Shown: positions 1 to 64,000 of the stretch, in pieces
Layout of the letters: every line of letters begins with the position of its first letter
Position numbering within the stretch: the first letter of the stretch is position 1
IMG/VR virus record: IMGVR_UViG_3300031857_000135
Location: 2,747 to 66,746 of that record
Source: a virus
DNA: 64,000 bases
Reading direction: 5' to 3' (one strand)
Translations under genes and position numbers: made by a program
The notes under the pieces: model-generated
What the model saw: the letters and a program-made list of their open reading frames with translations, nothing else
Told to the model about the DNA's origin: nothing
The model's database searches: none

Positions 1-5
1 GCAAG

Positions 6-365
6 ATGGCAGCAGCCCTTCCTACCGATGACGTGGTGGAAGCCCTGTTCCTAATGGACGAACGGGCGGGACTTCTAAACCGCTACGGTGCGAACCTGCC
101 GGATCCAGTTCTCTGCGTCTACGGGGCAGAGAAGTCGGCTGAGTATTCCTGGAATCACGGCGGGGATTACGTCACTGCTTCTATGTTGATGCGCTATTCG
201 GGCAGCACAGCGGTCGAGGCGATGGAGGATGTGTTCTCTGATGACGTGATGAAGAGGTTCAAGGCGGATCCAGTAGGAGCGTTCCAGAAGATGCCGCTCG
301 AGCAGCAGATCTTGGTCTCACGCATGGCGTCCCAGTCCAGGGATACGAACAATGGCGGGTACTGA
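6..365 (+). CDS. C-terminal part of a hypothetical virion-associated protein (probably truncated by the window edge)
   Basis: Open frame at the window start; overlaps the next gene; contains EKSAE (KxA motif). Confidence 0.6.
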   Translation: MAAALPTDDVVEALFLMDERAGLLNRYGANLPDPVLCVYGAEKSAEYSWNHGGDYVTASMLMRYSGSTAVEAMEDVFSDDVMKRFKADPVGAFQKMPLEQQILVSRMASQSRDTNNGGY

Positions 366-2244
366 GTTTAAGACGTCAACCTCACATCCACTCACACTCC
401 TGCGCTCGTACATCCGAACCTTCGGATCAGAAGCGCTGGAGTGGGAGCCATTCGTAGTTAAGAAGGCGCTGGAAAAGAGACTGACATTTTCTCTACCAAG
501 AGTAAACTTTCTTAAACTCTTGGCTGCAATTTCAGTCGCAAATCATGATCAGTTCTGGTCGTCTTGGGAAACCTTTCATACGGTCTCTCAAGCACTGGCT
601 GGAAAGATCCCATCTGTTTCGCACATCGATAACCAGTCTGTTTCAGACTTAATGATCGCCGTAGATGCCGCGCTACGGATTCGCAAGGATCTGGGCTCAG
701 TGGGTGACATACCTCCATTCTCTGAGGAGGTAACTCGCTACATGGCGGCGCAGCTTCATGAGTCTGGGATCTGGTATGTACCAGAGCCACTTGAGTTTTT
801 AAATCCACTGATTTCTGGCGTGACGCAGGTTTGTGGTGAGTGTGGCAACGAAGAGCAGCCGAAAGAGGACGGGCTCTGTAGTTACTGCACTGACAGATAC
901 AATACCGACAGTCTTCTGAAGATGGAACCAGATGAGGAGTTAAAAAAGAAATTCAATGGATCTAAGGTTAAGGTTACTGTTAAGTTTCCAACTGCTGGAG
1001 TTCAGAAGTCTTTAGTTCGCGCCCTAACGCGCGGAGGGGAGACACTTCGAGAGACAGAGGATGATATCTGCGCTGCTAGAATTTTAGAGGGAATAAGAGA
1101 TCTTTCTGCGTATACTGCTGAGTTAGAAGTACAGACTAAAACAGCGGGCCTGGCAACTGTTGCAGGAACTCAAAAGGCTATTGCAACACATAATGCGTTT
1201 AATCCGGACTCCCCTATTGAGTTCAATATACCTGAATTACCAAAAACGAAAGAAGAACAAAATCAACAACCTCAACTAAAGCCACAAAAACCCACAATAC
1301 CGCCTAAAAAGAAAGCTCCTGGTATAGAAAAGTATATCAATCCTCTTAGTTTAGGAGGGACTGCACTATTAGCGGGAGGGTTACTTCGTAGTCCAAATGC
1401 CGGAAAATTTCTCACGGCAGCTAAGGAGGTAGTAACCAAACCTGTCACATCAATCGGCCGTTCTATGCGAGCTGGAGCTAACTACGTCGGTCCTGGCGCT
1501 GACGAGTTTGCTAGACAAGCTGCACAATCAAAGCGCGTAGAGATGATGGGCGAGACATTACGGCAGGCGAACCTCGGTGCTCAGGCAGGCGGAAAATCAC
1601 ATGTAACCGAATTTGAGGCGTTAACAGGGGGACCCGAGGGTAAAACACTTGTTCAAAAGTTGCGTAAATCCGGCTTATTGAGCGCTGGAGAGAAGACCTA
1701 CGATAATGTAAATATCGGATGGGGACTTTCGAGAAGGCTGAATTCTTTAGTGCGAGAAATGGATGCTGCCTCTGCAGCAGGTCGTACCGTGGACTATAAG
1801 AAACTAGAGGGTGCTTACAATGACTTGATTAATGCAGCCAGAAGGCAAGGAAGACCAGCTTCGAGAGGTATTAGTTACTACCTCCCGGGCGAGCGAGCTA
1901 TTGAGGTTGGGGCCCCCGTTCTTACAGGCGCAACCGAGCTCGCCACTAGTGAGGATCCAGATACCGGAGAGGCACGTAGTCTCTCGGAGAGAATTGCAAG
2001 GGGTGTAGCTGCGGGCGGCATCACGGCTGCTACTGGAGCATTGTTTGCCGGCAGAAACCTCGGACTTAGTAAGAAAAACCTGCTTACAGGTGCAGATAGA
2101 TCTACCTTTAGTGCCAAGGGGTTAGTCCCTGCCGCTGCTGGTATGGCAGTAGGCTCGACCCTTGAGAACATCGGTGCCGATGTTGTGGGTGGTGGCACTA
2201 AGCTGGTTGATTCTGCCTTTGGTCAGAGGAAGGAACAGACATGA
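352..2244 (+). CDS. Hypothetical head-associated protein: N-terminal domain with Zn ribbon, then low-complexity Gly-zipper cargo after KTAG
   Basis: 630-aa ORF; CGECG...CSYC; composition changes after QTKTAG (~1140); Gly/Ala-rich hydrophobic segments at the C-terminus; stop overlaps the portal start (ATGA). Confidence 0.75.
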   Translation: MAGTEFKTSTSHPLTLLRSYIRTFGSEALEWEPFVVKKALEKRLTFSLPRVNFLKLLAAISVANHDQFWSSWETFHTVSQALAGKIPSVSHIDNQSVSDLMIAVDAALRIRKDLGSVGDIPPFSEEVTRYMAAQLHESGIWYVPEPLEFLNPLISGVTQVCGECGNEEQPKEDGLCSYCTDRYNTDSLLKMEPDEELKKKFNGSKVKVTVKFPTAGVQKSLVRALTRGGETLRETEDDICAARILEGIRDLSAYTAELEVQTKTAGLATVAGTQKAIATHNAFNPDSPIEFNIPELPKTKEEQNQQPQLKPQKPTIPPKKKAPGIEKYINPLSLGGTALLAGGLLRSPNAGKFLTAAKEVVTKPVTSIGRSMRAGANYVGPGADEFARQAAQSKRVEMMGETLRQANLGAQAGGKSHVTEFEALTGGPEGKTLVQKLRKSGLLSAGEKTYDNVNIGWGLSRRLNSLVREMDAASAAGRTVDYKKLEGAYNDLINAARRQGRPASRGISYYLPGERAIEVGAPVLTGATELATSEDPDTGEARSLSERIARGVAAGGITAATGALFAGRNLGLSKKNLLTGADRSTFSAKGLVPAAAGMAVGSTLENIGADVVGGGTKLVDSAFGQRKEQT

Positions 2245-4313
2245 ATGTCGTCACTAGCGAAGTAAACCGATTCAATCCCCGCCCTGTTACCGCAGAGGGA
2301 GGGAGAGGTTTCGGTATTCGCTATCCTTCCCCCTTCTTCGATATTTCTCAGCAATTCCTACCTGCGAATCAGCATGAACTTCACAAGTGGTGTAGGTACT
2401 ATTTTTTAACAAATCCAGTGATTAATGCAGCCTGTTCCAAGATGGCGGAATACCCCGTTACTCCGCTTGTGTTCTCAACGGAAGATCCCGAAATAGTTAA
2501 ACTTTACAAAGGTATTGAGGATCATCTTAAGCTTCGGTCATTTCAGGTCGAAGTAGGGCTTGATTACTTCGTTTATGGTAACGCTTTTGTTTCCGTATTC
2601 CTGCCATTTGAGAAGTACCTTATCTGCAGCTCTTGCGGCGCTCGGTATCGCGCGAAGACCAATCGGTTTCGGTACAAGTGGCGTGACTCGAGGTTCTACA
2701 TCCATAAGTGCGACTGCGGGCATCAGGGCTATGCGAAGCAGCAGGATGTCTATATTCGCAGCTTCCGGGAGATCAGACTTGTTCGCTGGAATCCCGAGAA
2801 CATTGACATTAAGCACAATGAGATAACTGGTAAAACGAAGTATTATTTTAGATTACCTAAGAGTGTGATTAATGACATTAAAATCGGAGATTGTGACGAG
2901 ATTGAATCTCTGCCGCTCGAGTTCTTAGAGGCTGCGCGCGCAGGTAAGTCCCTCCTCTTCTCAGAGGACAACCTTTATCATCTAAAGCGCCCTACCATCG
3001 CGCAAAAGGATCAGGGCTGGGGGACCCCTCTCATCTTCCCGCTCCTGAAGGATGCCTTTTACTTACAGGTAATGAAGAAGGCGAACGAGGCGATCCTCAT
3101 GGAGAACATCGTTCCCATGAGAATGATCTTCCCCGGTCAGAATACTGGAGGAAACGAAGGTCCGTATGGATCCTACAATCTGACAAACTGGAAACGCCGG
3201 ATTGATGAAGAAATCAATATGTGGAAAAGGGACCACAATTATATTCCCGTGCTTCCCGTAAACATCGGATTTCAGCAAATCGGAGGACAGGGGAGATCAT
3301 TGCTGCTGTACCAGGAGATGAGACTTCTGGCAGAGCAGATGCTTGCTGGAGCGGGAATCCCCGTCGAGTTCATCTTCGGAGGACTTCAGTGGTCAGGATC
3401 GAGTACGTCGCTCCGTGCCCTCGAGAACATGTTCCTTGGATACAATAAGCAGCGGCATGAGCTTGTGAATGTATTCATTATGAATAAGATTGCAGCATTT
3501 ATGCAATGGCCGAAGGTAGTTTGCCGTTTTGATAAATTCCGTATGGCAGATGATCTTCAGCGCAGCATGTTCTATCTGCAGCTCAATCAAGCACAGAAGA
3601 TCAGCGATCATCGACTCATGGAAGAGCTCGGCGAGGACTTCGACCTCGAGGCAGAGCGCATGGGCCGCGAGATCAAGAAGCAGTTGCAGTCCAACCGCAA
3701 GATGCAGGTGGCATCCGCTGACATCCAAGGCGAGGCACAGCTGCGCACATCTCGCTACCAGGCCAAGGCCCAGGCAATCACAATGAAGGCTCAGGGCCAG
3801 GCTCAGATGGAGATGCAGGCTGCTCAGATGCAACAGCAGCAACAGATGCAGGCCCAGCAGATGCCGCAGGACCCCAATGCGCAGATGGCAGCGCAGCAGG
3901 GCGCTCAGCAGCCCGCGCAAGATCCAAACGCGCAGCAGGCACCCGTAGAGCAGGTACAGGGCGTACCCGAAGGCGCAACTGTCTATCAGGAGAATGCAGG
4001 AGCACCTAATGAAACGGCTATGCCGACAGCTATGGCTGGCGTGCAGTCTCAGATTCAACCCGGATCTGGTGGAGTTGATCTGCGCTATGTCGCTCAGAGA
4101 GCTGCCTCTTATTTCCGTACGCTAAAAAGAGAGCAGGGTGAGGACGCGATGTATCAAGCACTACAACAGATGCAGACGGAGAATCCTCCTCTGTACCAGC
4201 TCGTAGTGCAGCTAATGAACGACAAGGGATCCGCAGTCAACCCGCTTGATGGGATGAAGAACCCCGCTCCTTCTGGAACACCGCAGGCAGACCCCGGACG
4301 GCAGGTCGGCTGA
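2241..4313 (+). CDS. Portal protein with inserted Zn ribbon and Gln-rich C-terminal tail
   Basis: Portal-like motifs (YYFLTNPVINAACSKMAEYP, DYFVYGNAFV, YHLKRP...GWGTPLI, AGIPVEFIFG); position in the head cluster. Confidence 0.8.
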   Translation: MNVVTSEVNRFNPRPVTAEGGRGFGIRYPSPFFDISQQFLPANQHELHKWCRYYFLTNPVINAACSKMAEYPVTPLVFSTEDPEIVKLYKGIEDHLKLRSFQVEVGLDYFVYGNAFVSVFLPFEKYLICSSCGARYRAKTNRFRYKWRDSRFYIHKCDCGHQGYAKQQDVYIRSFREIRLVRWNPENIDIKHNEITGKTKYYFRLPKSVINDIKIGDCDEIESLPLEFLEAARAGKSLLFSEDNLYHLKRPTIAQKDQGWGTPLIFPLLKDAFYLQVMKKANEAILMENIVPMRMIFPGQNTGGNEGPYGSYNLTNWKRRIDEEINMWKRDHNYIPVLPVNIGFQQIGGQGRSLLLYQEMRLLAEQMLAGAGIPVEFIFGGLQWSGSSTSLRALENMFLGYNKQRHELVNVFIMNKIAAFMQWPKVVCRFDKFRMADDLQRSMFYLQLNQAQKISDHRLMEELGEDFDLEAERMGREIKKQLQSNRKMQVASADIQGEAQLRTSRYQAKAQAITMKAQGQAQMEMQAAQMQQQQQMQAQQMPQDPNAQMAAQQGAQQPAQDPNAQQAPVEQVQGVPEGATVYQENAGAPNETAMPTAMAGVQSQIQPGSGGVDLRYVAQRAASYFRTLKREQGEDAMYQALQQMQTENPPLYQLVVQLMNDKGSAVNPLDGMKNPAPSGTPQADPGRQVG

Positions 4314-4315
4314 GA

Positions 4316-4570
4316 TCAGCGAGTGATTTCAGCCGGCCGCCGCCGGGGTGACTCGGTAGGGATGCCTGCGTAAAGTTCATCCAGGATCTGACGGCAGTTA
4401 GCCACGAAGCACTGCTCGTGGAACATGGCCTCGCTGCCATGGTGCGCGAAGACGTTCTCTCCCAGCTCCCAGCCATGAGGCCTCCTCAAGACTGTATGGC
4501 GGGAGAGACACACCATCTTCTCGCCTCGCTCAGTTGAGGCGCTGCACCAGTCACATCTGTACGGACTCAT
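4316..4570 (-). CDS. Small Cys/His Zn-finger-like protein
   Basis: CDWC...HEQC; coupled to the upstream - strand ORF. Confidence 0.55.
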   Translation of the reverse strand: MSPYRCDWCSASTERGEKMVCLSRHTVLRRPHGWELGENVFAHHGSEAMFHEQCFVANCRQILDELYAGIPTESPRRRPAEITR

Positions 4571-4872
4571 TCACGCTCCAGGATTAGAAAACTGGATTCC
4601 ACCCCACACTGCTCGCAAGATCCTGCCGTCCAGAAAGGCGCGGGATTCTTCGCACAGGTAGAACAGAGCCAGGTCTGTTTCTCTGGTAGTGCCGTGCATC
4701 CCCGGCAATCTAGGAGTCCGCACCGCTCTTGTATTGCTGGGCAGAACTCCTGAATCTGGTCCTCTTCCACGGTCTTAAAGGAAAACGGAGTGGAAGGAGG
4801 AAGGGAGGGCAAACCTCCGAGCGCAGCTTGAAGCTGCGCTCGGAGGCGCCCTCCCTGGCGACTATGACTCAT
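4567..4872 (-). CDS. Small Cys-rich Zn-finger protein
   Basis: CRGC, CSTC and CEQC pairs; GAGGA RBS upstream. Confidence 0.6.
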   Translation of the reverse strand: MSHSRQGGRLRAQLQAALGGLPSLPPSTPFSFKTVEEDQIQEFCPAIQERCGLLDCRGCTALPEKQTWLCSTCAKNPAPFWTAGSCEQCGVESSFLILERE

Positions 4873-4873
4873 T

Positions 4874-5047
4874 GTCCTCGATCACATCGATCGAGGACTG
4901 GATGGCGCTGACAATCAGCGCCATCCAGAAAATCAATCCCAGTCGCCAAACCTGTCCGACCCCTGAAAGGGGTCCGATGACCCCTCATCGGGGTCGGCGA
5001 AAGTCTTGGGGTTCATGTTACCTCCAGCCGGGGCTATGATCCGGCTG
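4874..5047. other. Cluster of hairpins in the divergent intergenic region upstream of the RNAP gene
   Basis: Perfect stems 4874-4883/4889-4898, 4898-4911/4915-4928, 4956-4963/4990-4997 and 5025-5031/5041-5047. Confidence 0.75.
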
Positions 5048-5053
5048 TTATAC

Positions 5054-5080
5054 TTATGACCTCACTTCGGAGAAGTTTTA
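5054..5080 (-). promoter_or_regulatory. Putative phage promoter (TAAA-N15-GGTCATAA on the - strand)
   Basis: GTCATAA motif shared with sites upstream of other - strand units; ~44 nt upstream of an ATG (5016) that has a GGAGG RBS. Confidence 0.55.
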
Positions 5081-8000
5081 TGTCTAACATGAACCCGCTC
5101 GAGAGTCACAAGCTGCTCGTTGCCAAGACAAAGGAGGCGATCTCTTCGCATTTCCCGATCGAAGGCAACAAGCACAAGCTCGAGCTAGTTCGCATTGAGA
5201 TTGAAGATGAGTCGGACAAGGGCTCGGCTCAATTCAACCCGGCTAACTACAATAGTCAGATTGATGCCAGGCTAAATGATCGTACCTGGGGTCCAGATAT
5301 TGTTGGTGTATTTAAGCTAACAGATAAGGCATCTGGAAAGGTACTTGATCAGCGCTCTCGTACTCTTGGAAAATTGCCGAAGGTCACCACGCGCTACAGC
5401 TACATCATCAACGGTAACGAGATGCAGCTGGATGGTGTGTTTCGGTTGAACCCAGGCGCTTACCACGCAGAGGCACAGAACGGAGACCTGCTTGCCAAGT
5501 GGAACGTCGCCGCTGGTAGCAAGGTCGGTTCGTTCGATATCTACATTGAGCGTAGAGATCCTAAGAAGCTGGGCTTGATGACGATGAGCATCAAGAGCAG
5601 TGGAACTTCTACAGTTGATATCCCGATCTACCCAGTCCTCAGAGCCCTCGGTGTCGAGGATGCTCAGATTCAACGTGCTCTTGGGGACAAGCTTTTTGAG
5701 GTAAATAGAGACAAGAGCAAGATTAGCGATATCTTAAAATTTCATAAGGCCATCGAAGGTAGGGGCGCCTCCGACTACAAAGAGCCTTCGGTTTCGGAGG
5801 CCGCGAAATTCGCGAAGCAGACTTTTGAGTCTGCAGAAGTTAGCCCTCAAACGATGAAGTCGGCCTTTGGGAAGGAGTTTACCTCTATTACTGGAGAAGC
5901 ACTTCTTCTATCTGCGAAGAAGCTCGTAGACATCAGCCGAGGAGATGTGCCCGAAGATGACCGGCAGTCCCTGTCAAACAAGCGGCTATACGGAATTGAA
6001 GACTTCGTCTCTGAAGAGCTTACACGCGGTAAGACAATTTACGCGCTAACTCGAAAGATTAGAAATAACGTAGATAGAAAGACCACGATTCAGGACATTA
6101 TTCCTGCATCTGCCGCGGGGTACGGAGCTGCAATCCTGAAGCCTTTTAAGGCGGGGCAGTTGCCCACCCAGACAAATCCTCTTCAGTTTTTATCAAACCA
6201 TACGAAGACGACGATTCTGGGAGCTGAGTTCGGTGGAATCAAAGGAGAGAACGTCAATCTCCTCCCCGACAAGATGATCAACCCGTCGCATCTCGGCCTT
6301 CTGGACCCACTTCAAACACCCGAGAGTCAGCAGACTGGTATTCATCTGCACATCCCTCTTGGTGCGCAGAAAGTGGGCCATGACCTTGTTGCGCAGGTAG
6401 TCAATGTTCGCACTGGAAAGATCGAGCGTAAGTCGGCTGCTGATCTCGAGCGCGCCGTAGTCGCCTATCCAGATCAGGTCAAGATTCAGAAGAACTCAGA
6501 CGGCACTGTTAAAGTCACACCATTAGAATCCAATGTCATTGTCTACGATAATGATCGTAATACCTCCAAGAGACCGTGGAAGGACGTAGATTACGTTCTT
6601 CCCTCTGCCAAGCTTCTTTTTGCAGCTAGCGCAAACCTGGTTCCGTTTGTCCAGAACGACAACGGAAACCGCGCGATGATGGCTACCAAGCATCAGGAGC
6701 AGGCTGTCGGCCTCAAGAACCGAGAGGCACCGCTGGTCCAAACTGCGGCAAGTGGAGGACTCGCGTATGAGGATCTAGTAGGCGGTACAGCCTCGATCTC
6801 CTCAAACGCAGACGGAGTAGTCAGCTCTGTGAATAAGGAGGAGATTGTTGTTTTAGGTACCGACAAAAAGAAGTATAGACATGCATTGTACAATAACTAC
6901 CCTTTGAATGGGGCTAAGCATATGCTCCATTCTCAGCCGGTAGTAAAAGAGGGAGACAAGGTAAAGAAGGGTCAGCTCTTAGCAGACTCTAATTTCACTA
7001 AAAATGGTAAGCTCGCATTAGGCACGAATCTAAGAGTCGCGTATATTCCCTATCGCGGCTACAATTTCGAAGATGGTCTTGTGATCTCGGAGTCTGCGGC
7101 AGAGAAGTTGGTCTCGAGCCATCTTCATTCCGTAGAAGTAGAGATGCACCCGAATGTAGTCGTCAATAAAAAGATGTGGCGTCAGTATGCCGGAATGGTC
7201 AAAGCGACGCCGGCAATTCTCCAGAAGCTCGATGATGACGGAATTGTGCGAGTTGGGCAGAAAATAGAGCCAGGCGATGTCCTAATCGCAAAACTTCAAA
7301 AGCAGTCCCTCTCCAAGGACACCGAAGATATTCGTAAGAGACTAAAGGGCGCGGTTCAGGATTACGTAGATTCTTCGGTGAAGTGGGATCACGAGTACGA
7401 TGGAGTAGTTGCGCGAGTTGTAAACAACGGACGCAAGATTGCCGTCTTCATCAGAACTGAGCAGACGATGGAGGTCGGAGACAAGCTCTCTGGACGTCAT
7501 GGTAACAAGGGAATTGTCACTAAAATTCTCCCCGACGATAAGATGCCCAAGGACAAGAACGGGGAGCCAGTTCACATTCTTATGTCTCCTGCTGGCATTC
7601 CGTCCCGTATGAATCCGGGTCAGGTTCTTGAGACCGCTGCTGGAAAGATCGCACTAAAAACGGGTAAGCCATTTGTAGTTAATAATTTCGATGCAGGTAC
7701 AGACTATTCTCAGCTTGTAAAAGATGAACTAAAGAAGCACAAGATTTCAGATACTGATGAGCTCTTCGATCCCGAGACTGGAGAGAGCTTAGGTCAGGTT
7801 TTGACTGGGATGCAGTACATCCTCAAGCTTGATCATCAGGCTGAAAAGAAGATTTCCGCGCGAGGTGGTGGTTTCGGCTACGCATACAAGACGACCGGAG
7901 AAGCCTCGCAGGGATCTGGACTTGGGGAAGGCGGTCAGCGTATCGGAGGCCTCGATACCTACACGCTTCTTGCGCACGGAGCGAAACACAACCTCCGAGA

Positions 8001-11000
8001 GATGCAGACCTACAAGTCCGACCGAGAGCAGGCGGAAGATGTCTGGACTCGCATCATGCGGGGAGAGCGTCCTCCCCCGCCCAAAGTTCCTCGCTCTATG
8101 GAACAGTTCACGCACTATATGCGCGCAATGGGAGTTTACACCGAAAGAAAGGGGCGCGAATACTCCCTTATGCCCATGACGGATAAGCAGACCAAGGCCC
8201 AAAGCTCTGGAGAGCTGGCATTTCCGGAGAGGACCCTCGCAGCCAAGGGATCACTCACAAAGGAGGAGCGCGGAGGCCTTTTCGATCGAACCAAGACCGG
8301 CGGGCTTGAAGGGACCAAATGGTCACATATGGATCTGGGTATGCGGATCCCCAATCCCGTCTTTGAGGAGCCCGTACGTTCTCTTCTCCGCATGCCTAAG
8401 CCGGAGTTCCAGAGACTTCTGACGGCTGAGGGAGCCGTGGGAAGGAAGTCTGGCTTCCAGGTAATCGAGGAGAAGCTTCGAGCCCTTGACGTGAAGAAGG
8501 AGCTAAAAATTGCCGAGAAGGAATTAGATGAGGCCAATGAGAACGAACTGAATGTCGCCTATAAGCGGGTTCGGTATCTCCGCGCATTGGATGAGCTGGG
8601 CATTAAGCCAGTAGATGCCTACACCAACGAAGTCTTGCCTGTACTACCTCCGACCCTTCGAAGGGTGAGTATCGGATTTGACGGGACTCAGATCATTGAT
8701 CCCGCTAACAAGATGTACGCGATTATTGGACAGATGGTAAAGCAGCACGAACAGGCAAAAAAGGAAAATTTACCGATTGGAGAGATTCAGAAGCTCCAGG
8801 CAGAGATTTACGCAACAACCAAAGCTCTCCGAGTCTCAGGCATGCAGATGGAGGGCAAGCAGGTCCCTTCATTAATGGACAAGCTCACAGGGTTGAAACA
8901 GCCCAAGGGCTCATTCTTCCAGTCAGGAGTTTTGGGTAAACGGCAGGATCTCTCAGGTCGCTCAGTCATTACACCAGATCCTGAGATGCCCCTTGATGAG
9001 GTCGGCGTTCCTCGCGAAATGCTGATGGAGATGTACAAGCCATTCGTCATCAAGGAGATGTGGAGAGGCATGGGCCGGGCGACATCTCCAGGTGATGCAC
9101 GCCTGAAGATTAAACAAAATCACCCTGCTGCCAACGAAGCCCTCGAACGAGTTGTCCGTGATCGTCCAGTAATGATGAAGCGGGATCCAGCGCTTCACAT
9201 GTTCTCGATTATGGCCTTTAAGCCCAGAATCATTGAAGGGAAGTCAATCAAGATCCATCCTCTAGTGACCGGAGGTTTTAACGCAGACTTTGACGGCGAC
9301 ACGATGGCTATGTACGTCCCCATTACGGAGGGGGCTGTACAAGAAGCCAAAGCGATGATGCCGTCGAAGAATCTGTTTTCTCCGACTAGTGGCGGTCTGA
9401 TGACTACTCCAAGTCAGGATTCTGTACTTGGTATTTACCAGGCAACTGAGTGGGGCAAGAAGGTTTCGGGCAGCTTTACTGTAGATGAAGCCATCAAGCA
9501 GCTTAAAGCTGGGAAGCTCAAGTCATACGATGTGATCTCGGTCGTCGGCATGAATAAGCCTACTACTGCGGGTCGTTTGATGATTAACAATACTCTTCCA
9601 ACAGAGTTTAAGAATGATGAAGATCTTCTTTACAACCCAGAATTTAGAATGGCTAAGGGCGGCATGAAGCGATTTGCTACCCGCATTGCTCGAGCACAGC
9701 CAGAAGAGTTTGCGAAGATGATCGACGACTGGAAAACCATTGGTTTCCAGCTCGCGTTTAAAAATGGTTCAAGCGTAAAGGTTAATGACTTCCACGATGG
9801 GTTTAAGCTGCGGGATCAAGTACTAAAGAAGTACAAGACAGAAGAGAACAAGATTCTCAGCGGTCCTGGCTCTCGTGCAATTAAGAATGAAAAAATAGTG
9901 TCTTTGTATCAGAAAGCACAGAAAGAACTGAAGCAGGTTGGAGAGACGAAATATAATGCCTCAAAAGATAACGGCATGTGGGAGTGGGCACGTTCTGGAG
10001 CTAAGGGAGATTGGAACCAGTTCGGTCAGATGGTGATGGGCCCAATGCTGGTCCAGGATCCGATGAACAAGACGGTTCCTTTTGCCATCACCAAGTCCTT
10101 TGGTGAGGGACTTCCGGTATCGCAGTACTACACCGCACTTCATGGAGCCCGGAAGGGCACCATTGATCGCGCATCAGCGACGGCAAAGCCAGGTGCGCTG
10201 ACCAAGGAGCTTATTAACACTGTTATTGACAACACCATTAAGTCAAGAGACTGCGGCACTAACCGCGGGGCTCTTCTCTCTGCAATGGAGTCGGACATTG
10301 AAGGCCGCTTCCTCGCTGGAGAAGTTCCGCTGAAGGACGGACCTACTCTTGCGAAGGGAACTCTAATTACGCCTCAGATTAGATCAAAAATTAAAAATGA
10401 CGGCCCAAGAAAGGTTCTTGTTCGTTCTACTCTGTACTGCAATGAGACGAAGGGGATCTGCGCTACTTGCTACGGACTGAGTGAGCGAGGGGCCTTGTAT
10501 CCGGTGGGTACGAACGTCGGAATCATTGCAGGACACGCGCTGGGTGAGCCCATTACCCAGATGCAGATGAGAACGTTCCACACCGGCGGTGTTGGCGGGA
10601 CTAGTGGAGTCAGCGATTATTACACTGCAGCAGAAGACCTCTTCAAAGTACCTCAAAAGCTCAAGGGCGCAGCCACACTAGCTACCGTGAGCGGGAAGAT
10701 CGAAAAGATCGAATCAGATCCCCTTGGCGGTAAAATTGTAACTATTGACGGAAGGAAGCACGTCGTACCATTTACAACGCCTCTTCTCTCCAGCATTCGT
10801 GTCGGTGCTGAAGTAGAGAAGACAGACGCGCTATCTGAGGGTCGCAAAAACCCGCACGATATTCTAAGTATCACAAACAACATGTCAGCGGTCCGCATGC
10901 ACTTGTCGGATTCTTTGAACGAGCTTTACACAGAGACAACGGGAAATGAACGTAGAAGAAATATTGAGACCGTTATCCGCGCGATGACGGATCTCACGAG

Positions 11001-11433
11001 AATTGATGATCCCGGAGATGACACCACATACCTACGAGGTCAGTTAGTTCCATTGTCTGAGATCGAGCTGAAGAACAAAGAACTCCGTGCTATGAGTAAG
11101 CGCGAGATTAAGCACTCGCCCCAGCTCAAGGCCATGAACAAGATGCCGCTTGCTGCCCAGGAAGACTGGATGGCGCGCCTAAACTTCCAGCGCCTTCAAG
11201 AGACGTACACTGAAGGTGCCGCGCAGAACTGGAAGTCTGATATTCACGGTCATCCCATTGCGGGTATCGCACACGGCGCAGAGTTCGGTCTCGAGCCTCC
11301 TGGCAGTCAGCCTTTACCCGCTGCTCCAAAAATCACGGATCGCGTGGTAAACATCCCGAAGGTTGTACCTCCGGGGAATCCAAAACCAACCCTTCCGTCT
11401 CAGAACAAGCCCGGCTTCTTCTCTTTCCTGTGA
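5080..11433 (+). CDS. rpoBC: Fused DNA-directed RNA polymerase beta-beta' (single polypeptide)
   Basis: beta motifs (TPESQQTG, GYNFEDG, GDKLSGRHGNKG, GIPSRMNPGQ, GGQRIG) followed in frame by beta' motifs (LGKRQDLSGRSVI, RDPALH, NADFDGD at 9280-9300, GARKG, GEPITQMQMRTFHTGG); ATG 5080 has a GGAGA RBS (ORF track start 5056). Confidence 0.95.
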   Translation: MSNMNPLESHKLLVAKTKEAISSHFPIEGNKHKLELVRIEIEDESDKGSAQFNPANYNSQIDARLNDRTWGPDIVGVFKLTDKASGKVLDQRSRTLGKLPKVTTRYSYIINGNEMQLDGVFRLNPGAYHAEAQNGDLLAKWNVAAGSKVGSFDIYIERRDPKKLGLMTMSIKSSGTSTVDIPIYPVLRALGVEDAQIQRALGDKLFEVNRDKSKISDILKFHKAIEGRGASDYKEPSVSEAAKFAKQTFESAEVSPQTMKSAFGKEFTSITGEALLLSAKKLVDISRGDVPEDDRQSLSNKRLYGIEDFVSEELTRGKTIYALTRKIRNNVDRKTTIQDIIPASAAGYGAAILKPFKAGQLPTQTNPLQFLSNHTKTTILGAEFGGIKGENVNLLPDKMINPSHLGLLDPLQTPESQQTGIHLHIPLGAQKVGHDLVAQVVNVRTGKIERKSAADLERAVVAYPDQVKIQKNSDGTVKVTPLESNVIVYDNDRNTSKRPWKDVDYVLPSAKLLFAASANLVPFVQNDNGNRAMMATKHQEQAVGLKNREAPLVQTAASGGLAYEDLVGGTASISSNADGVVSSVNKEEIVVLGTDKKKYRHALYNNYPLNGAKHMLHSQPVVKEGDKVKKGQLLADSNFTKNGKLALGTNLRVAYIPYRGYNFEDGLVISESAAEKLVSSHLHSVEVEMHPNVVVNKKMWRQYAGMVKATPAILQKLDDDGIVRVGQKIEPGDVLIAKLQKQSLSKDTEDIRKRLKGAVQDYVDSSVKWDHEYDGVVARVVNNGRKIAVFIRTEQTMEVGDKLSGRHGNKGIVTKILPDDKMPKDKNGEPVHILMSPAGIPSRMNPGQVLETAAGKIALKTGKPFVVNNFDAGTDYSQLVKDELKKHKISDTDELFDPETGESLGQVLTGMQYILKLDHQAEKKISARGGGFGYAYKTTGEASQGSGLGEGGQRIGGLDTYTLLAHGAKHNLREMQTYKSDREQAEDVWTRIMRGERPPPPKVPRSMEQFTHYMRAMGVYTERKGREYSLMPMTDKQTKAQSSGELAFPERTLAAKGSLTKEERGGLFDRTKTGGLEGTKWSHMDLGMRIPNPVFEEPVRSLLRMPKPEFQRLLTAEGAVGRKSGFQVIEEKLRALDVKKELKIAEKELDEANENELNVAYKRVRYLRALDELGIKPVDAYTNEVLPVLPPTLRRVSIGFDGTQIIDPANKMYAIIGQMVKQHEQAKKENLPIGEIQKLQAEIYATTKALRVSGMQMEGKQVPSLMDKLTGLKQPKGSFFQSGVLGKRQDLSGRSVITPDPEMPLDEVGVPREMLMEMYKPFVIKEMWRGMGRATSPGDARLKIKQNHPAANEALERVVRDRPVMMKRDPALHMFSIMAFKPRIIEGKSIKIHPLVTGGFNADFDGDTMAMYVPITEGAVQEAKAMMPSKNLFSPTSGGLMTTPSQDSVLGIYQATEWGKKVSGSFTVDEAIKQLKAGKLKSYDVISVVGMNKPTTAGRLMINNTLPTEFKNDEDLLYNPEFRMAKGGMKRFATRIARAQPEEFAKMIDDWKTIGFQLAFKNGSSVKVNDFHDGFKLRDQVLKKYKTEENKILSGPGSRAIKNEKIVSLYQKAQKELKQVGETKYNASKDNGMWEWARSGAKGDWNQFGQMVMGPMLVQDPMNKTVPFAITKSFGEGLPVSQYYTALHGARKGTIDRASATAKPGALTKELINTVIDNTIKSRDCGTNRGALLSAMESDIEGRFLAGEVPLKDGPTLAKGTLITPQIRSKIKNDGPRKVLVRSTLYCNETKGICATCYGLSERGALYPVGTNVGIIAGHALGEPITQMQMRTFHTGGVGGTSGVSDYYTAAEDLFKVPQKLKGAATLATVSGKIEKIESDPLGGKIVTIDGRKHVVPFTTPLLSSIRVGAEVEKTDALSEGRKNPHDILSITNNMSAVRMHLSDSLNELYTETTGNERRRNIETVIRAMTDLTRIDDPGDDTTYLRGQLVPLSEIELKNKELRAMSKREIKHSPQLKAMNKMPLAAQEDWMARLNFQRLQETYTEGAAQNWKSDIHGHPIAGIAHGAEFGLEPPGSQPLPAAPKITDRVVNIPKVVPPGNPKPTLPSQNKPGFFSFL

Positions 11434-11440
11434 GGTTCCC

Positions 11441-11845
11441 ATGAACAAACTCGCGGCATACCAATACCTTATTGACAATCATCCTCTTTGGGAAAACGAT
11501 TCGTTAGATAAACAGGCAGGTCTAATCTCTAATCTCACTAGCGGTTTAGGGAAGAGTATTGCGTTATCTCCAGTTAAATCATTCGGTACAGGGCTGTCTC
11601 GTGCAGCAAAGGGGTCCCTCTCAGACCTTAGACGGACTGGAGCCACACGGCGATCCTTTCTCGGTCTCGGAGGCGATAAGCTAACAAACAAGGCCGGACT
11701 TGGTGATACCTTAAAATTCTACGGATCTCGTGCTGCAGACAGTACAGGTCAGTTTATTGCTAATAATCCCGGTGCTGCGACAGCTATCGGTGTTGGTGGG
11801 CTAGGAGCTGCCGGATTAGGTACGGGCTACATGCTAACGAGGTAA
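11441..11845 (+). CDS. Small basic putative head-internal protein with MNKLAAY...HPLW...DKQA leader and C-terminal Gly-zipper helix
   Basis: ATG 11441 with GAGG RBS; leader shared with ORFs 47392-47763 and 47826-48173. Confidence 0.75.
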   Translation: MNKLAAYQYLIDNHPLWENDSLDKQAGLISNLTSGLGKSIALSPVKSFGTGLSRAAKGSLSDLRRTGATRRSFLGLGGDKLTNKAGLGDTLKFYGSRAADSTGQFIANNPGAATAIGVGGLGAAGLGTGYMLTR

Positions 11846-11848
11846 TTA

Positions 11849-12916
11849 GTGTCAAGTAAAAGTTTACGACCAGTAAAGTCCTCTATTTTCCAGGGGCGCA
11901 TCGTTGCAGTTGACGGTGCGCGCTGGACTTGTTCGGTATCGTGCGAAGCAATTAAAAGGTCATTTGCTGAAGTTGCAATTCCCTCGCTCTACGCATCAAT
12001 GTCGGGAGAGGGAATTCATTACATGCCCGAAATAGGTACTATTTGCTATGTATGCGTTCCTTCTGATGAAGGAATTCCGTTCTTACTAATGTCTGCCCCC
12101 TCCGTGTCCTCTTCATCCAAAGACGGACAGCCAGGGTCGTTTCATTCTAATAGACCCTATTTAAATCCTGGAGATATGGTTGTTCTTACAAAGGATGGAA
12201 ATGGATTTATTGCTCGTAGAGGTGGCGTTACTGAGTTTAGGGGGTCCGCACTATCAAGAATAGTTACTAATCCTTTTACAAATCAAATTGCTGCTTTTGC
12301 AGAAAACTGGAAGGTAGAGACCTTTGGCGGGACTTCCGAGTGGAGTACAAACTTTCGGGAAGAGAGCTCCTATGGGGAGCTGACATGCTCTCTCGAGACG
12401 ACTGTTAGGGAGTTTGTTAGCTCTCCAAGTTGGTCGGTCAGGACGATCGAGGGTGCCACTGATATCCGAGTAGAGCTAGACGGCCCTGTTCCTGCTCCGC
12501 CTCTTGTAGACACTCCCGTAACCCTGAATGTCGAAGGACCTCTTGGAACAATAATTCCATCTATCGTAACTATAAAAAAACCGGCAACACTCGATAGTGC
12601 GCAGGCTGTCTTAGTCGTTCAAGTCAATTCTGATGAGACCCTGCCGCTACCCGTACCTTCGGCAAGTCTCGCAGTTTCCCGAGCGGGCGATGCGCTGATT
12701 ACAACTGCGGGTAAGATACGTGTCGTTCAAGAGGTAGATGTTGGCGCTGCCAAGTCGGTGTTACTCGGCACTGACTTTTTGAGTAGACTCTCTGGAGTTC
12801 TGGAGGAGATCGTAGAGATCGCCTCTACATCAGGAAGTCCTACTCCAGAGACCGCTGCTCTCATTGCTGAGATAGCATCCGGTATTCATCTCTCGAAAAC
12901 TCTCGAAGTCGAGTAG
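11849..12916 (+). CDS. Baseplate spike/Gp5-like protein (N-terminal OB-fold-like region)
   Basis: GRIVAVD...GIHYMPEIGTICYV resembles gp5/gpV OB domains; followed by short beta-strand repeats. Confidence 0.5.
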   Translation: MSSKSLRPVKSSIFQGRIVAVDGARWTCSVSCEAIKRSFAEVAIPSLYASMSGEGIHYMPEIGTICYVCVPSDEGIPFLLMSAPSVSSSSKDGQPGSFHSNRPYLNPGDMVVLTKDGNGFIARRGGVTEFRGSALSRIVTNPFTNQIAAFAENWKVETFGGTSEWSTNFREESSYGELTCSLETTVREFVSSPSWSVRTIEGATDIRVELDGPVPAPPLVDTPVTLNVEGPLGTIIPSIVTIKKPATLDSAQAVLVVQVNSDETLPLPVPSASLAVSRAGDALITTAGKIRVVQEVDVGAAKSVLLGTDFLSRLSGVLEEIVEIASTSGSPTPETAALIAEIASGIHLSKTLEVE

Positions 12917-12919
12917 CCC

Positions 12920-13822
12920 ATGTCCAGCTCTCTATTTCTAAAGCCAGTCGATCCTCATAGCTTCTTCGAGAAGCAGGCATCCATCGCTAAGATGCCTGAT
13001 GACGATACCAAGTGGCCTGCGCAGGTTCTTAGCAGCCTACATCAGCAGCTGCCTTTCTTGTCTCAGTATGAGATTGATCTGGACATGCAGAGAATTGAGC
13101 CCGAGGCCGGGTTTGCGTTCGGTCACGCCCTCCTGATGGCGAAGAACGACCCCACAGCGGCAACGGCATCAAAGAACCCTCAGAACATGGTTCGTATCCC
13201 GATCATTGTTGCTGATCGCCTTCTACAACCCTTTCATACTTTTGAGCTGGCTGGAAATGTCTACCCACTTACCGCAGAGCGAATTGAATCGGCGCTCTTG
13301 AATCCGTCGATGTTCCAGGGGCCTGCGGATCAGCCCCAGCGACAGAAGTCTCTCATTGATCAGATGTACCCACCGTACCAGCAGCGGCAGGGCTTTGGTC
13401 GCGTGGTCGGTGATGGTGCCTCTTCAATGGGCATCAATAAGCTTAGTTCTGCCTTTATTTCACAGTATGGAAGAGTAGTAACAAAGCTTGCTGGAATGAC
13501 ATTATCCTTCTCCGCGGGATCTAAACTCCCTGCGTCTGTGGTTCTCAAGAATTCTAAAGTTAAACTGCCGGGTGGCACCAGTCCTCAAAGTTTTTCGTTC
13601 TACCAGATGGGAAATAGCAAATTTGTAATGGCTGTCCCAGCGTCTATTGGATCAAAATTAGAATCTACTAAAGATCAATCTGATATTCGTAAAATTATTG
13701 CACCTTTAATGAGAGAAGAACTGACCGCTGGTCGCTCTGGAAGAGGATCACAGGGCATGCTGCTTCTCTTTACTAAGAAGCCTGATGGAAGTTACGCGCA
13801 CGTCCCCCCTCCGTCGATCTGA
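12920..13822 (+). CDS. Hypothetical head-associated protein with KxA sites
   Basis: EKQAS, NKLSS, TKLAG; the last third is AT-richer. Confidence 0.7.
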   Translation: MSSSLFLKPVDPHSFFEKQASIAKMPDDDTKWPAQVLSSLHQQLPFLSQYEIDLDMQRIEPEAGFAFGHALLMAKNDPTAATASKNPQNMVRIPIIVADRLLQPFHTFELAGNVYPLTAERIESALLNPSMFQGPADQPQRQKSLIDQMYPPYQQRQGFGRVVGDGASSMGINKLSSAFISQYGRVVTKLAGMTLSFSAGSKLPASVVLKNSKVKLPGGTSPQSFSFYQMGNSKFVMAVPASIGSKLESTKDQSDIRKIIAPLMREELTAGRSGRGSQGMLLLFTKKPDGSYAHVPPPSI

Positions 13823-13829
13823 GGTTCAT

Positions 13830-14852
13830 ATGCTCCCCTTTTGGCCCAAGATGGCTGGGGTTGAAGATGCCCCTAACTATCGCCCAACCGCAGGAGATGA
13901 TCGGTGCGAAAATTGCGCATACTACCGGGCGCTCAATAATGGCGCTGGGTATTGTGAGCGTTTTTCATTTGAGTGCGAACCTCAGAGTGTCTGCGATGAC
14001 TTCGTACGTGCCGGGCAGTCTAAGATGTCATCTGCCCCTGCAAGTACCCTCGACAGACTAAAAGCCTTTGCAGCCAATCCCGTTACAAGATCTGTAGGAA
14101 TAAACACAGCTATCGGCTCTGCAGCCGGAGCTGGTATTGGTGCTGTCGGTTCCGGTGAGGATGCTGGAAGTTCTGCAGCAACCGGAGCACTGGCAGGTGG
14201 ACTGGCTGGAACTGGAATCGGAACTCTCGGCCCTCTAATGAGGGCCGGAAAGATCTCAAAGCAGTTTGGTCCCAAGATGGATGAAGCAATAAAGTCTTTT
14301 GATAAGAAAGCACCAAGAAGAACCCTTAAATACGATTTTGATGATTACTTGGTTAAGAACCGAACAGCAAGAACAAATCAACAAATCTCCGATCAGTACA
14401 TGACGATGCGTAATAATCGAAAGAGCTTGTCTGAGGTAGAGAAAAATCTAAAAATGGTAAATAGTCGTCTTCAGCAGACAGGTCCCAATCCCCAACTGCA
14501 GAATGCACAAAAAGCCCTGCAAGATGCAAGAGATCAGCTTGTAAATGCTGAGAAGTTGATAAAGACTGATATTGAAAAATTGCGAAACCAAAGACTTGAT
14601 ATTGATCGTATGAAGATAACGAGTGAGCAGGGTAGAAAGAATACTCTGGCACGGGTAGCCGAAGAACGAAAGGCATTAGAAGAGCAAAAGAAGAAAGGGG
14701 TTGTATACGATCCGAAGGATTTAGCTAAGGCGAGTCCTTTGGAAGCAGCGGCAGTCCCCGGATTATCGGCCCTTGTGGGTGGTGGGCTAGGCTTTGGCGT
14801 ATCACACGATGCTAAAGAACAGGAACGCTTCCGCCGGTCGCGGCAGGGCTGA
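13830..14852 (+). CDS. Modular protein: HiPIP-like 4-Cys domain, Gly-zipper and coiled coil
   Basis: ATG 13830 with GAGG RBS; NY...CENC..Y...GYC...P..VCDDF; GSAAGAGIGAVG/GALAGGLAGTGIG. Confidence 0.7.
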   Translation: MLPFWPKMAGVEDAPNYRPTAGDDRCENCAYYRALNNGAGYCERFSFECEPQSVCDDFVRAGQSKMSSAPASTLDRLKAFAANPVTRSVGINTAIGSAAGAGIGAVGSGEDAGSSAATGALAGGLAGTGIGTLGPLMRAGKISKQFGPKMDEAIKSFDKKAPRRTLKYDFDDYLVKNRTARTNQQISDQYMTMRNNRKSLSEVEKNLKMVNSRLQQTGPNPQLQNAQKALQDARDQLVNAEKLIKTDIEKLRNQRLDIDRMKITSEQGRKNTLARVAEERKALEEQKKKGVVYDPKDLAKASPLEAAAVPGLSALVGGGLGFGVSHDAKEQERFRRSRQG

Positions 14853-14860
14853 GGTATCCG

Positions 14861-16366
14861 ATGAAGAAAGTCGCTTCTCTCTGTAGAGCTATCGCAGGAA
14901 CTATTAATCAAAGCGACTTTGAGCGCTTCGAAGAGGAGTTCCGGCACCCTGAAATAAGAAGAATGATTGAAAAAAACGCATCAGTAGTAGAAGGTCTGCA
15001 GAATCTTACTGCTGAGCCGATCGTACCTTTTGGGCGTATGGCAAAAGTTGCCTCTTTGCGGTTTCGTCCCGGGATCGATGTAGTTCAGGTTCGTCCTTCT
15101 GGGTATGGTTACACCATCAAAGTATCGGCCGCTCCGGCAAATATGGCTCCGCAGGAGGCACAGGTCTCCGCACCGCAAGCACAGCAGGCGTTGCCGCCTG
15201 AAATGCTACAAGCCGCAGATCAGCAGGGCGCTGCCACCGTTACGGGTGTTCAAGCACAGCCCGATCCTATGGCGGAGCAGATGCTTCCGGTAAGTGCGTT
15301 TGGTATCTACAAGGTGACCAACGCTGAGACTGGAAAGCAAATGGTTGGTTATGTTATCCCCGGTCTTTTTGATCCTATTCAGGGTACTCAGACCTCAATG
15401 GCGCTGTTTACGAACGGCGCTTCATACTCAGTGCAGCCAGGCATCTCAGGCTCACTTGTAGGCGTGAACCACAACCTCCCGATTCCAGAGAATCCTGATA
15501 TCCGCGGCCTTGGTGTCTTTGTAAAGACGAATGGCAAGGCCATCATGTGTACCGTGCCCTTCAACATCATCACCAAGGTGCAGGTGCAAGGAAACGGATA
15601 CTTCGCTGCGCAAGATATGAACGGAACAGATTTACGAATCATCCCCTCTGAAGGTCTTCAGCGTCCTGTGGCGTCGTCGACAACCGACATCGCCATTCCG
15701 GCTGATTTTAAGTTCATGCCACTTGAGAATCCGGTACAGCTGGCAGCCGGCAACGAGCTGATGAAGGCTGCGCAGGCGAACGCATATGAGACGATGGCCG
15801 AAATTCGGGCATGGGAGGGAGGTTGTCGGCTCAGTGGCCCGGTCTTCGAGAAGATCGGATCAGGAGAGCACTCTTGGGCAGACGGAGTGTTCTGGCTAGC
15901 TGCGGCTGGCATGCCTCAGAATCTCAGCGCTGCGTGTCTCGAGAAGGCTGCCTCAGATGGCAAGCCACTTCGGATGTTCAACCTTCGTCCGCTATCAACT
16001 CGCGAAGAGGCGTATGAGGGAGCGCTAAAAGAAGCCGCTGTGGACATGCTTGACACGGAGCTGCCCAAGCGCGTCAACCTGCTTAAGGAGATCTCTGCTA
16101 TCACCTTCGACAAGAAGGCATCCGCGCTTGTGGATACAGCCTCAGTTGATGCTGTGCTGGCGTTGAACTTCCTCAATCCAGAGAACGTCGAGACCTTCAT
16201 CGAGTTCCTTCCGCAGCTCGAGGAGGCGTCTGCCAAACTTGCGAGTGTCACACTTGCCGCACAGCTGGGACTTCAGAGCATTCCCAAGACTGCTGCTGTG
16301 CGTGCGATGTTTGCCCTCGAGGACGTGATCACTGGGTTAAAGAGTCTCAAATCCTACCAGGTGTGA
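14861..16366 (+). CDS. Hypothetical head-associated protein rich in KxA(S) sites
   Basis: 501-aa ORF with ~8 KxA motifs; GAGG RBS. Confidence 0.75.
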   Translation: MKKVASLCRAIAGTINQSDFERFEEEFRHPEIRRMIEKNASVVEGLQNLTAEPIVPFGRMAKVASLRFRPGIDVVQVRPSGYGYTIKVSAAPANMAPQEAQVSAPQAQQALPPEMLQAADQQGAATVTGVQAQPDPMAEQMLPVSAFGIYKVTNAETGKQMVGYVIPGLFDPIQGTQTSMALFTNGASYSVQPGISGSLVGVNHNLPIPENPDIRGLGVFVKTNGKAIMCTVPFNIITKVQVQGNGYFAAQDMNGTDLRIIPSEGLQRPVASSTTDIAIPADFKFMPLENPVQLAAGNELMKAAQANAYETMAEIRAWEGGCRLSGPVFEKIGSGEHSWADGVFWLAAAGMPQNLSAACLEKAASDGKPLRMFNLRPLSTREEAYEGALKEAAVDMLDTELPKRVNLLKEISAITFDKKASALVDTASVDAVLALNFLNPENVETFIEFLPQLEEASAKLASVTLAAQLGLQSIPKTAAVRAMFALEDVITGLKSLKSYQV

Positions 16367-16367
16367 T

Positions 16368-17231
16368 TTGGCTCATCCCGCTGAATTCTTTGTAAAATAT
16401 CTCCTCGTCGTCGGTTCAGCGCTCAACCACGACGAGGTTAATACTAATTTACAAATTTATGGCCTATCAGAAATCTCTGAAGTAGATCTTGAACGATGTA
16501 AATCGGACGTAGCAAAGTTGCCCACTGACTTCAGGCCGTGGGACTCGAAACACAGACCTACGGTATCTTGGCTTAGAAAGAAGAAACTTTATTCATTAGT
16601 ATTTCCAGATAAGCATACGGAGGAGATGCGGGAGAAGATCCTCCTGTCTCCGGTAAACAGGGAGCGAGTAGAGACCTTCATTCTGGGAGGAGTTCCATTC
16701 TTCGACATCTCGAATCAAATGCGGGAGCTTGGAACGGAGTTATCTGAGCTCGCCATTGCGGAGTTCAGGCACTACTTCTGGAACTCGGACATCATGGGGA
16801 TCGGTGACTGGTCGACCTACTTGGATAGAGACTCGAGTACCAGAACTTCTCCACTTAAAAATGCGTATCAGCTTGCTGTCCGCGCTGGGCCCGAGGCTAC
16901 CTCCTATCGACTTGGAATTCGGAGGGAGCTGGACGGCAAGAAGATCATGATGGAAGTCAGGTCAGAGCTGTACCACACCTTCCTCGAGACGCGGACTCTT
17001 CCGCTCTCTGATAAGAAGGTTGAGATGCTTGGAAATCTTGCCCGAGGACTTGCGCGAATTGACGAGCGAGTGCAGGCGGGAGATACTGCGCTTCAGGAAA
17101 CTCTGAAGAAGTTTGAGAAGTTCAAGGTTCTTCATGGTAAGCAGAAGGTCCCGAGCTTAGTAGATCTTGCGCCTACGGGATCCATCAGCAATCGGACTCG
17201 CGACGAGATCATCCAGACTACGAGGAAATGA
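16368..17231 (+). CDS. Hypothetical protein (possible terminase small subunit or DNA-binding protein)
   Basis: 287-aa helical ORF with TTG start upstream of terL; function guessed from position only. Confidence 0.55.
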   Translation: MAHPAEFFVKYLLVVGSALNHDEVNTNLQIYGLSEISEVDLERCKSDVAKLPTDFRPWDSKHRPTVSWLRKKKLYSLVFPDKHTEEMREKILLSPVNRERVETFILGGVPFFDISNQMRELGTELSELAIAEFRHYFWNSDIMGIGDWSTYLDRDSSTRTSPLKNAYQLAVRAGPEATSYRLGIRRELDGKKIMMEVRSELYHTFLETRTLPLSDKKVEMLGNLARGLARIDERVQAGDTALQETLKKFEKFKVLHGKQKVPSLVDLAPTGSISNRTRDEIIQTTRK

Positions 17232-17809
17232 TGCCTGCACTACGTTCAAAGACCGTTCGTGATGAAAATGCAATGATCGCATTTCTTCAAGAAGAGAATG
17301 TGCCGGGACTCGTAGGTGGTCCTGATTATACTGTTAATTCTTCTGGTTGGATTTCAATCTTCTGCAATGATGCCCATCAGGATCGGGGGACTACTCCCAT
17401 CTACGGAGCTCCTACAGGAGCCGCTGCGGACCAGGCCTCCTACACGGCTGCTCTGGCAGCCGGGCACTACAGCACTGCAATCAATGTCGCTAACGCTTCC
17501 AAGATTATTATTGGAATTGAGGTCATCAATGCTGCCAGTAGTAAGGCCTTGCATCTAAATCTGAGATTGTCCAATCTCGGCGATCCAAGCCTCACTACGG
17601 CAGCCCACTGGTTTAGGCAGTTAGTAGCGCCTAATTACTCCTCTTCGAAATACGATGCAGATGTTGCTGAGTATGTATTCAAACATCAGCTACTTACGGC
17701 GGGCGCTAAGTACACTCTCGAGCTTCCTGTTGCCGCGAACTGGGCAAATATTGTACTTCACAACACCGACGCCGCCGCTCGGTTTAAGATTTACGCGGAT
17801 ATCGGATGA
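17228..17809 (+). CDS. Hypothetical beta-rich virion protein
   Basis: Translationally coupled ORF with alternating beta-strand pattern. Confidence 0.6.
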   Translation: MMPALRSKTVRDENAMIAFLQEENVPGLVGGPDYTVNSSGWISIFCNDAHQDRGTTPIYGAPTGAAADQASYTAALAAGHYSTAINVANASKIIIGIEVINAASSKALHLNLRLSNLGDPSLTTAAHWFRQLVAPNYSSSKYDADVAEYVFKHQLLTAGAKYTLELPVAANWANIVLHNTDAAARFKIYADIG

Positions 17810-18162
17810 CTCCCGCCTTCATGGCTGACCCCAGCCGCACAACTGTAAACGAGGCGGAGCTGATCTCGGTTCCCCCTCGTGCAGAGTACCGCGGCAAGAA
17901 GTTTCGTGCTGAGATCATCAGAAAGGGAGATGATCTCATCTACCAATTCTTCAAAGTTCGGCACTCCGACTTTCAGACTCTCCTTGCAGAGATCATCGAA
18001 GTACACTTCGGAAAGACGGATGACTTCAGTGCTGCATATGTCCCGGAACTTGAGTCCCTTGCGATTCGGGCAAAGGGTGTGTGCGGCTCTCCCTTCTTCA
18101 ACTACCTGCACTACACCGAGAAGTTTCTTGGGCTGGTAGATAGGTGCCTTCAGGAATCCTGA
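17806..18162 (+). CDS. Hypothetical protein
   Basis: ATGA overlap with the upstream gene. Confidence 0.6.
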   Translation: MTPAFMADPSRTTVNEAELISVPPRAEYRGKKFRAEIIRKGDDLIYQFFKVRHSDFQTLLAEIIEVHFGKTDDFSAAYVPELESLAIRAKGVCGSPFFNYLHYTEKFLGLVDRCLQES

Positions 18163-18482
18163 AATGGGTCGTTCTCACGAATCGGACCCAGCCCTTTAAT
18201 TAAAATAATTGCCTTAAAGTCCCACTTCTCCCAGTGGGACTTCTTGTATACAGCATCATTGGCGTCACACCAGGTCTTTAAAAGGGACCTAAAAAAAGGA
18301 ACTTCTTCCTTTTTTATGTGGCGCACCAGCCGCAGGTGGAACACCCACTTGAGGGGATCCACCTGCGGCAACAAATCCCACCCGTACATGTCTCCGAGTA
18401 GGCTCCGCTCGAAGCTCTTAGCTGCGAGCGGTACCCATCTGAGGCTCAGTGGCGGGCTCTGCGGTGAAGTAGTATCGGCCAT
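18150..18482 (-). CDS. Hypothetical protein
   Basis: 110-aa ORF with plausible composition, downstream of 18418-18975. Confidence 0.5.
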   Translation of the reverse strand: MADTTSPQSPPLSLRWVPLAAKSFERSLLGDMYGWDLLPQVDPLKWVFHLRLVRHIKKEEVPFFRSLLKTWCDANDAVYKKSHWEKWDFKAIILIKGLGPIRENDPFQDS

Positions 18483-18975
18483 TGGCCGACACCTTAACCT
18501 GCCACACCGAGCGCAAGGGATGGACCTCCTGCAGGTTGTTCATCGTCTCCGCGATGTACGCGGAGAGCATGGCCTCCTCGGTCTCACCCTCAACCTTCTC
18601 CATCTCCTCGAAGGGGAGGGTGTGCGTGAGCACCGGGACGTTCACGCTGCCCTGGTCGCTGGCCATGTCCAGCCACGCCCAGGCGCGGAGACCGAACCAT
18701 CGGTCCACCGTGACCGAGTGGCCCGCGATTCGCCCGGTGTTCTCGCTCCCCCGTATGTTGAGCTTTATGTCTCTGTTGCCGGTAAGTGAGACCCGCTCAC
18801 CGAAGCGGTTCTTGTGCCGCTCGAGGTACCGCGCAATCTCGGAGGGATCCTCCGAGACGATCCGAATGGCTGTGGTCACCTTCATCTCCACGCTGTCGAG
18901 GAGATGGACAATGAGGGCAAGCTCTTGGCTGCCCCGAATCTGACGAACATCATATCCACAAACAATCGTCGCCAT
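18418..18975 (-). CDS. Hypothetical protein
   Basis: 185 aa; AGGAG RBS; preceded by GTCATAA motif and hairpin. Confidence 0.65.
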   Translation of the reverse strand: MATIVCGYDVRQIRGSQELALIVHLLDSVEMKVTTAIRIVSEDPSEIARYLERHKNRFGERVSLTGNRDIKLNIRGSENTGRIAGHSVTVDRWFGLRAWAWLDMASDQGSVNVPVLTHTLPFEEMEKVEGETEEAMLSAYIAETMNNLQEVHPLRSVWQVKVSANGRYYFTAEPATEPQMGTARS

Positions 18976-19013
18976 CTGTGACTCCTGTTATGCTCATCGT
19001 GAGCATAAAACTC

Positions 19014-19040
19014 TTATGACGAGGATTCTATGAGTTTTTC
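19014..19040 (-). promoter_or_regulatory. Putative phage promoter (GAAAAACT...GTCATAA)
   Basis: Motif 45 nt upstream of ATG 18975, followed by hairpin TTATGCTCA-CGA-TGAGCATAA. Confidence 0.55.
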
Positions 19041-20754
19041 CGACCCCCTTTCCGGTCCCTGGGACTACACTCCCCCCAGAGGAGATGCTGTTCGTGTTAC
19101 GGAGGAGGATTTACGAAATGCACAAATTCCATTAACTCCTTCTCAATTTATTGAAACGACGATGATGATGCCGAACCCCCATACTCGGCAGCTGGAAAAC
19201 TTCTCTTTTGCGGAAAGAAACTACCTAAGAGATATCTACGATATACGAGCACCTCGAGTTCTTTTAATGTGTGGAAGACAGGTTGAAAAAAGTACTACAT
19301 TAGGAAATAAGACACTCTCCTATGCCTGCTTGATTCCACACTTCCGTATTCTGTACGTTTCTCCTTCCAGTCAGCAGACCAAGGAGTTTTCTAAGACTCG
19401 CCTCAAGGAGCCTCTTGAGACCTGTCCAGATTTAAAAACTTGGTTTCCACAGCACTTAACTGATAACGTGTTTGAAAAGAAGGCCATTAATCGAAGTGAA
19501 ATCAAACTTCGGTATGCTTTCTTAAATGCTGACAGATGCCGTGGGTTGTCAGCAGATCTTATCTGTATGGATGAGTTCCAAGATCTTCTGTTAGATAACA
19601 TCCCTGTTATTGAAGAGGCGGCCTCTCATAGTCCTTTTAAGTGGTTTATTTACAGTGGAACTCCAAAGAGCCTTGACAACCCCATTCAGGTCTACTGGGA
19701 TGCGTACTCAACTCAAAATGAGTGGGCGGTTCCTTGTGACCGGCACGGTCTCCCCAATAATCCAGGATCGTGGCACTGGAACATACTCGGAGAAAAGAAC
19801 ATCGGAATTAAAGGGCTATCCTGCGACAAGTGTGGAGAGCTGATTAAGCCTGATCACCCACTGGCTCAGTGGGTTCGAACTGGAAATCCAAATCCGAAGT
19901 TCGATACCTTTGAAGGCTTTCGGATTCCGCAGCTGATGGTTCCTTGGCTCGAGTGGAGCAACATCCTTACCAAGTACAACCAGTACCCTCGAGCCAAGTT
20001 CTACAACGAGGTTTTAGGTGCCAGTTTTGACTCTGGCCAAAGACCTCTTACGCAGAGCGATGTACTCGCGAACTGCGATTCTGAGTTCTCTTTTAAAGCA
20101 GATAAGCTAAAAGAAGTATTTCCTAAACTGAGAGGAAAGCAGGTATACGCCGGTATTGACTGGGGACAGGATTCAAATAACTCGTACACAATTCTCATGA
20201 TTGGGGCTTACATAGATGGTTTCTTCAAGATCATCTTTGCCCACAGATTCTCTGGCGCAGAAGCAGAACCTAAAGAACAGATTACCAAGATTAAGAAGCT
20301 ACTGGCAGCGTTCGAAGTCACTCGCGTAGGTGTGGACTACGGTGGTGGGTATTGGCCGAACGACGAACTTCTACGGCTATACGGTAGCCAGAAGATCGTG
20401 CGGTATCAGTATTCTACGCCTCAAACTTTGATGAAGTTTGATGCCGCGAAGGGACGCTTTCTCATTCATCGATCTGAGGTAATGAGCGCGGTATTTAATG
20501 CGATCAAGCGCAGAACTGTTTTCAGATTTCCGAAGTGGTCGGAATTTGGAAACCCATTCGGCTCTGACATGTTATCCATCTTCTCCGAGTACAATGAGCG
20601 TACTCGGATGACGGAATATAAAAAGTCTCCTAATACCACAGATGACAGTTTTCACGCACTACTACTTTGTTTTATCGTTTCAATGATCGATAATCCGCGC
20701 CCAGATATTATTGTTCCAAGTGCTAAAATTGATCGCGAACTGGACGTAGACTGA
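19030..20754 (+). CDS. Terminase large subunit (GpA-like)
   Basis: Walker A-like GRQVEKST, Walker B ICMDEFQD, SGTP motif, nuclease AGIDWG and DDSFHA. Confidence 0.88.
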   Translation: MSFSDPLSGPWDYTPPRGDAVRVTEEDLRNAQIPLTPSQFIETTMMMPNPHTRQLENFSFAERNYLRDIYDIRAPRVLLMCGRQVEKSTTLGNKTLSYACLIPHFRILYVSPSSQQTKEFSKTRLKEPLETCPDLKTWFPQHLTDNVFEKKAINRSEIKLRYAFLNADRCRGLSADLICMDEFQDLLLDNIPVIEEAASHSPFKWFIYSGTPKSLDNPIQVYWDAYSTQNEWAVPCDRHGLPNNPGSWHWNILGEKNIGIKGLSCDKCGELIKPDHPLAQWVRTGNPNPKFDTFEGFRIPQLMVPWLEWSNILTKYNQYPRAKFYNEVLGASFDSGQRPLTQSDVLANCDSEFSFKADKLKEVFPKLRGKQVYAGIDWGQDSNNSYTILMIGAYIDGFFKIIFAHRFSGAEAEPKEQITKIKKLLAAFEVTRVGVDYGGGYWPNDELLRLYGSQKIVRYQYSTPQTLMKFDAAKGRFLIHRSEVMSAVFNAIKRRTVFRFPKWSEFGNPFGSDMLSIFSEYNERTRMTEYKKSPNTTDDSFHALLLCFIVSMIDNPRPDIIVPSAKIDRELDVD

Positions 20755-20780
20755 CGCCCCCATTACTGGGGGCGTCAGTC
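20749..20780. terminator. 14-bp hairpin between convergent genes (probable bidirectional terminator)
   Basis: GACTGACGCCCCCA-TTAC-TGGGGGCGTCAGTC. Confidence 0.7.
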
Positions 20781-20790
20781 TTATCCGTAA

Positions 20791-21270
20791 TCAGCCAGTC
20801 TTACGAACTTTTCGCTGTTCGGCGCTGGCCACCATCTCCTCAACGTGGTTGAGGAGTTCCATTTGGACCTCGGGGTCCGCATCCAGCATCTTCTGCCGGA
20901 GGATCAGGGCCTCCTGTTCATCATCGATGAACAGGTTGTCCGCGATCAGGGTCCCGACGAACCCGACCGCAACCGCGCCCCCGACCGCGACCGGCATATT
21001 GTTGTTGATAAGCTCGACGCCGCCGTAGTGGCCGGCGGCCCAGGTGCCGGCGCCAACACCAGCACCAACACCAAGGCGCTTGCCATTGCGCCCGAGGCCT
21101 ACGGTCTCCTCTAAGAAGTAGGAGGTTTTGGTGTAAGCGTTCATCTCGTTCTTGCTCTTGCTCATTGCGTTCTCCGTGTCCATACAGGTTGCATCTTTCT
21201 GCTGGCTCATATTCTCCGCCGGTACGTCAACCGGCGGACTGACCCTACGCGGGGGCTTTCTTTTTGTCAT
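20791..21270 (-). CDS. Hypothetical membrane protein with Gly-rich helices
   Basis: LGVGAGVGAGTWAAG and VAVGGAVAVGFVG segments; GGGAGG RBS. Confidence 0.65.
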   Translation of the reverse strand: MTKRKPPRRVSPPVDVPAENMSQQKDATCMDTENAMSKSKNEMNAYTKTSYFLEETVGLGRNGKRLGVGAGVGAGTWAAGHYGGVELINNNMPVAVGGAVAVGFVGTLIADNLFIDDEQEALILRQKMLDADPEVQMELLNHVEEMVASAEQRKVRKTG

Positions 21271-21293
21271 CTAACTGCCTCCCAGCAATTCAG

Positions 21294-21320
21294 TTATGAC
21301 TATTTTTATGTATTTTTTAT
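21294..21320 (-). promoter_or_regulatory. Putative phage promoter (A-rich...GTCATAA)
   Basis: Motif 30 nt upstream of ATG 21270. Confidence 0.5.
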
Positions 21321-21977
21321 ACGGTCTCTAATACCATCTAAGATCGTGTGTCCATCCCTGAGTTCCGGGGGCAGTACTCCTCGAGCCTCGAGATAGATGA
21401 AGCACGAAATTCTGAACCTTCGACGGGAATCAGCAAGGATACGGTGTGTCTGTTGAGTCTCAAGGGAAGTCTTGTAATCATCACGTGCAACCACATCAGA
21501 CACCATTCGTGAGCTCAGTCGAAGTAGTATCTTCCAAGAGTCTGAATTATTCGCTCTACAGAAGGTCTCCAGATCAGTCTCATCCATTCGGCCAAAGATC
21601 ATCGACCAGTTCTCAAAGTCAGCGAGGGCGGTATCAGCAGCCGCTCGCTCGAGCTGCTTGTGCGCGGCATCCAGGAGACCCTTCGCGTATTCTGCCGTCA
21701 TTCCAAGAGTTTCATTCTGCATGTCTAGAACACGCATCACGACAGACATCTGTGACTCAAGTCTACGAACCTGCGCGCGAATTTGGCGAATCTCTGTATG
21801 TGAGACCCGAGGAAGTGCTCCCTCCTTCAGAAGCTCCTGTACCTCTTCCGGGTCTAATAGTGGTGTTCGAGAAAGCTTCTGACTTGTAAGTTGCCCATCC
21901 TTGATATACTTTCGGATCGACCGCTCGGTTTTGCCGAGTACGCGCGCAGCTTCCGTGACTGTCATTGTGTAGCGCAA
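21306..21977 (-). CDS. Helix-turn-helix (excisionase/MerR-like) DNA-binding protein with coiled coil
   Basis: MTVTEAARVLGKTERSIRKYIKDGQL N-terminus. Confidence 0.75.
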   Translation of the reverse strand: MRYTMTVTEAARVLGKTERSIRKYIKDGQLTSQKLSRTPLLDPEEVQELLKEGALPRVSHTEIRQIRAQVRRLESQMSVVMRVLDMQNETLGMTAEYAKGLLDAAHKQLERAAADTALADFENWSMIFGRMDETDLETFCRANNSDSWKILLRLSSRMVSDVVARDDYKTSLETQQTHRILADSRRRFRISCFIYLEARGVLPPELRDGHTILDGIRDRIKNT

Positions 21978-21987
21978 GGATCACCTC

Positions 21988-23049
21988 ATGTTTGGTGGGT
22001 CTATAACGAAGGAATATCTTCAGCAGATGGCACAAGCAGCCACTACTGATTTTCTTTCTAACGGGACGCCACTCACCGAGGCCGTTGTTAAGCAGGCCAG
22101 TGCTTGTGGGGCTAATCTCACTGCGGAGCACGTCCGTCGCATCTGCGAGATGACCTATCACGACGCCTACGAGCGGATGCACAAGCAAGCATCCAGTGCC
22201 GATCGGTACATCGTGTTTGATCCTCCAGATGCAGCTATTGCTGCGGAAGTTCTACAAGCTGAAAAGGTCGCTGCGGCCCCTAAGCGCACATCTTCTTTCG
22301 CTGGTGGGATTATGACAGAAAAGCACGCGTCTGCCGAAGTCCGAGCGCCTAAGTTTCGGCCAGCAAATGCGTTTGATCAGCTTGTAAAGCAAGCGTCGAA
22401 CGACCACCTGTCTGAGTTCCAGGATGCGCAATCTCTGAGACGCCTGAAAAGCGTGCATGATGGAGTGAAGGAGGCTGCTACAGCTATCAAGGCTGATATC
22501 GAATCTCTGAATGGTGCTATCTTTACTACGCGACAGGAACTATCGAAAATCGCGTATGCCGAGTGTAAGAACGGTATTGCAGTCGAAGATGTCTTACACG
22601 CGTGTTTTTCTGGAACCGACTGGAATCAGACGACAGAGGCCACTGCCTCAAAGATTGCCTCTGATCTTAGTGAGTTCCTGCTGAGAAAAGAGCAAAGAAC
22701 GGCTGGCCTTCATCTCCAGAAAACAGCTTCGTTCGGGGATCTGAATCCTGACCATCCTCTTCCTGCGACCTTCTCGAAGCTGGCAGCTCTCGAAGAGAAA
22801 CACATTCATCTCGAGATCGCGCTGGGTCAAATGAATGCAGATGCAGAGCGGGTTGGGCAGGTTCTCCGAGAGATTCTATTCTCCGAAAAGACTGCCGGTG
22901 CCGGTTCTACTATGCGATCAGCGGGTCGTATGATTAAGGATGTCTCGAAGAAATACCCCAAAGCCGCCATTGCTTTAGGTGCTGGAACAGCTCTCGGACT
23001 GGGGCTTACGGCTGCAAACAAACTCAAGAATCGTGGAGAGTCCCAATGA
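21988..23049 (+). CDS. Head-associated (core/scaffold-like) protein with at least 11 KxA sites
   Basis: KQAS x3, KVAA, KHAS, KEAA, KIAY, KIAS, KTAS, KLAA, KTAG; C-terminal Gly-rich hydrophobic helix. Confidence 0.75.
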   Translation: MFGGSITKEYLQQMAQAATTDFLSNGTPLTEAVVKQASACGANLTAEHVRRICEMTYHDAYERMHKQASSADRYIVFDPPDAAIAAEVLQAEKVAAAPKRTSSFAGGIMTEKHASAEVRAPKFRPANAFDQLVKQASNDHLSEFQDAQSLRRLKSVHDGVKEAATAIKADIESLNGAIFTTRQELSKIAYAECKNGIAVEDVLHACFSGTDWNQTTEATASKIASDLSEFLLRKEQRTAGLHLQKTASFGDLNPDHPLPATFSKLAALEEKHIHLEIALGQMNADAERVGQVLREILFSEKTAGAGSTMRSAGRMIKDVSKKYPKAAIALGAGTALGLGLTAANKLKNRGESQ

Positions 23050-23597
23050 AGGTCCAGGTTCCTGCAGAGGCATATACTGCATTTGCTCGTGGCGAGATCT
23101 CTGAGTCCGAACTACTCGATCTTGAGAAACTTGCGTCGGATCTAAACAAGCAGGCGGGAATCAGCATCACTCCTGGGACAGCAGCAGGATTAGCCGGACT
23201 AACAGTTGCGGCCCCGATGCTCGCATACGCAGGTGCACAGATTCCTCAAACTATTGAAGGCGGGCTTCAGGCAATTACCTTCAATCGGGACTTGCGCAGA
23301 GTTGTCCAAGTAAATCCGCAATTGGGTAATCCTAGTGATCCCAATCTTCGTATGGCCTTTAAGACACTAAGAACTACAAATCCCGAATATGCCGCAGACC
23401 CACTGATTGCAGGCACCATTCTGGACATGGTTATGACCAACCGTATGAATCCGGATGACCCGACTAGCGCTCCCAGATTTGATCCCGCGCTTCTTCAGTC
23501 GATTCAGGGTCGAAAGACCACCGCACGCGACGTTGCCACGGCAGAAGGCGCTAAGGCTTCTGTGGGCCCTGTGGCCAAGTCCCTCCTTGAGGGCTGA
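23046..23597 (+). CDS. Hypothetical head-associated protein
   Basis: EKLASDLNKQAG followed by a hydrophobic helix; coupled ORF. Confidence 0.7.
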   Translation: MKVQVPAEAYTAFARGEISESELLDLEKLASDLNKQAGISITPGTAAGLAGLTVAAPMLAYAGAQIPQTIEGGLQAITFNRDLRRVVQVNPQLGNPSDPNLRMAFKTLRTTNPEYAADPLIAGTILDMVMTNRMNPDDPTSAPRFDPALLQSIQGRKTTARDVATAEGAKASVGPVAKSLLEG

Positions 23598-25492
23598 TGG
23601 AAAAGTACTCGCTGTTTTCTGGTAGGGCAGACTCCGGAGCTCCACTCATTCATCGAGTGGAGCCCGGATCTTCCTATGGTCTTGGTGAGACCGAAGGTCT
23701 TTCCAAGACAGCATCGGGGGAGCATCTTCCAGAAGTAATTGAACTTATTGAGTCAATCAGTGCACAGCCTGGTCGGTTGTATCTTGTAAATTCGGCTTTG
23801 GGTGCAGGTGAATACGTAGGATTCAATCTGCGAGGGGACTGGTTTACAGAAGCAGGACTACGCCGCACTCCTCGTGGATTTGAACAAATTCCTGTATGGG
23901 ATATCGATGCTCGGAGAAGGGCTGCCAACGATACGGAAGCTCTGCCCCGATGGGGCTCTCTTACCTGGGGATATCCTACTTTCTACAATGCGCACAGATT
24001 TAGACATCATATAAATAAAGATCCAAATAAGGCGTATGGATTTATTCTAGGAGCTTTCTGGGATGACCGCATGAAGCGAGTCATCTTGGTTTCTGAGCTC
24101 ATCAAGGAGATGTGCGCTAAGCAGGGCGCTCTGGATCTCTATACTCGTATTGAGAATGGAGAATTTCCTGATTCTTCAATGGGCTCAAAGGTTCCGTATG
24201 ACAGATGCTCTATATGTGATTTTCATGCCAGGACTCCTATGGAGTATTGCAAGCACGTCCAGCGCGGAGCCCCGCCTCCATATGGCATGAAAGCCATGCT
24301 CCCAGATGGGCGGGTTTGCGGCGTGTACAACGACTATCCGAGGTTCTTTGACGATTCCTTCGTATTTGTCGGTGCAGAAAGATCTGCAAAGGTAATGTCG
24401 AACGTTACTTCTATGATTTCTGGACAGAACGCATACAATCAGAATATCTATCCTTTTAATCCAGTTTCTATGAAGATCGCTTCTGCTCCTGAACAGAAGC
24501 CCGTGAAAACACAGATTCCTGATGTAGTTGTAGAAGAGCGTCTTACGCGAGTTTTAGGTATGATTCCCACTTCGAGTGGGCTTGAGCGCGAAGCTCTTCG
24601 CTTCTTCATGCAGGAGCGTATGGCAGAGGAGCGCTTGCTTACGGGATCACTATCTGCGACAGAGCTCGAGATGTGGAGAGACATCTCCACAAGAACATTT
24701 CAGAAAAAATATGGAGTAGAGCCTAAACAAATCTCGCATCTAAAGCAGCTATTTAACGACCGAGCCAATGAGGCTTTAGGAGTTAAAACCGCCTCATTCT
24801 CCAAGGTAGCAGAGATGCTGAAGAGGATCCCGGCACCGTCAGCATCTCAGATGAGCTTAGTTCGCAAGGAAGAGATGTGTCTTCCTGAAATTCCAAAAGA
24901 TATTCTCGATCGAATGGCAGAAAATCCTGGACCTAATCTCCGAGCTGCTGCGAGACTTGGCATCGTACTACGCCCGCGCGAGTTTCAGAGAGTTCTTCTA
25001 ATACGTAAAGATCCAGATCTCGCAAATTCACTTTACGATTCAAACCAGGTGTTCGCTCCAAGTTCCATTCGTATGTCATCCTCACCGTTCGATGCCTCCT
25101 CGTATGTTCCTCAAGAGGCCATGGAGTCGATGATCTCCCTGTTGGCACCTCTTCTCGAGAAAAGATCCTTTGCCCCGTCAGCGATTCGTATTCGAATGAT
25201 TAAAGAAGGATCTGCAACACCAGTTCCTTCTCCCACACATATAGGGGGTTTGGAGGAGCTTTCAGATCTTTACAATGCGTATAGACTGGGTATCATCGAT
25301 CGTAAACCAGATCTCTCCACGGTATCTATGCCCTCAGTATTCTCTACACGCATAGAAGACGACGCAAAACTTGCGGATGACTCTTCGGCTCTATCAAATA
25401 TCCTTCTTCATGTTGCCTACTGGCCCGGTCTTACATTAGGATTGGGACAGCAGGCTGAGGGATCAGATCCCGAAGACGCCCTTCAACCCTAA
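23597..25492 (+). CDS. Prohead (capsid maturation) protease with Zn-binding insertion and C-terminal extension
   Basis: NLRGDWF, HRFRHH, SSMGSKV..DRCSIC...YCKH, FFDDSFV..GA; fits an HK97/herpes-type serine protease pattern; upstream of scaffold and capsid genes. Confidence 0.65.
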   Translation: MEKYSLFSGRADSGAPLIHRVEPGSSYGLGETEGLSKTASGEHLPEVIELIESISAQPGRLYLVNSALGAGEYVGFNLRGDWFTEAGLRRTPRGFEQIPVWDIDARRRAANDTEALPRWGSLTWGYPTFYNAHRFRHHINKDPNKAYGFILGAFWDDRMKRVILVSELIKEMCAKQGALDLYTRIENGEFPDSSMGSKVPYDRCSICDFHARTPMEYCKHVQRGAPPPYGMKAMLPDGRVCGVYNDYPRFFDDSFVFVGAERSAKVMSNVTSMISGQNAYNQNIYPFNPVSMKIASAPEQKPVKTQIPDVVVEERLTRVLGMIPTSSGLEREALRFFMQERMAEERLLTGSLSATELEMWRDISTRTFQKKYGVEPKQISHLKQLFNDRANEALGVKTASFSKVAEMLKRIPAPSASQMSLVRKEEMCLPEIPKDILDRMAENPGPNLRAAARLGIVLRPREFQRVLLIRKDPDLANSLYDSNQVFAPSSIRMSSSPFDASSYVPQEAMESMISLLAPLLEKRSFAPSAIRIRMIKEGSATPVPSPTHIGGLEELSDLYNAYRLGIIDRKPDLSTVSMPSVFSTRIEDDAKLADDSSALSNILLHVAYWPGLTLGLGQQAEGSDPEDALQP

Positions 25493-25510
25493 ACTCAAGT
25501 GAGAACACAA

Positions 25511-26851
25511 ATGTCACTGCTATCGGAGCTTGAAGCACGGGGCGTCACCGCCGAAGATTTAGAAAAGGCTGCCGCAGTTCGTTTGTTCGAAAAGGCTGCT
25601 GCAGCTGAGGGTGTCGATCTCAACGATCTGGACGAGAGCCGGGTCGAAGAACTGTTCAACCACTTCGTTTCCACTTCCACCGAGAAAGAGGCTTCCGCCA
25701 TGAATGACAAGATTGTAGAGCTCTTCGAGAAGACCGCTTCTGCTGAGGGTATCGACCTGGACGATATGAGCGACGAGGATCTTGCTGCTCTTTACAACCA
25801 TTACATCGAGAACGTTCTTCCTGAGCAGATTGCGGCTGAGGAGGAGCTAGAGAAGGATGCCTCCGACGAGGAGGCCGTTTTTGAGCTCTTCGAGAAGACC
25901 GCTTCTGCCGAGGGCATCGATCTCGATGATATGAGCGACGAGGATCTTGTTGCGCTGTTTAGTGACTATGTAGAGAACGTGCTCCCCCTCCAGCTCGAGG
26001 ACGCGGACAGCATTGAGGACCTGGATAAGGTTGCTGATGCCGACGAGAAGTTGGCTGAAGCCGAGATTCTTGGTCGGCATATGGCTCGCGCCTATGTTGA
26101 TGAAGTAGAGAAGGTCGGTGCCGCGAAAAAGGAGGGCCCATCTCTTCGTGATCGGGCTCAGAGATTTGGCCGCAGCTATATGTCCGCGCTGAAGGGCGAG
26201 GAGTTCCGCGAGGGCAGAAAGACCTACGGCGGTAGGATGGCCCGAGCTGAGCGGCGTCTGGGGCTCGACAAGAGAATGGGCCGTGCGTCCGCCAGCAACG
26301 TCGGAAAATCAAAGATGCTCCGCGGCGGCCTAAAGACCGTGGGCGCGTACGCTATTCCGGCTGCAGTAGTAGCCGGTGGTACGGCTGCTGCGATGCGTAA
26401 GGAAGGAAGTTTCACTGAGGAGGAGGCAGAGGCTCTGCTGCTCATCGACGCTGAGTTTGGTGAGGATGTCGCCGAGGATGTTGCTGAGAAGGTTGCTGCT
26501 GCCAGCCTGAAGAAGCGCGTGCTTTCTCGTGTTTCCAGTGCGCGAGAGAGATTAGCAGACCTCACCTACAAGAAGAAGAAGGGTCTCGCCCGGGCCGGTG
26601 AGCTTCTGAGCGGCAGTCGCCTTGCCCGCATGCGGAAGTACACAGGTCAGAAGAAGGGCGTACTTGCTGCCGCTCGCGGTAGAGGCCCTGACAACCGCGA
26701 GGCGCGTAGAGTGCTTGCAGCGAGAGGTGCTGCTGGTGGTGCAGCCGCACTGGCAGCCGGCGGCGGCGCGTACGCCATGCACAAGAAGGGCTCCGGTGAC
26801 GTTGAGGATCTTGCCATCGAGATGCTTGACTTCGCTGGATACGACGTCTGA
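25511..26851 (+). CDS. Acidic repeat scaffold-like protein with two basic Gly-zipper cargo modules
   Basis: Three LFEK(T/A)A(S/A)AEG(I/V)DL repeats; Arg/Lys-rich segments after EKVGA and EKVAA (ORF track start 25499). Confidence 0.75.
   Translation: MSLLSELEARGVTAEDLEKAAAVRLFEKAAAAEGVDLNDLDESRVEELFNHFVSTSTEKEASAMNDKIVELFEKTASAEGIDLDDMSDEDLAALYNHYIENVLPEQIAAEEELEKDASDEEAVFELFEKTASAEGIDLDDMSDEDLVALFSDYVENVLPLQLEDADSIEDLDKVADADEKLAEAEILGRHMARAYVDEVEKVGAAKKEGPSLRDRAQRFGRSYMSALKGEEFREGRKTYGGRMARAERRLGLDKRMGRASASNVGKSKMLRGGLKTVGAYAIPAAVVAGGTAAAMRKEGSFTEEEAEALLLIDAEFGEDVAEDVAEKVAAASLKKRVLSRVSSARERLADLTYKKKKGLARAGELLSGSRLARMRKYTGQKKGVLAAARGRGPDNREARRVLAARGAAGGAAALAAGGGAYAMHKKGSGDVEDLAIEMLDFAGYDV
25718..25949 (+). 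repeat. Intragenic direct repeat (~67 bp near-identical copies)
   Basis: GAGCTCTTCGAGAAGACCGCTTCTGC...GATATGAGCGACGAGGATCTTG at ~25718 and ~25883. Confidence 0.85.
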
Positions 26852-26857
26852 TGACAC

Positions 26858-26900
26858 ACACGGCGCCATCTTCTGTTCTTGCCGGGAGATGGCGCCGTGT
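26858..26900 (+). promoter_or_regulatory. 14-bp hairpin after the scaffold gene, covering part of the RBS and the GTG of the next gene
   Basis: ACACGGCGCCATCT...AGATGGCGCCGTGT. Confidence 0.6.
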
Positions 26901-27178
26901 TTGATCTCACTTGGATCTTTTTTGTCGATGAGCTGACAAAGATAGCATCTAATAGAGCATCGGATACTCTTCGTGTTCCGGGTACCGCAAATGGCACGCC
27001 CAGAGGACTAGCGAAGCCTGCCCTCGCAAGTGGACAAAATCTCGCAAAGTTTCAAGCAGCCGGACCCTCTAAAGCGCTGGTGACCGGCTCATCTCCGACA
27101 GCACACAATCCCACTTCCACACTCTCGGCAGGAACTACAGGTTTTGTAGGGATGCCGGCACCCCCTCCCGTCGAGTAG
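26897..27178 (+). CDS. Small putative head-internal protein with FFVDELTKIAS leader
   Basis: GTG start after GGGAG; leader shared with ORFs at 40270 and 50020-50583. Confidence 0.6.
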   Translation: MFDLTWIFFVDELTKIASNRASDTLRVPGTANGTPRGLAKPALASGQNLAKFQAAGPSKALVTGSSPTAHNPTSTLSAGTTGFVGMPAPPPVE

Positions 27179-27187
27179 AGGCATACG

Positions 27188-28846
27188 ATGAGCAACTACA
27201 GAAGCATGATCGACCAGGCCCTTGAGGCCGCTCGTGCTCGTGCTCACACTCCCGTTGAGACTGTAAAAGCCGCCTCTGCCGAAGATGCACTCATCAAGGA
27301 GGCAAACGATCTCGCAAACGCACTCGAGTTCGTTTCCCTTAGCGCTTCGGGCGGTGATAACGCTGCTGGGTTTCGACAGGAGATGATCCGCGACTTCTAC
27401 AAGAGCGCCACTAGTCCAGCACAGGGACCTACAGCCGCCTCTGGCGTACAGGGAATTGCTCCCGCTGCGGGTAAGAAAAAGCTCGCCCCTGTTGGACTGG
27501 TAGGAGGCAATAGCCCTGTGCAGGGATCTACTACTCCCGAGGCTCGCGACGGCCAGAAGACTCTCCTTGAGTCGTTTAAGCAGGGCAGTGGTCAGTCCCT
27601 CTACGACATGCTTATGAGCAATAAGACTGCTGGCGCAGGCGGTCCCGCAGAGCACGACTCAGAGACGATGGCCGGCGTCGGTACAGCGAATGAGAACTCA
27701 ACGTACCGCAAGACGCTTCATACAAACGAAGGTCCTGTCAACGCCAACCGCCGTGATCTAAAGAAGAATACGCGCGCTCGGCTTGCGGAGGTCTTTGGAC
27801 ACACCAACGATACCCTTGGGGATGCAACCGCAGCGCAAATCTTCCCACAGGCCGCATCTCGCGGAAACCTCAAGATTGCGTCCGCGTCACGCACGCGGAG
27901 GTTACTTCAGGTAAATAAAGAAGCAGGGATGGAGAAAGAGGCTATCCTAGGTGCTGTGCGTAATCTATTCCGAGGTGGCGCTAACGCAGCCGCCGGCGCA
28001 GCTCCCAAACTTAAGAACTTTAAGAAAGCCCCCAGTGCAGCCCCGAATACACCCCCTTATTATCGCCCAACTCCAGGCCCAACTCCAGGCCCAACTCCAG
28101 GCCCAACTCCCAAGTCGGGTAGGTATCAGAAATACCAAAAAGCTAGACAAGCTGCCGCTGCAGGTCCGTCATTTCGCGAGAGAATACGAAACTTTATTGG
28201 AACACCCGAAGAGGTTGCTAAAAAACGGCAAGCTATAACGGATGATATCGGACGCGTTCGCCAAGTGACCGACCTTGTTACCGACACATTGCCTAACGCG
28301 GTGAGAGGCATCGGTGACGCTGGACAGCGCTTCCTTAATTTCGTCAGAAGAACGCCGCAGCCCGCTGTACAAGAGGGCATGAGTGACACTACCAAGGCTC
28401 TTCTCGGAATTGGAGGAGCCACTGCTGCTGGTGGTCTCGGCTTGATGGCACTCAAGGGGATGTCAAGCGACGGCCGTGAGGCAACAGCGAGTGCGTTTCC
28501 GCTGACTCTCAGCCTTCTTGAAAAACGCGCTGACCAGCTCCACGCGGGTCTTGGTGGACTTGCGTTTGGCCCCCTCGGTGCCGGCGTAGGAGCGGATAAC
28601 GATAGAGGTTTTCGTGCTATGGGCGGCTCTCTGGTCGGTGGTACGGCTGGTGGCATGTTGGGAGCCTTACCCGGCCTGGCCCTAAATGCGCCAGGGGCAG
28701 CCTCTTTAGGCGGCGCTTTAGGTGGAATGCTCGGAAGCGGCCTTGGCGGATATATGGGTCACGGATCTATTTCTGACCGTGAGAAGCTTCTCGTACTAAA
28801 GCAAAAAGCAGAGCTTGAAGCTGCCCGCCAGCGGGGAGAAATCTGA
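27188..28846 (+). CDS. Multi-module head-associated polyprotein-like protein (KxA sites, PTPG repeat, Gly zippers)
   Basis: KAAS, KEAN, KSAT, KTAG, KIAS, KEAG, KEAI, KRAD; GGSLVGGTAGGMLG...GGALGGMLGSGLGG. Confidence 0.75.
   Translation: MSNYRSMIDQALEAARARAHTPVETVKAASAEDALIKEANDLANALEFVSLSASGGDNAAGFRQEMIRDFYKSATSPAQGPTAASGVQGIAPAAGKKKLAPVGLVGGNSPVQGSTTPEARDGQKTLLESFKQGSGQSLYDMLMSNKTAGAGGPAEHDSETMAGVGTANENSTYRKTLHTNEGPVNANRRDLKKNTRARLAEVFGHTNDTLGDATAAQIFPQAASRGNLKIASASRTRRLLQVNKEAGMEKEAILGAVRNLFRGGANAAAGAAPKLKNFKKAPSAAPNTPPYYRPTPGPTPGPTPGPTPKSGRYQKYQKARQAAAAGPSFRERIRNFIGTPEEVAKKRQAITDDIGRVRQVTDLVTDTLPNAVRGIGDAGQRFLNFVRRTPQPAVQEGMSDTTKALLGIGGATAAGGLGLMALKGMSSDGREATASAFPLTLSLLEKRADQLHAGLGGLAFGPLGAGVGADNDRGFRAMGGSLVGGTAGGMLGALPGLALNAPGAASLGGALGGMLGSGLGGYMGHGSISDREKLLVLKQKAELEAARQRGEI
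28067..28110 (+). repeat. 12-bp tandem repeat (CCAACTCCAGGC, three full copies plus a partial) encoding PTPG
   Basis: Read directly from the sequence. Confidence 0.9.
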
Positions 28847-29061
28847 TGAGATCCCACTCACTGGCGGAGTACTCTGTACTCTTTGATGAGATTGATTCAG
28901 GTCGCTTTGGCGATCATGTCAAAGAAGCGCTATATGGAGTTTGCGAAGGCATGGCTTCTTCAGTACAATCGCACTACGAGAAGAAGGCATCGTCTCCAAC
29001 TTCCATGACAGAAGAAGATGCGCGGCAAGCACGCCTGAATCAACTTCTACGAAAGTTCTAA
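28846..29061 (+). CDS. Small hypothetical head-associated protein
   Basis: Coupled ORF with EKKAS. Confidence 0.55.
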   Translation: MRSHSLAEYSVLFDEIDSGRFGDHVKEALYGVCEGMASSVQSHYEKKASSPTSMTEEDARQARLNQLLRKF

Positions 29062-29076
29062 TTGCGAGGACTGCAA

Positions 29077-29442
29077 ATGCTAAAGATCGGAAGTGCAGAA
29101 CTGGCAGTAGTCTCCGCAAGGAGCGCTGCCACCATTCGCTCGCTGACTGAAAAGGTCGCGAGCCTGGAGCAGGAGAACGTCCAGCTCCGCACAAAGCTTG
29201 CCTCGATTGCGCGCGACCACAAGGTTGCTGAGATTGCGCGTGAGATGGAGGACAAGGGTCTGAACGCCCACATGACGTTCGAAGAGAAGATCGCGCACAT
29301 TCGGGGCCATGCGCATCTTGAGAACGTACAAGAGGCGGTCAAGATGGCGAGTGCGGGCAATGTCCGCCTTGCCGATGTTTCGAATCAGCCGGGGTCTTCA
29401 GCCCTGGATGCCCTCACCTCCTTCTGCCTTACTGGCGAATAA
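29077..29442 (+). CDS. Coiled-coil scaffold-like protein
   Basis: GAGGA RBS; EKVAS, TKLAS, HKVAE, VKMAS; directly upstream of the decoration and capsid genes. Confidence 0.7.
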   Translation: MLKIGSAELAVVSARSAATIRSLTEKVASLEQENVQLRTKLASIARDHKVAEIAREMEDKGLNAHMTFEEKIAHIRGHAHLENVQEAVKMASAGNVRLADVSNQPGSSALDALTSFCLTGE

Positions 29443-29454
29443 CTGGAGATCCCT

Positions 29455-30045
29455 ATGGCTGGACAGTTCGTCACGATTCTGAATCCTGGGTACTCGACCC
29501 TCTACACGCGCGATCTTGCTTACCAGGCAAGTGCAAATGTTGAGGGCAGCGCCACTATGAACGTATTCAACCCGGATGCTACCCATCCTCTCCAGGAGGG
29601 TGAGTGGCTGCAGCTGTCGGGTGGTAAGTTCACACGCAGCCTCGCATCTGGCGCAGTTACGGGCTCTGGCTCAGCTTCTGCTCTTGCGATTGTAGATGAT
29701 GCACAGAACGCAGCTGCGTCGCGTCCCTGCTTCATGTACTTCCAGGAGCGGGGCCGCTACGATGCCCAGTTCACCCGGAAGGCACACTGCATCACAGGTC
29801 CTTCAGGATTTGAGTTCCGGACAAAGATGATTGTCTGCGACTCAGGCGATGAGGGTGAGCGGGTGTACGTGTACGTCTGCGAGGATGCCAGCGGGCGCCT
29901 TGTCTCTGCGCTGGTTTCCGTCTCTGTAGCTAATGGGGTTTCTTCGGCTGCAGTTCCCACTACCGGGTCTTGGTACGCCGGTACTATCCTTCAGGTACAC
30001 GGTACCAACGACGCCACCGTGCTGTTCCAGCCCGGTTTCCGCTAA
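29455..30045 (+). CDS. Probable capsid decoration/cement protein
   Basis: 196-aa beta-rich protein immediately before the MCP; GGAGA RBS. Confidence 0.55.
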   Translation: MAGQFVTILNPGYSTLYTRDLAYQASANVEGSATMNVFNPDATHPLQEGEWLQLSGGKFTRSLASGAVTGSGSASALAIVDDAQNAAASRPCFMYFQERGRYDAQFTRKAHCITGPSGFEFRTKMIVCDSGDEGERVYVYVCEDASGRLVSALVSVSVANGVSSAAVPTTGSWYAGTILQVHGTNDATVLFQPGFR

Positions 30046-30075
30046 TCAATCCCACAGTCCCGATAGGAGAACACC

Positions 30076-31209
30076 ATGGATTACTCTGCTGAAATGGTGA
30101 ATTCGGGCTTCATCGAGCGCCTCGAGACTGAGGGACCGACGAAGACCGCTGCCGCCTCACTGAACTACATCAAGGACCGCCTGCGCGAGTCCAGCTTCAC
30201 CGACATGATCGTTCCGAACGAGCGTGTTGTGCGTGGCGACCTCCAGCGCAGCACTGAGCACGACACCCTCGTGAAGATCGTCGATATCGAGCCCGGTAGC
30301 CGGGCGATGTCGATCAACTTCCGCGGGCAGCCCACTGCTCAGTACGTGAATGGCAAGCGGTATGCCATCGGCTTCTACACCATCTCGTCCCTCAAGTTCG
30401 AGATCGTGGAGCAGGAGCTTATGGCCTACGAGATGCCAATCACCCGTATCATTGAGGAGAACAGCCTCAAGGATATGGTTGAGGTGAAGGACCGCGAGTT
30501 CCTGAACCACGTCGAGTCCTGCGTCAATGCGATGCAGGCCGAGGGCAACAGCGGTTCTTCCGCGTTCTCGGTAATCGGCGGTCAGGTCACGATCTCGAAG
30601 ATCAAGGGTGTGCTGGCTCAGCAGTCGGGCGGCAATGCCACTGACTACACGACCTACGCCATCCAGCGTCCCGATATCGTCAACATCAAGAAGCTGCTCA
30701 AGCGGCAGATCACTGTGGGTGGTGAGACCATCCGCGCTGGTCGCCTGCGTCCGGCTCTGATGCTGATGACCGAGACCGATGCGGACGACTTCGATCAGTG
30801 GACCCATGAGGACTACGGTGATCGTCTTCAGAGCGAGACCGCTCTTGATGGCTACACCTACAACAAGGTCCTGGGTCTGCGGATCATCCGCACGATCAAG
30901 AACGACATCCTGCGTGAGGGCAACGTCTACGTCTTCACCTCGCCCGAGTTCTTCGGCCGCAACTACACCCTGAACGATGTGAAGTTCTACATCGACAAGG
31001 TTGCGAACCGGATCTTCTGGCAGGCGTGGATGGACGTCGGCATGGGCTTCGGCAACATCGCTGCGGTGGTGAAGCTCGAGCTCTACCCGGGCGATGCTTC
31101 GAACACGGCTGCCAACAGCTCCGTGATCCCGGTTGAGGAGAGCGACATCGGCGCCCTGAACAACAAGGTTGCCGACGGCCTCACCTTCCCGAGCATCAAC
31201 GTCTTCTGA
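30076..31209 (+). CDS. Major capsid protein
   Basis: 377 aa; strongest GC3 codon bias in the window; AGGAGA RBS; follows protease/scaffold genes and precedes a terminator; N-terminal TKTAA site. Confidence 0.85.
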   Translation: MDYSAEMVNSGFIERLETEGPTKTAAASLNYIKDRLRESSFTDMIVPNERVVRGDLQRSTEHDTLVKIVDIEPGSRAMSINFRGQPTAQYVNGKRYAIGFYTISSLKFEIVEQELMAYEMPITRIIEENSLKDMVEVKDREFLNHVESCVNAMQAEGNSGSSAFSVIGGQVTISKIKGVLAQQSGGNATDYTTYAIQRPDIVNIKKLLKRQITVGGETIRAGRLRPALMLMTETDADDFDQWTHEDYGDRLQSETALDGYTYNKVLGLRIIRTIKNDILREGNVYVFTSPEFFGRNYTLNDVKFYIDKVANRIFWQAWMDVGMGFGNIAAVVKLELYPGDASNTAANSSVIPVEESDIGALNNKVADGLTFPSINVF

Positions 31210-31230
31210 TCGAAGCGTTCGCTGTTCCTA

Positions 31231-31263
31231 AGCCCCGGGCCGAGTTATCGGGCCGGGGCTTTT
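31231..31263 (+). terminator. Rho-independent terminator after the MCP
   Basis: AGCCCCGG...CCGGGGCT stem followed by TTT. Confidence 0.8.
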
Positions 31264-31277
31264 AACTTAAAAAGGAG

Positions 31278-31811
31278 ATGACTGTGAAGATCGTCATCCA
31301 GAACTCTGTTAGAGATCCTTCGACTCGAGAGCGCCGTCGTGAGCATGTGGCGATGGTGACGCCTTCTCCTATGATTGGCGGCGTCCACCTCGCTCCCAGA
31401 AGAAGCCGCAGCGCGGATACCCAACAGCTATCGAATCACGATCTGCAGGTCATTGCAGATATGATCAAGTGTGGAGTACTCAGAGTCTTCCAGGCCTCTC
31501 CGTATGTGGAGCTGTCAGAAGGCTTTTTCCGTCCAGCAGCTCCGCCCGCTGTAGCTGTAGCTCCAGTAGAACCAGAGGTGAAGGCGTCAGAGCCCGAAAG
31601 TGTGGAGCCTGTAGCTGCTCTAGAGCCGGAAGAGCCGGAGGTAGTTGCAGAGCCCGTAGCAGTTGCCGCTGATGACGATGCCCGCAGGGAGGAGCTGATG
31701 TCGCTCAAGAATGCCGAGCTGCGTGAACTTCTAAGCAACGCAGGCGGTGGTAGCGGTACAGGCCTGTCGAAGGCTCAGCTGGTTGACGCCATCCTCGAGA
31801 GGTCGACATGA
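31278..31811 (+). CDS. Hypothetical protein with Pro/Glu linker and C-terminal Rho-N/HeH-like motif
   Basis: LMSLKNAELRELL...GLSKAQLVDAILE. Confidence 0.65.
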   Translation: MTVKIVIQNSVRDPSTRERRREHVAMVTPSPMIGGVHLAPRRSRSADTQQLSNHDLQVIADMIKCGVLRVFQASPYVELSEGFFRPAAPPAVAVAPVEPEVKASEPESVEPVAALEPEEPEVVAEPVAVAADDDARREELMSLKNAELRELLSNAGGGSGTGLSKAQLVDAILERST

Positions 31812-32278
31812 TCCGGGTCCATAACATCAGCGACCGTCCGAATTCTCCTTCTCTCCCGCGCGCGATCGCAGTCGGATCCGTCCTTCTGCGGCCGGGTAAG
31901 TTTGTAGAGGTTCCCGAGGAACACATCACACCCTCGCTGCGCAAACTGCACGGCTCACACATCTGGATCGGAGCAGTACCCGCAGCGAAGTTCATGTCTA
32001 CGAGCAAGAGCGCTCTTCGGGCACTGAAGACCGACGTATCGCCCATGTCGCAAGAAGAGGTGCGTGCGTATCTCTCGACTTTAGAGAGGGACGAGCTGCT
32101 GCATCTATGCGAGCAGGTGTCCCCGGCGCTCACATTTGAGCGCGCGCCGGGTAAGGCGATGTTGACCATCCTCCTGTCTCGCGCGATCTTCAGTGAGGGC
32201 GCTGTGCTGAACCCAGAGTCCTTCTTCTGGCTTCGACGCTGGACAAAACACGGGTCCGAGTTTGAGGAGCGTGAGTAA
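31808..32278 (+). CDS. Hypothetical virion-associated protein
   Basis: Coupled ORF in the head-tail region. Confidence 0.6.
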   Translation: MIRVHNISDRPNSPSLPRAIAVGSVLLRPGKFVEVPEEHITPSLRKLHGSHIWIGAVPAAKFMSTSKSALRALKTDVSPMSQEEVRAYLSTLERDELLHLCEQVSPALTFERAPGKAMLTILLSRAIFSEGAVLNPESFFWLRRWTKHGSEFEERE

Positions 32279-32778
32279 TGTCCTTTGAGTCCACAACAGT
32301 CATCCCGTCCGCCAGCAAGCGGATGAATGAAATCGTGGCGATGATTCGCCTCTTCCTGCGCGACTTCCCGGAGCTGAACCGGCTGATCGCTGGAGAAGAG
32401 ACGAGCGATCGAATGATTGCATGGGCTGTTGTGGACATCATTGCCGATTACAATGGAACTCCTCCGTTCATCGGAAATGCAAGTATCCAGAATTTTCCTA
32501 ACTTAAGCATGCTTAAAGATGGGGCAGTTAGCCAGATTTTAGAGTCCGTAGCTATCCTTCAGACTCGAAATCAGATGCAGTACTCTGATGGTGGTATCTC
32601 TGTCTCCGTTTCAGATAAAGCACCCATGCTCATTCAGTTCGCTCAGATGTTTAGAAACAGATACGAGCAGCAGAAAATTCGTACAAAGTCATCTCTAAAT
32701 GTAGAGTACGCATTTGAGGGCGGAGGTGTAGAGTCCGAATACTTCGTCATTAATGGTGTTTACTTCTCCAACTTCTGA
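32278..32778 (+). CDS. Probable head-tail adaptor (neck) protein
   Basis: IRLFLRD...SDRMIAWAV and YSDGGISVS patterns; position after the MCP. Confidence 0.5.
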   Translation: MSFESTTVIPSASKRMNEIVAMIRLFLRDFPELNRLIAGEETSDRMIAWAVVDIIADYNGTPPFIGNASIQNFPNLSMLKDGAVSQILESVAILQTRNQMQYSDGGISVSVSDKAPMLIQFAQMFRNRYEQQKIRTKSSLNVEYAFEGGGVESEYFVINGVYFSNF

Positions 32779-32785
32779 GGTATCT

Positions 32786-33307
32786 GTGGAAAATCTATTC
32801 AAGAATCCTCATAGTGAAGTTCCAGACGAGCTCTGGAAGGTAGCCTCGCCATTTGAGAGGCAGATGGCTGCTGTGGAGTACTGGGCTGAGTTACGCGGAG
32901 TTGAAAAGATTGCTGCAAAAAGTACAGTCAAGAAACGTATTATTGATTTTTTAGCAGATAAGAATACACCTGATCTCCTCTCTGCCGGTGCTGGCGCTGG
33001 TATTGGTGCAGGCTTAAACCTGTACTCGACAAAAAAGTTTCCGCAAAGCGAAGAGCTTGAAGTCGAAAAGGGTAAATTCACTAAAGAGCCATCAAGGGAG
33101 CAATTAGATCTTAGGGCGGATCGAGCTTCATTGGATGAGCGTAAGGCACGCGGAAATGCTGGGCCGACAACTGAAAAAATTCAGGATATTAAAGAAAGAT
33201 TAGCTTCTATGAGGGCCGAAAATAGGCTATTAAGCACCCTTCTAATGACAGCAGGCACCGGCGCACTGGGCTACGGCCTTTCCAGGCGCGTACGAGCAAT
33301 GACGTGA
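32786..33307 (+). CDS. Putative head-internal protein with KxA leader and Gly-zipper cargo
   Basis: WKVAS...EKIAA, then SAGAGAGIGAGL and TAGTGALGYGL. Confidence 0.65.
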   Translation: MENLFKNPHSEVPDELWKVASPFERQMAAVEYWAELRGVEKIAAKSTVKKRIIDFLADKNTPDLLSAGAGAGIGAGLNLYSTKKFPQSEELEVEKGKFTKEPSREQLDLRADRASLDERKARGNAGPTTEKIQDIKERLASMRAENRLLSTLLMTAGTGALGYGLSRRVRAMT

Positions 33308-34182
33308 TAAAGTTTAGAAATGAGAGAGTAATTTCTTTCTCTCTTGACTATTATGATGTTTACTGGGAAATCGACCCTACGACTGAGGATATTCAGCAGT
33401 ATGAGTTTTTTGTAGAACGAGCAGAAGCCGAGGCTGGGCCGTGGGATGTGATTGCTGGTCCCCTTATTGATCAGTACTACATTAGAGATAATGCTATTCA
33501 CTCCATCACAACTAATGCACGTACCCTTTACTACCGCATTCGGGCTGCTCATCTACCCACAAGCAGAGTCCTCTACTCGGCGACTTTTGATAGAGAGGGA
33601 CCTGCAAACCTCGTAGCAACTGAAATGATTCGGCTCGAGCGCGTTCTATTCGAAGAGTTTTCCGGGGTGCGCTGTTGGCTTTTCCCCCGTAGAACATTCG
33701 GGCAGCGCTGTCCCAGTTGCTATGACTCCGTTCTCGGTAAGACCATTGATACTCGTTGTGTGACTTGTTGGGGGACTGGGTTTAGTGGTGGTTATCACTA
33801 CCCTACAGCCATATGGGCTCAGGTAGATGTCTCCCCGGAAAGCGAGCAGGTCAGCGTTGAAGACCATCGCCGCGTTCAGATGGCTCAGATGCGCTGCGGT
33901 CCCAGCCCTGGAATTAAGCCTTTAGATTTGATAATTGATAATCAAAATAGAAGGTATCGAGTTATCGAGTCGGGAGGTACTACTCTTTCCGGCGTATTGG
34001 TACGTGCAGAGATAAAATTAGCACTTATTCAAAAAGGGTCTATCGAAGATAAGATACCTCTCAAGGTAGATAACGCGGTTACACAACTCGTTCCCAGAAG
34101 AAGTTTTACTAACGCACACTCGCTCGATACGTCTAAAGCCGAAGGTTTGGACGTTTTTGGGCTGTATGGAGTTAGGCGATGA
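33304..34182 (+). CDS. Probable head-closure/neck protein with Fn3-like N-terminus and Zn finger
   Basis: RCPSC...CVTCWGTGF; position between adaptor and sheath. Confidence 0.5.
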   Translation: MIKFRNERVISFSLDYYDVYWEIDPTTEDIQQYEFFVERAEAEAGPWDVIAGPLIDQYYIRDNAIHSITTNARTLYYRIRAAHLPTSRVLYSATFDREGPANLVATEMIRLERVLFEEFSGVRCWLFPRRTFGQRCPSCYDSVLGKTIDTRCVTCWGTGFSGGYHYPTAIWAQVDVSPESEQVSVEDHRRVQMAQMRCGPSPGIKPLDLIIDNQNRRYRVIESGGTTLSGVLVRAEIKLALIQKGSIEDKIPLKVDNAVTQLVPRRSFTNAHSLDTSKAEGLDVFGLYGVRR

Positions 34183-34493
34183 CAGCGAAAAAAGAGCGTA
34201 AAGAGAGCCTTGTAGAGATTGTCGGGCTACCGACGCTCGCTGCGGGCGCAGGTTCACTTATCGGAGGCATTGCAGGGGGAGCCGTAACTAGAAAAGTTCT
34301 AAGAAGTCCCGGAATATCTGCCCGACTTAGGAAAATGAGCCCTGAACAAAGAAAACAGCTCGTACATAGTCTACATTCAGGCGGAGCTGCACTTGCAGGT
34401 ACAGCTTCTGCACTTGGCAGCTATGCTCTCTCTGAGCACATAAGAGACCGAATGGAACGTCGTCGGGAGCTTGAGGCTCGGGAGAAGAAGTGA
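34179..34493 (+). CDS. Small Gly-zipper membrane-like protein
   Basis: AAGAGSLIGGIAGGAV and GAALAGTASALG. Confidence 0.6.
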   Translation: MTAKKERKESLVEIVGLPTLAAGAGSLIGGIAGGAVTRKVLRSPGISARLRKMSPEQRKQLVHSLHSGGAALAGTASALGSYALSEHIRDRMERRRELEAREKK

Positions 34494-35335
34494 GTTCGAC
34501 GAATGTAAGACGCTCACCTCTCGAGGTCGGTCGCGGTGATGATCCCGCGGTCTTCGCAATGCGTCTTTACATTCAGTACCTTCAAGGCCTCTTTAACTGG
34601 ATGCCCGAGGGAACATTTCACTGGGAGCCTGATGATGAGATCACGGAGATCATGATCCGAGGTCAAGCCCCGCTGAATACGGAAGTAGTGGGAAAGAGAC
34701 CTGCGATTACGGTGGTAATGGGGCCATATCAGTTTGCGGGAATTGGTATCGATAATCTCCTGTCTTACAATCCAAAAACAGGAGCGAGAGTTCGGACTGA
34801 CTTAATGTCCGGCTATCTAGTGGTTTACACAATTGCAGATTCAGATATCATTGCGATGCGTCTTGCCCACATCGTCTCGCATCACACCCGGGTAAACCAG
34901 CGATTACTTGAAAGTCCTGGTGGGTTTTACTCTATCGCTCGGCCTTCTCCGACGGTAAACTCTCCCAGTCCGCCAGGTCAATTGGTCATGGGAGACCCTG
35001 GGCAATTGATCATGTGCCAGGTTAACATCCCCTTCCAGATGCAATGGACTTGGGAAACGAGTCCTAAGCAACAACCCCAGTTCCGATCTCTCGGCCTGAT
35101 TACAGATTCAAGACGAGCTTCAGAATACGAGTTCGCGCAGGACGAGACGGTCTCTAACATCCGATTGGCCATGAATCTTGATGATGTGCGCGTGCGTCGC
35201 CTTCGCGGACCGCGTATTATCAGTCAGAGTAATGGTATTCCCACGTATCATCAGCCAGTCACCGAAATCATTCACGAAGGGACCGAAGATTTTCAGATCT
35301 CAGGTCTCGAAGCCTTCCAAGAAGACACGGAGTAG
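34490..35335 (+). CDS. Probable tail completion/terminator protein
   Basis: RPAITV motif; immediately upstream of the sheath. Confidence 0.45.
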   Translation: MSSTNVRRSPLEVGRGDDPAVFAMRLYIQYLQGLFNWMPEGTFHWEPDDEITEIMIRGQAPLNTEVVGKRPAITVVMGPYQFAGIGIDNLLSYNPKTGARVRTDLMSGYLVVYTIADSDIIAMRLAHIVSHHTRVNQRLLESPGGFYSIARPSPTVNSPSPPGQLVMGDPGQLIMCQVNIPFQMQWTWETSPKQQPQFRSLGLITDSRRASEYEFAQDETVSNIRLAMNLDDVRVRRLRGPRIISQSNGIPTYHQPVTEIIHEGTEDFQISGLEAFQEDTE

Positions 35336-35341
35336 CCTCTC

Positions 35342-38300
35342 ATGGCAAGTGAAAACCGCCCCGGCGTCATCGTAGTTCAGGAGCTCCGCGAGACTCCTGC
35401 TGCAGTTGCCACGCCCACGCTGAACCCCGTGGTTGTTGCTCCGTGCTACCAGATCATCCGGGCTGTGGATGCCTCCGGGTCTATCAACTCCGATGCGGAG
35501 TACACGACCCAGCGCTACACACAGGAGTCTCTGACGATCACGCAGGCAGAGTTTCCTGACCCGCGCGATAACATCGATGAGATCAACATCGATGAGACCC
35601 AGGTCGGTGCTCGCCTCTTCTACGCCGGTGCCCTGACTACGCTTCCGCGGGGCAGCCATGGCAGCACAGGTTCCGCGTTCCTGGCTGCTGCAAACTTCGC
35701 TACTCGGGCCACTGTTGTATTCAACTCAGGTAGCTCGACCTTCGCATTTGGTCCTAGCACGCAGCTGCTGTCTATCAAGGCAAACAGCGCCAATAATCTC
35801 AATCCTTCGGTAGTTGCCTTCACAGGCACTATGACAGCTGCTGAAGTAGCTGCATCTCTTGCCGCCGTTCCAGGTATTGTCGCTTCAGTAGTTAGCGATA
35901 CTGTCGTAGTCAAGAGCCGTACCTTCGGCGCTGCGTCTTCTCTGTACCTGACTGGCAGCGCGCTTCCGGTTCTTACTGCGGTGATGCTCACTCCACTCGT
36001 AGCATCATCAACGTATAGACTTGAGGGCTCGGGTTTCAGAGGTCAGGATGACCTCGACGGAGACCTGACTACGCCATGGATTGAGTTTCATGTCGGCAGC
36101 TACACTGTAGGCGGAGTTGCTACCCCGATTGCTGCTCCGTTTGCCCTCGAGGACAAGGACGGCGCCACGGCGACTCCTGCTGCGATGACCTTCACTGGTT
36201 CAGGAGCGTCGGTTCCCCTCAAGGCGGCAACTGCTACCACTCCTGGAGATGAGTTCTGGGCTGACGGAACTCGCGTGAGTGAGGCATCTGTGACCGCCGT
36301 TGAGGAGGCCCGCTTTAAGCTGGGTATCCTCGACGCAACTCGGTCTACCTTCGACGCGGACGGTAACCTCGTCTCCGCTATCTACTCGACGGTAGAGGTG
36401 AACACGCCCTCAAGCAGCGTTCCGTTTGCTCCGGTTTACGCGTACTTCATCGCGAACAACCTGGTCTGGGGCTCGGTCACTCCTGCTCCAGAGGCCGCGG
36501 AGATCACAGGCATCGATACGAATGCCCTCGCTGCGCAGCCTGCACAGCTAGTGGGGACCGCTTTCGATCCCACCGAGATCACATCACTTGCGGGAGGCAC
36601 ACTGACCTTCCGTATTGTTGAGGATGGGGTCACCCTTGATGACGTGACTCACACCTTTACGTCTTCGGCAACGAGCCTCAGCGCAGCTCTGACTGCTCTG
36701 AATGCCGATGCGAATCTGTCGGCGCTCACGTTCGCCACTGGAGACGACGGCTCCGATAAGATTCTGGTTGTTAAGACTATAAAGAACGGTGCTGATCAGA
36801 GTGTCACGTTCCTCGGAACTGCCTCTACCAGCGTAGGTGCTTCATTCGGTCTCACTTCCGGTGATACTGCTACGGGAGTTGATGTTGAGTTCGCAGAGGC
36901 CGCATCTCTCCAGTCTGACGCTGCCGATCTGGGTGCAGCATCAGGTAATCTCATTGTCAGTGTTACCGTCACTATCGGAGATGTAACTTACGAGTGGGAT
37001 CTTCCCGAAGTAACCAGCTACACAACTGCGACTGCGCTGGCCCAGGCCCTTGCAAGTGGGGCAAGTGCTGTCGGAGGTAAGTACCCTGTTTACTTCAAGA
37101 ATGATTCTGCCCTTCCGCATCTTCTGAATCTAAGTGCCACTGGAGCAGATTCCGCGGCTCGGATTACTTTTGAACTTACTCGAGGCGGGGATGGTATCGA
37201 TCTAGCGCTGACCTCAGATAATGACACTGTTATCGAATTCTCGACGGCTTTATCAGACACCGATGCTGGTGCTGATCTCCTCAAAGGCACTCGTCTCGAG
37301 TTCACCCTGGACAGCAATCCGCACGTCTACGAAGTTGACTTCACCAGTAACTCGCTCCGGGAGGCAGTTGATGCCATCAACGAGGCTGTCGGCGGCGCAG
37401 TAGACATCGCGAGCGAGGATGGTCTGACTCTTGTGATGACCAGCGCGTTCTCTGGCGCGGCATCTGCTGTCAATCTTGATGACTCGAGCCCTGCTTACAG
37501 TGTGCTGTTCGATACTGACAGCGCTGCGGGTTCCGGTAGGCCGAATCCCAGCTTCTACATCGATGGCGAAGGCACTGCGCACATCGGAGCACATGCACTT
37601 CGCAACCGCAGCACAGGCCTACCCCTCGACCTGAGTTCAGGCGGGGCTCGGGTTTATCTCGATTATGTCGGTCTGCGGCTGGATGTCACCGCAGCAGCGT
37701 CCAGCCCATCGCTCCTGACCTTCGACGACGTGGCGACGATGGATGCGGCAATCGGGCCGATCTCCCTGGAGAACCCGCTTGCGCTCGCCTGCTTCCTCAT
37801 GCTGCAGAACACCCCGACACAGGCTGTGTCGGCCCTGGGCATCGAGGCTGTGAACGACGCAGCTCCAATGGGGACGACGACAGCGCACCTCAATGCGCTC
37901 AACTACCTCGAGAGCAAGGATGTCTATGGCATCGCGCCGATGACGGATGATCCTTTCGTCCAGCAGCTCTACTCGGCGCACGTGGAGAGCATGTCCACGC
38001 CTGAGCAGCGTGGTGAGCGCATCTGCTTCCTCTGGCAGGGCGTTCCCACTCGCGCACAGGACACGTCCATCCTGGCTGGATCGGATGCTGAGGTAAACGG
38101 TACAGCCAACAGCATCACGCTGGGTTCAACTCCGATTGAGGGTCTTGCCGCGCTGGGTCTGGATCCTTCGGAGCTGAGCCTTGACGATAATGTCTACCTC
38201 GAGCTGGTGGTTGTCCAGCTCGGAGAGACCAGTGTCTTCAAGTTCTCGGTCTCCCAGGCAAACGGCACTGCGCTGATCCTTAGAAGCTCCTTTGCCTCCG

Positions 38301-39064
38301 ATGAGAACACCGACGGCTTCTACGACACACCCGATCTCGACTGGACGGACGACGACAACCTGAGCGGGATGACCTTTGTGCTCAAGCAGCGCGGCGAGCG
38401 CCTGCTTATCACAGGCACCGAGATCCCCGACCGCAACGCGATTGCCACTACCGCAGCCGCCCAGGGCGATGCATACAACAGCCGTCGGACTTTCCTGCTT
38501 TTCAGTGGGAATGTCGACACCAGCATCGACGGCGTTGTGACTCCTGTTCCGGGCTACTACGCCTGTGCCGCGATTGCTGGAATGGTGGCTGAGCTTGCAC
38601 CTCAGCAGCCCTTCACGCGCGTTTCCATGACTGGCTTCTCGAGGGTGTACGGGACAGACGACACCTTCAGTGAGAACCAGATGGATACGATTGCTGATGG
38701 TGGTCGCTACATCCTGATCAACCAGGGTGGTCGCATCGCTTCTCGGCATCAGCGGTCAACGCGTTCTTCGTCCATCGAGGCTCGAGAGCTTTCAATCACG
38801 AAGGCGATTGACTTCCTGGCGAAGGGTCTGCGGGCAACGAACCGGGTGTACATCGGCCGGTATGTCATCAACCCCGGATTCATCGATCAGCTGGTCATGA
38901 GCAATGAGGGCTTCCTTGCCCGCACTGTTCAGGCTGGCGTCGTGAACGGTGCTGCGCTGAACAGCGTCCTGCAGGACAGCAATGCCCCTGACACCGTGCT
39001 GATTGAAGTCACTGTGGCTCCGGCCTACCCCTGCAACAAGATCCGCATCACCATCGTCTCCTGA
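35342..39064 (+). CDS. Tail sheath protein with large insertion domains
   Basis: N-terminal RPGVIVVQE; C-terminal PGYYACAAIAG, ELSITKAIDF, VTVAPAYPCNKIRITI. Confidence 0.88.
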   Translation: MASENRPGVIVVQELRETPAAVATPTLNPVVVAPCYQIIRAVDASGSINSDAEYTTQRYTQESLTITQAEFPDPRDNIDEINIDETQVGARLFYAGALTTLPRGSHGSTGSAFLAAANFATRATVVFNSGSSTFAFGPSTQLLSIKANSANNLNPSVVAFTGTMTAAEVAASLAAVPGIVASVVSDTVVVKSRTFGAASSLYLTGSALPVLTAVMLTPLVASSTYRLEGSGFRGQDDLDGDLTTPWIEFHVGSYTVGGVATPIAAPFALEDKDGATATPAAMTFTGSGASVPLKAATATTPGDEFWADGTRVSEASVTAVEEARFKLGILDATRSTFDADGNLVSAIYSTVEVNTPSSSVPFAPVYAYFIANNLVWGSVTPAPEAAEITGIDTNALAAQPAQLVGTAFDPTEITSLAGGTLTFRIVEDGVTLDDVTHTFTSSATSLSAALTALNADANLSALTFATGDDGSDKILVVKTIKNGADQSVTFLGTASTSVGASFGLTSGDTATGVDVEFAEAASLQSDAADLGAASGNLIVSVTVTIGDVTYEWDLPEVTSYTTATALAQALASGASAVGGKYPVYFKNDSALPHLLNLSATGADSAARITFELTRGGDGIDLALTSDNDTVIEFSTALSDTDAGADLLKGTRLEFTLDSNPHVYEVDFTSNSLREAVDAINEAVGGAVDIASEDGLTLVMTSAFSGAASAVNLDDSSPAYSVLFDTDSAAGSGRPNPSFYIDGEGTAHIGAHALRNRSTGLPLDLSSGGARVYLDYVGLRLDVTAAASSPSLLTFDDVATMDAAIGPISLENPLALACFLMLQNTPTQAVSALGIEAVNDAAPMGTTTAHLNALNYLESKDVYGIAPMTDDPFVQQLYSAHVESMSTPEQRGERICFLWQGVPTRAQDTSILAGSDAEVNGTANSITLGSTPIEGLAALGLDPSELSLDDNVYLELVVVQLGETSVFKFSVSQANGTALILRSSFASDENTDGFYDTPDLDWTDDDNLSGMTFVLKQRGERLLITGTEIPDRNAIATTAAAQGDAYNSRRTFLLFSGNVDTSIDGVVTPVPGYYACAAIAGMVAELAPQQPFTRVSMTGFSRVYGTDDTFSENQMDTIADGGRYILINQGGRIASRHQRSTRSSSIEARELSITKAIDFLAKGLRATNRVYIGRYVINPGFIDQLVMSNEGFLARTVQAGVVNGAALNSVLQDSNAPDTVLIEVTVAPAYPCNKIRITIVS

Positions 39065-39093
39065 ACCCTGCTTCCTGACTGGAGGACAAACCC

Positions 39094-39540
39094 ATGCCCG
39101 CTACACCGACCTCGAAGGCTGTTCTCGCCGCTCCCAACGTCACTTCGCAGTGGCACCTCAAGCGGCTCCATCGTCGGCTTGATGACCGTGACTCAGTGCT
39201 CGAGACTGCTCTGCAGCTCATCGAGGAGTGGGATGCGGCTGTATTTCCCGTCATTATCAAGGTCGCAGGATTTCAACCTTCAAAGGTTGCTACGTCCGGC
39301 AACGTAGTTGTATCAATCGGAGGCGCTGATTTTACAAGTTCCTCCACTGTGACTGCGACTCTTGGATCTACTACTCTGACACTCTCATCGAGGAGTACTA
39401 ACGATCAAACTCTCACATTTGCTGGCGCTGGAATTGAGTCAGCTGTAACTGCTGCAACGACTGGTGATCAGCTTGTTCTGGCAATTCGCATTGATAACGT
39501 GCTCTGCCCGCCTGTTGCGCTGACTCCCATCACGGCCTGA
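39094..39540 (+). CDS. Hypothetical tail-associated protein (Ig-like)
   Basis: GGAGG RBS; Thr/Ser-rich beta strands; between sheath and tube. Confidence 0.6.
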   Translation: MPATPTSKAVLAAPNVTSQWHLKRLHRRLDDRDSVLETALQLIEEWDAAVFPVIIKVAGFQPSKVATSGNVVVSIGGADFTSSSTVTATLGSTTLTLSSRSTNDQTLTFAGAGIESAVTAATTGDQLVLAIRIDNVLCPPVALTPITA

Positions 39541-39567
39541 TCCCTTTAGCACTCGAGGTCAACTCAC

Positions 39568-40266
39568 ATGGCTTCACTTTCACAGTGGTCCCCTTACGAG
39601 GACTTCGTACAGGGCGGGATGGTAGACGGCCGCTTTATGAGCGGCGCGTACACCGTCATCTGCGCTGGTCCGCCTCGGCTTGCCAATGTGGGTGGTCCCG
39701 AGTTTCTTGGGGCAGCCCTAACGGCAGGATCGACGGCTGAGGACATGCTGGCCTTCCCGATTGGAGTAGTCCAGAACTTCAACCTCAGCCACAACATGCA
39801 GCTGAGCAGGATCTTCGAGCTGGGGTCTGTTCGCAGCTACCACATCCCCGGTCGGGTGATGGGGCAGATCGGCCTGGGCCGTGTGCTCTACCACGGGCCT
39901 TCCCTGCTTCGAGTCCTGTACGCTTACTACCAGGACATCATCCCGCCGACGTTTGTGAACCCTGTGTTCTCAAACATCGGGGCTGCGACTGTAGCAAACC
40001 CGCATGACGTCATCATCCCTCCGGGGTACGAGAACATCTTCCTCAACCTGGCCTCCGATCTGTTCACGCAGCCTGTCGGTCTGCTGACTCTGATGAAGGA
40101 CAGCAACGAGGATACTCTCGGGGCGGGTTATTTCGAATCCTGCTTCATCCCCAACCACAGCATCGCTACAGATGCTATGGGGACGCTGATCCAGGAGCAG
40201 TGCGCGATTCAGTTTGAGCGCATGGTCCCGGTCAACACACAGGTTGTCGGCCTGATTACGGGATGA
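39568..40266 (+). CDS. Tail tube protein
   Basis: IGVVQNFNLS...RIFELGS..YHIPG...EQCAIQFE; follows the sheath. Confidence 0.75.
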   Translation: MASLSQWSPYEDFVQGGMVDGRFMSGAYTVICAGPPRLANVGGPEFLGAALTAGSTAEDMLAFPIGVVQNFNLSHNMQLSRIFELGSVRSYHIPGRVMGQIGLGRVLYHGPSLLRVLYAYYQDIIPPTFVNPVFSNIGAATVANPHDVIIPPGYENIFLNLASDLFTQPVGLLTLMKDSNEDTLGAGYFESCFIPNHSIATDAMGTLIQEQCAIQFERMVPVNTQVVGLITG

Positions 40267-40269
40267 ACG

Positions 40270-40524
40270 ATGAACTCTCTGCTGCTGCAGTTTTTCTCCG
40301 ATGAGCTTGTGAAGCTGGCTGGCGGTGACCCCGCCAGGCAGCGTCAGTACTACATGCGCAATCGGAATAAAATTCTGCAGCAGCAGAAGCAATACCGTAT
40401 AAAAAACAATGCAGTCATCTCGAAGAAGCAGAAAATCTACAAAGCAAAAGTTAAGTCAGGAATGATTCGGCAGCGTCAGCGGATTTCTACCGGCAATTCT
40501 TACACTTATGGTGGATACCGCTAA
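40270..40524 (+). CDS. Small highly basic protein with FFSDELVKLA leader
   Basis: Leader followed by an Arg/Lys/Gln-rich segment. Confidence 0.65.
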   Translation: MNSLLLQFFSDELVKLAGGDPARQRQYYMRNRNKILQQQKQYRIKNNAVISKKQKIYKAKVKSGMIRQRQRISTGNSYTYGGYR

Positions 40525-42461
40525 TGCCTATTCCTATTCTTTCGTTTAAACGAAAGAAAATTCCAGGACTCAAGATGCCCAGGGTAGCTACTCCGAGACT
40601 TGGACTTTCTACGAAAGGTAAGGCTGCCGTTAATCCGTTTAAGGGCAATACGATGAAAATCGCGTCAGATAAAGAAAATACTATTCATCAACTTATTAGT
40701 AATAGAGACTACTCATCTATTTCCGTATTAAATTCTGATATTCTAAAGAGTATTGATAAGACTGCCCAATCACAGTATGCGATTAAGACTGGAGGTCTTT
40801 TAGCTGCGGCAGGAAAGGGGGCTGTAAACATTGCGCGGGCTGGGGCTAAAGCGAGGCCCGCGCAAGCTGCAAGTAGTCTTAACCCATTCAAGGGTCCTAC
40901 AGCACCACTTTCTTCACCCGTAATCGCTCCGCAGCTCACGCGAGCTCCCAGGCCAGCCACAGCCAGACTACCTGGCAGTAATACAGCACAGGTCAGGGTT
41001 CCGGCGCCAGAAGATCTACCGACTCAGGTAATCCCTCGTGGGGCACCAGCACAGGCTCCAGTAGCACAAGCAGCCCCTGCTGCACCAGCGCCATCCGCTG
41101 ATGCCACCATGGCCTTTTCTCCAAGAGACCAGGCATTAGCGGAACGAGGAAAGCAACTTAGAGACACTATGAATAGGCGCCGGGCTGCTGCTGAACAGAG
41201 GCGCGCGCAGCCCGCACAGACTCCTCCGGCAGATTCAACTATGCCTTTGCCGCGGGCGCAGCCCGCAGCTCCCCCACAGGCAGCTCCCCCACAGGCAGCC
41301 ACTCCACGGGCTGCACAGCCACAGCCGCAGACTACCCCTTCCAGAAATCGAAATAGAGTTGATGAGTTACTTGAAGAGATACAGAGAAGCGCTAGCCAGC
41401 GTGCCTCTGGGGCTGCTCCAGAGTTAGCTGAGCAAGGTGCTGCTATTAGAGCGCGGTTACCTTCAAGAAGAGCTACACCAGCCCCCGCTCAGGAAACAGC
41501 AACTTTTGGCGGACAGGCTGGGCAGGCTCCTCCTGTTGAGTCGACTATACCTATTTCGCGCTCACGACCTGCGCAGCCATCTAGACCTGCTCAACAACGG
41601 CAGCCCCAAACTCCGCAGCAGCGTCCATCTGTAGACTCTGCACCCCGACAGCAGGCTTCGCCTCCGGCACGAGAATTTGATCCTAGAAGAGATCTTTGGC
41701 AGCCAGAAGAGGAGATAGCATTCCAAGCTAGAAGAGCGGCAGGCGGTAGACCACAGCAACCTTCCCCGCAGGCGGCAGCACCGCCTCCGGCGGCAGCAGC
41801 ACCTCCGCCGCAGGCGGCAGCACCTCCGCCGCAGGCGGCAGCACCTCCGCCGCAGGCGGCAGCACCTCCGCCGCAGGCGGCAGCACCTCCGCCGCGGGCT
41901 TCAGCACCTCCGCCGCGGGCGGCAGGCGGCGGACAGGCTCCGCCTCCGGCGGCAGGGACGGGACAAGCAAGAGGGAAGAGCAGATTAGATACTTTTAGGG
42001 AATATTTCGATGCTGCTACAGGGTATCAGTCAGCCGCAGCTAGATCCGCTGCTCAGGCGGCTGGCGGTGGTGGTGTCGCTGCTATAAATCCTTCTTTAGA
42101 CGCCGCTGCAGCCGCTACGGCTCCGCAGGCATCTGGATGGAGAGATACTTTTGATACAATTTTGGGGAGGGGTCGGTTTTCCAGTGGAGCTGATGAGGCC
42201 GCACAGGCAGCGTTGAGAGCTGGAAAAGGAGACTTAAGAGATGCTGCTGATTCAGGAATTGAGAGAATATTAGGTGCGGGAGCTGCGGGAGCGTCATCTG
42301 CGGGAAAATCCGATGATGTGCTTGGATCTGTTGCAAAGTTGGCTCCGCTTGGCGTTGCCGGAGGTCTTGCAGGGTACGGAGCCCTTAAAGGTTGGGGAGC
42401 GGGACAAGCAGAGGTAAATCGATCACTTCAGCAGGGGTTTAACCCGAACACTCGATACTAG
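40524..42461 (+). CDS. Pro/Ala/Gln-rich disordered protein with KxA sites and C-terminal Gly-zipper
   Basis: MKIAS, DKTAQ; PQAAAPP repeats; LGVAGGLAGYGALKG. Confidence 0.7.
   Translation: MPIPILSFKRKKIPGLKMPRVATPRLGLSTKGKAAVNPFKGNTMKIASDKENTIHQLISNRDYSSISVLNSDILKSIDKTAQSQYAIKTGGLLAAAGKGAVNIARAGAKARPAQAASSLNPFKGPTAPLSSPVIAPQLTRAPRPATARLPGSNTAQVRVPAPEDLPTQVIPRGAPAQAPVAQAAPAAPAPSADATMAFSPRDQALAERGKQLRDTMNRRRAAAEQRRAQPAQTPPADSTMPLPRAQPAAPPQAAPPQAATPRAAQPQPQTTPSRNRNRVDELLEEIQRSASQRASGAAPELAEQGAAIRARLPSRRATPAPAQETATFGGQAGQAPPVESTIPISRSRPAQPSRPAQQRQPQTPQQRPSVDSAPRQQASPPAREFDPRRDLWQPEEEIAFQARRAAGGRPQQPSPQAAAPPPAAAAPPPQAAAPPPQAAAPPPQAAAPPPQAAAPPPRASAPPPRAAGGGQAPPPAAGTGQARGKSRLDTFREYFDAATGYQSAAARSAAQAAGGGGVAAINPSLDAAAAATAPQASGWRDTFDTILGRGRFSSGADEAAQAALRAGKGDLRDAADSGIERILGAGAAGASSAGKSDDVLGSVAKLAPLGVAGGLAGYGALKGWGAGQAEVNRSLQQGFNPNTRY
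41766..41924 (+). repeat. 21-bp tandem repeat (CCGCAGGCGGCAGCACCTCCG), four perfect copies plus degenerate flanking copies
   Basis: Perfect units at 41808, 41829, 41850 and 41871. Confidence 0.92.
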
Positions 42462-42717
42462 AAAGAATTTCCTCTAATGTAAGACTTCTAGTCCGGGTGT
42501 TCCTTTCAACTACGTAAATATCTCGCTTATCCGGTTGAACAGGTGCAGATGAGCGAGGGTCATACATACCTTCATCTTGTATACATATATCAAGTATGGA
42601 CTGAAGAACTTCAGTCATAGTAACGCGCGTTCCAGACCGCTCAGACAACGCCCGGGCTGTGCGCTCGAGATACGCTTTATGCTCATTTCTGACAGTTACA
42701 GTTGGCATGAGTACCAC
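42439..42717 (-). CDS. Small ribbon-helix-helix-like DNA-binding protein
   Basis: PTVTVRNEHKAYLE...VTMTEVLQSILD. Confidence 0.45.
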   Translation of the reverse strand: MVLMPTVTVRNEHKAYLERTARALSERSGTRVTMTEVLQSILDICIQDEGMYDPRSSAPVQPDKRDIYVVERNTRTRSLTLEEILSSIECSG

Positions 42718-42719
42718 CT

Positions 42720-42740
42720 AAAAAGAGGTCCGAAGACCTC
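42720..42740 (-). terminator. Rho-independent terminator with cUUCGg loop
   Basis: GAGGTC-TTCG-GACCTC-TTTTT on the - strand, just after the vWA gene. Confidence 0.85.
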
Positions 42741-42748
42741 AGCTTATC

Positions 42749-44527
42749 TCACCTTCTCAGGTGCGCTTCTACGATCAATCTAGCCGAGTTTACGACTCCA
42801 GCGGTAATGTCCTTCGGTTCGGCGATGAGTGCGTATTGCCGCTCTCCGAACAGCTTGTCGTACCCAGTCTTATTGTTTCCAATCGCGAGGATGGAGAGCA
42901 CGATCCCCTCACCGCGAATCTCTCGAACGACATTCGATAAGTCCTTCAGACCATCGCCTGTGCTGTTCCTACCTCGGAGAAAGCTGGGGAAACCATCTGT
43001 CATCAGGAGGATGGCGCGAGCAGACTTCTTGTGTTTCGCCCATTCAGAGGCCATATCCAGAGCACCGATCAAGTGGGTGTTACTGTTGTTAACCTGAGAG
43101 GAGTTCAGGCTTCCAATCTTAGTAAATGGATAAATGACATCAGAGAATGCCCACAAGTTCAGGCTTACATTGAGGTCCTTACATGCGTGCGCTACATCAG
43201 CAACCGCCTGGTTTACGGCCTCCAGTGGGAACCCAACCATCGAACCACTGACATCTACAACCAGTAGTAACTCCAGGCCTTTGTGCTCCGTTACCTTCTG
43301 AAAGACGGGGATGGAAGACAGGTTCCCGCTAACTCGAGCCTGAATGGCCCTCTGGATATTCAGCCGAGGGCCAAAGCGTGCGGTTGAGAGCTCTTGTTCC
43401 GCCCGGATCTCATCCAGGTATCTGCGAATTCCTTCCGCAGATCTCGAAGGTTTCTCAGGCGGATGCTCGGGGGTGACCAGTCTTACGATCACCTTGCAAT
43501 CTCTGCCAGCCTGAACCAGGTCCGTCTCTTCCTCGTCTTCCTCGTTCTTCGCCTGTTTGCCGAGTTCTGCCTTGGCCGCGGCAATTCGAGCGTTCATCTT
43601 CTCTGCACCATCTTTGCAGAGTTTGGAGAACGAGGTCTCCCCGTTTTCGTCCGCGTCCTCATCACTAGCAGTGATGAGTCTGCGAATCTTCTGCATGGTC
43701 GCAGCAGTTGGCTGCTTTTTTGGAAGAGACTCTTCCTTCTTACCAAGCCCCTCTGACGGAGGAGTGAACTGCTGGGCCACGTCTTTTAGGGCCTTGAGCA
43801 CCTGCTGAGCCTTCTGCTGCCCGGTCTTTGGTGGCTCAGGAGGTGGTATTTCCTGCAGAATCTGATCCGCAATGTCATCGACGAGGCGCGCCGTGATCGC
43901 CAGGCAGGCATGAGCATCGACAAGCTCGACCTGAGCCCGCGCCCGGTCCATGGCCGGCTTGCAGACTTGAAAATGGTTTGGAGCACCTGCAGTGTCAAAC
44001 CCAGATGCGGCTCTTCCTAAGTACGCGCATAGACTAATCTTGGCTGCCTCTTCTCCTTCGTGCTCAGCGATACCTTTCCAGCGCTCGCCCAGGAGCGTCG
44101 CTCCACCGTAATAGAGCTCTCCCCAGATACTCTTACACCTCAAGTCCTCCAGGATGTTCCACAGCCCGTGGAACATGTCTCCCAGCGGACCAGAGAGTGC
44201 TCTCCCCTCAGTGCTAGTTGAGACGATCCTTGCCCTGGTGAGAAGTCGTTCTACAGCCTTCTCCTTAAACGCGGCCATTAGACGTAGATCTGTCTCTGCG
44301 AAGATGTGCGAAAGCTCGTGTTCACAGATGAGATACGCCTCTGGGTCAGACAGTGGAACTCGGACATAAGTCTCGCAGTCTGTGTGCCCTCCGATTGTGG
44401 TATTTTCTAGCTTTATATTCTTGCTCAACAGGGTATTAAACGTATCAACAAGATTCCGCATTCTCTCGATGTTGATTTCTAGTGATGGTGCCTTCATGGC
44501 ACCGAGGTCAAGAGGAGGACGACTCAT
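42749..44527 (-). CDS. vWA-domain protein with N-terminal HExxH metallopeptidase-like motif (CobT/NorD-like partner)
   Basis: CEHELSH, NILEDLR, MIDAS VDVSGSM...LMTDGFP. Confidence 0.8.
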   Translation of the reverse strand: MSRPPLDLGAMKAPSLEINIERMRNLVDTFNTLLSKNIKLENTTIGGHTDCETYVRVPLSDPEAYLICEHELSHIFAETDLRLMAAFKEKAVERLLTRARIVSTSTEGRALSGPLGDMFHGLWNILEDLRCKSIWGELYYGGATLLGERWKGIAEHEGEEAAKISLCAYLGRAASGFDTAGAPNHFQVCKPAMDRARAQVELVDAHACLAITARLVDDIADQILQEIPPPEPPKTGQQKAQQVLKALKDVAQQFTPPSEGLGKKEESLPKKQPTAATMQKIRRLITASDEDADENGETSFSKLCKDGAEKMNARIAAAKAELGKQAKNEEDEEETDLVQAGRDCKVIVRLVTPEHPPEKPSRSAEGIRRYLDEIRAEQELSTARFGPRLNIQRAIQARVSGNLSSIPVFQKVTEHKGLELLLVVDVSGSMVGFPLEAVNQAVADVAHACKDLNVSLNLWAFSDVIYPFTKIGSLNSSQVNNSNTHLIGALDMASEWAKHKKSARAILLMTDGFPSFLRGRNSTGDGLKDLSNVVREIRGEGIVLSILAIGNNKTGYDKLFGERQYALIAEPKDITAGVVNSARLIVEAHLRR

Positions 44528-44867
44528 TCGAGGCTACCTCATAGATTCGTGTTGCTATGGCCCAAACGGTAGGCTTTCGTCGATAGAGCAAGACATCATA
44601 GGGCCCGAGAGGTGGGGGTTTTTCTCCTGACCGCAGAAATCCCTCTACCTCTTCGTAGATGTGGGCCTGTGCGTCCTGTTTACACTCTTGAACCAGCTTT
44701 TCGGTTCTACGCGAGTGTTCTCCCCTCTTGATTGAGAGCTCTACAAGATCATTTGTCTCCCGCTCCACGGCATCTTCGAGGGCCGACAGCGTAGAGCGAA
44801 GCTCAGCACTTCGCCCCTTCTTCTTCATCCACTCGATCATATGCTCAAAAGACTCAAACATGACCAT
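44508..44867 (-). CDS. Hypothetical protein
   Basis: Coupled between the AAA and vWA genes. Confidence 0.6.
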   Translation of the reverse strand: MVMFESFEHMIEWMKKKGRSAELRSTLSALEDAVERETNDLVELSIKRGEHSRRTEKLVQECKQDAQAHIYEEVEGFLRSGEKPPPLGPYDVLLYRRKPTVWAIATRIYEVASNESSSS

Positions 44868-45711
44868 AGAGTTTTACTCCCGTCAGGTTTACAGAGAAAA
44901 TGGACTGAACTCGAGCCATGATCGCCGTCGCATGATCAGGCTCAAATTTATACATCAACATCTTCAGAGCTTTATCCAGACCGATACGCTTCACCTTGTT
45001 GGCGGTATGGACGAGATCGCGCGTTGACAGCGCGTAGTCCCACTGTGTTGTGCGGCTCTCTTGTGCAAAGGTCAGGAGCCTACTAGCGAACTGGCGCTCC
45101 TGAACCGCCGGAGTTGGGCTGAGCGTCAGTTCGATCAGCTTCTTCTCATCGGCTTCCGGCATGTAGCCTACTTCAATGAAATCGAAGCGGCTTCGAAGTG
45201 CCTCATTGAGCTGGTAGGTTCCTGCGTAGCCAGGATTCATGGTTCCCACTACAAAGAGATCTGCCCCCTGCTTCAGTGAGAACTTTCTCCCGAGAGAAGA
45301 ACATTCCACAGACTTCCGGTAGTCTGCTACCGAGAACACCATGCTCTGAACCTGTGGCCGAAGAGTGTTCACCTCCTCGAGGACCAGCACTGCTGCTCCG
45401 ACTTCATTTGCGGTCTCGATCGCCAGGGGCAGCGATCCGAGGGTGAAGAACACGCTGTCGCCCTCGAGTCCGAAAGAACCGATGAGCTGTACCTCGTCGG
45501 TTCCCACGTTGCAGTTCTCTCGGATCATGGGAATCTCGTTCCTGGCGCACCACTCCTCAACCGAGAGAGTTTTACCGCTACCCTTCGGTCCTTTTAGAAT
45601 GATGGCATCTCCCCAGGCGAGTTTGTCTACGAGGTCTAAGAGTCCGACCTCGATGTAATTAGGATCCTTGGAGGGGATAAGGTCACTAGCCGACATCTTT
45701 ACGATTTTCAT
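44854..45711 (-). CDS. MoxR-family (CbbQ/NirQ/NorQ-like) AAA+ ATPase
   Basis: GPKGSGKT, VLEEVN, TMNPGYAG, LNEALRSRF, STRDL. Confidence 0.88.
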   Translation of the reverse strand: MKIVKMSASDLIPSKDPNYIEVGLLDLVDKLAWGDAIILKGPKGSGKTLSVEEWCARNEIPMIRENCNVGTDEVQLIGSFGLEGDSVFFTLGSLPLAIETANEVGAAVLVLEEVNTLRPQVQSMVFSVADYRKSVECSSLGRKFSLKQGADLFVVGTMNPGYAGTYQLNEALRSRFDFIEVGYMPEADEKKLIELTLSPTPAVQERQFASRLLTFAQESRTTQWDYALSTRDLVHTANKVKRIGLDKALKMLMYKFEPDHATAIMARVQSIFSVNLTGVKLYGHV

Positions 45712-45743
45712 GTGTTACTCCTAAGCCCGGATGGCTAAAAAGT

Positions 45744-45770
45744 TTATGACTCATACTTTGAAGTTTTGCC
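45744..45770 (-). promoter_or_regulatory. Putative phage promoter (CAAAACT...GTCATAA)
   Basis: Motif 39 nt upstream of ATG 45711, which has an AGGAG RBS. Confidence 0.55.
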
Positions 45771-45805
45771 TTGACGACTGAAAAGGCTTCTGTTATTGAT
45801 TTTAC

Positions 45806-46048
45806 ATGAGTGAAATCGACCTCACCCGCTTGTCTCACGAGCAGTTCCTTCAGGGATTTGCGGATACCGTCCTGGGACTACTTAGAGATCATAGAGTCTC
45901 ACTAATTGTTTCTCGTCCTGATGGAGTAATCACCTTCATTAATCCATTGATTCTTAAGGAGATTCCGCAAGAGGCACTAGCGCACACACTTCTGGAGAGC
46001 TGGTCGGAGGAAGATGTGGTCTCTTTCCTTGAGCATGTCTATGGGTGA
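45806..46048 (+). CDS. Hypothetical protein
   Basis: 80-aa ORF in the + strand islet. Confidence 0.55.
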   Translation: MSEIDLTRLSHEQFLQGFADTVLGLLRDHRVSLIVSRPDGVITFINPLILKEIPQEALAHTLLESWSEEDVVSFLEHVYG

Positions 46049-46340
46049 GCTGGTCCAGTTTCCAAAGAAGACCTCTGAGATGATGCCAGCTCATGCGGTC
46101 GATCTTCGGAGGGTGATTCAAGAGATACGGAAGCTGGTCGAGGTCTATGGATCGGACACGGATGAGATGTGGGTTGCCTTTGAAACCCGGATGAAGACCC
46201 TGATCTGTGGCTACACCAAGTTCGAGGTTGAGCCAGATGAGGCGGGCGGAAAGGTGGTGACTATTTTCACCGATTCCGTTGTCGGATATTGTGGTTTCAG
46301 CGTTCTTGTGTACAACGAGTTACTTACTTTTAAAAAGTAA
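46041..46340 (+). CDS. Hypothetical protein
   Basis: MGELVQFP start coupled to the upstream ORF. Confidence 0.55.
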   Translation: MGELVQFPKKTSEMMPAHAVDLRRVIQEIRKLVEVYGSDTDEMWVAFETRMKTLICGYTKFEVEPDEAGGKVVTIFTDSVVGYCGFSVLVYNELLTFKK

Positions 46341-46343
46341 GTA
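46321..46343. promoter_or_regulatory. AT-rich 11-bp inverted repeat upstream of parB
   Basis: TACTTACTTTT-A-AAAAGTAAGTA. Confidence 0.55.
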
Positions 46344-46384
46344 TTTTCAGTAACAATTATCTTACCCGCAAAGCCATAGGAGGC

Positions 46385-47218
46385 ATGGGTATGAGTCTGT
46401 TCTCTACTGACACGATTGCGATTGGTGCAGATGATATTGTTGTTGGTAACAACATCAAGAATATCCGTACGTTCTTCAACACGGACCATATGAATGAGCT
46501 GCGTGAGAGCATTCAGCTCGAGGGGCTGATGCAGCCGCTTGTTGTCATGCCCATTGAGGATGAGAACGGCAACGAGGTATTCGAGTTGGTCGCTGGTGAG
46601 CGGCGCCTTCGTGCGATCAAGATGATCCGTGAGGACGATCCCGACTTCTACAAGGAAGGTGTTCCCTGTGTCACCTTCGAGGGCACGCTCGATAGCGCGA
46701 AGTACATCAACGCGATTGAGAACGTCGAGCGTGAGAACATTGACGATATTGATCTGGCGGCCTGGATTTTCCAGCGGTGTGAGATCGAGGGCGTGTCCCA
46801 GACCGACTTGGCCCAGCGGATGCATAAGTCGGCCGCGTGGGTCAACTTCCGAGTGACCTTCCACACCAAGGCCACTGACGTTCTGAAGGATGCTGTTCGC
46901 ACTGGCCTTGTCAGCTTCTCGGCTGCCTACCACATCGCGAAGAACATGAGCCAGGAAGAGCAGATTGAGTGGATCAACAAGGCCAAGAAGCTCAACGAGA
47001 AGATCTCAGTTGAGCAGGCTGAGAACTCAGGCTCGAGCACTCCGCGGGTCAAGCGCCCTGGGAAGGGATCGCGGGAGCGCATGCTGAGGCGTACGGATGA
47101 CCTTGCTGACAAGGGCAATGAGCTCGGACGCGGCATGGCACTGATGCTGCGTTGGGTTGACGGCCTTCTCCCGGATGAGGAAGTTCAGGAGATGGTCGCT
47201 TTCGAGGAGCAGAAGTGA
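46385..47218 (+). CDS. parB: ParB/Spo0J-like protein
   Basis: ELRESIQLEGLMQPLVV, ELVAGERRLRA, IENVERENI and an HTH (SQTDLAQRMHKSAAWV); GGAGG RBS. Confidence 0.85.
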   Translation: MGMSLFSTDTIAIGADDIVVGNNIKNIRTFFNTDHMNELRESIQLEGLMQPLVVMPIEDENGNEVFELVAGERRLRAIKMIREDDPDFYKEGVPCVTFEGTLDSAKYINAIENVERENIDDIDLAAWIFQRCEIEGVSQTDLAQRMHKSAAWVNFRVTFHTKATDVLKDAVRTGLVSFSAAYHIAKNMSQEEQIEWINKAKKLNEKISVEQAENSGSSTPRVKRPGKGSRERMLRRTDDLADKGNELGRGMALMLRWVDGLLPDEEVQEMVAFEEQK

Positions 47219-47219
47219 C

Positions 47220-47339
47220 ATGAGAGTAATCCCGGGACGACCCGTGATCACCTACAAGAAGGTTGGCAGCCGAATCGGGATCTTCGAGGTGGTCCTGGGA
47301 GATGGGTATGCTGAGCTTCAGTGGCTCAGCTACCTCTAA
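47220..47339 (+). CDS. Small hypothetical protein (39 aa)
   Basis: ATG immediately after the parB stop; ends just before the terminator. Confidence 0.4.
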   Translation: MRVIPGRPVITYKKVGSRIGIFEVVLGDGYAELQWLSYL

Positions 47340-47342
47340 ACT

Positions 47343-47373
47343 AAGAGCCCCGTCGTAAGACGGGGCTCTTTTT
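47343..47373 (+). terminator. Rho-independent terminator
   Basis: AGAGCCCCGTC-GTAA-GACGGGGCTCT-TTTT. Confidence 0.88.
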
Positions 47374-47391
47374 AGCTGTTTCTTATTCTTT

Positions 47392-47763
47392 TTAATTCAC
47401 GCTTCTATACAGTGATCCAATTCCATGTTTAAAGGAACTCCTCAGACGCTCGTATCCAAGACCTCTGTTCTCAAGTGCGGATGCTTTTTGAATACGATTA
47501 CGCATCCCACCCGGACCCGTTAAGGCAGCTTGAGCCTGTTCCCTAAGATCCCCCGAAGCTCTTTCTGCTCGATCCTTAAGTCGCCAAAGTTGATTCTGTG
47601 TTTGATCTTGAGCAGTGGTCCTTAGTGAACTTGATGGGAGTGTGTTGATATTTTTAATTCTATTAGAGATTGCTCTTTCAACAAAATTTGGACTCAGCGC
47701 GGATTTTTCCATCCAAAGTGGATGATCAGAAAGAAGCAGGTCATAAGCAGCGAGTTTGTTCAC
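47392..47763 (-). CDS. Putative head-internal protein with MNKLAAY...HPLW..EKSA leader
   Basis: Leader shared with the ORFs at 11441 and 47826; GGGAG RBS. Confidence 0.7.
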   Translation of the reverse strand: MNKLAAYDLLLSDHPLWMEKSALSPNFVERAISNRIKNINTLPSSSLRTTAQDQTQNQLWRLKDRAERASGDLREQAQAALTGPGGMRNRIQKASALENRGLGYERLRSSFKHGIGSLYRSVN

Positions 47764-47825
47764 TTTGAAACTCCCAATGCTACTGCACTTTTGAGACGTT
47801 AATGATACCTGACTTGAAAAGAACC

Positions 47826-48173
47826 TTACATACCTGGCGGCATCGCTTGATTTTTCAGAAACTGTCCAAAAGGCGTCTGGGACATTCTGTTTAATCCTTG
47901 GTAGGCATCCACCATTCCCTGGCCTACTCGTTTGTTCATGTCATATTTAAATCCCCTTAGTCGTTGTGAGATTGTAGGAGGCCTAGTCATTGGCTTAAGC
48001 GCCGCTGCCTCGAAGGGGGAACGAAATGGTTTGATCATACTCTTAATTCCCGTCCCCACTTGCTGTAAGCCTTGCCCAAATTGCTTAAATCCCAGTATTG
48101 CAACCTTCTCATGGTCTTCCGTCCACAATGGATGCTCTGCTAGGAGCATCTCGTACGCAGCAATCTTATCCAT
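47826..48173 (-). CDS. Putative head-internal protein with MDKIAAY...HPLW...EKVA leader
   Basis: Leader shared with the ORFs at 11441 and 47392; AGGAG RBS. Confidence 0.7.
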   Translation of the reverse strand: MDKIAAYEMLLAEHPLWTEDHEKVAILGFKQFGQGLQQVGTGIKSMIKPFRSPFEAAALKPMTRPPTISQRLRGFKYDMNKRVGQGMVDAYQGLNRMSQTPFGQFLKNQAMPPGM

Positions 48174-48182
48174 ACTGCGCTC

Positions 48183-49145
48183 CTATGCTATAGCGCCTTT
48201 TGAAAAGTCAATCACAATCGACTTGATTGTGACTTCGTAGTGGTTTGCAAGAGTTTGAGTATTAGTAGTCGCCTCTACAGACACCTGCAGATGATCATTG
48301 GTTTCTGCCACATTTGAAGCAACCATACCTGAGCCGAGTGAGAGCGGGGAGTGCGTAAGCGTATCAAATTTTCTAATAGCGCTCATTGCGGGAGGAGCAC
48401 CCCCGCTTAGCACCTGCAGGCATGTTCCTCGAACTATGATATTTCTATTCGTGGCAAGGCCCCCGCCTGTATTAGCTATATGAATTGTTGCCTGGATGTG
48501 GATCTCACTGTTGTTGGAGTCTGGTCCAGCCAAACTCCCAGAACAGAAGGTTGCTCCGGGTAGCCCACCCGAGGGCTTCAGGTTGAAAGCAATCCCGAAA
48601 TTATCTCCAAGCGCAGGAGTACCAATGCGATTGACAATCGCAGCGATGCTGACATGAACTCTAGTGCCCACAGCCATCGGAATCTGCTGAGCAGTGCCGA
48701 CATTGACCGCCCAGGCTCCCTCGAGGCTGATTGCGGTCAGCTCAGACTCGCTGTGGCTCCCGACCATGACAGAGCCGGTAGTGTCACCGCCTCCGCCCAT
48801 GTCGACCACCAGATCTCCTTCGATCGAGACAGCGCCAGTCAGATCAAGTGTCGGCTCTGCCTCTACGGCTGCGACTGGATCTTCTGCTTCAGTCTCTACG
48901 AACAGCGCGTGCCATCTTCCAGCGCTCGAGTTGTAGGTAGGCTCAATGACTGTCTCATCATCGTCCGTCTCTGAGTTCCCATAGACAAAGGAGAACAGAC
49001 GGTTGATGTCCTTCACGAGGATCAGCTGCCCGTCTTCTGTATCTGTAACGGGAAGCAAGCGGAGCGTTGCAATGTCTGCAACAGGATCCTGGAGTAGATC
49101 TCCAGTCACAATTCCACTTCTACGGCGAAAAATTCTGCGGCTCAT
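48183..49145 (-). CDS. Tail fibre/spike-like virion protein
   Basis: N-terminal PVADIATLR...DDDETVIEP...GRW pattern typical of fibre/spike attachment domains; beta-rich C-terminus. Confidence 0.5.
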   Translation of the reverse strand: MSRRIFRRRSGIVTGDLLQDPVADIATLRLLPVTDTEDGQLILVKDINRLFSFVYGNSETDDDETVIEPTYNSSAGRWHALFVETEAEDPVAAVEAEPTLDLTGAVSIEGDLVVDMGGGGDTTGSVMVGSHSESELTAISLEGAWAVNVGTAQQIPMAVGTRVHVSIAAIVNRIGTPALGDNFGIAFNLKPSGGLPGATFCSGSLAGPDSNNSEIHIQATIHIANTGGGLATNRNIIVRGTCLQVLSGGAPPAMSAIRKFDTLTHSPLSLGSGMVASNVAETNDHLQVSVEATTNTQTLANHYEVTIKSIVIDFSKGAIA

Positions 49146-49510
49146 ACCGGCACCACCAAGCCCACCCAGGCGTCAAGAACGGGAGAAGTTCCCGAGACAG
49201 CTGTGACCTGCAAGTATATCTGGCTTAGCCCCTGAACCTCAATGGTTGCTATATCTGAGGCATTTACATTCATAGCCTCTCCCTGATGCCACATCCCGCT
49301 GATGGGTGAGTACCACCAGACCTGAACTGTAAAGACTGGATCGGTGCCCGCTACCTTGAAGAGCAGGTGAATGAACTCATTTCTCTGCAGCGCGATCCCA
49401 TCTCCGATGGAGGACGGAGCTGCTGTGGTAGCCGTGACTCCCGCTAAGATTCTACGGCTATTTGCGGATGTTCCGGAGATTGCTGACCGGACGACGACCT
49501 TCTTGGACAT
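49142..49510 (-). CDS. Hypothetical beta-sandwich virion protein
   Basis: ATG 49510 with GAGG RBS (ORF track start 49531); coupled to the downstream gene. Confidence 0.6.
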   Translation of the reverse strand: MSKKVVVRSAISGTSANSRRILAGVTATTAAPSSIGDGIALQRNEFIHLLFKVAGTDPVFTVQVWWYSPISGMWHQGEAMNVNASDIATIEVQGLSQIYLQVTAVSGTSPVLDAWVGLVVPV

Positions 49511-49728
49511 GTGAACCTCGTTGAACGGCATGACTATAACACCCAGTCATGGCGTTATACGAGTCCTGCCGATGTGGAAGAACTGGAAATATCACTTCCA
49601 GAGGAAGTGACTTCTTCCAGTTCGAAACCTCAGACTCGCGAGTTTACCCCTGAGATTTGACAAGGAAGCCTTGGGGATCTAAGATAACCCTACATCCACG
49701 TTGGGTGGTTTTTCCAAACGGAGTTTTT

Positions 49729-50031
49729 ATGTCCCTTCGACACAGAACCAACGCCGCTGAGACCGTCCTTCTTCTGTCATCACTTCTGCGTACGCAGGTC
49801 GGAGATGACAACAACCCATCCCCGCTACTGCTTCAGCTTATGAAGCAGGGGAAGTCCCCGGAGGAGATCGAGCTGTCGCAAGACATCGCTCTCCTCGCAG
49901 CAGACATCATGGATGCGCTTGGAGAGGCGTCAGCTAAAAATGAGATGAAGAAGGTAGGCCCGAAGATTCTTGGGCTTCTACTCTTCGCTATTCCAGAGCT
50001 TCAAGAAGATATCGATGCGCTAAAACGCTGA
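49729..50031 (+). CDS. Hypothetical helical protein
   Basis: ATG 49729 with GGAG RBS. Confidence 0.55.
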   Translation: MSLRHRTNAAETVLLLSSLLRTQVGDDNNPSPLLLQLMKQGKSPEEIELSQDIALLAADIMDALGEASAKNEMKKVGPKILGLLLFAIPELQEDIDALKR

Positions 50032-50583
50032 CATTGCGTAGTCAACGGCCCTGCTGGCAAGCGGTCCTTGAGGGTCGAGCGGGTTCATTGTCGGCAATGG
50101 ACTCGCTCCTCCCTCAAAGGTAGCTGCATTAGCTACACGCTTTCTAAGACCCATCTTTTGAAGAAGTGCCTTTGCCGCATCCGCCTTGGCAGTCGTAAGT
50201 GCATAGGCAGGACCCATTACCTGAGCCCCTTCATTCATACTTTGAATCGTCGGGGCGGCTCCGGCTGCCATCTCTTGCAGCCTTCCGCCAGCCCGGCCAA
50301 GTGCCTGCATCGTCCGATTCGGGCTCTGCATGGCCTTCAACGCACTACCAGGCGTTAGTACTGCCTCCTTTTCCATCTCATCCCGGAAGAAATACAGAAC
50401 TTCCGGGCTTAGGATCGAGGCTGTCTTTCGCATCTGGGCCTTAGCCTTCGTAATCTTACCATTCTTGGTACGAATTTTTTCTGTTAAAGAGACACCATCG
50501 ACCCGAGCTTCACGATCTAACGATCCGCGGGTCTTTCCATTTACAGAGGACATTGACGAGGAGATAGACTCAGAGCGGTACAT
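50020..50583 (-). CDS. Putative head-internal protein with KTAS and FFRDEMEKEA motifs
   Basis: Motif shared with the ORFs at 26897 and 40270. Confidence 0.65.
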   Translation of the reverse strand: MYRSESISSSMSSVNGKTRGSLDREARVDGVSLTEKIRTKNGKITKAKAQMRKTASILSPEVLYFFRDEMEKEAVLTPGSALKAMQSPNRTMQALGRAGGRLQEMAAGAAPTIQSMNEGAQVMGPAYALTTAKADAAKALLQKMGLRKRVANAATFEGGASPLPTMNPLDPQGPLASRAVDYAMSAF

Positions 50584-50596
50584 GAAAAGCTCCAGC

Positions 50597-50618
50597 TAAA
50601 GAAGGGCCCGAAGGCCCG
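50597..50618 (-). terminator. Terminator with cUUCGg loop after the topoisomerase gene
   Basis: GGGCC-TTCG-GGCCC-TTCTTT on the - strand. Confidence 0.75.
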
Positions 50619-50622
50619 GTAT

Positions 50623-52512
50623 CTACACACTAACAGAAACTTGTGTGTCCTGCAGCATGTCCATAAGGAGGTTAAAGCGGATCTCCGCACTCTTACCCAT
50701 CAATCCACTAATGGTGTCTTCTGTAATATCCACATCCTCCGCTGCAATCTGCACCCGTTCCAGCCCACGAGTCTTAGGATCCATTGCAGTTTGCCACAGC
50801 ATGGCAGGTGGCATCTCTCCCAGACCCTTGAATCGAGTGACCTCTGGATTCGACTTCGGGTACTTCTCGAGCAGTGCGTTCAGCGCCTTGTCATCCTTTA
50901 CCCAGAAGGACTTCTTCCCGATATCTACGCGGAACAGCGGGGGAACTGCCAAGTAGATCCGCCCATCCATGATCAGCTCCGGTAGGAAGCGGAAGAAGAA
51001 CGTGAGGGCAAGAACCGCGATGTGGTCGCCATCGCTATCGGCGTCCATCAGGAGGATGACCTTTCCATACCGCAATTTTCGGAGATCAAATGTCTGACCA
51101 ATCCCGCATCCCAGCGCCTCTACGATGTTTCGAAGCTCTTCGTTCTGAAGTGCCTTCGCCAGCGTGATGCTCGCTGAGTTGAGGATCTTGCCTCGAAGCG
51201 GAAGGATCGCCTGAGTCTCCCGGTCACGCGCCTGCTTGGCAGAGCCTCCGGCACTATCCCCTTCCACAAGGAACAGCTCCGTGGCCTCCCTGCTGTTGGA
51301 GCTGCAGTCTGCCAGCTTGCCCGGTAGGCGCAGCCGACTGACTGGAGTTGCCCGTGTCACTGCATCACTTGCTGCGCGAGCTGCGGCTCGAGCCTGTGCG
51401 GCTCGCACGATTCTCTTTGCCAGCGCAGTGCTCTGGCTGGGGTTCTTCCTAAGCCAGTCCCTAACTGGACCCTTCAATGCAGCTTCAACACTCCTCGTAA
51501 CCTCTGGATTATTCAGCCTGTCCTTGGTCTGGCCCTGAAACTGCGGGTTTTCCACGAAGACGCTGATAAGAGTAATCAGTCCTTCGCGAATATCTGCGGG
51601 CGTGATCTTTAGCCTCTTCGGAACTGCTTCGTGATCCTCGAGGAAGTCCTTGACCGCTGAGATGATCGCCGAATCCGTACCCTTCTCGTGTGTTCCGCCA
51701 TCTCGTGTGGGAATCGCATTGGCGAAGGACTTGGTGACCGTAGTAGTCCCCTCCGTCCACATCAGCGCCACTTGGACTCGAGGTTCGTCACTGATCAGAA
51801 CGAATGGGAAGTCCGTTATTGGCCTATCGCCATTCTGGATTATCTCGGCCAGATAATCAGCAAGACCCCCATTGAATTTGTAAACCTCTTCCCCATCTTC
51901 CGAAGTGAAGGTGAACTGCACTCCTGGGTTGAGGTAGGCGCGAACCTTCAGTCGCTCTCTCACTATGTCGGGCTTGAATCTAAATCCATCCCCGAAAATA
52001 TCAGGATCAGGGCGGAAGCTGACGGTCGTACCTCGAGTCCCCTTAGAGGGTGACAGCGCAAGCTTGCCAACAGGGGAACCGCGAGAGAACTCCCGCACGG
52101 CCTCCTTTCCATCACGGCGGGAGGTGACACACAGGAACTCGGACAGTGCGTTGACCACGCTACTCCCGACTCCGTGCAGGCCTCCCGCGTTCTTGTAAGC
52201 GCCGTCTCCGAACTTCCCACCAGCATGAAGGGTGGTGAAGATCACATCAAGTGCAGAGGTCTTTGTCTTTGGGTGGATATCGAAGGGGATCCCTCTTCCA
52301 TCATCGATGACCTCAGCAAAGTCCTCTTCGATCGATACCGAGATGTTCCTTGCGTGGCCGTTAATGGCTTCATCTACACTGTTGTCGACGATTTCCCACA
52401 GCAGATGATGGAAGCCCGCCTCGTCAGTTCCTCCAATGTACATTGCTGCTCGGCAACGCACGTTCTCAGGAAACTCAAGGATTGAAATTGATTCTGCGTT
52501 GTAATCAGCCAT
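50623..52512 (-). CDS. gyrB: Type IIA topoisomerase subunit B (GyrB/ParE family)
   Basis: EIVDNSVDE, DDGRGIP, LHAGGKF, GGLHGVG, EGDSAGG, PLRGK, DADSDG, RFKGLGEM; likely start MADYNAESI at 52512; GyrB versus ParE not resolved. Confidence 0.9.
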   Translation of the reverse strand: MADYNAESISILEFPENVRCRAAMYIGGTDEAGFHHLLWEIVDNSVDEAINGHARNISVSIEEDFAEVIDDGRGIPFDIHPKTKTSALDVIFTTLHAGGKFGDGAYKNAGGLHGVGSSVVNALSEFLCVTSRRDGKEAVREFSRGSPVGKLALSPSKGTRGTTVSFRPDPDIFGDGFRFKPDIVRERLKVRAYLNPGVQFTFTSEDGEEVYKFNGGLADYLAEIIQNGDRPITDFPFVLISDEPRVQVALMWTEGTTTVTKSFANAIPTRDGGTHEKGTDSAIISAVKDFLEDHEAVPKRLKITPADIREGLITLISVFVENPQFQGQTKDRLNNPEVTRSVEAALKGPVRDWLRKNPSQSTALAKRIVRAAQARAAARAASDAVTRATPVSRLRLPGKLADCSSNSREATELFLVEGDSAGGSAKQARDRETQAILPLRGKILNSASITLAKALQNEELRNIVEALGCGIGQTFDLRKLRYGKVILLMDADSDGDHIAVLALTFFFRFLPELIMDGRIYLAVPPLFRVDIGKKSFWVKDDKALNALLEKYPKSNPEVTRFKGLGEMPPAMLWQTAMDPKTRGLERVQIAAEDVDITEDTISGLMGKSAEIRFNLLMDMLQDTQVSVSV

Positions 52513-53047
52513 CGACAAACTCGTTGTAGAGGTGCTTCCATCGCTCTCTTCGAAGAATTCGATGAATCTGTCTCGGTTGTACGCCAAATCGGACAGCCAA
52601 CACCCGCGCAGGTACCGAGTCCCCTTGAGACAGGATCTCGCGAACCTGCTCAGCCGTGAGTTTAGAGTTTGGAACCCGTTCCCCTCGAGCGTGGCGATCC
52701 TTCTTTCGCATATCGGCCAAGTTCTCAGCCTGAGTCCCGACTGACAGATGAGCTGGATTGCAGCACGCGGGATTATCACACGAGTGCATGATTACTCCGT
52801 CGCTCGGAGCGGTCAGTCCACAAGCATGGGCCGCCGCTACTTGATGCGCGTAAAATACCTGGCTGCGGTCAGCGCCTCTAACCCAAAGAGAGAAAGAGCC
52901 ATAACCATTTCGCTTATTTGTGTGTCCGATATACACCTGGCAGCCATCTTTTTCTTCCAGAGATGAAGCCACCTTAGATAGAGCTCGACCCCACAAAGTA
53001 GGGTCGAGCTCTAGTGACTCCAGCATTCTTTTACTTGCCATCTTCAC
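52505..53047 (-). CDS. Free-standing HNH homing endonuclease with C-terminal HTH
   Basis: IMHSCDNPACCNPAHLSVGTQAEN; SKLTAEQVREI...LAVRFGV. Confidence 0.85.
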   Translation of the reverse strand: MKMASKRMLESLELDPTLWGRALSKVASSLEEKDGCQVYIGHTNKRNGYGSFSLWVRGADRSQVFYAHQVAAAHACGLTAPSDGVIMHSCDNPACCNPAHLSVGTQAENLADMRKKDRHARGERVPNSKLTAEQVREILSQGDSVPARVLAVRFGVQPRQIHRILRRERWKHLYNEFVDG

Positions 53048-54029
53048 TCTTCTTGTCTTTCTTCGAGAGATGATCTCCTGAAAACATATCCTGCATAATC
53101 ACGGGGTTACAAAGCTGTGTTCGCTCGGGATGTAGAGTTCGTATTTGCTCGAGAAGTCTTGCGTTAGGTTGGTCCGAGAGAATCCGCAATCCTACAATGT
53201 TCGGATGTGAGAGAGTTATCTTGTGAAAAGTCTTAAAGAAACTCGCCTCTGGCGAGTAGTCAGATACCTCCCTCCACCCACGCTCAAATGCGATTTCGGA
53301 CGTTGCATCAAACCAGTTAGAGTCAATATAGTTAAACTTATCCTCGGGACCTTTACCCTTCCAACTCAGAAACACCTGTTCTGAAACCATCGGGTCCGGA
53401 ATATCACCAGTTGGATACGGAGCGAGAATCTCAGCATCAACCCCAGCCTTCATTTTTTTGTAGAACTCAAGCGCATACTTCTCTTCGCACTCTGTTTGCT
53501 TTTTATTGCATTCGTCCGAGAAGATGTCCTGACAATGTTTCCTCATTTGTGTTGCTTTGCATGCATGTCTTCGAAATGAGGCTATGACCTCAACGACCAC
53601 TCCAGAGCAAGTAATTGCATGAGCATCTAGATACCAAGGAGTTGAAGGACACTCCCAGCCACTGGGACCGAAGTACTGGTCCTGTTTACATCCACGCTCA
53701 ATCAACGAGTTTTCAGACTCGTTGAGGCAGTACCCTGCCATGCAATCGTATGTCTTGTCGTCCGATTCTAATTCTTTATCGTTACCGAGTTCTATTACCC
53801 TATAATAAGCCTGTGTATACACTTCTTTTGTGCCCCATCCGACTACCACACCTATCGATAGAACTATAGGTATCAGATCTATATGGGACGGGTTTTTTGA
53901 AAGTGCTGACCGGAGAGACATCATTTTTCCTTTTGTGGTAGAGAGATTGTTGTCGTCATTCACTGGTCCCTCTTGGGCGTTTACGTACCGCTTCCAATCC
54001 CTCCAGAACTGTGATGCTGGAGGCATCAT
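53031..54029 (-). CDS. Hypothetical Cys-rich protein with N-terminal hydrophobic helix
   Basis: LIPIVLSIGVVVGWG; multiple Cys residues. Confidence 0.6.
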   Translation of the reverse strand: MMPPASQFWRDWKRYVNAQEGPVNDDNNLSTTKGKMMSLRSALSKNPSHIDLIPIVLSIGVVVGWGTKEVYTQAYYRVIELGNDKELESDDKTYDCMAGYCLNESENSLIERGCKQDQYFGPSGWECPSTPWYLDAHAITCSGVVVEVIASFRRHACKATQMRKHCQDIFSDECNKKQTECEEKYALEFYKKMKAGVDAEILAPYPTGDIPDPMVSEQVFLSWKGKGPEDKFNYIDSNWFDATSEIAFERGWREVSDYSPEASFFKTFHKITLSHPNIVGLRILSDQPNARLLEQIRTLHPERTQLCNPVIMQDMFSGDHLSKKDKKSEDGK

Positions 54030-54031
54030 AG

Positions 54032-54175
54032 TTAGACATAGTAGATTTCTCCATCTTCCATAAACGCACCCATGAGACCGGACGAGACAGTCTCAACTAC
54101 CGCCTCTATGTAAGCAGCGTCTTCTCCAATATGCGTCAGTTCAACCCGCAGCTCTTCAGGGGTTAGACGCCTCAC
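54032..54175 (-). CDS. Small hypothetical protein (47 aa, not in the ORF track)
   Basis: GTG start overlapping the upstream stop; fills the gap in the - strand operon. Confidence 0.45.
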   Translation of the reverse strand: MRRLTPEELRVELTHIGEDAAYIEAVVETVSSGLMGAFMEDGEIYYV

Positions 54176-54390
54176 GAGACACGCCCATCCTTACCAGGCC
54201 ATCCGATCCCCTTGAAGTTGTAGTCTCCGCGGGAACATGCCTCGGTATCTGCGTCGATTGCCTTCTGAAGATCAGGATGAACTTCTTCTACAGCCATGCA
54301 ATTCCTGCAGATCTCATCCCGATTGAACCAGGACATGCGGTATACGCCCATTGGGCCGCCGCAGCGATCACACTTTAAATGCTTTCCCAT
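54172..54390 (-). CDS. Small Zn-finger protein
   Basis: CDRCGG...MSWFNRDEICRNC. Confidence 0.65.
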   Translation of the reverse strand: MGKHLKCDRCGGPMGVYRMSWFNRDEICRNCMAVEEVHPDLQKAIDADTEACSRGDYNFKGIGWPGKDGRVS

Positions 54391-54701
54391 GGTATTTCAT
54401 TCCTGTCGAGAAGGAGTCGTAGTCTGTCTATTTCCAGTTCGTTCTCATCCACAGTAGCTTTCATATCTTTTGCCTTCTTCGCAGCCTCCTGGATATTGTC
54501 TACTTCCAGTTCCTCTAGGATGTAGTGGAAGTTATCTACATCACTTTCGTATTGTTCAAACTCTTGGCAGAGTTTCATAAGTTCCGTTGTTGGCAGATCT
54601 TGAGTCTCTGCCCACCACAGAAGAGCATTCAGAAGCTGGGTAGCCCTGTCTGCCCGTAGTGTTCTTATGGCCTCTTCCAGCGCTTTTTCAAAATCCATCA
54701 C
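54375..54701 (-). CDS. Hypothetical coiled-coil protein
   Basis: Coupled ORF. Confidence 0.6.
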   Translation of the reverse strand: MMDFEKALEEAIRTLRADRATQLLNALLWWAETQDLPTTELMKLCQEFEQYESDVDNFHYILEELEVDNIQEAAKKAKDMKATVDENELEIDRLRLLLDRNEIPWESI

Positions 54702-55255
54702 GAACTCCGCGGCTCTAACGGCATTAGTTGAAGCGTGACCTCCATGGGAGGCGACGCATCTTCCAATCTAACATGGAAGCATATGGGTGAGCGCGGGGCT
54801 TCGTGCGTAATGCTGACTCGAACTTCAGGGTCAAGGTCAAGCGCGGATAGAATCTCTGCAGCCATGAGCAACGAGCTCGGGCTTACACAACTATCCTCGA
54901 TCGTCAGTATTCCGATTGGGGGCTCTCGTACTGCATTAGCCTTATTCAACACTTCTTGAATATCGGGCCAGTTTGCCGGCATCACTGAGAGTTTGATATC
55001 TTTTGTGGCAATTTTCCCATCGATGAGCTTCTTAATATCTTCGTAGCTGATATGCCCATCTAGAGATTTCTTCTCTAGTTTCTTATCATCATAGATGATC
55101 TGTAAGGATGCAAAACGATTAGCGGCCTCAATATAAACTACGGTATCTCCCTCATCTGTTGCAAGCCTAAGTCCTGGGTGCAAGTTCACGGTCTGTTTGG
55201 GAAGGATGTGACTTTGTAGCCTATACACAGCTTTAGCGATTGCTTTAGGGATCAT
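54698..55255 (-). CDS. Hypothetical protein with weak resemblance to a sliding-clamp (DnaN) fragment
   Basis: ATG 55255 with AAGGAGG RBS; IEAANRF, NWPDIQEVL and terminal LMPL. Confidence 0.5.
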   Translation of the reverse strand: MIPKAIAKAVYRLQSHILPKQTVNLHPGLRLATDEGDTVVYIEAANRFASLQIIYDDKKLEKKSLDGHISYEDIKKLIDGKIATKDIKLSVMPANWPDIQEVLNKANAVREPPIGILTIEDSCVSPSSLLMAAEILSALDLDPEVRVSITHEAPRSPICFHVRLEDASPPMEVTLQLMPLEPRSS

Positions 55256-55278
55256 AATGCCTCCTTGGGCTATGGTTC

Positions 55279-55305
55279 TTATTGCTGTATTTGTGGAATC
55301 TTTCA
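55279..55305 (-). promoter_or_regulatory. Putative phage promoter (GAAAGA...GCAATAA)
   Basis: Variant of the GYMATAA motif 30 nt upstream of ATG 55255. Confidence 0.4.
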
Positions 55306-55413
55306 CAAACAGCCATCGATCGCTATTCTGGGAGAATGGACGCTGATCACTCTTCGAAGTAGGCTTCTCGTGTCCCAAAAAGGACCAGCATGGTCCGAAC
55401 TCTGGAGATTGAG

Positions 55414-55710
55414 ATGGACGAGAAGTCACCTGAGACTCCTGTTCTGGTTGAGGCCCCTGCTACGGAGGTTCCTCCTGGTGAGGTTCCTGCTACTGAGCCC
55501 GCGCCTGCGGATCCTATGGAGGCCGTAAAGTCAATTGCCATTGAGGTTCCGCAGGGTGAGGTTCCTCCTGGAGAGCCGACTGCCACTGTTGCAGTCTCTA
55601 CTGAAGATGGATCCCCTCTTTTCGCCGTAGAGTTCTACGCCGGGAGCGCTGCTTTGCTAATCGCCATCATTCTTGCTGGTGTGTTTAAGCTAAAGACTAA
55701 GATTCAGTAA
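55414..55710 (+). CDS. Acidic Pro/Glu-rich protein with C-terminal transmembrane anchor
   Basis: EVPPGE repeats; AALLIAIILAGVF followed by a KLKTK tail. Confidence 0.6.
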   Translation: MDEKSPETPVLVEAPATEVPPGEVPATEPAPADPMEAVKSIAIEVPQGEVPPGEPTATVAVSTEDGSPLFAVEFYAGSAALLIAIILAGVFKLKTKIQ

Positions 55711-55714
55711 TGTC

Positions 55715-55744
55715 AAGGAGGGGCCCCATTAGGGGCCCCTCCTT
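55715..55744. terminator. 13-bp hairpin between convergent genes
   Basis: AAGGAGGGGCCCC-ATTA-GGGGCCCCTCCTT. Confidence 0.75.
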
Positions 55745-55746
55745 CG

Positions 55747-56202
55747 TTACCAGAGGTTCTGCCAGTGGTTCCGATACGGTATAGAAGTCTGAGAGATGCG
55801 CAACATCAGCCGTTGACATGACTGCGTTGCTGGCCTAGCGCGGTGTTCAAACCGCCCTGAGTATTCCCAGACTGTTCCGGGGTGGAGGATCTGACCGCCC
55901 TCTCCCTCAGTAGGCGTACCTCCGAGGGTGAAGAGGCGGTGGATCTCATCTGCTTGTTCTCTTCCGTCGCGATGCCATCTCCCGTGACCGAAGAGTTCAC
56001 CCTCGCACAGATCTCTTCGGTTGTAGGAGACTCGAGGATCGCTAATCCCTTCAGCCATGCGATGTATGAGGTCCATGACTTCGGCTGGCAGATTCTTATC
56101 CGCAAATTGCATGGAGCAGTACTTGATGGCGCCTTTCGGTAAGCCCTCAAGTACTAAGCTCGAGTCAAACAGCCTTCTGGCACTCAACAGCCGTCCGCGC
56201 AT
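55747..56202 (-). CDS. Putative 2OG-Fe(II) dioxygenase-like protein
   Basis: WHRDG (HxD), distal EHRA (H) and RLMLR (R). Confidence 0.5.
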   Translation of the reverse strand: MRGRLLSARRLFDSSLVLEGLPKGAIKYCSMQFADKNLPAEVMDLIHRMAEGISDPRVSYNRRDLCEGELFGHGRWHRDGREQADEIHRLFTLGGTPTEGEGGQILHPGTVWEYSGRFEHRARPATQSCQRLMLRISQTSIPYRNHWQNLW

Positions 56203-57092
56203 TCTGAAAGGTCGAACTGAAGAGTCTTCCCATCAGTGCTGAAGACGGTACCAACAACGTTCCACGCATCTTTAATGGCTTCCCAATATTTCATTACGAT
56301 TTCGCTAATGAATACATCGAGTTGGCGGTTTTCTTCTTGCTCGGGCGTGAGCTTGTAGGTCTCGTCATAGAAAGTAAACGAATTGTAAGGAGATGCCTTG
56401 ACCTCCTCTAATCTAATTGATTGATCATCATCCTCGTCTTCCTCTCTCAACACAGTGAGTTCCTTTCCTTCATTGGTGACCCACGTATCGCAGTCCACAG
56501 AAAATCCCGGAGTTAGCATGATGGTAGACCAGGTGGGAAGGCAGAGGTCTCCATCATTGTAGCTCGGGATGTAGTTCCGCACGTAGACACGCCTTCCTGT
56601 CTTGAACAGGAACTCTGCAAGAAGTTTGATTAACGATTCTTCTTGAGCTTTGCGTGTAGTGTTCATCTCAGTATTGAGGGACTGAATATCGGAGATTATG
56701 TTCTCAATCTCCGCAGTCCCCTTGTCGGCACCATAGACACGGATGGAGGAGAGGGTCACGATATCGTACTGATCATGATTAACTATAATTTTCTTCGCGT
56801 CTACATCAATCGTAACCTCCCCTCTGCCGCCTTCGTTGTTCTCCCATCCCTCGAAGAACAGAGAGACGGCATTGCTCAGGACCGATGAGACCCAGTTGAT
56901 CAGAGCTGGATCCGAAATCACGCGATCTGACGGATTGAATGTCGGGTCTTCGTAGTCTCCCGAGTCCCCGCCACCATGGTACGTGGTGTGGACAGAGGTA
57001 ATACCGCGTTCCCGAAGAACAGGTAGCAGCTCAGCGAACTCGATCTTGAAGGCGTCTTCGTGTTTCTTCTTCCAATCTTCGTAAAACGACAT
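56184..57092 (-). CDS. Hypothetical acidic protein (DUF6878-like N-terminus)
   Basis: YHGGGDSG and GWENNEGGRGEV; AGGAGG RBS. Confidence 0.65.
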   Translation of the reverse strand: MSFYEDWKKKHEDAFKIEFAELLPVLRERGITSVHTTYHGGGDSGDYEDPTFNPSDRVISDPALINWVSSVLSNAVSLFFEGWENNEGGRGEVTIDVDAKKIIVNHDQYDIVTLSSIRVYGADKGTAEIENIISDIQSLNTEMNTTRKAQEESLIKLLAEFLFKTGRRVYVRNYIPSYNDGDLCLPTWSTIMLTPGFSVDCDTWVTNEGKELTVLREEDEDDDQSIRLEEVKASPYNSFTFYDETYKLTPEQEENRQLDVFISEIVMKYWEAIKDAWNVVGTVFSTDGKTLQFDLSECADGC

Positions 57093-57125
57093 GACTTGGC
57101 CCTCCTATAGTCAAGGCCACAATAC

Positions 57126-57152
57126 TTATTACTGCTTTTAGTGTAATTTAAA
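57126..57152 (-). promoter_or_regulatory. Putative phage promoter (TAAATT...GTAATAA)
   Basis: ATACTTATTAC matches ATACTTATGAC (5050-5060) at 10/11 positions; 40 nt upstream of ATG 57092. Confidence 0.5.
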
Positions 57153-57170
57153 AAAGGGCCCGAAGGCCCA
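57150..57170 (-). terminator. Terminator with cUUCGg loop
   Basis: GGGCC-TTCG-GGCCC-TTTTTT on the - strand. Confidence 0.85.
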
Positions 57171-57174
57171 GTTT

Positions 57175-57861
57175 CTACTCTTTGTTATCTAAGATCTTTC
57201 GATCTTCAATGAAGACATCCAAGGCATCTCGATGCCATGTGGAAATATCCTGTAAATCCTCGAGGGAGATGTTGGGCTCCATACCGAGATCTTTTGTATC
57301 CGTTTGCTTTCTTCCCTCCCAGGTCTTGCTTCCCGCGAAACACATCCCGAGCTCGTAGTATCCAAGCTCGATCCGCATGTCCTTGGGAATATCGTCACCC
57401 GTGAGGTAATTCGCAATCGCCTCAATGGGCGGAGACCATGCAGTATCGAATTCAATTTCGATGGTGGCGTCATCTTGATCCAGAACTTTTATGTCAGTCA
57501 CATCCCATTTTGTACCCCACCACTGTAGGGCCCAGTCGTACCAATTCGAGACCCCGTACTTTTCAACCAAGGCTTCGAATACCTTGGGGTCATACCAAGC
57601 GTTCCCGTCCTCATCCTCGAGCCACGCGCGAACTTGAATTAAATCCTCTTCGGGGTAATTCTCGTTGGGTATCTTCTTCGACCCGTCTTTCGGTAGCCAG
57701 TTAGCCCCACTCCGGGTCAAACGGATCTCCTTGGGCATTGGAAAGAAGAACTGTAGAAGCCCACCCTCGTCGTTCTCGTTGTTTACAAGCTTATCGATAC
57801 GCTCACGAAGTTCCTTCGGTGGATTCGTAATCTCGAGGTGATTTGTACACCAGTTTGGCAT
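57175..57861 (-). CDS. DUF1281/YubB ferredoxin-like domain protein
   Basis: MPNWCTN, WYDWALQWWGTKWD, FDTAWSPP, YYELGMCFAG. Confidence 0.75.
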   Translation of the reverse strand: MPNWCTNHLEITNPPKELRERIDKLVNNENDEGGLLQFFFPMPKEIRLTRSGANWLPKDGSKKIPNENYPEEDLIQVRAWLEDEDGNAWYDPKVFEALVEKYGVSNWYDWALQWWGTKWDVTDIKVLDQDDATIEIEFDTAWSPPIEAIANYLTGDDIPKDMRIELGYYELGMCFAGSKTWEGRKQTDTKDLGMEPNISLEDLQDISTWHRDALDVFIEDRKILDNKE

Positions 57862-57874
57862 CTGTAGCTCCAGG

Positions 57875-58453
57875 CTATCGTACAAGCTGTGCAAACGATG
57901 AGGACTTAGCGTGGTGCGTTACGGCGATTAGGAGCGACCTCTTAATCTGCTTTCGTTTTATCTTACCAATGGAGATCCCATTCTTTTCCAGCATCTCAAG
58001 GTGCAGCTCTACGCGATCCTCTACGATCGAAGGAAGAACTTCTGTTACCAGCCTTTCTTGAATCAAGGCGTCAATTCGATCCGTGTAAACTCCAATCACC
58101 CGAGGAATGGCAGATGCAACTACCTCCTTGGTAATGATTGACTCGATCACCTGTTCATAGGGAAGCTGCCCTTCCTCCACTAGTTCGTTGATCCGACTCT
58201 CAACGATAGATTGGATCCTTGAGGAAAGTTCCCCCCGTATAATGTCGGGAATAAATCCTGTGGCGGCTTCGGTCAGAATGAGAGACGCTAACTCGTTCTT
58301 GGGGTCACTGATTTTGGTTAGGAGTCTCTTTTGTCTCTTTAATACTCGTTGGTTAATCTGTTCCGTTAGCGTTTGATCTACGGCTGCTTCATAGACAAAA
58401 TCATCAAGCTTATCTTTTACATTCTTCAAATCCTCAGCTTTCTGACTCACCAC
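57875..58453 (-). CDS. Hypothetical helical protein
   Basis: Long ORF coupled to thyX; start uncertain (ORF track 58585). Confidence 0.55.
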   Translation of the reverse strand: MVSQKAEDLKNVKDKLDDFVYEAAVDQTLTEQINQRVLKRQKRLLTKISDPKNELASLILTEAATGFIPDIIRGELSSRIQSIVESRINELVEEGQLPYEQVIESIITKEVVASAIPRVIGVYTDRIDALIQERLVTEVLPSIVEDRVELHLEMLEKNGISIGKIKRKQIKRSLLIAVTHHAKSSSFAQLVR

Positions 58454-59270
58454 TAAGCTTACTAAGGAGTTCCTTGAGCTCTCTGGCGCTGATTCGCTCG
58501 GGGTTGGCTTCTTCGATCGCTTTCGTGAGCTTGGATTGGTCGAGGGCGGCACGGATAATCTCCATTTCGGCAGCAGAGAACGCACAGGAATTTACTCGGT
58601 AATCCATCCAGGCTTCGTAAGTGACTGGAAGCCAATCTTGGAAAATCTGCTCGAGTGCATATGCATATTGACGTGTCTCCCACTGCGCGTGTTTGCTTCG
58701 GCGCAGAAGCATCATGTGCATCAAATTGTGGGCATTGATCGTCGTCTGCCATTCTGTGTAGGCATTGACTGGTAGAGACAGCCGAGCCGTCTCTCTCGCG
58801 ATACCCCTAAAGGTCATCTTTTCGTACAGCTCAAATGCCGTTTGTGAGGAAGACCACAGCTCTTCCCGGAAGTTGTGTGCGAGATCTTCCGGGACAGGAG
58901 TAGAGCGCCCCTGCTTATTGCTCGAGCTTTGATGACATACCTGCTCGACCTCCGGAATGTAGAATTCCGTGGGTAGGGTGGTGTACCGTGCGCTGATCTC
59001 GTTCAAGGCCTGGGTGCGGTGGCGCACCAGTTGCCTTGCCACAAAGATCGGCATCTTCATGTTGACGGAGATAACTGCCTGCTCGAAAGGCGAAGTATGG
59101 AGATGCCGCATCAGATAGCGAAGCAGATTTCGAGTCTCCGTGATTGGGCGTTGTCCCTTGTAGGACAGCCGAGCTGCCTCCTCGATTGATGCATCGCTGC
59201 CCAGTCTGTCGACCACGAAGACGTGTCCGTGATCCAGAAGGCGAATCTTGTTATCTCGATCAAATTTCAC
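58434..59270 (-). CDS. thyX: Flavin-dependent thymidylate synthase
   Basis: HTSPFE, RQLVRHRT...NEISARY, ARETAR, HAQWETR; GTG 59270 with GGAGGA RBS. Confidence 0.92.
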   Translation of the reverse strand: MKFDRDNKIRLLDHGHVFVVDRLGSDASIEEAARLSYKGQRPITETRNLLRYLMRHLHTSPFEQAVISVNMKMPIFVARQLVRHRTQALNEISARYTTLPTEFYIPEVEQVCHQSSSNKQGRSTPVPEDLAHNFREELWSSSQTAFELYEKMTFRGIARETARLSLPVNAYTEWQTTINAHNLMHMMLLRRSKHAQWETRQYAYALEQIFQDWLPVTYEAWMDYRVNSCAFSAAEMEIIRAALDQSKLTKAIEEANPERISARELKELLSKLSGESES

Positions 59271-59512
59271 GCTTCCTCCACAACGATAGAGATTTTGACC
59301 TGCCGCTCCCATTCGTGGTAGCACTCATCATTACTACAGCAGAAGTACACTTCCGAGATGCCCGGTATCTTCGGGTAGTCTAGGTGATGTGTAGTGCTAA
59401 AGTCCTTAATCTCTGTCCCTCCACATTTGGGACAGGTATCCTCCACTGTGAACGGCAGGTTTAGTCGCTTTGCTTCTGTAGCTACGGGCTTCTTTTTCAG
59501 GATGATATTCAT
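59267..59512 (-). CDS. Small Zn-ribbon protein
   Basis: CPKCG...CSNDEC; ATGA coupling. Confidence 0.6.
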   Translation of the reverse strand: MNIILKKKPVATEAKRLNLPFTVEDTCPKCGGTEIKDFSTTHHLDYPKIPGISEVYFCCSNDECYHEWERQVKISIVVEEA

Positions 59513-60744
59513 CCAACCCTCCTCACTTGTTTTGTTTCCAGGTCGACAGCGATAGCCTCTCCGTATTTCGGTTTGTAACGTCTGATATTCATATATGTGG
59601 AGGAGAGCACCCACAGAACATCAAGAACGTGTTCCGGCATTTGATGCGGTATTGTGATATCGCCATCTGTCATGGCAATAACGTAGACATCCTCTCCCTC
59701 CTCACTTAATCGTGAGAACGCTGGGCTAAAGTCTGATCCTCCGTATCCTCTTATCTTAACTAATTCTGTATCTGCGGTAATGATCTCATCGGCGTGAATT
59801 GTGGTATCGCACTGAATGAACCGGATCGAGTGCCTCATCTCCAGAGCTAACTGCCGTAGTTCGACAAAGATGAAATCATGGGTTCCATCCATGGAACCGC
59901 TCGTATCCCACAGGACTGTAAGGACTGCACGAGCGGACTTGCGCTCCCGGGGTAGAAACTCTCCAACAGCTTCACTACGGCGAGATGGTCGTGCATAGCT
60001 CCACTCCGATCCCCCGAGTATCGGACCCACATAGGAGCGTAGGAACTGACCCCAAGTGATAACTGGAGTCAGTAGTTCTTTGACCATCTTTTCAATTCGA
60101 CCTACCGAGTCCCCCCGCTGTCTCGCCACAAGGACTGCTTCCGAGAGGTACTGTTTGTATCTCTCTTCACAGAGTCGGGCATCTGTGCCCGAAAGCTCCT
60201 CGGGCTCTATGTCTCCAGAAAATTGATCGTAGTCTCCCAGAACCTCTCCGTCGGATGTCCAACAAGGGATCTTGAAGGGCTCCCCGTTTTCGTCAGCTTC
60301 AGCCTTACCCTCGGCGAGGATACTGTACACGCTTTCCGCAGTCAGCGAGGCCCATGGCTCGTGGTAACACATACCTTCAACCAACTGTATAACCGGCTTA
60401 TCTTTCCATGTTTTTGTACTTAATTCTGCAATGAAGCCGTTCACAATGTAGTCATGTGCAATATTGAACGCCTTCTCATCCTTACCTGTAGCTCGAGCAT
60501 GAAACCCGAGAAGAGGGTGCAGAATTTCGTGCAGCAAGATCGCAGTGAACTGCGGTTGCGTGAGCGCGCGGGCAAACTCAACACCGAATGTGATTTTTAG
60601 TGATGAGTTAACTCGTGCAGTAATGGACTCCTCAACGAACTGAACGTCCGCTTTGTAGAGCAAATGGGAGTAGAAGGGGGAGACCACGCCCAGTATCACC
60701 AGCGAGGTCTCCCATTTTTTCTGAAGATCTTCGACTGCGCTCAC
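59509..60744 (-). CDS. HExxH metallopeptidase-vWA protein (DUF2201-like)
   Basis: LLHEILH, NIAHDYIVN, WDTSGSM, GGSDF, MTDG. Confidence 0.8.
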   Translation of the reverse strand: MSAVEDLQKKWETSLVILGVVSPFYSHLLYKADVQFVEESITARVNSSLKITFGVEFARALTQPQFTAILLHEILHPLLGFHARATGKDEKAFNIAHDYIVNGFIAELSTKTWKDKPVIQLVEGMCYHEPWASLTAESVYSILAEGKAEADENGEPFKIPCWTSDGEVLGDYDQFSGDIEPEELSGTDARLCEERYKQYLSEAVLVARQRGDSVGRIEKMVKELLTPVITWGQFLRSYVGPILGGSEWSYARPSRRSEAVGEFLPRERKSARAVLTVLWDTSGSMDGTHDFIFVELRQLALEMRHSIRFIQCDTTIHADEIITADTELVKIRGYGGSDFSPAFSRLSEEGEDVYVIAMTDGDITIPHQMPEHVLDVLWVLSSTYMNIRRYKPKYGEAIAVDLETKQVRRVG

Positions 60745-61850
60745 GAGTTCATCACGTCAGACAGTTGTCTTACGACAGTCATTGTCTGTGGATTCATCTT
60801 TGCCATCTTTGCTACCACTCTAGCGAAGTCTCTCCGCAGCTCAAGCCCGCCCAGTGACTCAACTAGAAAGAAGCTGAAGGAGAAGATATCCCGCTTATTC
60901 TGAGTGAGGTGCAACAGCGCCGCCACCAGATTGCTTAAGTTGTAAAACCCTCCCTCCGCTCTGTTAGTGACGACTGCACTCACGATCGAGTAGCAAAACG
61001 CTACTAGAAGTGAGCGCTCTACCTGTTCCGGGTTTGGAATCGCTGCTTGTGGATCCCGCAGAATATCTGCAGGAGGAATTATGTCTTTCTGTAGACGCAG
61101 GAAGGCTAGGAACTCGGAACCGACTCCCGTGCCAACCAGCCCAACGACCGTTTCATGAAGGATGGTCTCATCCTGCAGAGGCATGATGATGGGAAGAAGC
61201 TGACCCAGCATGGCCCAGGTCCGAGGTGTGGCGAAGCTGCCGAGCTCATCAGCATCAGAGGGCAGCGTGCTGAAGTGCTTTGGAGCGAAGACCAGGAACG
61301 CCAAGACGAGCAAGTTCACTCGAGGAGCCTGTGCGCGATACCAGGCAGACCAGCTATCGAAGTCGGGCTCCATGACAATCTGGAGGACCGAGTTCCGAAA
61401 GTGGGACGGAAGCATGGAGGCCTTGGCACGATCGGTTGCGCGGTTGCCTGTCACGATGATCGTGACCTTGGGTCCGAGTACATGATTGTGGATCCTCCTG
61501 TCCAGCGCCAGCTGTCGAGTCGCGACCTGAATCGTGGATGACGCAGCGGCAAGATCATCCAGGACCAGGATGGCGTTCGCCTCCGGGTTGCACAGCTTGT
61601 GCAGCCATTCGTCGGGGATGAACTTCATCACATCCCCATCAGTCTTCGGAAGACCATTCAGGTCCTCTGGAAGGCAATTCGAGAGGTCTACAACGACTAC
61701 CTCGATTTGCTCACCGGCATTCCTTAGTGCAACTTCCTTGGCTACGGACGACTTTCCGATTCCCGGTGGGCCCAGCAGAAAGATCGTCTGCTTAACGCTC
61801 TGTGACTTGTGAACGCATTCTACCAAAGAGACTGCTTGGCCAAACCGCAT
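60741..61850 (-). CDS. MoxR-like AAA+ ATPase
   Basis: GPPGIGKS, LVLDDL, TGNR..D, FATPRTW. Confidence 0.85.
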   Translation of the reverse strand: MRFGQAVSLVECVHKSQSVKQTIFLLGPPGIGKSSVAKEVALRNAGEQIEVVVVDLSNCLPEDLNGLPKTDGDVMKFIPDEWLHKLCNPEANAILVLDDLAAASSTIQVATRQLALDRRIHNHVLGPKVTIIVTGNRATDRAKASMLPSHFRNSVLQIVMEPDFDSWSAWYRAQAPRVNLLVLAFLVFAPKHFSTLPSDADELGSFATPRTWAMLGQLLPIIMPLQDETILHETVVGLVGTGVGSEFLAFLRLQKDIIPPADILRDPQAAIPNPEQVERSLLVAFCYSIVSAVVTNRAEGGFYNLSNLVAALLHLTQNKRDIFSFSFFLVESLGGLELRRDFARVVAKMAKMNPQTMTVVRQLSDVMNS

Positions 61851-61860
61851 GTATCACCCC

Positions 61861-62199
61861 TTAAATGGCGAAGTCAAAGTTCTCAGCTATCAATTCAATT
61901 TCAGTTAATCCATGATTCAGCTTCACGGGCATTCCATTGGGATGTCGCTTCTCGCACAGACCGCCATGCTTTCGGATGATGGAAAAGACTGCGACTACTG
62001 AGACATCGTGAAAGAGCTCAGGCGAGTTTTTGTGCGACTTGCATGACAGCTCCTTTAGATCTGTCTTTATTTCTTTGGCGGGAAACCAAATCTCACAGGA
62101 GGTCCTATTAGTTGTGAATAGGATAATCCTCTGTCCATCATTCAGCTGAATGATGAAAGGTAAGTTGGTTTTTGTGGTTAATCTAGAGAGTGCTGCCAC
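61861..62199 (-). CDS. Hypothetical protein
   Basis: GTG start with AGGAG RBS. Confidence 0.55.
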   Translation of the reverse strand: MAALSRLTTKTNLPFIIQLNDGQRIILFTTNRTSCEIWFPAKEIKTDLKELSCKSHKNSPELFHDVSVVAVFSIIRKHGGLCEKRHPNGMPVKLNHGLTEIELIAENFDFAI

Positions 62200-62207
62200 C
62201 AGTACTC

Positions 62208-62969
62208 CTACGCGAAGAACAACTTAGGGAGGACTTTACAGCTCATGATGGCTTCCTTCGCACTACCCTCGACCTGCTTCACAGCATCGGGAATTGTATG
62301 TATCTGAGGATTCGGTGCTGACGTAAACTTTATGTCCCGGCTCTTCTCCCAGGTGTGTCTTTGGATGACGGTTTGCGCAAGATGATGTCTGAAGTATTCG
62401 AAGAATAGTAAAGCGGATAACCCTGGGATGGCATTATCGAGCTGCGTTGCGCAGTGATTATTCGCGCCTTTGCGTAGGAATGCCAGAGTCAGAACTGCCA
62501 GCTCTTCGTGGCTTAGGATCATTGGCGTGGATCCTTCGCTTTTGAAGTTGAACATTTTCTGTAGTAAGGTGCGTACTCGAGAATCGTCAGCATCATGGTT
62601 TTCGCCGTACCATCTCAGATCAAAATGTCCCCCCACCTCCAGTAGGGATTGAGAAGCTACCGCAGCTCTAGAAGCAGAGTTCTTCAGCTTAGAGTGATTT
62701 TGAAGTCTCCAGCTCTTAGAAATGTTGAATTTGAGATTTATATCGTTCGTGCCGTATCGTTCGTACCAACACGAGTAGCCTGCAGATATCACCACAATGG
62801 GTCGGCGGTTGTCAGAAGGAACGAAGCTACCGTAGGGATCTACTTTAATGCAGGTATACTTATCGCGGAAAAAAGGGTCTTTCTGCCCATCTTCCTGCAA
62901 TCGAAGCATAAAGTCTGAAGGAATAGAGATCACGTCAACCAACTGAGTCCGAAGTTCAGATCTTTCCAC
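62208..62969 (-). CDS. Hypothetical protein
   Basis: 253-aa ORF in the - strand operon. Confidence 0.6.
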   Translation of the reverse strand: MERSELRTQLVDVISIPSDFMLRLQEDGQKDPFFRDKYTCIKVDPYGSFVPSDNRRPIVVISAGYSCWYERYGTNDINLKFNISKSWRLQNHSKLKNSASRAAVASQSLLEVGGHFDLRWYGENHDADDSRVRTLLQKMFNFKSEGSTPMILSHEELAVLTLAFLRKGANNHCATQLDNAIPGLSALLFFEYFRHHLAQTVIQRHTWEKSRDIKFTSAPNPQIHTIPDAVKQVEGSAKEAIMSCKVLPKLFFA

Positions 62970-63489
62970 GGCTTTCCCCTATTTCCACGATTTCCACGAG
63001 TTCTCGCATCAAATCGACCTCAACGCGTGCGAGGTCTTCATCAATCACATCGCCTGTTTCGTGCTTCTTGACCAATTTCGACGAGAATGCTGTAGAGTTC
63101 CCTACAGTCTGTTTTAGGGCTTCTCGCAAGTTGTACCGCGTCATCAAGACGAGATGAAGCCACCTTTGGGCGTATTCAGTGGCTTGGCGCCTCAGTCCTA
63201 AAATACCTTGGAAAGAGAACCCCGAACTACTGTTTCCCGTGACGGGAGTGTTCAGTAGCTTCGCTACCAAGTCGTCTTCCATGACAATCGACTGCCCTAC
63301 AGGGCAGAGCATAATTGTCCCGTTTTCTCTCTTTACTAACTTGTATACCTTGCCGGTCTCGAGAAGACCGTCGTAGTCAGCTCCGATAATTCTATTTGGA
63401 CCTATTAAGTGAATCTTACCCGTAAATGGGTTATCAAAGCCTGTTCCAGGTGCTACGTAGATTCGAGAACCGAGTTCAATCTTCATCAT
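62956..63489 (-). CDS. Hypothetical protein
   Basis: 177-aa ORF; GAGG RBS. Confidence 0.6.
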   Translation of the reverse strand: MMKIELGSRIYVAPGTGFDNPFTGKIHLIGPNRIIGADYDGLLETGKVYKLVKRENGTIMLCPVGQSIVMEDDLVAKLLNTPVTGNSSSGFSFQGILGLRRQATEYAQRWLHLVLMTRYNLREALKQTVGNSTAFSSKLVKKHETGDVIDEDLARVEVDLMRELVEIVEIGESRGKI

Positions 63490-63616
63490 CTACCTCAATT
63501 GTGCCCATTCCCTTACAGGTGGGGCAATCTTCAGGAGGTGCAGTTTTGCTGCCGGGCATTGGCGTTTGAATGCCTCTGCCCCAACAGCTCGGACAACGTA
63601 TAGTTTTTAGACGCAA
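63476..63616 (-). CDS. 46-aa DnaJ-type Zn-finger miniprotein (not in the ORF track)
   Basis: Own translation: (M)RLKTIRCPSCWGRG...DCPTCKGMGTIEVDDED; TTG start. Confidence 0.65.
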   Translation of the reverse strand: MRLKTIRCPSCWGRGIQTPMPGSKTAPPEDCPTCKGMGTIEVDDED

Positions 63617-63618
63617 GA

Positions 63619-63661
63619 AACCCCCACAGGGCAGTTATTGCTGCCCTGTGGGGGTTATGGC
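63619..63661 (-). promoter_or_regulatory. GCCATAA motif followed by a long hairpin (terminator and/or 5' leader)
   Basis: CCCCCACAGGGCAG-TTATTG-CTGCCCTGTGGGGG; motif 45 nt upstream of TTG 63616. Confidence 0.55.
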
Positions 63662-63666
63662 AGAAA

Positions 63667-63984
63667 CTACCAGGTCTTTGAGGTTAGCCAGTTGCCCAAG
63701 CGCTCAATCCCATGAGGCTCAAGCGTCTTGTTGATCGCAGCAAGAAACAGCCCTTCGAAATCCGGCGGCAACGTCAGAGTCACCACAGGCCCCACGTGGG
63801 TGTAGAGGAACGGCTCGATCTCCACAACTGCGCTCGAATCAGAACGGAACTGCGGGCGGAGCCGGGTCACGCGACATCCAGAAGAGCCGATCGCCTCGAC
63901 TCGCGCGACGTGCATGCTTCCATCCATCCCAGCCACACCAACAAAGCTACCCTGCGACACACGATTACCGACTAGATCCTTCAC
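63667..63984 (-). CDS. Hypothetical protein
   Basis: 105-aa ORF, GTG start. Confidence 0.55.
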   Translation of the reverse strand: MKDLVGNRVSQGSFVGVAGMDGSMHVARVEAIGSSGCRVTRLRPQFRSDSSAVVEIEPFLYTHVGPVVTLTLPPDFEGLFLAAINKTLEPHGIERLGNWLTSKTW

Positions 63985-64000
63985 GAGGTCATCCTTGGGT

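Follow-up and report, generated by a model that had tools for sequence, protein, structure and literature searches.

The stretch of DNA analysed here (the window) comprises 64,000 nucleotides from an uncultured large phage, IMG/VR record IMGVR_UViG_3300031857_000135, positions 2,747 to 66,746. Its head module is arranged in the order large terminase (ORF 19030), 21988, 23046, candidate protease (23597), 25499, 27188, 29062, 29455 and major capsid protein (MCP; 30076), so that the candidate protease gene precedes those for scaffold and major capsid proteins; the phages D69 and Arash have the same gene order. The MCP was assigned through a weak PHROG match to a major head protein (E 8.6e-4). Pfam gave just weak coiled-coil matches for ORF 29062, which is a candidate scaffold component, and neither Pfam nor PHROG gave a match for ORF 14861. 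The features discussed below are collected in Table 1.

Table 1. Features of the window relevant to the K-x-A-[SGA] motif; residue numbers refer to the encoded proteins.
Feature	Coordinates (nt)	Strand	Remarks
501-aa protein, not part of the core head block	14861..16366	+	8 K-x-A-[SGA] sites
Large terminase	19030..20754	+	PF05876 4.6e-8, phrog_675 2.2e-56; 0 K-x-A-[SGA]
Scaffold-like protein, 353 aa	21988..23049	+	10 K-x-A-[SGA] sites
Head-module protein, 183 aa	23046..23597	+	sites K28, K35; ~37-aa N-terminal predicted propeptide
Candidate head-maturation protease, 631 aa	23597..25492	+	invariant residues, site layout, phage G gp19 relationship
Predicted layout of ORF 23597			propeptide 1-39; catalytic domain ~40-295; helical regions 296-399, 400-631
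K-x-A-S sites of ORF 23597	23705-23716, 24473-24484, 24785-24796	+
Ala/Glu-rich head protein, 450 aa	25499..26851	+	7 sites, 6 within first 135 residues
99-aa protein	26879..27178	+	one K-I-A-S at K21; 23-aa predicted propeptide
552-aa protein	27188..28846	+	10 K-x-A, 4 K-x-A-[SGA] in N-terminal 246 residues
Coiled-coil-like protein, 126 aa	29062..29442	+	3 sites; just upstream of MCP block
Major capsid protein, 377 aa	30076..31209	+	single conserved site K23-T-A-A, nt 30142-30153; 25-aa predicted propeptide
184-aa protein downstream of MCP	32753..33307	+	sites K29, K52
Tail sheath, 1240 aa	35342..39064	+	phrog_279 1.4e-10, residues 1045-1238; 0 K-x-A-[SGA]

When all 8000 patterns of the form a-x-b-c were enumerated over the 68 ORFs of the window, K-x-A-S ranked first, with 32 occurrences observed and 7.09 expected. 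As a positive control, the same enumeration over the T4 proteins gp20, 67, 68, 21, 22, 23 and 24 placed I-x-E first (29 vs 13.8 expected) and L-x-E fourth, the known gp21 motif. The bare K-x-A pattern showed a modest excess window-wide (131 vs 100.2 expected). To locate the signal, groups of ORFs were compared with 1000 composition-matched shuffles each, of two kinds (global and 30-residue local), a comparison that the original prediction had itself proposed. K-x-A-S was enriched in the head set from 21988 to 30076 (20 vs 1.4 expected) and in ORF 14861 (6 vs 0.2), counts reached by none of the 1000 shuffles, and it stood at chance level in the tail set (2 vs 1.0), in the left set, which includes the RNA polymerase (1 vs 2.0), and in the right set (3 vs 2.1), that is, in tail, RNA polymerase and replication genes. 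The original prediction had described a pervasive code in about 20 ORFs between positions 352 and 50583; K-x-A-[SGA] is indeed present in 26 of the 68 ORFs, but only about 10 of these lie above chance, and the excess, although real, is confined to 14861-16366 and 21988-33307. It had also pointed to the scarcity of the motif in the tail sheath, where no K-x-A-[SGA] was counted; since the sheath contains only 1.4% Lys and 0.7 sites were expected, this absence is barely informative. Structural proteins that are not substrates showed no more than a trend towards avoiding the motif (1 vs 4.2 expected, P = 0.08).

Flanking sequence was shared in just 3 of 780 pairs of sites, all three from a single triple repeat in ORF 25499 (LFEK[AT]A[AS]AEG[VI]DL), and few sites are owed to internal duplication. 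The motif is often extended to phi-E-K-x-A-S, with a hydrophobic residue and a Glu ahead of the Lys; this Glu is found in 15 of the 40 window sites and is absent from the other 25.

The number of sites in the individual proteins agreed within one or two with the original prediction, which had listed ORFs 25499 and 29062 as 25511 and 29077. Sites of the K-x-A-[SGA] type exceeded expectation in ORF 21988 (10 vs 1.1, among 12 K-x-A), ORF 14861 (8 vs 0.8, among 9), ORF 25499 (7 vs 1.6, among 9), ORF 29062 (3 vs 0.3, among 5), ORF 23046 (2 vs 0.2) and ORF 32753 (2 vs 0.4). Their distribution follows two patterns. In ORF 21988 the sites run through the protein, defining about 11 predicted fragments of 19-61 aa. 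Other proteins present an N-terminal arrangement: in ORF 23046 a hydrophobic stretch and a conserved domain directly follow the sites, in ORF 32753 the predicted propeptide measures 54 aa, and the C-terminal 306 aa of ORF 27188 are devoid of sites. ORF 14861 would be cut after residues 5, 40 and 64, leaving a 300-aa core followed by five C-terminal sites; these sites are kept in seven related IMG/VR sequences (69-85% identity), with variation at the middle residue. An N-terminal propeptide pattern together with a scaffold that is cut up is the classic arrangement, and the concentration of a short motif in head, scaffold and propeptide-bearing proteins, at chance level elsewhere, is a feature of prohead-protease systems that we found here. 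The original prediction had gone further, reading many of these genes as polyproteins that release cargo; the site maps speak against this, showing predicted N-terminal propeptides (25, 37, 23 and 54 aa), N-terminal regions of ORFs 25499 and 27188 that would be chopped, and one scaffold-like protein that would be cut up, much as in T4 and SPN3US.

Orthologues as little as 31% identical still carried the motif, with turnover of individual sites. In the orthologue sets, whose counts are inflated by shared ancestry, K-x-A-S reached 178 vs 6.2 expected for ORF 21988 (28 orthologues), 69 vs 2.6 for ORF 29062 (30), 52 vs 3.8 for ORF 25499 (16) and 6 vs 1.0 for ORF 32753 (6), and K-x-A-[SGA] reached 33 vs 10.7 for ORF 23046 (25) and 11 vs 2.1 for ORF 26879 (12); when the sequences were reduced to 32, K-x-A-S still occurred 88 times vs 4.7 expected. 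The position of the K-x-A in the MCP was conserved in 29 of 30 distinct sequences of 38-92% identity. The MCPs of Salmonella phage Arash and of the cultured Vibrio phage D69, merely 25% identical to that of the window, carry the site at K27. K-x-A-S was the top pattern in Arash (13 vs 1.73 expected, 11 CDS) and occurred 20 times vs 4.2 expected in 28 CDS of D69. When the 10 kb preceding the MCP were examined in 11 diverse loci, it ranked first in nine and second in one; the remaining locus had K-x-A-A or K-x-A-Q instead. In Bacillus phage G no clear excess was seen in the head module outside gp19 and the portal, and the MCP is without K-x-A.

ORF 23597 carries its three sites at K37 (SKTAS), K293 (MKIAS) and K397 (VKTAS), confirming, like the TKTAA at K23 of the MCP, what had been read in the original prediction. 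In an AlphaFold2 model of the protein, the segments with pLDDT below 50, which total 73 of 631 residues, include 33-41, 291-306 and 397-402, and one site falls in each of these. H137-H138 and S194-M195-G196 were invariant in all 47 aligned sequences, and also in 13 of 13 aligned sequences that included members of 33-45% identity. An invariant His with an invariant Ser further along is a trait of the capsid-assembly serine proteases of the assemblin/HK97/T4 gp21 fold, a beta-barrel core with helices around it; in ORF 23597 these residues are putatively catalytic. The N-terminal domain of ORF 23597 would be the head-maturation protease. Three independent intein insertion points in relatives coincide with exactly these places: one follows H138, one follows G196 and one precedes C204. 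Part of the family carries a Cys-rich insert.

A profile search returned 3725 cluster representatives of the family (50% clustering) at E ≤1e-3. Of the 130 representatives with 400 aa or more, 125 had K-x-A within the first 55 residues (24.6% in shuffles), mostly near residue 30 and in the form phi-E-K-T-A-[SGA], and K-x-A-S occurred 326 times vs 42.6 expected over 139 representatives. By tblastn, ORF 23597 matched Arash gp222 (E 2e-28), the D69 protease (E 7e-30) and phage G gp19 (E 1e-13, 31.5% identity over about 190 residues), all of which have equivalent flanking sites. Phage G gp19 is termed a head maturation protease in one publication (PMC12484599); the PHROG matched by the gp19-like family is annotated as of unknown function. 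No Pfam model matched the 23597 family, and none of 47 members matched the Pfam protease models, with S21, S77 and S78 checked at E values up to 5. Comparison of the family with T4 gp21 by hhalign gave a probability of 0.2, and a profile search of PDB sequences returned no relevant match. In the ESM Atlas the nearest cluster was a 'Gp19 family protein' (0.96), and the nearest named protease clusters, to be taken as leads only, were Peptidase_S78 (0.92 and 0.91) and S77 (0.91). Structural searches with the model of the protease domain (pLDDT 79.6, pTM 0.75) placed T4 gp21 at ranks 1-3 in Foldseek, weakly (E 0.07, probability 0.25). VIA-align against 48,161 chains ranked the VZV protease first (Z 4.3, rmsd 3.8, 113 aligned), the HCMV protease scoring Z 3.3 and T4 gp21 Z 3.2; no Z reached 5, and unrelated ferredoxin-like folds scored equally well. 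The structure-match lists contain HCMV and KSHV proteases repeatedly.

ORF 21988, homologous to Arash gp220 (E 2e-6), belongs to a family with 4-11 sites in each of 16 aligned members. These sites fall into 23 clusters, of which one is universal and 14 occur in at most four sequences, and the 32 invariant columns of the family include K35, A37, S38, K112, A114, K264 and A266. Prediction of a complex between the protease domain and residues 1-140 of ORF 21988 gave a score of 0.82 (best of three controls, 0.00). Among solved complexes 58 of 80 attain this value, and among mismatched pairs 2 of 110, benchmark counts that are only rough here because our own alignments were used. At least 45% of contacts agreed between runs, the partner had a pLDDT of at least 70, and the predicted interface is formed by invariant residues of both families. 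Docking on the protease domain is predicted for a conserved peptide (residues 45-65 and 72-82). In the model ORF 21988 lies on an exosite, with no site in the active centre, and therefore the model supports association and not cutting. ORF 21988 probably also recruits the protease via a conserved docking peptide located between its first two sites.

Known capsid-protease systems resemble the present one in several respects. Phage T4 likewise encodes its protease, gp21, in the head module and uses a P3-x-P1 motif, and according to its database record gp21 cleaves the MCP and the vertex protein and degrades the scaffold; the T4 scaffold/core protein gp22 is, like its counterpart here, dense in sites, with 16 [LI]-x-E vs 5.7 expected. 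The T4 motif, however, has Glu at P1 and Leu/Ile at P3 in place of Ala and Lys, ORF 23597 adds a helical C-terminal extension of roughly 335 aa, and the two proteases have no detectable sequence similarity, nor does the family match Peptidase_S77. In the phiKZ gp175/SPN3US gp245 systems (PMC10052503) the processing of numerous head proteins takes place at a motif of three residues, and one propeptide may contain several copies of it; the enzyme cuts itself, and nearly all cuts remove N-terminal propeptides. A three-residue motif in many head proteins, multi-copy predicted propeptides, putative self-cutting and mostly N-terminal removal are also what the sequences suggest here, and RNA polymerase subunits are listed among the particle proteins of the relative Arash (PMC10585845). 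The motif is A-x-E there and K-x-A here, and the protease family of the window is separate and unannotated.

Herpesvirus assemblin, a protease-scaffold fusion of the pUL26 type, cuts Ala-Ser bonds at its release and maturation sites. ORF 23597 resembles it in joining an N-terminal protease domain to a long helical C-terminal part, in placing a putative release site right after the catalytic domain and in having Ala-Ser at the proposed scissile bond. Assemblin differs in having Val/Leu/Ile at P3 instead of Lys, and two or three sites instead of dozens across many proteins, and the structural match to the VZV enzyme is below the level that demonstrates a shared fold. Phage G gp19 has a homologous catalytic core with phi-x-K-x-A-[SA] sites before and after it (K43, K248, K274), but it is a stand-alone enzyme of 300 aa, without the long C-terminal extension.

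Taken together, these results make it likely that a phage-encoded head-maturation protease recognises K-x-A where Ser, Ala or Gly comes next, and that it takes off propeptides and breaks up the scaffold-like ORF 21988. That ORF 23597 recognises this sequence, as originally proposed, is supported indirectly by the 139 family representatives, the disordered linkers, the MCP position and the chance frequency elsewhere; the part of that proposal concerning polyprotein cargo is not. The scissile bond would follow the Ala, as the P3-x-P1 pattern known from the T4, phiKZ-like and herpesvirus enzymes suggests by analogy.

Alternatively, the multi-site genes could be polyproteins after all, whose freed peptides have a function as cargo, either retained within the capsid or passed into the host, instead of being propeptides and scaffold debris. 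The peptides that ORF 21988 would yield, the 31-aa piece of it (residues 38-68) that is almost invariant family-wide and the extra C-terminal modules added after a K-T-A-[SG] site in some orthologues would suit such a role. We nevertheless consider it unlikely, as the segments between the sites, docking peptide and motif residues excepted, are poorly conserved and, with the turnover of sites, fit disposable linkers, the predicted docking accounts for the invariant piece, in most of the other substrates the pattern is simply that of an N-terminal propeptide, and Pfam and PHROGs detect no peptide function. Less probable still is that K-x-A-S is an uncleaved short linear motif, acting in capsid targeting, scaffold-to-shell binding or lysine modification. 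Location in disordered linkers and turnover are typical of such motifs, and in the virion table of Arash the multi-site proteins Gp220-Gp225.1 appear at 80-100% coverage, which at face value counts against their complete cleavage or loss. In that table 100% coverage is given to proteins with two peptides and many replication enzymes are included, and because of this we do not trust it in either direction. The accessible text of the Arash paper contains no occurrence of protease or cleavage. Against an uncleaved motif, the sites flank the catalytic domain and sit at the MCP N-terminus, a pattern of self-processing and propeptide removal; they combine P3-x-P1 with a small P1' as capsid protease sites do, compare A-X-E of SPN3US (PMC10052503); the docking contact is predicted via another segment of ORF 21988; and ten copies in 353 aa are hard to reconcile with binding signals.

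We regard as improbable that the sites are cut by another enzyme, of the host or a second one of the phage, or at another bond, after the Lys or, as in T4, after the preceding Glu. This Glu with its hydrophobic neighbour does resemble phi-x-E, and ORF 23597 itself is only putatively catalytic; yet most sites lack the Glu, whereas K and A are fixed by definition, and the motif accompanies the protease family in phages infecting Salmonella, Vibrio and a Bacillus-group host and in the 139 diverse metagenomic representatives, which over such diverse hosts argues against a host enzyme. Least credible, to the point of being nearly dismissible, is the view that the excess merely reflects internal repeats, or else the composition or helical structure of coiled coils rich in Ala and Lys. 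The carriers are Ala-rich (13-17%) and the motif does lie inside the repeat of ORF 25499, but neither global nor local shuffles reach the observed counts, hardly any pairs of sites share flanks, ORF 40524, with 21.9% Ala, has one site vs 1.7 expected, the sites lie in low-confidence linkers rather than helices, and unrelated proteins, as well as distant phages, have the identical four-residue word in common.

If the motif is a maturation site, as we favour, processing would begin inside the prohead with the protease releasing itself at its three linker sites, after which short N-terminal propeptides would be taken off the MCP and several minor head proteins, and ORFs 21988 and 29062 together with the N-terminal parts of 25499 and 27188 would be chopped into small peptides. 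As for the fate of the fragments, we infer that the small peptides from scaffold-like proteins may let the core leave or collapse ahead of DNA packaging. Cleavage of head proteins during maturation is a familiar process; we found no description of this recognition sequence or protease family. More tentatively, and less likely than not, one shared code, phi-E-K-x-A followed by Ser, Ala or Gly and cut after the Ala, might run through the whole very large protease family, having co-evolved with a partner of the 21988/Arash gp220 type that clamps the exosite, the 31-aa docking peptide remaining bound to the enzyme after cleavage, where it would tether or regulate; the sole conserved features of the partner would then be the docking peptide and a changing array of cut sites. 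Should such a shared code prove true, sequence would suffice to read off the mature virion proteome of large phages that are uncultured, in their thousands.

The original prediction held that a K-x-A code, usually with Ser, Ala or Gly as the next residue, recurs through the head proteins of this phage. Its per-ORF figures held on recount for the ORFs (named by start coordinate) 21988 (12 K-x-A; 10 K-x-A-[SGA] against 1.1 expected), 14861 (9; 8 against 0.8), 25499 (9; 7 against 1.6), 27188 (10; 4) and 29062 (5; 3), as well as for the candidate protease 23597, which carries SKTAS, MKIAS and VKTAS, and the major capsid protein (MCP), with TKTAA at K23. For an unbiased enumeration, 68 non-nested ORFs were chosen from the 165 of at least 80 aa and shuffles of each protein were used as background. 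K-x-A-S ranked first among 8000 a-x-b-c patterns (32 against 7.09 expected), and bare K-x-A only sixth among 400 a-x-b patterns (131 against 100.2). With pooled shuffles, global and within 30-residue blocks (1000 each), K-x-A-S was found 20 times against 1.4 in the nine-ORF block 21988-30076 and 6 times against 0.2 in ORF 14861, values reached by 0/1000 shuffles in both cases, whereas it stayed at chance in the tail set (2 against 1.0), the left set including the polymerase (1 against 2.0), the 16368-21306 set (0 against 0.5) and the right-hand set (3 against 2.1). The observation itself is confirmed.

Amino acid composition was rejected as the origin of the motif on the shuffles. Internal repeats were rejected on a comparison of flanks, which were similar in only 3/780 site pairs, each traced to a single triple repeat of 25499; duplication is therefore not the source. 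For the 40 sites in the ten carrier ORFs the consensus was hydrophobic(P5)-Glu(P4)-Lys-x-Ala-Ser-Ala, with Ser (26), Ala (10) or Gly (4) at P1', Glu at P4 in 15/40 and Leu or Phe at P5 in 15/40. The second most enriched a-x-b-c pattern in the window was H-x-L-W (5 against 0.38). The shared N-terminus suggests that ORFs 11363, 47392 and 47826 are paralogues, although the start taken for 11363 probably lies some 26 codons too far upstream. The K-L-A-A or K-I-A-A of these three ORFs was rejected as a cut site, since it belongs to the conserved paralogue N-terminus.

The window covers nearly all of a 66.7 kb contig and has the gene content of a large tailed phage (see table). The motif showed no excess in the fused polymerase ORF (2 against 3.3 expected); in the related Salmonella phage Arash the RNA polymerase consists of two separate subunits, which have top abundance in the particle preparation according to the accessible part of PMC10585845. 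IMG/VR contigs, some as long as 195 kb, encode 37 relatives of the MCP with 38-92% identity, and the closest cultured phages are the Vibrio phages D69, D181 and D148, with 25% MCP identity.

Features of the window, with family-wide K-x-A-S counts in orthologues (observed against expected, inflated by kinship of the sequences) and the products predicted if the cut falls after the Ala of K-x-A
Feature	Coordinates or start	Strand	Description	Orthologues	K-x-A-S	Predicted products
Fused RNA polymerase beta-beta'	5056-11433	+	Single 2125-aa ORF; beta part, Rpb2 domains 6 and 7 (residues 585-1028); beta' part, Rpb1 domains 2, 3 and 5 (residues 1294-1985)			
ORF 11363	11363-11845	+	N-terminus M-x-K-[LI]-A-A-Y...(H)PLW			
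ORF 14861	14861					300-residue core, both ends chopped
Large terminase	19030			12	0 vs 1.1	
ORF 21988	21988		Scaffold-like	28	178 vs 6.2	Eleven pieces, 19-61 residues
21988 residues 38-68	22099-22191	+	31-aa inter-site segment, nearly invariant (orthologues 31-67% identical); two Cys and three His; predicted protease contact; possible metal site			
ORF 23046	23046					Loss of 37 residues
Protease 23597	23597		Candidate head-maturation protease, 631 aa	26	62 vs 4.4	Pieces of 39, 256, 104 and 232 residues
23597 residues 204-241	24206-24320	+	Conserved C204-x2-C207...C218-x-H220...C241 within the protease domain			
ORF 25499	25499-26851	+	Ala/Glu-rich; LFEK[AT]A[AS]AEG[VI]DL[ND]D module three times in residues ~24-146, one site each	16	52 vs 3.8	Six cuts within residues 1-135
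ORF 26879	26879					Loss of 23 residues
ORF 27188	27188					N-terminal 246 residues chopped, C-terminal 306 intact
ORF 29062	29062			30	69 vs 2.6	
MCP	30076		Recognisable only weakly			Loss of 25 residues
ORF 32753	32753					Loss of 54 residues
Tail sheath	35342-39064	+	1240 aa; phrog_279 match limited to residues 1045-1238 (last ~200); strikingly Lys-poor (1.4%)	9	1 vs 1.7	
von Willebrand A protein	42749-44527	-	592 aa, domain C-terminal; right of tail genes			
ORF 47392	47392-47763	-	N-terminus as in 11363			
ORF 47826	47826-48173	-	N-terminus as in 11363			
GyrB-type topoisomerase subunit	50623-52779	-	Complete (ATPase, Toprim and C-terminal domains); right of tail genes			

As a control, the same enumeration was applied to seven head genes of T4, where I-x-E came first and L-x-E fourth, which is the known specificity of gp21; the method is therefore able to find a real protease motif. 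In 37 related loci, surveyed over 10 kb on each side of the MCP gene, orthologues of the carrier genes retained the motif whereas neighbouring genes did not (see table). In a reduced set made of the window and at most 10 diverse loci, the carriers had 88 K-x-A-S against 4.7 expected (32 sequences) and the other structural genes 1 against 4.2 (75 sequences), a trend towards avoidance that did not reach significance (P = 0.08). In the 10 kb upstream of the MCP gene, K-x-A-S was the top pattern in 9 of 11 diverse loci and the second in one; in the most distant of the 11 it was replaced by K-x-A-A or K-x-A-Q. The alignment of the 21988 family showed 4-11 sites in each of 16 members, which group by position into 23 clusters: 1 universal, 8 intermediate and 14 present in four sequences or fewer. 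Site density is thus kept although the positions change, the behaviour to be expected if a short functional motif sits in disposable linkers. In the MCP, K-x-A occupied one N-terminal position in 29/30 distinct sequences. Among cultured phages, K-x-A-S reached 20 against 4.2 in D69 (28 CDS) and 13 against 1.73 in Arash (11 CDS, top pattern), and the carriers are the same syntenic genes as in the window.

ORF 23597 matched nothing in Pfam and, among PHROGs, only weakly a family of unknown function; 0/47 aligned members of its own family matched any protease family in Pfam. It has 231 close homologues, and a profile of its N-terminal domain retrieved 3725 representatives at E ≤ 1e-3 among 1.84 billion proteins. 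By tblastn the protease domain is tied to Arash gp222, its D69 counterpart and gp19 of Bacillus phage G, which is termed a head maturation protease in the accessible part of PMC12484599. H137-H138, S194-M-G-x-K, D237-G-R and F250-F-D-x-S were invariant in the 47 members and in 13 more diverse sequences. Nine homologues of about 1010-1046 aa (P0056, P0081, P0085, P0088, P0094, P0109, P0115, P0116 and P0118) bear inteins, matching the Pfam Hint, intein-splicing and LAGLIDADG domains, and many more split matches were seen among the best 150 profile matches of the domain. The intein insertion points lie after H138, after G196 in the S-M-G motif and before C204, places of the kind that inteins favour in enzymes. 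The Cys/His cluster at residues 204-241 suggests, from its sequence, a metal-binding insert; L027 and L032, the most distant members, lack the second Cys and carry an insertion of 40 residues.

The AlphaFold2 model of full-length 23597 had a pLDDT of 77, with eight segments below 50 (73 residues in total), and three of these (33-41, 291-306 and 397-402) hold one K-x-A-S site each. Foldseek returned no match at E ≤ 0.001 for the full 631-aa model, and a second structure search mostly reflected the helical region 306-392, giving no information on the catalytic domain. For this reason residues 38-296 were folded alone (pLDDT 79.6, pTM 0.75). With this model T4 gp21 took Foldseek ranks 1-3, but with an E-value of only 0.07, and the KSHV and VZV proteases ranks 16-22; an independent search of 48,161 chains placed VZV protease first (Z 4.3, rmsd 3.8, 113 aligned), with HCMV protease at Z 3.3 and T4 gp21 at Z 3.2, all under the level for calling a fold. 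In the ESM Atlas the domain scored 0.96 with the gp19 cluster and 0.91-0.92 with the named clusters Peptidase_S78 and S77. A profile search of PDB sequences with the protease alignment gave chance helical matches only, and hhalign of the family against T4 gp21 a probability of 0.2. We treat ORF 23597 as a head-maturation serine protease on the basis of its position, the invariant His and Ser, the sites flanking its own domain and the recurring weak fold matches; we do not count it as a demonstrated member of S21, S77 or S78, for which the fold evidence is weak and the sequence profiles are negative.

Sites flanking the domain are also present in Arash gp222 (K30, K218), in its D69 counterpart (K27, K214) and in gp19 of phage G (K43, K248, K274), and the Arash and D69 MCPs carry G-L-[VT]-K-E-A-G-A at K27. 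Among 139 new family representatives, 130 were at least 400 aa long, and in 125 of these a K-x-A stood among the 55 N-terminal residues (24.6% in shuffles). Its usual place is around residue 30, in the context phi-E-K-T-A-[SGA] (phi, hydrophobic), and P1' is Gly in 32, Ser in 32 and Ala in 24 of the 125. Over all 139, K-x-A-S occurred 326 times against 42.6 expected. Together with the flanking sites, these counts indicate that the motif travels with the protease family far past the clade of the window. Taking Ala-Ser as the scissile bond rests on analogy with the T4, phiKZ-like and herpesvirus enzymes, which recognise the residues at P3 and P1 whatever stands at P2; in the present motif Lys and Ala are constant, the middle residue varies freely and a small one follows. 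The P3-x-P1 pair is L/I-x-E in T4 and A-x-E in phiKZ-like phages, whereas it is K-x-A in the window; herpesvirus enzymes cut between Ala and Ser in V/L/I-x-A-S.

The protease domain and residues 1-140 of 21988, both supplied as family alignments, were predicted to form a complex with a score of 0.82 (best of three controls, 0.00), a mark for which the tool's calibration gives 58/80 solved complexes and 2/110 mismatched pairs, figures that are rough here since our own alignments were used. Three runs shared at least 45% of contacts, with a pLDDT of at least 70 for the 21988 partner. On the protease side the confident interface is made up of residues 71-75, 158-160, 236-240 and 262-269 (full-length numbering), and on the 21988 side of residues 45-65 and 72-82. 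The two 21988 segments hold nearly all the non-motif invariant columns of its family (L44, T45, E47, H48, R51, C53, E54, M55, Y57, H58, E62, R73, F77, D78, P79 and P80), and in the 21988 homologues, Arash gp220 and its D69 counterpart, the first site and the helix after it are the same. The catalytic Ser and His lie outside the predicted interface, so the model supports association and not cleavage. The scaffold-like 21988 would bring the protease into the prohead and would be destroyed after delivering it.

A head-protease site is the best explanation of the K-x-A motif, and we consider it probable. The original prediction went further and proposed polyproteins that free peptide cargo inside the capsid, an extension that the site maps do not support, as they correspond to removal of N-terminal propeptides and degradation of a scaffold. 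Likewise, the SPN3US protease cuts after A-X-E, with several motifs per propeptide and nearly all cuts removing N-terminal propeptides (accessible part of PMC10052503), and the T4 scaffold is degraded by gp21 (T4 record notes); with this match a polyprotein cargo system need not be invoked. The multi-site proteins drew no useful match in Pfam or PHROG scans. Against the reading of K-x-A as a protease site stand the weak fold evidence, the negative sequence profiles and the phage G head module, where the top a-x-b-c list had no pattern resembling the motif and K-x-A (28 against 16.7) came mostly from gp19, gp21 and the portal, with no clear excess outside gp19 and the portal. In the accessible part of the Arash virion paper (PMC10585845), protease and cleavage occur 0 times, and the particle table lists multi-site proteins at 80-100% coverage, which, if reliable, would argue against complete processing; that table also gives 100% coverage for proteins with two peptides and includes many replication enzymes, and is therefore not decisive.

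Head processing by a protease at short motifs is a known kind of process, textbook for T4 and phiKZ-like phages, and each of these motifs came from laborious protein chemistry on one cultured phage. What appear to be new are the specificity, the size of a protease family matching no Pfam model and the predicted docking peptide. A literature search, with most subscription journals outside it, found A-X-E work on SPN3US-type phages but no K-x-A or K-x-A-S capsid-protease motif and no description of the specificity of the 23597 family. The present motif, K-x-A plus a small residue, needs nothing but sequence to be recognised, and the protease family linked to it has thousands of metagenome members. 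If mass spectrometry confirms the motif, one could predict where mature capsid, scaffold and internal proteins begin and end across an uncultured group of 160-200 kb phages, 'hypothetical' or 'structural' head-module genes of the three cultured phages Arash, D69 and G would gain functions, and the capsid-protease specificities would gain a type with basic P3 and small P1, near the herpesvirus Ala-Ser rule. The predicted docking peptide offers a concrete handle on the recruitment of such proteases to proheads.

Follow-up and report, generated by a model that had tools for sequence, protein, structure and literature searches.

A single-chain beta-beta' RNA polymerase of bacterial type in a large phage family, probably delivered together with a phage sigma factor

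Main finding

The window analysed here, a stretch of 64,000 nucleotides from a 66,746-base viral contig of about 36% completeness, contains a gene in which the bacterial RNA polymerase subunits beta and beta' form one polypeptide. Judged from its sequence, this chain is almost certainly an active DNA-dependent RNA polymerase (RNAP) of the bacterial two-barrel type, and it is no one-off but belongs to a very large family, some members of which come from cultured phages. The explanation which we favour overall, with some reserve, is that a virion-delivered chain transcribes the early genes together with a phage sigma factor. Relatives show that such phages encode a sigma of their own and no alpha subunit, and they probably inject a two-protein transcription machine reading the phage's promoters. 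The chain would be made alongside the virion proteins, packaged into the capsid head and brought into the cell along with the DNA, and it would fold and work without alpha or omega, the covalent beta-beta' link taking over part of the assembly role. Initiation would use a phage sigma-70-family protein with domains 2-3-4 and about 230-280 aa, of the type of gp10 of Salmonella phage Arash, which would be a particle protein too and whose gene would lie in the missing part of the source genome. Chain and sigma would then read a private promoter whose core is GNNATAA(G/T), in the subgroup of the source phage GTCATAA(G/T) and often behind an A-tract, and would transcribe the opposite strand with its non-virion genes.

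Table 1. Features of the polymerase gene and its surroundings in the window (positions in nucleotides; residue labels of subunits in E. coli numbering).
Feature	Position	Strand	Basis or remark
Portal	2241..4313	+	Homolog of annotated Arash portal gp204, E 7e-90
TATACT, -10-like word before RNAP gene	5049..5054	+	Kept in 5/8 aligned close loci, variants in 3
GTCATAAG, candidate promoter word, A-tract upstream	5053..5060	-	Faces small minus-strand ORFs, away from RNAP gene
Single-chain beta-beta' RNA polymerase, 2117 aa	5080..11433	+	Pfam, family profile
Beta-like part, residues 1-1024	5080..8151	+	Family profile
Rifampicin-pocket region	6142..6222	+	Alignment to E. coli numbering
Beta double-psi barrel motif GDKLSGRHGNKG	7477..7512	+	Both catalytic lysines present
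Site of beta G1215/R1216, here P898/E899	7768..7782	+	Alignment
Fusion junction: short K-G turn linking the final beta strand to the first beta' strand retained	8131..8181	+	
Beta'-like part, residues 1025-2117	8152..11430	+	Family profile
Scar of deleted beta' N-terminal zinc-binding domain	8275..8328	+	18 residues, no Cys
Clamp helices, core residues retained	8698..8829	+	Sigma-2 contacts R275, R278, I291, E295, M298 replaced
Catalytic NADFDGD	9280..9300	+	Translation, homolog alignment
Bridge helix region	10117..10245	+	
Second beta' zinc site, four Cys retained	10252..10470	+	Each Cys in 253-256 of 265 homologs
Trigger loop	10522..10593	+	Without large E. coli insert
Pro-rich C-terminal tail replacing cellular beta' tail	11287..11430	+	Varies among relatives
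Conserved downstream gene	11849..12916	+	Present in 26/61 loci
GTCATAAG with upstream A-tract	19013..19020	-	About 40 nt ahead of ORF 18418-18975(-); site shared with G001
Terminase large subunit	19030..20754	+	PF05876, phrog_675; homolog of Arash gp1
Major capsid protein	30076..31209	+	Homolog of Arash gp226, E 2e-29
Tail sheath	35342..39064	+	phrog_279; homolog of Arash gp236
GTAATAAG, candidate with one mismatch, ahead of ORF 56184-57092(-)	57125..57132	-	Weak alone

Chain architecture and active site

Translation of 5080-11433 gave a single stop-free ORF. The longest ORF of the locus begins at 5056, a start that we dropped in favour of 5080, because every close homolog begins at the latter position and two other assemblies carry two extra bases behind 5079. 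In the numbering from 5056, Pfam places Rpb2_6 at 585-939 and Rpb2_7 at 959-1028, followed by Rpb1_2, Rpb1_3 and Rpb1_5, and the family profile aligns colinearly with E. coli beta 49-1340 and then beta' 29-1347. This confirms the uninterrupted ORF with beta before beta' domains that had been proposed, and its junction, expected near 8140-8200, could be placed at about 8131-8181. Contigs from two other public runs, covering 4900-10892 and 7795-9392, cross it ungapped; two runs examined as raw reads yielded no reads on the stretch. The two strands joined here pair in the cellular enzyme, and 217 of 265 homologs have a G1018-G1044 spacing of 27 residues, with a range of 26-35 overall. The beta part is shortened in the segment matching E. 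coli beta 231-421 and has no counterpart of the E. coli inserts near 938-1040 and 1128-1177; the beta' part has none of E. coli beta' 949-1130 and the last ~60 residues.

Both hallmarks of two-barrel polymerases were found, the DxDxD motif in the beta' barrel as NADFDGD and the lysines K802 and K810 in the beta barrel. Among 265 homologs, 258-265 keep the residues of the catalytic Asp triad, 263 keep K810 and all keep R843. In agreement with the earlier observation, translation and alignment show NADFDGD, the bridge helix and the trigger loop to be intact. The N-terminal four-Cys zinc domain of beta', a hallmark of the bacterial core, is absent from the phage chain: the region comprises 50-51 residues in bacteria vs. 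18 here, with at least three Cys in 0/265 homologs and at least four in 60/66 bacterial beta'. Lacking the zinc finger as well as several lineage inserts, the enzyme is indeed a streamlined phage RNAP. The positions D516, H526, R529 and S531 of E. coli, which we take to belong to the rifampicin pocket, read T, N, K and T in the phage chain.

Family and origin

The junction lies inside one ORF in 10/10 close and 58/59 diverse viral loci, in homolog lists which favour fused forms by their length window (1164-3705 aa) and a query spanning the junction, and the best 150 matches among 50%-identity representatives all belong to this phage RNAP family. The chain is 27-34% identical to bacterial loci and finds bacterial beta' as best PDB matches (E 1e-115); the phiKZ/AR9-type phrog_3295/2987/3148 scored 52-119 bits vs. 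310-395 for two bacterial-like families. Trees were calculated by fast IQ-TREE runs with SH-aLRT support from columns aligned to a family-built profile, with no archaeal outgroup and leaving out Helicobacter, Wolbachia and the published mReC sequences. Together with the enzymes of Arash and Vibrio phage D69, 13/14 members, all but L161, formed one clade (SH-aLRT 100), in which those with split beta' are nested as a clade among one-chain members, and five split-gene IMG/VR loci and the phages YerA41 and TM30 branched apart. The best trees put the family outside the sampled bacteria, which were monophyletic (SH-aLRT 100), on a long branch with a stem of about 1.0 substitution/site. An AU test with 2000 replicates rejected 4/10 forced placements and kept six, with sisterhood to Proteobacteria, Bacteroidota, PVC and three CPR groups. 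Among the 79 loci listed of at least 624, the only family-like match in a GTDB genome was a 3.8-kb contig of a bacterial MAG (L031).

In Helicobacteraceae and Wolbachia, the beta C-terminus is fused to the beta' N-terminus in the same order as in the source chain, a likeness by description only, and these fusions are full-length, bear the zinc finger and are used with alpha, omega and sigma. The existence of such cellular fusions, a fused Campylobacterota cluster in the ESM Atlas and the several bacterial sister placements kept by the AU test, in trees without Helicobacter and Wolbachia, speak for a cellular rpoBC fusion captured recently. Both this and an assembly artefact are nevertheless largely ruled out and have a very small residual probability, given the junction bridged in independent assemblies, the family-wide fusion, the low identity to bacterial loci and the long stem beside monophyletic bacteria; the lineage may still have arisen within Bacteria at an early time.

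Neighbouring genes and packaging

The polymerase gene had been located between portal and baseplate genes. This held for the portal, which lies upstream of it in 47/61 family loci; on the other side, the product of 11849..12916 is a baseplate-spike-like protein as a lead only, suggested by an ESM Atlas cluster in which 21% of the members carry Phage_base_V, and had no Pfam or PHROG match. Arash (OQ632216) and the Vibrio phages D69/D148/D181 possess RNAPs of the same family and share the fused junction, the lack of the zinc finger, the RNAP gene behind the portal and a common terminase, capsid, sheath, tube, protease and sigma. Their beta' splits after the catalytic barrel (around residue 1490), whereas the source enzyme is one chain: Arash gp206 (1525 aa) aligns across the junction to residues 19-1488 with 32% identity, and gp216 to residues 1491-2070. 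The Arash paper (PMC10585845) names them 'beta' and 'beta prime', with no mention of fusion or activity in the parts available, and lists gp206, gp216 and the sigma-70-like gp10 among the particle proteins in its Table 2.

The Arash particles came from a sucrose gradient in which 116 phage proteins were identified, and the authors allow for carry-over (PMC10585845). This preparation is not stringent, and the chain might instead be a non-virion enzyme, produced in the course of infection to transcribe middle or late genes, the place of its gene having regulatory or historical reasons and the host enzyme reading the early genes, possibly with the phage sigma. The host-like TATACT upstream of the RNAP gene would fit this alternative, as would the presence of only one two-barrel RNAP region per genome examined, so that a single enzyme might also be needed later in infection. 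We consider it unlikely, as the Arash peptide density resembles that of structural proteins and exceeds that of carry-over enzymes by a factor of 5-40, the portal synteny is widespread, and the sigma gene too sits in the tail module. As computed from Table 2, gp206, gp216 and gp10 reach 8.4, 6.6 and 10.3 unique peptides/100 aa, compared with 5.5 for the portal, 9.8 for the capsid and 0.2-1.4 for six metabolic/replication enzymes; gp206 tops the table in spectra, and spectra per residue are 2.3, 2.0 and 2.0. The second Arash sigma, gp196, is missing from it. The earlier suggestion of a virion-packaged polymerase is thereby supported indirectly, through the Arash particles and the portal synteny, and packaging in the source phage is quite likely by analogy to a proxy that is about 32% identical and has a split beta'. 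A KxA maturation motif, taken as a packaging sign, occurred once in 2125 aa and gave no support.

Alpha and omega

The preliminary description recognised no alpha, omega or sigma gene in the window, and this holds for the whole 66,746-base contig. The alpha2 and omega genes encoded alongside, a hallmark of the bacterial core, were not found in relatives either: alpha PF01000 was detected in 0/26 records, and alpha PF01193 and omega PF01192 in 0/15, with controls at 14/14. E. coli beta G1215/R1216 contact alpha R45, a contact reportedly absent in B. subtilis (both according to the available text of PMC13202282). G1215 is present in 96% of 74 bacteria vs. 3% of 264 family rows and R1216 in 59% vs. 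2%; these two are the only paper-backed alpha contacts compared, and as background 74/399 highly conserved bacterial positions fall to at most 10% in the family. E1083, D1084 and F1221, which presumably face alpha as well, drop to 2-9%, and D1214 (96%), T1217 (69%) and G1218 (68%) are kept.

This partial retention of the alpha-facing motif, together with a whole bacterial fold alignable around both barrels, would suit a chain that borrows a host alpha dimer, with or without omega, as a hybrid core used with the phage sigma, and host alpha would be undetectable in the Arash data, as the spectra were searched against phage proteins only (PMC10585845). Such borrowing seems improbable to us in view of the five replaced positions, of the phiKZ nvRNAP, reported to work without alpha or omega (PMC8287921), and of the different alphas that a virion enzyme would have to fit in hosts of different genera. 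We regard alpha independence as likely from the sequence comparison; it had been raised as a possibility before and gains support from complete genomes without alpha and omega and from the replaced contacts, short of proof.

Phage sigma factor

A gp10-like sigma gene was present in 16/22 family records, in 11/11 of those with a completeness of 90% or more (one match weak, E 2e-5) and in 0/4 non-family phage records. It was found in G001-G004, of which G001 is the nearest sigma-bearing relative (RNAP 84% identical), and we infer the sigma of the source phage from these kin, its gene lying outside the 36%-complete contig; this corrects the earlier picture, in that the lineage does encode a sigma. 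The protein matches SigA/RpoS chains and Pfam Sigma70_r3; Pfam Sigma70_r2 matched nothing in G000-G004, for G001-G004 a false negative caused by the diverged region 2 of the family sigma. The WW dyad and the region-2.2 pattern are missing from the gp10 type and retained in the second, host-like sigmas (gp196 type) of some members.

The surfaces for sigma have changed too. The five replaced clamp-helix residues that contact sigma-2 (Table 1; PMC10216364) are found in 96-100% of 71 bacteria and 0-2% of the family, and the clamp residues N266, Y269, N276 and P288 are retained in 68-99% of the family; flap-tip contacts are likewise replaced. These replacements could mean that sigma binding is lost altogether, and zinc finger and zipper motif are gone from the chain, which would then initiate with host sigma, another phage factor or none. 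The phage sigma would in that case steer the host enzyme to new promoters as T4 gp55 does, and phage sigma genes commonly serve the host enzyme (PMC7598289). The co-occurrence in all 11 near-complete RNAP genomes, the equal spectra per residue in Arash particles, and a gp10 type altered in regions 2.2-2.3 beside a host-like second sigma leave this the least likely of the three functional alternatives. That the chain partners with the phage-encoded sigma is, by comparison, well favoured.

Candidate promoters

A strand-biased GNNATAA(G/T) word, a likely candidate for a private promoter read by chain and phage sigma, precedes the non-virion genes in most relatives tested, with words picked per genome after inspection. 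In Arash, GGTATAAG was found 31 times vs. 3.4 expected; 30 copies are on the non-virion strand, and behind 27 of the 31 there is a ribosome site with a start no more than 70 nt away (background 0.15). GTCATAA(G/T) occurs at 22 sites in G001, 19 on the non-virion strand, and GTTATAAG in D69 18 times in reverse vs. once in forward orientation. Variants are enriched in G008, G011, G012 and G014, without strand bias in G008 (11 vs. 13) and with a modest signal in G011; GTTATAAG, as the only variant tried, was not enriched in G005 and G013, nor were words above control in YerA41 and TM30. In the source contig the word is weak, with three GTCATAAG vs. 1.05 expected and no excess at one mismatch. TATACT, considered as a late promoter, tends to lie on the virion strand near a ribosome site in G000, G001, G008 and G014 and not in Arash, G011 and G012.

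Comparison with known polymerases

The mReC enzymes (Weinheimer and Aylward 2020, PMC7481178) likewise align to cellular beta/beta', branch deeply outside bacteria and adjoin virion genes. They are defined by separate beta and beta' of at least 800 aa each, separate in all 44 rows compared of 234 in the supplement, and have PF07068/VOG11186 capsids and PF03237/VOG01069 terminases, whereas at Pfam level the source capsid has no match at all, PF07068 included, and the terminase is PF05876. The source RNAP is one chain and is not shown to be mReC, in trees without mReC sequences. The phiKZ/AR9 RNAPs are reported to work without alpha and omega, the virion enzyme making early transcripts (PMC7598289, PMC8287921, PMC13282480); they consist of four or five polypeptides in two paralogous sets with no sequence-recognisable sigma, unlike the one chain here. 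The crAss-like, SPbeta YonO and P23-45 RNAPs carry both barrels in one chain and are partly virion-borne, and form a second, highly diverged clade with RNAi polymerases (bioRxiv 10.1101/2022.12.01.518664, as far as available). Enzymes of this kind resemble cellular ones in the catalytic motif only, whereas the source RNAP has bacterial architecture with full-length E. coli colinearity and its family travels with a sigma-70 protein. YerA41 and RHph_TM30 encode bacterial-like RNAPs (26-31% identical) as separate genes among replication genes, on separate long branches and with no portal, gp10-type sigma or promoter-word match.

Characterised phage two-barrel RNAPs either comprise four or five chains and lack a recognisable sigma, or consist of one chain whose divergence defeats alignment. 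The present family stands between them: it has the bacterial architecture in one chain, a true sigma-70 protein as probable partner and no gene for alpha. With it, the actual need for alpha, omega and the beta' zinc finger can be put to the test; it would offer a two-gene orthogonal transcription system, and has in Arash a cultured relative for experiments. A bolder version, which we hold tentatively and rate just short of even, is that this lineage of about 160-210 kb genomes injects the smallest known sigma-70-type holoenzyme, one chain plus one sigma without alpha, omega and zinc finger. It would be rifampicin-insensitive, the drifted sigma-clamp contact would make enzyme, sigma and GNNATAAG promoter orthogonal, and the RNAP would be perhaps at least as old as the split of the bacterial phyla. 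A literature search covering few subscription papers gave no description of the fused family. The ESM Atlas contains further fused Rpb2+Rpb1 clusters with automatic names only, one of them from Campylobacterota.

A single-chain RNA polymerase shared by a phage family

The RNAP gene of the window is a single reading frame of 2117 codons, in which Pfam places the beta domains first and the beta' domains after them. Residues 49–1340 of E. coli beta and then 29–1347 of beta' aligned colinearly to a family profile built from 68 members, which bears out the uninterrupted beta-beta' ORF of about 2117 aa noted in the preliminary description. The junction, expected near nt 8140–8200, was placed at nt 8131–8181, where a short K-G turn connects the final beta strand to the beta' strand that is the first one retained. 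An assembly artefact at this point had been considered and is contradicted by contigs of two other public runs, which cross the junction gap-free; two raw-read runs contained no reads of the stretch. DNA near-identical to window positions 5000–11500 occurs in 20 listed runs from 16 studies (three of these are perhaps the source), labeled as freshwater, lake water, fungus or plain metagenome; alignment of two of the runs confirmed the match. The source contig, a virus record of 66,746 bases (about 36% complete), also carries terminase, protease, capsid, sheath and tube genes. We conclude that the ORF encodes a real and intact bacterial-type RNAP on a single chain, a type found family-wide in a large phage lineage.

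All ten close IMG/VR loci contain a single ORF of 2108–2126 aa with 70–84% identity and a shared gene order. Among the 265 homologs from two protein searches, which are biased by design toward fused forms, the beta barrel, junction and catalytic region were present together in every case and all six test regions were on one chain in 249. A profile scan of viral contigs, in which 64 loci were kept from the best 80 of 287 matches, yielded five loci of another phage RNAP kind with separate genes and 59 family loci; 39 of the latter carry the full single ORF, 13 are split past the catalytic barrel, four are cut by contig ends and three are broken elsewhere. In 58 of these 59 loci a single ORF spans the junction, and the remaining one ends ahead of it. 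Three family genes (loci L142, L148 and L152) are broken at unusual places, perhaps through introns, frameshifts or another genetic code. The family has cultured representatives in Salmonella phage Arash and the Vibrio phages D69, D148 and D181; in Arash, gp206 (1525 aa) covers residues 19–1488 of the RNAP and gp216 residues 1491–2070. Many family RNAPs reach 2300–4700 aa, several with LAGLIDADG/intein Pfam matches (P0034, P0039, P0051, P0052 and others); the DnaB helicase of the near relative G001 contains an intein, and the portals of genomes G005 and G009 have unusually long reading frames. A family-like RNAP fragment of 3.8 kb (L031, RGVZ01000317.1) was binned into a bacterial MAG and is probably a phage contig.

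Conserved core and altered contact surfaces

As already described for the window, the catalytic center is intact: across the family, the aspartates of the active site and the two beta lysines are conserved, as are the bridge helix, the His of the trigger loop and the second zinc site. The beta' N-terminal zinc domain is reduced to 16–26 residues without a Cys cluster in 265/265 family rows; the corresponding region of 66 bacterial proteins comprises 50–51 residues, with four Cys in 60 of them. The profile alignment showed no family counterpart for the large E. coli inserts or the beta' C-terminal tail. The substitutions D516T, H526N, R529K and S531T (E. coli numbering) fall on beta positions which we take to be the rifampicin pocket.

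Beta residues G1215 and R1216 touch alpha R45 in E. coli, according to an excerpt of PMC13202282. G1215 is present in 96% of bacteria vs. 3% of the family and R1216 in 59% vs. 2%, and D1214, T1217 and G1218 are mostly retained. Clamp-helix residues are described as contacts of sigma domain 2 (excerpts of PMC10216364 and PMC8321222); R275, R278, I291, E295 and M298 of the clamp occur in 96–100% of bacteria and 0–2% of the family, and the helix-core residues are retained. Because 74 out of 399 positions that are strongly conserved in bacteria are at 10% or less in the family, losses of single contact residues mean little, and the signal of a putatively altered sigma-contact surface is their clustering on the clamp.

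Origin of the family

Trees were calculated from 1336 profile-aligned columns using FastTree (91 rows) and IQ-TREE (36 rows). In both, the sampled bacteria are monophyletic with an SH-aLRT of 100 and the family branches outside them on a stem of about 1.0 substitution per site; a recent transfer nested within one bacterial clade, the other alternative raised beforehand, is thus excluded. Thirteen of 14 family rows form one clade at 100, and locus L161 has no firmly supported position. In AU tests, a sister position to E. coli, Firmicutes, Actinobacteria or Chloroflexi was rejected, and one to Proteobacteria as a pair, Bacteroidota, PVC or three CPR groups was kept. An old origin within Bacteria is a possible alternative. 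Because the split members of Arash type are nested within the one-chain enzymes (support of 99.3 and 99.9 in two analyses), the one-chain state looks ancestral in the family.

Partner subunits and known systems

Neither alpha (PF01000 in 0/26 records, PF01193 in 0/15) nor omega (0/15) was detected in searches that covered, among others, two cultured genomes and 11 records with a completeness of at least 90%; the controls were positive in 14/14. The lack of alpha and omega noted for the window therefore extends to the family records searched, but the lack of a sigma factor does not: the Arash particle sigma gp10 has a homolog in G001 (E 9e-23) with a Sigma70_r3 and a weak r4 match, which also matches SigA and RpoS chains, and further ones in G002–G004 and D69. 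This type was found in 16/22 family records, including 11/11 near-complete ones, with one match weak and with G001, Arash and D69 themselves part of the profile; the six records without a match are 48–65% complete, and 0/4 non-family phage records matched. The gp10-type sigma lacks the tryptophan dyad and the region-2.2 pattern, both kept in a second, host-like sigma.

The virion polymerase of phiKZ-type phages is described as alpha-free and acting in early transcription (excerpts of PMC7598289, PMC8287921, PMC13282480 and PMC7824862). The family chain would likewise work without alpha in early transcription, yet it is not of phiKZ type. We infer this mechanism, for which Arash is a direct experimental system. 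The crAss, YonO and P23-45 enzymes are also single chains, whereas the family RNAP keeps the bacterial architecture (compared with an excerpt of bioRxiv 10.1101/2022.12.01.518664). In mReC (PMC7481178, in part), the subunits are separate in all 44 annotation rows compared vs. one chain in the window, and capsid and terminase belong to other families than in the source contig, as compared from family annotations. Our literature search found no paper describing the fused beta-beta' family.

Evidence for packaging into the virion

In PMC10585845 (Table 2), gp206 is the most detected particle protein of Arash, gp216 and gp10 were also found, and the second sigma gp196 is absent from the particle table. 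Normalized by length for 20 of the 116 table rows, these data give 8.4 (gp206), 6.6 (gp216) and 10.3 (gp10) unique peptides per 100 aa, compared to 5.5 for the portal, 9.8 for the capsid and 0.2–1.4 for six replication or metabolic enzymes; spectra per residue were 2.3, 2.0 and 2.0, respectively. The particles came from a sucrose gradient, spectra were searched against phage proteins only, and the authors allowed for carry-over. A portal homolog lies upstream of the RNAP in 47/61 loci within the retrieved flank. The packaging suggested earlier thus gains weight from structural-like peptide densities in Arash, and the single-chain RNAP is most likely delivered from the virion together with its own sigma. 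The helicase gp217, encoded directly behind gp216, reaches the same particle level as the RNAP chains; homologs occur in G011, G012 and G014, none was found in G001 or the source contig, and it may act as an RNAP accessory in some family members.

Many head-region proteins contain K-x-A-(A/S/G) repeats (up to 9 in 353 aa), which are mostly missing from replication and tail proteins and are possibly a maturation-protease signal.

Candidate promoter words

A conserved word upstream of the RNAP gene was the starting point for finding a strand-biased octamer; the words were chosen genome by genome after inspection. In Arash, GGTATAAG ranks first of all 8-mers (31 vs. 3.4), with 30 of 31 copies on the non-virion strand and, in 27 cases, a ribosome site and start behind the word. 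GTCATAA(G/T) has 22 sites in G001; 19 are on the non-virion strand and 14 are preceded by an A-tract (background 0.03). D69 contains GTTATAAG 18 times in reverse vs. once in forward orientation. Variants are enriched in G008, G011, G012 and G014, without strand bias in G008. In YerA41 and TM30, phages with split bacterial-like RNAPs outside the family, the word did not exceed the reversed-word control. The source contig, which holds mostly virion genes, gave a weak signal (GTCATAAG, 3 vs. 1.05 expected), with two of three copies preceding minus-strand genes. TATACT, a -10-like word preceding virion-strand genes, is a candidate late promoter; CCTATACT ranks first among the 8-mers of G014 (12 vs. 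0.7). One copy of GTCATAAT lies antisense inside a scaffold-like gene, at the same place in G001, and its conservation may be mere coding constraint.

Other genes of the window

Coordinates of features in the window and in related phage loci
Feature	Location	Strand
Single-chain RNAP gene	5080-11433	+
TATACT	5049-5054; 21905-21910; -764 (just before the window's first gene)	
GTCATAAT	22309-22316	-
K-x-A-(A/S/G)-bearing proteins	-786..365 (genome coordinates preceding the window); 14861-16366; 21988-23049; 23597-25492; 25499-26851; 27188-28846; 29062-29442; 30076-31209	
ORFs with MxKxAAY...HPLW start	11363-11845	+
	47392-47763; 47826-48173	-
HTH_17 regulator	21306-21977	-
Two AAA ATPase + vWA pairs (MoxR-like; DUF2201)	42749-45711; 59509-61850	-
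ParB-like protein	46385-47218	+
GyrB-like topoisomerase subunit	50623-52779	-
ThyX	58434-59324	-
Second host-like sigma, WW dyad kept	L012:5483-6520 (Arash); L011:4819-5595 (D69); L190 (G013)	
Helicase gp217 (Arash)	L012:26088-27506	
DnaB helicase with intein (G001)	L021:17900-20000	

The small ORFs with a similar MxKxAAY...HPLW start vary in number and place among related phages.

What the first reader, a model, noticed from the sequence alone, without database searches (positions are those of the whole stretch)
25511..50583. Second leader family (F/Y)xDE(L/M/V)xKxA preceding variable basic peptides
Seen: IFFVDELTKIAS (26897), QFFSDELVKLAG (40270), YFFRDEMEKEAV (50020-50583) and AYVDEVEKVGA inside the scaffold-like 25511 protein; EYWAELRGVEKIAA (32786) is a looser match. 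Each is followed by unrelated low-complexity or very basic sequence. Inference: an amphipathic helix that docks cargo onto the prohead core and ends in the cleavage site. Its presence in the scaffold-like protein suggests cargo mimics scaffold.
Basis: partly seen in the sequence, partly recalled or inferred. Interest (0 to 1): 0.75.

Follow-up and report, generated by a model that had tools for sequence, protein, structure and literature searches.

The report
Shared head-loading leader on phage proteins
An uncultured large phage and its relatives begin several unrelated small proteins with the same short helix (aromatic-x-Asp-Glu-hydrophobic-x-Lys-x-Ala), which also ends the best-conserved helix of the scaffold-like protein. 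It is most likely a clip-off address tag for loading proteins into the capsid, as in phage T4, but neither cutting nor loading has been measured.

Summary
The fifth, looser case (gp32753) is not a solid member.

Relatives confirm a portable leader. It sits at the N-terminus of at least 10 unrelated downstream sequences across seven related phage records. Two tandem genes share it nearly base for base from start codon to Lys codon, with unrelated flanks. In the scaffold-like family it ends the most conserved stretch, and conservation stops just after K-x-A, where an AF2 helix also ends.

K-x-A is over-represented in head-module proteins. It marks low-confidence linkers of the protease-like gp23597 and recurs in the head genes of Salmonella phage Arash.

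Best reading (0.55): a T4-CTS-like cleavable propeptide. The helix docks cargo in the prohead and K-x-A is cut by the head protease. Cleavage, packaging and the docking partner are inferred. It is a new variant of a known kind. "Cargo mimics scaffold" has sequence-level support only.

The parts
26897..26947 (+). FF-leader of gp26879 (17 residues from the likely GTG start to the Ala of K-I-A). The whole ORF runs to 27178. The mature part is Pro/Gly/Ala/Thr-rich.
   Evidence: Regex hit at 26921. GGGAGA lies 7 nt before GTG 26897. Orthologs keep the leader in L001, L002, L006 and L008/L009.
40270..40320 (+). FF-leader of gp40270 (M1 to A17). The ORF runs to 40524. The mature part is a very basic 67-residue protein with a conserved C-terminal end.
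   Evidence: (alignment A2).
50362..50427 (-). Internal FF element of gp50020. A conserved K-T-A-S is followed by about 10 residues and then the F-F-x-D-E-M-x-K-x-A motif. It is flanked by a conserved basic N-terminal part of about 55 residues and an Ala/Gly/Met-rich C-terminal part. The ORF is 50020-50583.
   Evidence: Orthologs P0121 and P0122 keep both K-x-A sites and the N-terminal part.
26045..26122 (+). Most conserved element of the scaffold-like protein gp25499 (residues 183-208 of the 450-aa ORF that starts at 25499; orthologs start at the Met of 25511). It ends in Y-x-D-E-V-x-K-x-G/A.
   Evidence: Alignment A4 of 37 homologs. K184, A186, E187, A188, G192, M195 and A196 are invariant, K205 is nearly invariant, and conservation stops after K-x-A. 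AF2 helix 174-208, with block pLDDT 72-85 over residues 181-210.
25499..26851 (+). Scaffold-like protein. The N-terminal half is acidic and helical, with repeats each carrying E-K-x-A. The FF-type motif sits at the junction. The C-terminal half is variable and basic with Gly/Ala-rich hydrophobic stretches. The C-terminal tail is conserved.
23597..25492 (+). Putative prohead (head-maturation) protease with a helical C-terminal extension. Conserved K-x-A sites lie at residues 37-39, 293-295 and 397-399, in low-confidence linkers.
   Evidence: phrog_18299 'head maturation protease' is matched by 23 of 25 family members, best E 8e-07. ESM Atlas lead to Peptidase_S77/S78/S80. Homologous to phage G gp19 and Arash gp222. 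Alignments A1 and A3. AF2 low-pLDDT segments are 1-41, 288-306 and 396-402.
32876..32914 (+). Looser site in gp32753 (aromatic pair, acidic residue, then K-I-A-A). It is a K-x-A site and not a solid FF-leader.
   Evidence: The L016 ortholog keeps K-V-A-A here, with an indel. The leader HMM does not find it.
32825..32845 (+). D-E-L-W-K-V-A in gp32753. It matches the core pattern in this window only.
   Evidence: The L016 ortholog reads D-E-I-W-R-A-V here.
22873..22896 (+). Degenerate leader-like junction (I-L-F-S-E-K-T-A) inside gp21988. By eye, the Gly/Ala-rich tail after it resembles the mature part of a free-standing leader-plus-cargo ORF in relative L009 (9166-9459).
   Evidence: The resemblance was judged by eye and not aligned.
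30142..30150 (+). K23-T-A25 near the N-terminus of the major capsid protein (30076-31209), a candidate maturation site.
   Evidence: The site is identical in L009. Arash MCP has K-E-A at about residue 26.

Best explanation
The motif is a cleavable capsid-targeting propeptide, a functional analogue of the phage T4 CTS. A short amphipathic helix (hydrophobic pair, then aromatic-Phe-x-Asp-Glu-hydrophobic-x-Lys-x-Ala) is placed at the N-terminus of 3 to 7 (usually 4 or more) otherwise unrelated proteins per genome in the relatives that have it. These are mostly small, basic or Gly/Ala-rich proteins, and one is an enzyme.

Inferred step 1: the helix docks the protein inside the assembling prohead. 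It uses the same site as the identical motif that closes the conserved helix of the acidic scaffold-like protein.

Inferred step 2: after shell completion, the head-maturation protease (the N-domain of gp23597) cuts at or just after Lys-x-Ala. This is the site it also uses in itself, in the scaffold-like protein, in the MCP N-terminus and in other head-module proteins. The cut releases the leader and leaves the mature cargo in the head.

Shown here: the motif's non-random occurrence, its conservation, its modular reuse (including a DNA-level cassette duplication), its position at conservation and helix boundaries, and the restriction of K-x-A to head-module proteins.
For: (1) Enrichment. The strict motif occurs 4 times against 0.03-0.04 expected. 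Whole-contig scans gave 16 hits against 0 for the reversed control, and only 2 hits in 865 kb of distant cultured phages.

(2) Modularity. The 17-column leader alignment A6 holds 19 leaders, with E12 and K15 invariant and F9 and D11 in at least 90% of rows. The downstream sequences are unrelated. In L019 two tandem ORFs share the leader while their mature parts are unrelated. At DNA level the 45 nt from start codon to Lys codon differ at 3 synonymous positions, and the flanks are unrelated. One leader precedes an InPase (PF18823, E 2.6e-26) plus HNH_3 protein.

(3) The two parts are separable. The L006 ortholog has 6 residues inserted between FFxDEL and K-E-A. The G004 ortholog of gp40270 keeps E-K-V-A and the mature part but not FFxDE.

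(4) Scaffold link. In 37 homologs the stretch ending in the motif is the best conserved, and conservation ends after K-x-A. An AF2 helix spans 174-208. There are lineage-specific parallels: in G004 both the scaffold motif and a cargo leader lack D-E, and in G005 Gly-Phe precedes the motif in the scaffold and in all 3 cargo leaders.

(5) K-x-A as the processing site. K[TIVLE]A[SAG] occurs 38 times against 8.2 expected, and EK.A 27 against 7.0, while the A.K and R.A controls are flat. Of 35 E-K-x-A DNA matches, 23 lie in 22261-34197 and 3 in 47699-50373. In the gp23597 family K37 and A39 are near-invariant in 87 sequences and A295 is invariant in 25. These sites fall in AF2 segments with pLDDT under 50. 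The same motif fills the Arash head genes and the Arash MCP N-terminus.

(6) A protease is present: phrog_18299 is matched by 23 of 25 family members, there is an ESM lead to S77/S78/S80, and the phage G homolog gp19 is called a head maturation protease (passages of 10.1101/2024.12.16.628780).
Against: There are no proteomic or biochemical data: cleavage, packaging and the receptor are all inferred.

The protease assignment is weak. Pfam gave nothing, there was no PDB sequence relative and no fold match.

gp40270 and its tandem relatives lie directly after the tail-tube gene, not in the head module.

In gp50020 and in the scaffold-like protein the motif is internal, so it is not simply an N-terminal signal.

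The L001 ortholog ends in K-L-S-S, without Ala.

Only 3-7 proteins per genome carry the leader, while many more carry K-x-A. Most putatively processed proteins therefore do without it.

Co-variation with the scaffold motif is imperfect. The G006 scaffold keeps Y-V-D-E, while its 6 translated cargo leaders read A-F followed by a variable residue, then Ser (or Arg or Glu), then Glu, with no Asp.

E, K and A are helix formers, so part of the E-K-x-A excess could reflect helical low-complexity composition.
Confidence: 0.55

Rival explanations
1. The leader is a pro-region without an address function. It would be an extended protease-recognition element, or an intramolecular mask that keeps basic or Gly/Ala-rich (possibly membrane- or DNA-active) products inert or soluble until the head protease removes it. 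Loading into the head would depend on other parts of the proteins.
For: Many mature parts are strongly basic or carry Gly/Ala-rich hydrophobic stretches (by eye), while the leader is acidic. The leader always ends in K-x-A. Most proteins with K-x-A sites lack the FF helix, so incorporation does not generally need it.
Against: Generic K-x-A sites lack FFxDE, so the helix does not appear to be needed for recognition. The same helix closes the most conserved stretch of the scaffold-like protein, which suggests a shared binding partner more than masking. One bearer is a 400-aa InPase+HNH protein, not a small basic peptide.
Confidence: 0.22
2. The helix is a permanent docking or anchoring element that is not cleaved. 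It would tether proteins to a virion component such as the portal, the inner shell or the tail-tube lumen. K-x-A would then be part of a binding motif and not a cleavage site.
For: gp40270-type genes sit beside tail-tube genes. No cleavage has been shown. The motif occurs internally in gp50020 and in the scaffold-like protein.
Against: Conservation stops exactly after K-x-A in the scaffold-like family. The K-x-A sites of the protease family lie in predicted flexible linkers between domains. K-x-A also occurs near the MCP N-terminus. This pattern is typical of maturation sites in T4 and SPN3US (passages of PMC10052503).
Confidence: 0.1
3. It is a double-glycine-type export leader of bacteriocin-like peptides encoded by the phage.
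For: gp40270 reads hydrophobic-x-x-E-L-x-K-L-A-G-G, and several downstream parts are Gly/Ala-rich and cationic. The resemblance to double-glycine leaders is recalled, not tested.
Against: Gly-Gly follows the motif in only 3 of the 7 gp40270-family rows and in none of the other families. No Peptidase_C39 was found in the record, though the record is estimated 36% complete. The motif is shared with the scaffold-like protein, and K-x-A is shared with the MCP and the protease.
Confidence: 0.02
4. It is a compositional or chance artefact of helical Glu/Lys/Ala-rich proteins.
For: The regex was chosen post hoc, and E, K, A and L are common in helices.
Against: (reversed control 0). Position-specific conservation in orthologs. 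DNA-level cassette identity.
Confidence: 0.02

Closest known systems
Phage T4 capsid targeting sequence (CTS) of internal proteins IPII/IPIII, removed by prohead protease gp21 (Mullaney & Black 1996, as cited in passages of PMC9958956, PMC9024508 and PMC10052503)
   Same: It is a short N-terminal tag on head-internal proteins that ends at the head protease's site. The tag is portable to other proteins, and cargo loads with the scaffolding core.
   Different: The sequence is different, and so is the putative cutting rule: Lys-x-Ala here, against Leu/Ile-x-Glu in T4 (the T4 rule is recalled). Per the passage read in PMC9958956, the T4 CTS is about 10 aa and is conserved only in IPII and IPIII. 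Here one consensus is shared by many unrelated proteins and also by the scaffold-like protein itself. Function here is inferred only.
Propeptides of giant Salmonella phage SPN3US (and phiKZ-like phages) cut by gp245 at A-x-E (PMC10052503, passages read)
   Same: Proteolysis of head proteins is extensive. There are short (20- and 24-residue) and long (111-254-residue) N-terminal propeptides, long propeptides are cut at several motif copies, and the protease processes itself. Both phages encode a multisubunit RNA polymerase.
   Different: The motif differs (K-x-A against A-x-E). The passages read report no shared leader consensus for SPN3US. The protease family differs at sequence level (only weak PHROG and ESM leads here).
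P1 DarB N-terminal packaging signal (PMC9024508, passages read)
   Same: An N-terminal segment of at most 30 residues is sufficient to load a reporter into the capsid.
   Different: No consensus among Dar proteins was found there. Here the consensus is explicit and ends in a putative cleavage site.
Encapsulin cargo-loading peptides and the C-terminal tails of HK97-type proteases that bind the shell interior (recalled, not tested)
   Same: Short peptides address cargo to the inside of an HK97-fold shell.
   Different: Those are usually C-terminal and are not cleaved. The receptor here is unknown.
   Same: The same K-x-A motif is read as the head-protease site, in the same wider phage group.
   Different: As far as its summary shows, that note concerns K-x-A itself. 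The FF helix upstream, its cassette-like reuse and its presence in the scaffold-like protein are the subject here.

Membership tests
T4-type cleavable capsid-targeting propeptide (CTS) | The same short N-terminal peptide on several otherwise unrelated proteins of one phage | tested here: met
   A6 holds 19 leaders. The downstream parts are unrelated. Each genome that has the leader has 3-7 HMM hits; G004 has none.
T4-type cleavable capsid-targeting propeptide (CTS) | The tag ends at the consensus site of the phage's own prohead protease | tested here: inconclusive
   Every leader ends in K-x-A, K-x-G or K-x-S. K-x-A is enriched in and confined to head-module proteins and lies in linkers. No cleavage data exist.
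T4-type cleavable capsid-targeting propeptide (CTS) | The bearers are packaged inside the head | not testable with these tools
   There is no virion proteome for this clade. Gene context is mixed: head module, next to the tail tube, and elsewhere.
T4-type cleavable capsid-targeting propeptide (CTS) | The tag is sufficient to load a foreign protein | not testable with these tools
   This needs an experiment.
T4-type cleavable capsid-targeting propeptide (CTS) | Sequence similarity to the T4 CTS | not tested
   No T4 sequence was fetched. By recall the sequences differ, so the claim is analogy and not homology.
Prohead (head-maturation) serine protease, for the gp23597 N-domain | Match to a curated protease family model | tested here: inconclusive
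   phrog_18299 is matched by 23 of 25 members, best E 8e-07, and by the window protein at 0.0019. Pfam gave 0 families at E<=0.05 and PF03420 gave no match. ESM Atlas gave a lead of 0.91 to S77/S78/S80.
Prohead (head-maturation) serine protease, for the gp23597 N-domain | Protease fold | tested here: inconclusive
   The whole-protein AF2 model has mean pLDDT 69. Foldseek gave no match at E<=0.001. VIA-align gave rows only for the helical stretch 301-396, with Z at most 6.8. The N-domain was not folded alone.
Prohead (head-maturation) serine protease, for the gp23597 N-domain | Invariant His and Ser candidates | tested here: inconclusive
   H137, H138, S194 and G196 are invariant in 87 sequences. 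Their catalytic role was not tested.
Prohead (head-maturation) serine protease, for the gp23597 N-domain | Gene placed upstream of the scaffold and MCP genes in the head module | tested here: met
   The window order is gp23597, then the scaffold-like gene, then the MCP further on. The order is the same in Arash and in phage G, where the portal is gp14, the homolog is gp19 and the MCP is gp27.
Double-glycine export leader | Gly-Gly immediately before the cleavage point, conserved | tested here: not met
   GG follows K-L-A in 3 of the 7 gp40270-family rows and in no other family.
Double-glycine export leader | A cognate C39 peptidase-ABC exporter | tested here: not met
   PF03412 gave no match in the record. 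The record is estimated 36% complete.

The most novel reading that the evidence does not exclude
The leader is a recombining 'address cassette' that works by scaffold mimicry. Cargo proteins would carry a copy of the one helix through which the scaffold-like protein binds its receptor in the prohead. Any gene that acquires the roughly 50-nt cassette, from start codon to K-x-A, would then be co-assembled with the core and released by the Lys-x-Ala protease. This would give a sequence-readable rule for the packaged proteome of a whole uncultured phage clade. It would also name a concrete candidate for the long-unknown receptor logic of capsid targeting sequences.
Probability: 0.3. Interest if true: 0.7.

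Novelty: new variant of a known kind. Interest (0 to 1): 0.55.

Why it matters
How internal proteins are addressed to the scaffolding core is still called mysterious even for T4 (passage of PMC9958956). For P1 no consensus signal could be found (PMC9024508).

Here the signal has an explicit consensus. It is reused in front of many unrelated proteins, it is exchanged as a DNA cassette, and it is also present at the end of the most conserved helix of the scaffold-like protein. That points to one shared binding site, which can be looked for directly.

If confirmed, it would let the packaged (and probably injected) proteome of this uncultured clade be read from sequence. It would add a new head-protease specificity (Lys-x-Ala). 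It would also offer a second, unrelated tag-and-clip system for loading proteins into capsids.

Tried and rejected
(1) Complex prediction with the protease N-domain (residues 40-296, alignment A3) and gp40270 residues 1-45 (alignment A2) returned no verdict. The score was 0.23 against the mark of 0.32, and the controls were not run. It is not used as evidence either way.

(2) The fold of gp23597 was not identified. Foldseek against the PDB gave no match at E<=0.001. VIA-align wide gave only helical-bundle rows for residues 301-396. A PDB sequence profile gave only chance-level rows.

(3) Pfam and PHROGs gave nothing useful for the leader-bearing proteins.

(4) The MEME-like de novo motif search and a logo of all K-x-A contexts were not done, because the script machine was lost (confirmed). 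I used regex and shuffle results obtained before the loss, DNA-pattern scans with shuffles, reversed-pattern controls and an HMM instead. Lists of K-x-A contexts quoted were read by eye.

(5) gp32753 as a family member was rejected.

(6) The double-glycine leader reading was rejected.

(7) Literature. Searches turned up no paper describing a Lys-x-Ala head-protease motif or this leader. The Arash paper has 0 occurrences of 'protease' or 'cleav'. Supplements were closed and could hold peptide-level data for Arash or phage G. These few searches do not prove absence from print.

(8) Earlier notes of this scan: none for this genome by place, and none by sequence of the scaffold-like protein.

Full report
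CONTEXT. The window is bases 2747-66746 of a single 66,746-bp virus record. CheckV estimates the record to be 36% complete. It is a very divergent tailed phage.

The following genes could be assigned:
- Large terminase, 19030-20754 (phrog_675, E 2e-56).
- A 631-aa protein, 23597-25492, with a weak head-maturation-protease hit.
- A weakly recognisable major capsid protein, 30076-31209. Its best tblastn hit is 25% identity to Vibrio phages D69, D148 and D181.
- Tail sheath, 35342-39064.
- A 2125-aa fused multisubunit RNA-polymerase-like protein, 5056-11433.

Relatives are uncultured IMG/VR contigs of up to 164.6 kb. The protein collection holds contigs of up to about 199 kb.

THE OBSERVATION. 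The regex [FYW].[DE]E[LMVI].K.[AG] hits the six-frame translation four times. Against per-protein shuffles of 76 ORFs this is 4 observed and 0.03 expected, with 0 of 1000 shuffles reaching 4. As a degenerate DNA pattern it is 4 against 0.04, with 0 of 100 shuffles reaching 4. Without the aromatic position there are 7 DNA-level hits against 0.36 expected. Six of these are in frame, in gp25499 (two), gp26879, gp32753, gp40270 and gp50020, and one is antisense.

The regex was fitted to these instances, so the real test is elsewhere. In 25 related loci a looser pattern gave 33 hits in 21 loci, all on the sense strand of orthologous genes. One hit is a chance match inside the protease gene. Several loci share contigs and are not independent. 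In five whole related contigs (705 kb) the strict pattern gave 16 hits, against 0 for the reversed-pattern control. In three cultured distant phages (Arash, D69 and phage G, 865 kb in all) it gave 2 hits.

I translated seven of the 16 hits. Six are N-terminal leaders in front of new, unrelated sequences, and one lies at a C-terminus and is probably chance. The other nine coincide with sites already seen in the loci. I matched them by contig coordinates or by the printed codons, and one of them, G002 133121(-), was never translated.

A 17-column HMM built from 19 leaders (A6) finds the following:
- 4 sites in the own record at E<=10.
- 5, 7, 4, 0 and 3 sites in G001 to G005 at E<=1.
- 7 weaker sites in G006. 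I translated six of them, and all six are N-terminal leaders of a local flavour in which Ala-Phe replaces Phe-Phe and there is no Asp.

ANATOMY OF THE LEADER. Alignment A6 shows E12 and K15 invariant, F9 and D11 present in at least 90% of rows, a hydrophobic residue at position 13, and Ala at position 17 (Gly once, Ser once). A hydrophobic residue usually lies three positions before the Phe. Plotted by hand on a 100-degree helical wheel, the residues three and four positions before the Phe, the conserved Phe, the hydrophobic residue after Asp-Glu, the residue between Lys and Ala, and the Ala itself fall on one face. Asp and Lys fall on the other face. This wheel is my own inference from the sequence.

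In gp26879 a GGGAGA box lies 7 nt before GTG 26897, which makes the leader 17 residues long. In gp40270 the leader is M1-A17.

In gp50020 the motif is not N-terminal. Orthologs conserve a basic N-terminal part of about 55 residues, then K-T-A-S, then about ten residues, then the motif. If both K-x-A sites are cut, the FF helix would be released as a free peptide.

MODULARITY. The gp40270 family keeps both the leader and the basic mature part (A2). In L019/L020 a second ORF stands just upstream with the same leader and an unrelated body. At DNA level the two copies differ at 3 synonymous positions over the 45 nt from the start codon to the Lys codon. They are unrelated on either side of that stretch. 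This is a cassette whose borders are the start codon and K-x-A.

In L009 a free-standing ORF (9166-9459) consists of a leader plus a Gly/Ala-rich basic body. By eye, that body resembles the C-terminal tail of window gp21988, where only a degenerate junction (ILFSEKTA) remains.

The two halves of the leader can be separated:
- The L006 ortholog of gp26879 has six residues inserted between FFxDEL and K-E-A.
- The L001 ortholog ends in K-L-S-S.
- The G004 ortholog of gp40270 keeps the mature part and E-K-V-A but has no FFxDE.

In G005, one bearer is a 400-aa protein with InPase (PF18823, E 2.6e-26) and HNH_3 domains and further internal K-T-A sites. By recall, not checked here, InPase was described among 'polyvalent proteins' thought to be delivered with phage or plasmid DNA.

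THE SCAFFOLD-LIKE PROTEIN. gp25499 has 113 homologs at E<=1e-5. I aligned 37 of them (A4). The invariant residues are E22 and A24; K78 and A80; K184, A186, E187, A188, G192, M195 and A196; and G410. K205 is nearly invariant.

The best-conserved stretch is the roughly 25 residues that end in aromatic-x-D/N-E/Q-x-x-K-x-A. Conservation stops right after K-x-A. What follows is a basic region with Gly/Ala-rich stretches that is hypervariable in length and sequence, and then a short conserved C-terminal tail.

AF2 with A4 gives an all-helical model with mean pLDDT 70.6. One helix spans residues 174-208 and ends just after K205-V-G-A208. Block pLDDT is 74, 85 and 72 over residues 181-210.

The acidic N-terminal half carries E-K-x-A in every repeat. 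This resembles core proteins that are chopped into small peptides.

The protein can therefore be read in two ways. It may be a scaffold whose key helix is copied by cargo. Or it may itself be cargo with a long, multiply cleavable acidic propeptide, of which the small proteins retain only the last helix. The data do not separate these readings.

Lineage-specific parallels are suggestive but imperfect. There are three lineages, with no tree-aware test:
- G004: the scaffold motif is shortened and lacks D-E, and its gp40270 ortholog also lacks FFxDE.
- G005: the scaffold has Gly-Phe before the motif, as do all three of its cargo leaders.
- G006: the scaffold is canonical (Y-V-D-E), while the six cargo leaders I translated have no Asp at that position and carry Ser, Arg or Glu instead.

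K-x-A AND THE PROTEASE. K[TIVLE]A[SAG] occurs 38 times against 8.2 expected, EK.A 27 against 7.0, and K.A 129 against 99.7. The controls A.K and R.A are flat.

At DNA level E-K-x-A gives 35 matches against 13.1 expected. Of these, 23 lie in 22261-34197, 3 in 47699-50373, 6 before 21 kb and 3 after 51 kb, counting any frame. The RNA-polymerase, gyrase and other non-structural genes are thus essentially free of the motif.

gp23597 belongs to a family of at least 231 proteins, none of which carries a functional name. In 87 aligned members K37 and A39 are nearly invariant, and H137, H138, S194 and G196 are invariant. In 25 members A295 is invariant.

The three sites K37-T-A, K293-I-A and K397-T-A fall in the AF2 segments with pLDDT under 50, namely 1-41, 288-306 and 396-402. 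They therefore lie in linkers between folded parts, as expected for autoprocessing sites.

Evidence that the N-domain is the head protease:
- phrog_18299 is matched by 23 of 25 members, best E 8e-07.
- An ESM Atlas feature lead points to Peptidase_S77/S78/S80 clusters, with a score of 0.91; 8 of the 10 best hits share a family or clan.
- Homology to phage G gp19, Arash gp222 and a D69 protein. A preprint calls the phage G protein a head maturation protease (passages read).
- The gene order is conserved.

Against this assignment, Pfam, PDB sequence and fold searches gave nothing.

The head genes of Arash are also full of K-x-A-[SAG], including its MCP at about residue 26. The Arash paper does not mention a protease or cleavage. 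It is an unchecked AI note and not independent evidence. I checked the Arash part myself.

MECHANISM. I commit to a T4-CTS-like mechanism at 0.55.

Shown: the leader's existence, its conservation, its modular reuse, its position at conservation and helix borders, and the restriction of K-x-A to head-module proteins.

Inferred: (a) the helix docks the protein in the prohead through the site also used by the scaffold-like helix; (b) the gp23597 protease cuts at K-x-A; (c) the mature parts stay in the head and may be ejected.

The separability of FFxDEL from K-x-A, together with the many K-x-A sites that lack FFxDEL, argues that the helix has a job other than cleavage recognition.

The main rival (0.22) is a pro-region that only masks or solubilises basic or Gly/Ala-rich products. 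A permanent, uncleaved docking helix (0.10) is kept alive by the location of gp40270-type genes next to the tail tube. An export-leader reading and a chance artefact are each at about 0.02.

COMPARISON AND NOVELTY. The closest systems are these:
- The SPN3US propeptides cut at A-x-E, which include short ones of 20 and 24 residues and multiply cut long ones (PMC10052503, passages).
- The P1 DarB N-terminal signal, for which no consensus among Dar proteins was found (PMC9024508, passages).

This is the same kind of device with a different tag and a different putative cutting rule. Two features are unusual. The same motif closes the scaffold-like protein's most conserved helix. And a leader cassette is duplicated at DNA level.

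Other notes of this scan describe CTS-like leader sets in several uncultured phages. The kind is therefore recurrent, and I rate this as a new variant of a known kind. My few literature searches found no description of this leader or of a Lys-x-Ala head-protease motif. Supplements were closed.

LIMITS. The script machine was lost, so no MEME, logo or tree-aware co-variation test could be run. Several context lists were read by eye. The complex prediction gave no verdict. The record is a fragment, so more bearers may lie outside it.

Noticed in passing
window 5056-11433 (+): A single 2125-aa ORF matches several phage 'RNA polymerase beta subunit' PHROGs along its length, plus phrog_25354 (E 2e-117) and phrog_24349 (E 6e-92). 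It looks like a fused beta/beta'-type multisubunit RNA polymerase. In Arash the RNAP subunits are the most abundant virion MS signals (PMC10585845, passage).
   Followed up: no
window 21988-34493 and 47392-50583: K-[TIVLE]-A-[SAG] occurs 38 times against 8.2 expected. It is concentrated in head-module proteins and recurs in the head genes of Salmonella phage Arash.
   Followed up: partly
window 47392-47763 (-) and 47826-48173 (-): Two small paralogs start with M-[ND]-K-[LI]-A-A-Y-[DE]-[LM]-L-L..H-P-L-W and have a second E-K-x-A about 20-25 residues later. This is another leader-like N-terminal family with two K-x-A sites.
   Followed up: no
homologs of window 23597-25492 (P0056, P0081, P0085, P0088, P0094, P0109, P0115, P0116): Some family members are about 1010-1030 aa long and carry precomputed intein or homing-endonuclease domains (PF14890, PF13403, PF14528). 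Inteins therefore appear to interrupt the protease-like gene in some relatives.
   Followed up: no
L006 9706-10338 (+): In one relative, an ORF between the scaffold-like gene and the gp26879 ortholog contains a J-domain-like stretch with H-P-D (seen by eye). It was not scanned against any family library.
   Followed up: no
window 22900-23049, 26300-26400, 32990-33060, 34200-34300 and 42380-42440; relatives L032, L029, L037: By eye, many putative cargo bodies carry Gly/Ala-rich hydrophobic stretches flanked by basic residues, looking like glycine zippers. They might be membrane-active ejection proteins. This was not tested.
   Followed up: no
L039 1477-2676 (+) (record G005): A 400-aa protein carries the leader, an InPase domain (PF18823, E 2.6e-26), internal K-T-A sites and a C-terminal HNH_3 domain. 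It is an enzyme-type candidate cargo.
   Followed up: partly
L022 4365-5219 (+) (record G006): Three small ORFs in tandem shortly after the tail-tube gene each start with the local leader variant and continue with different bodies. This is a leader-plus-swappable-cargo array.
   Followed up: partly
window 42749-45711 (-): By eye, a 592-aa protein with a C-terminal vWA-like part lies near a 285-aa AAA (MoxR/CobS-like) ATPase. No family scan was run.
   Followed up: no
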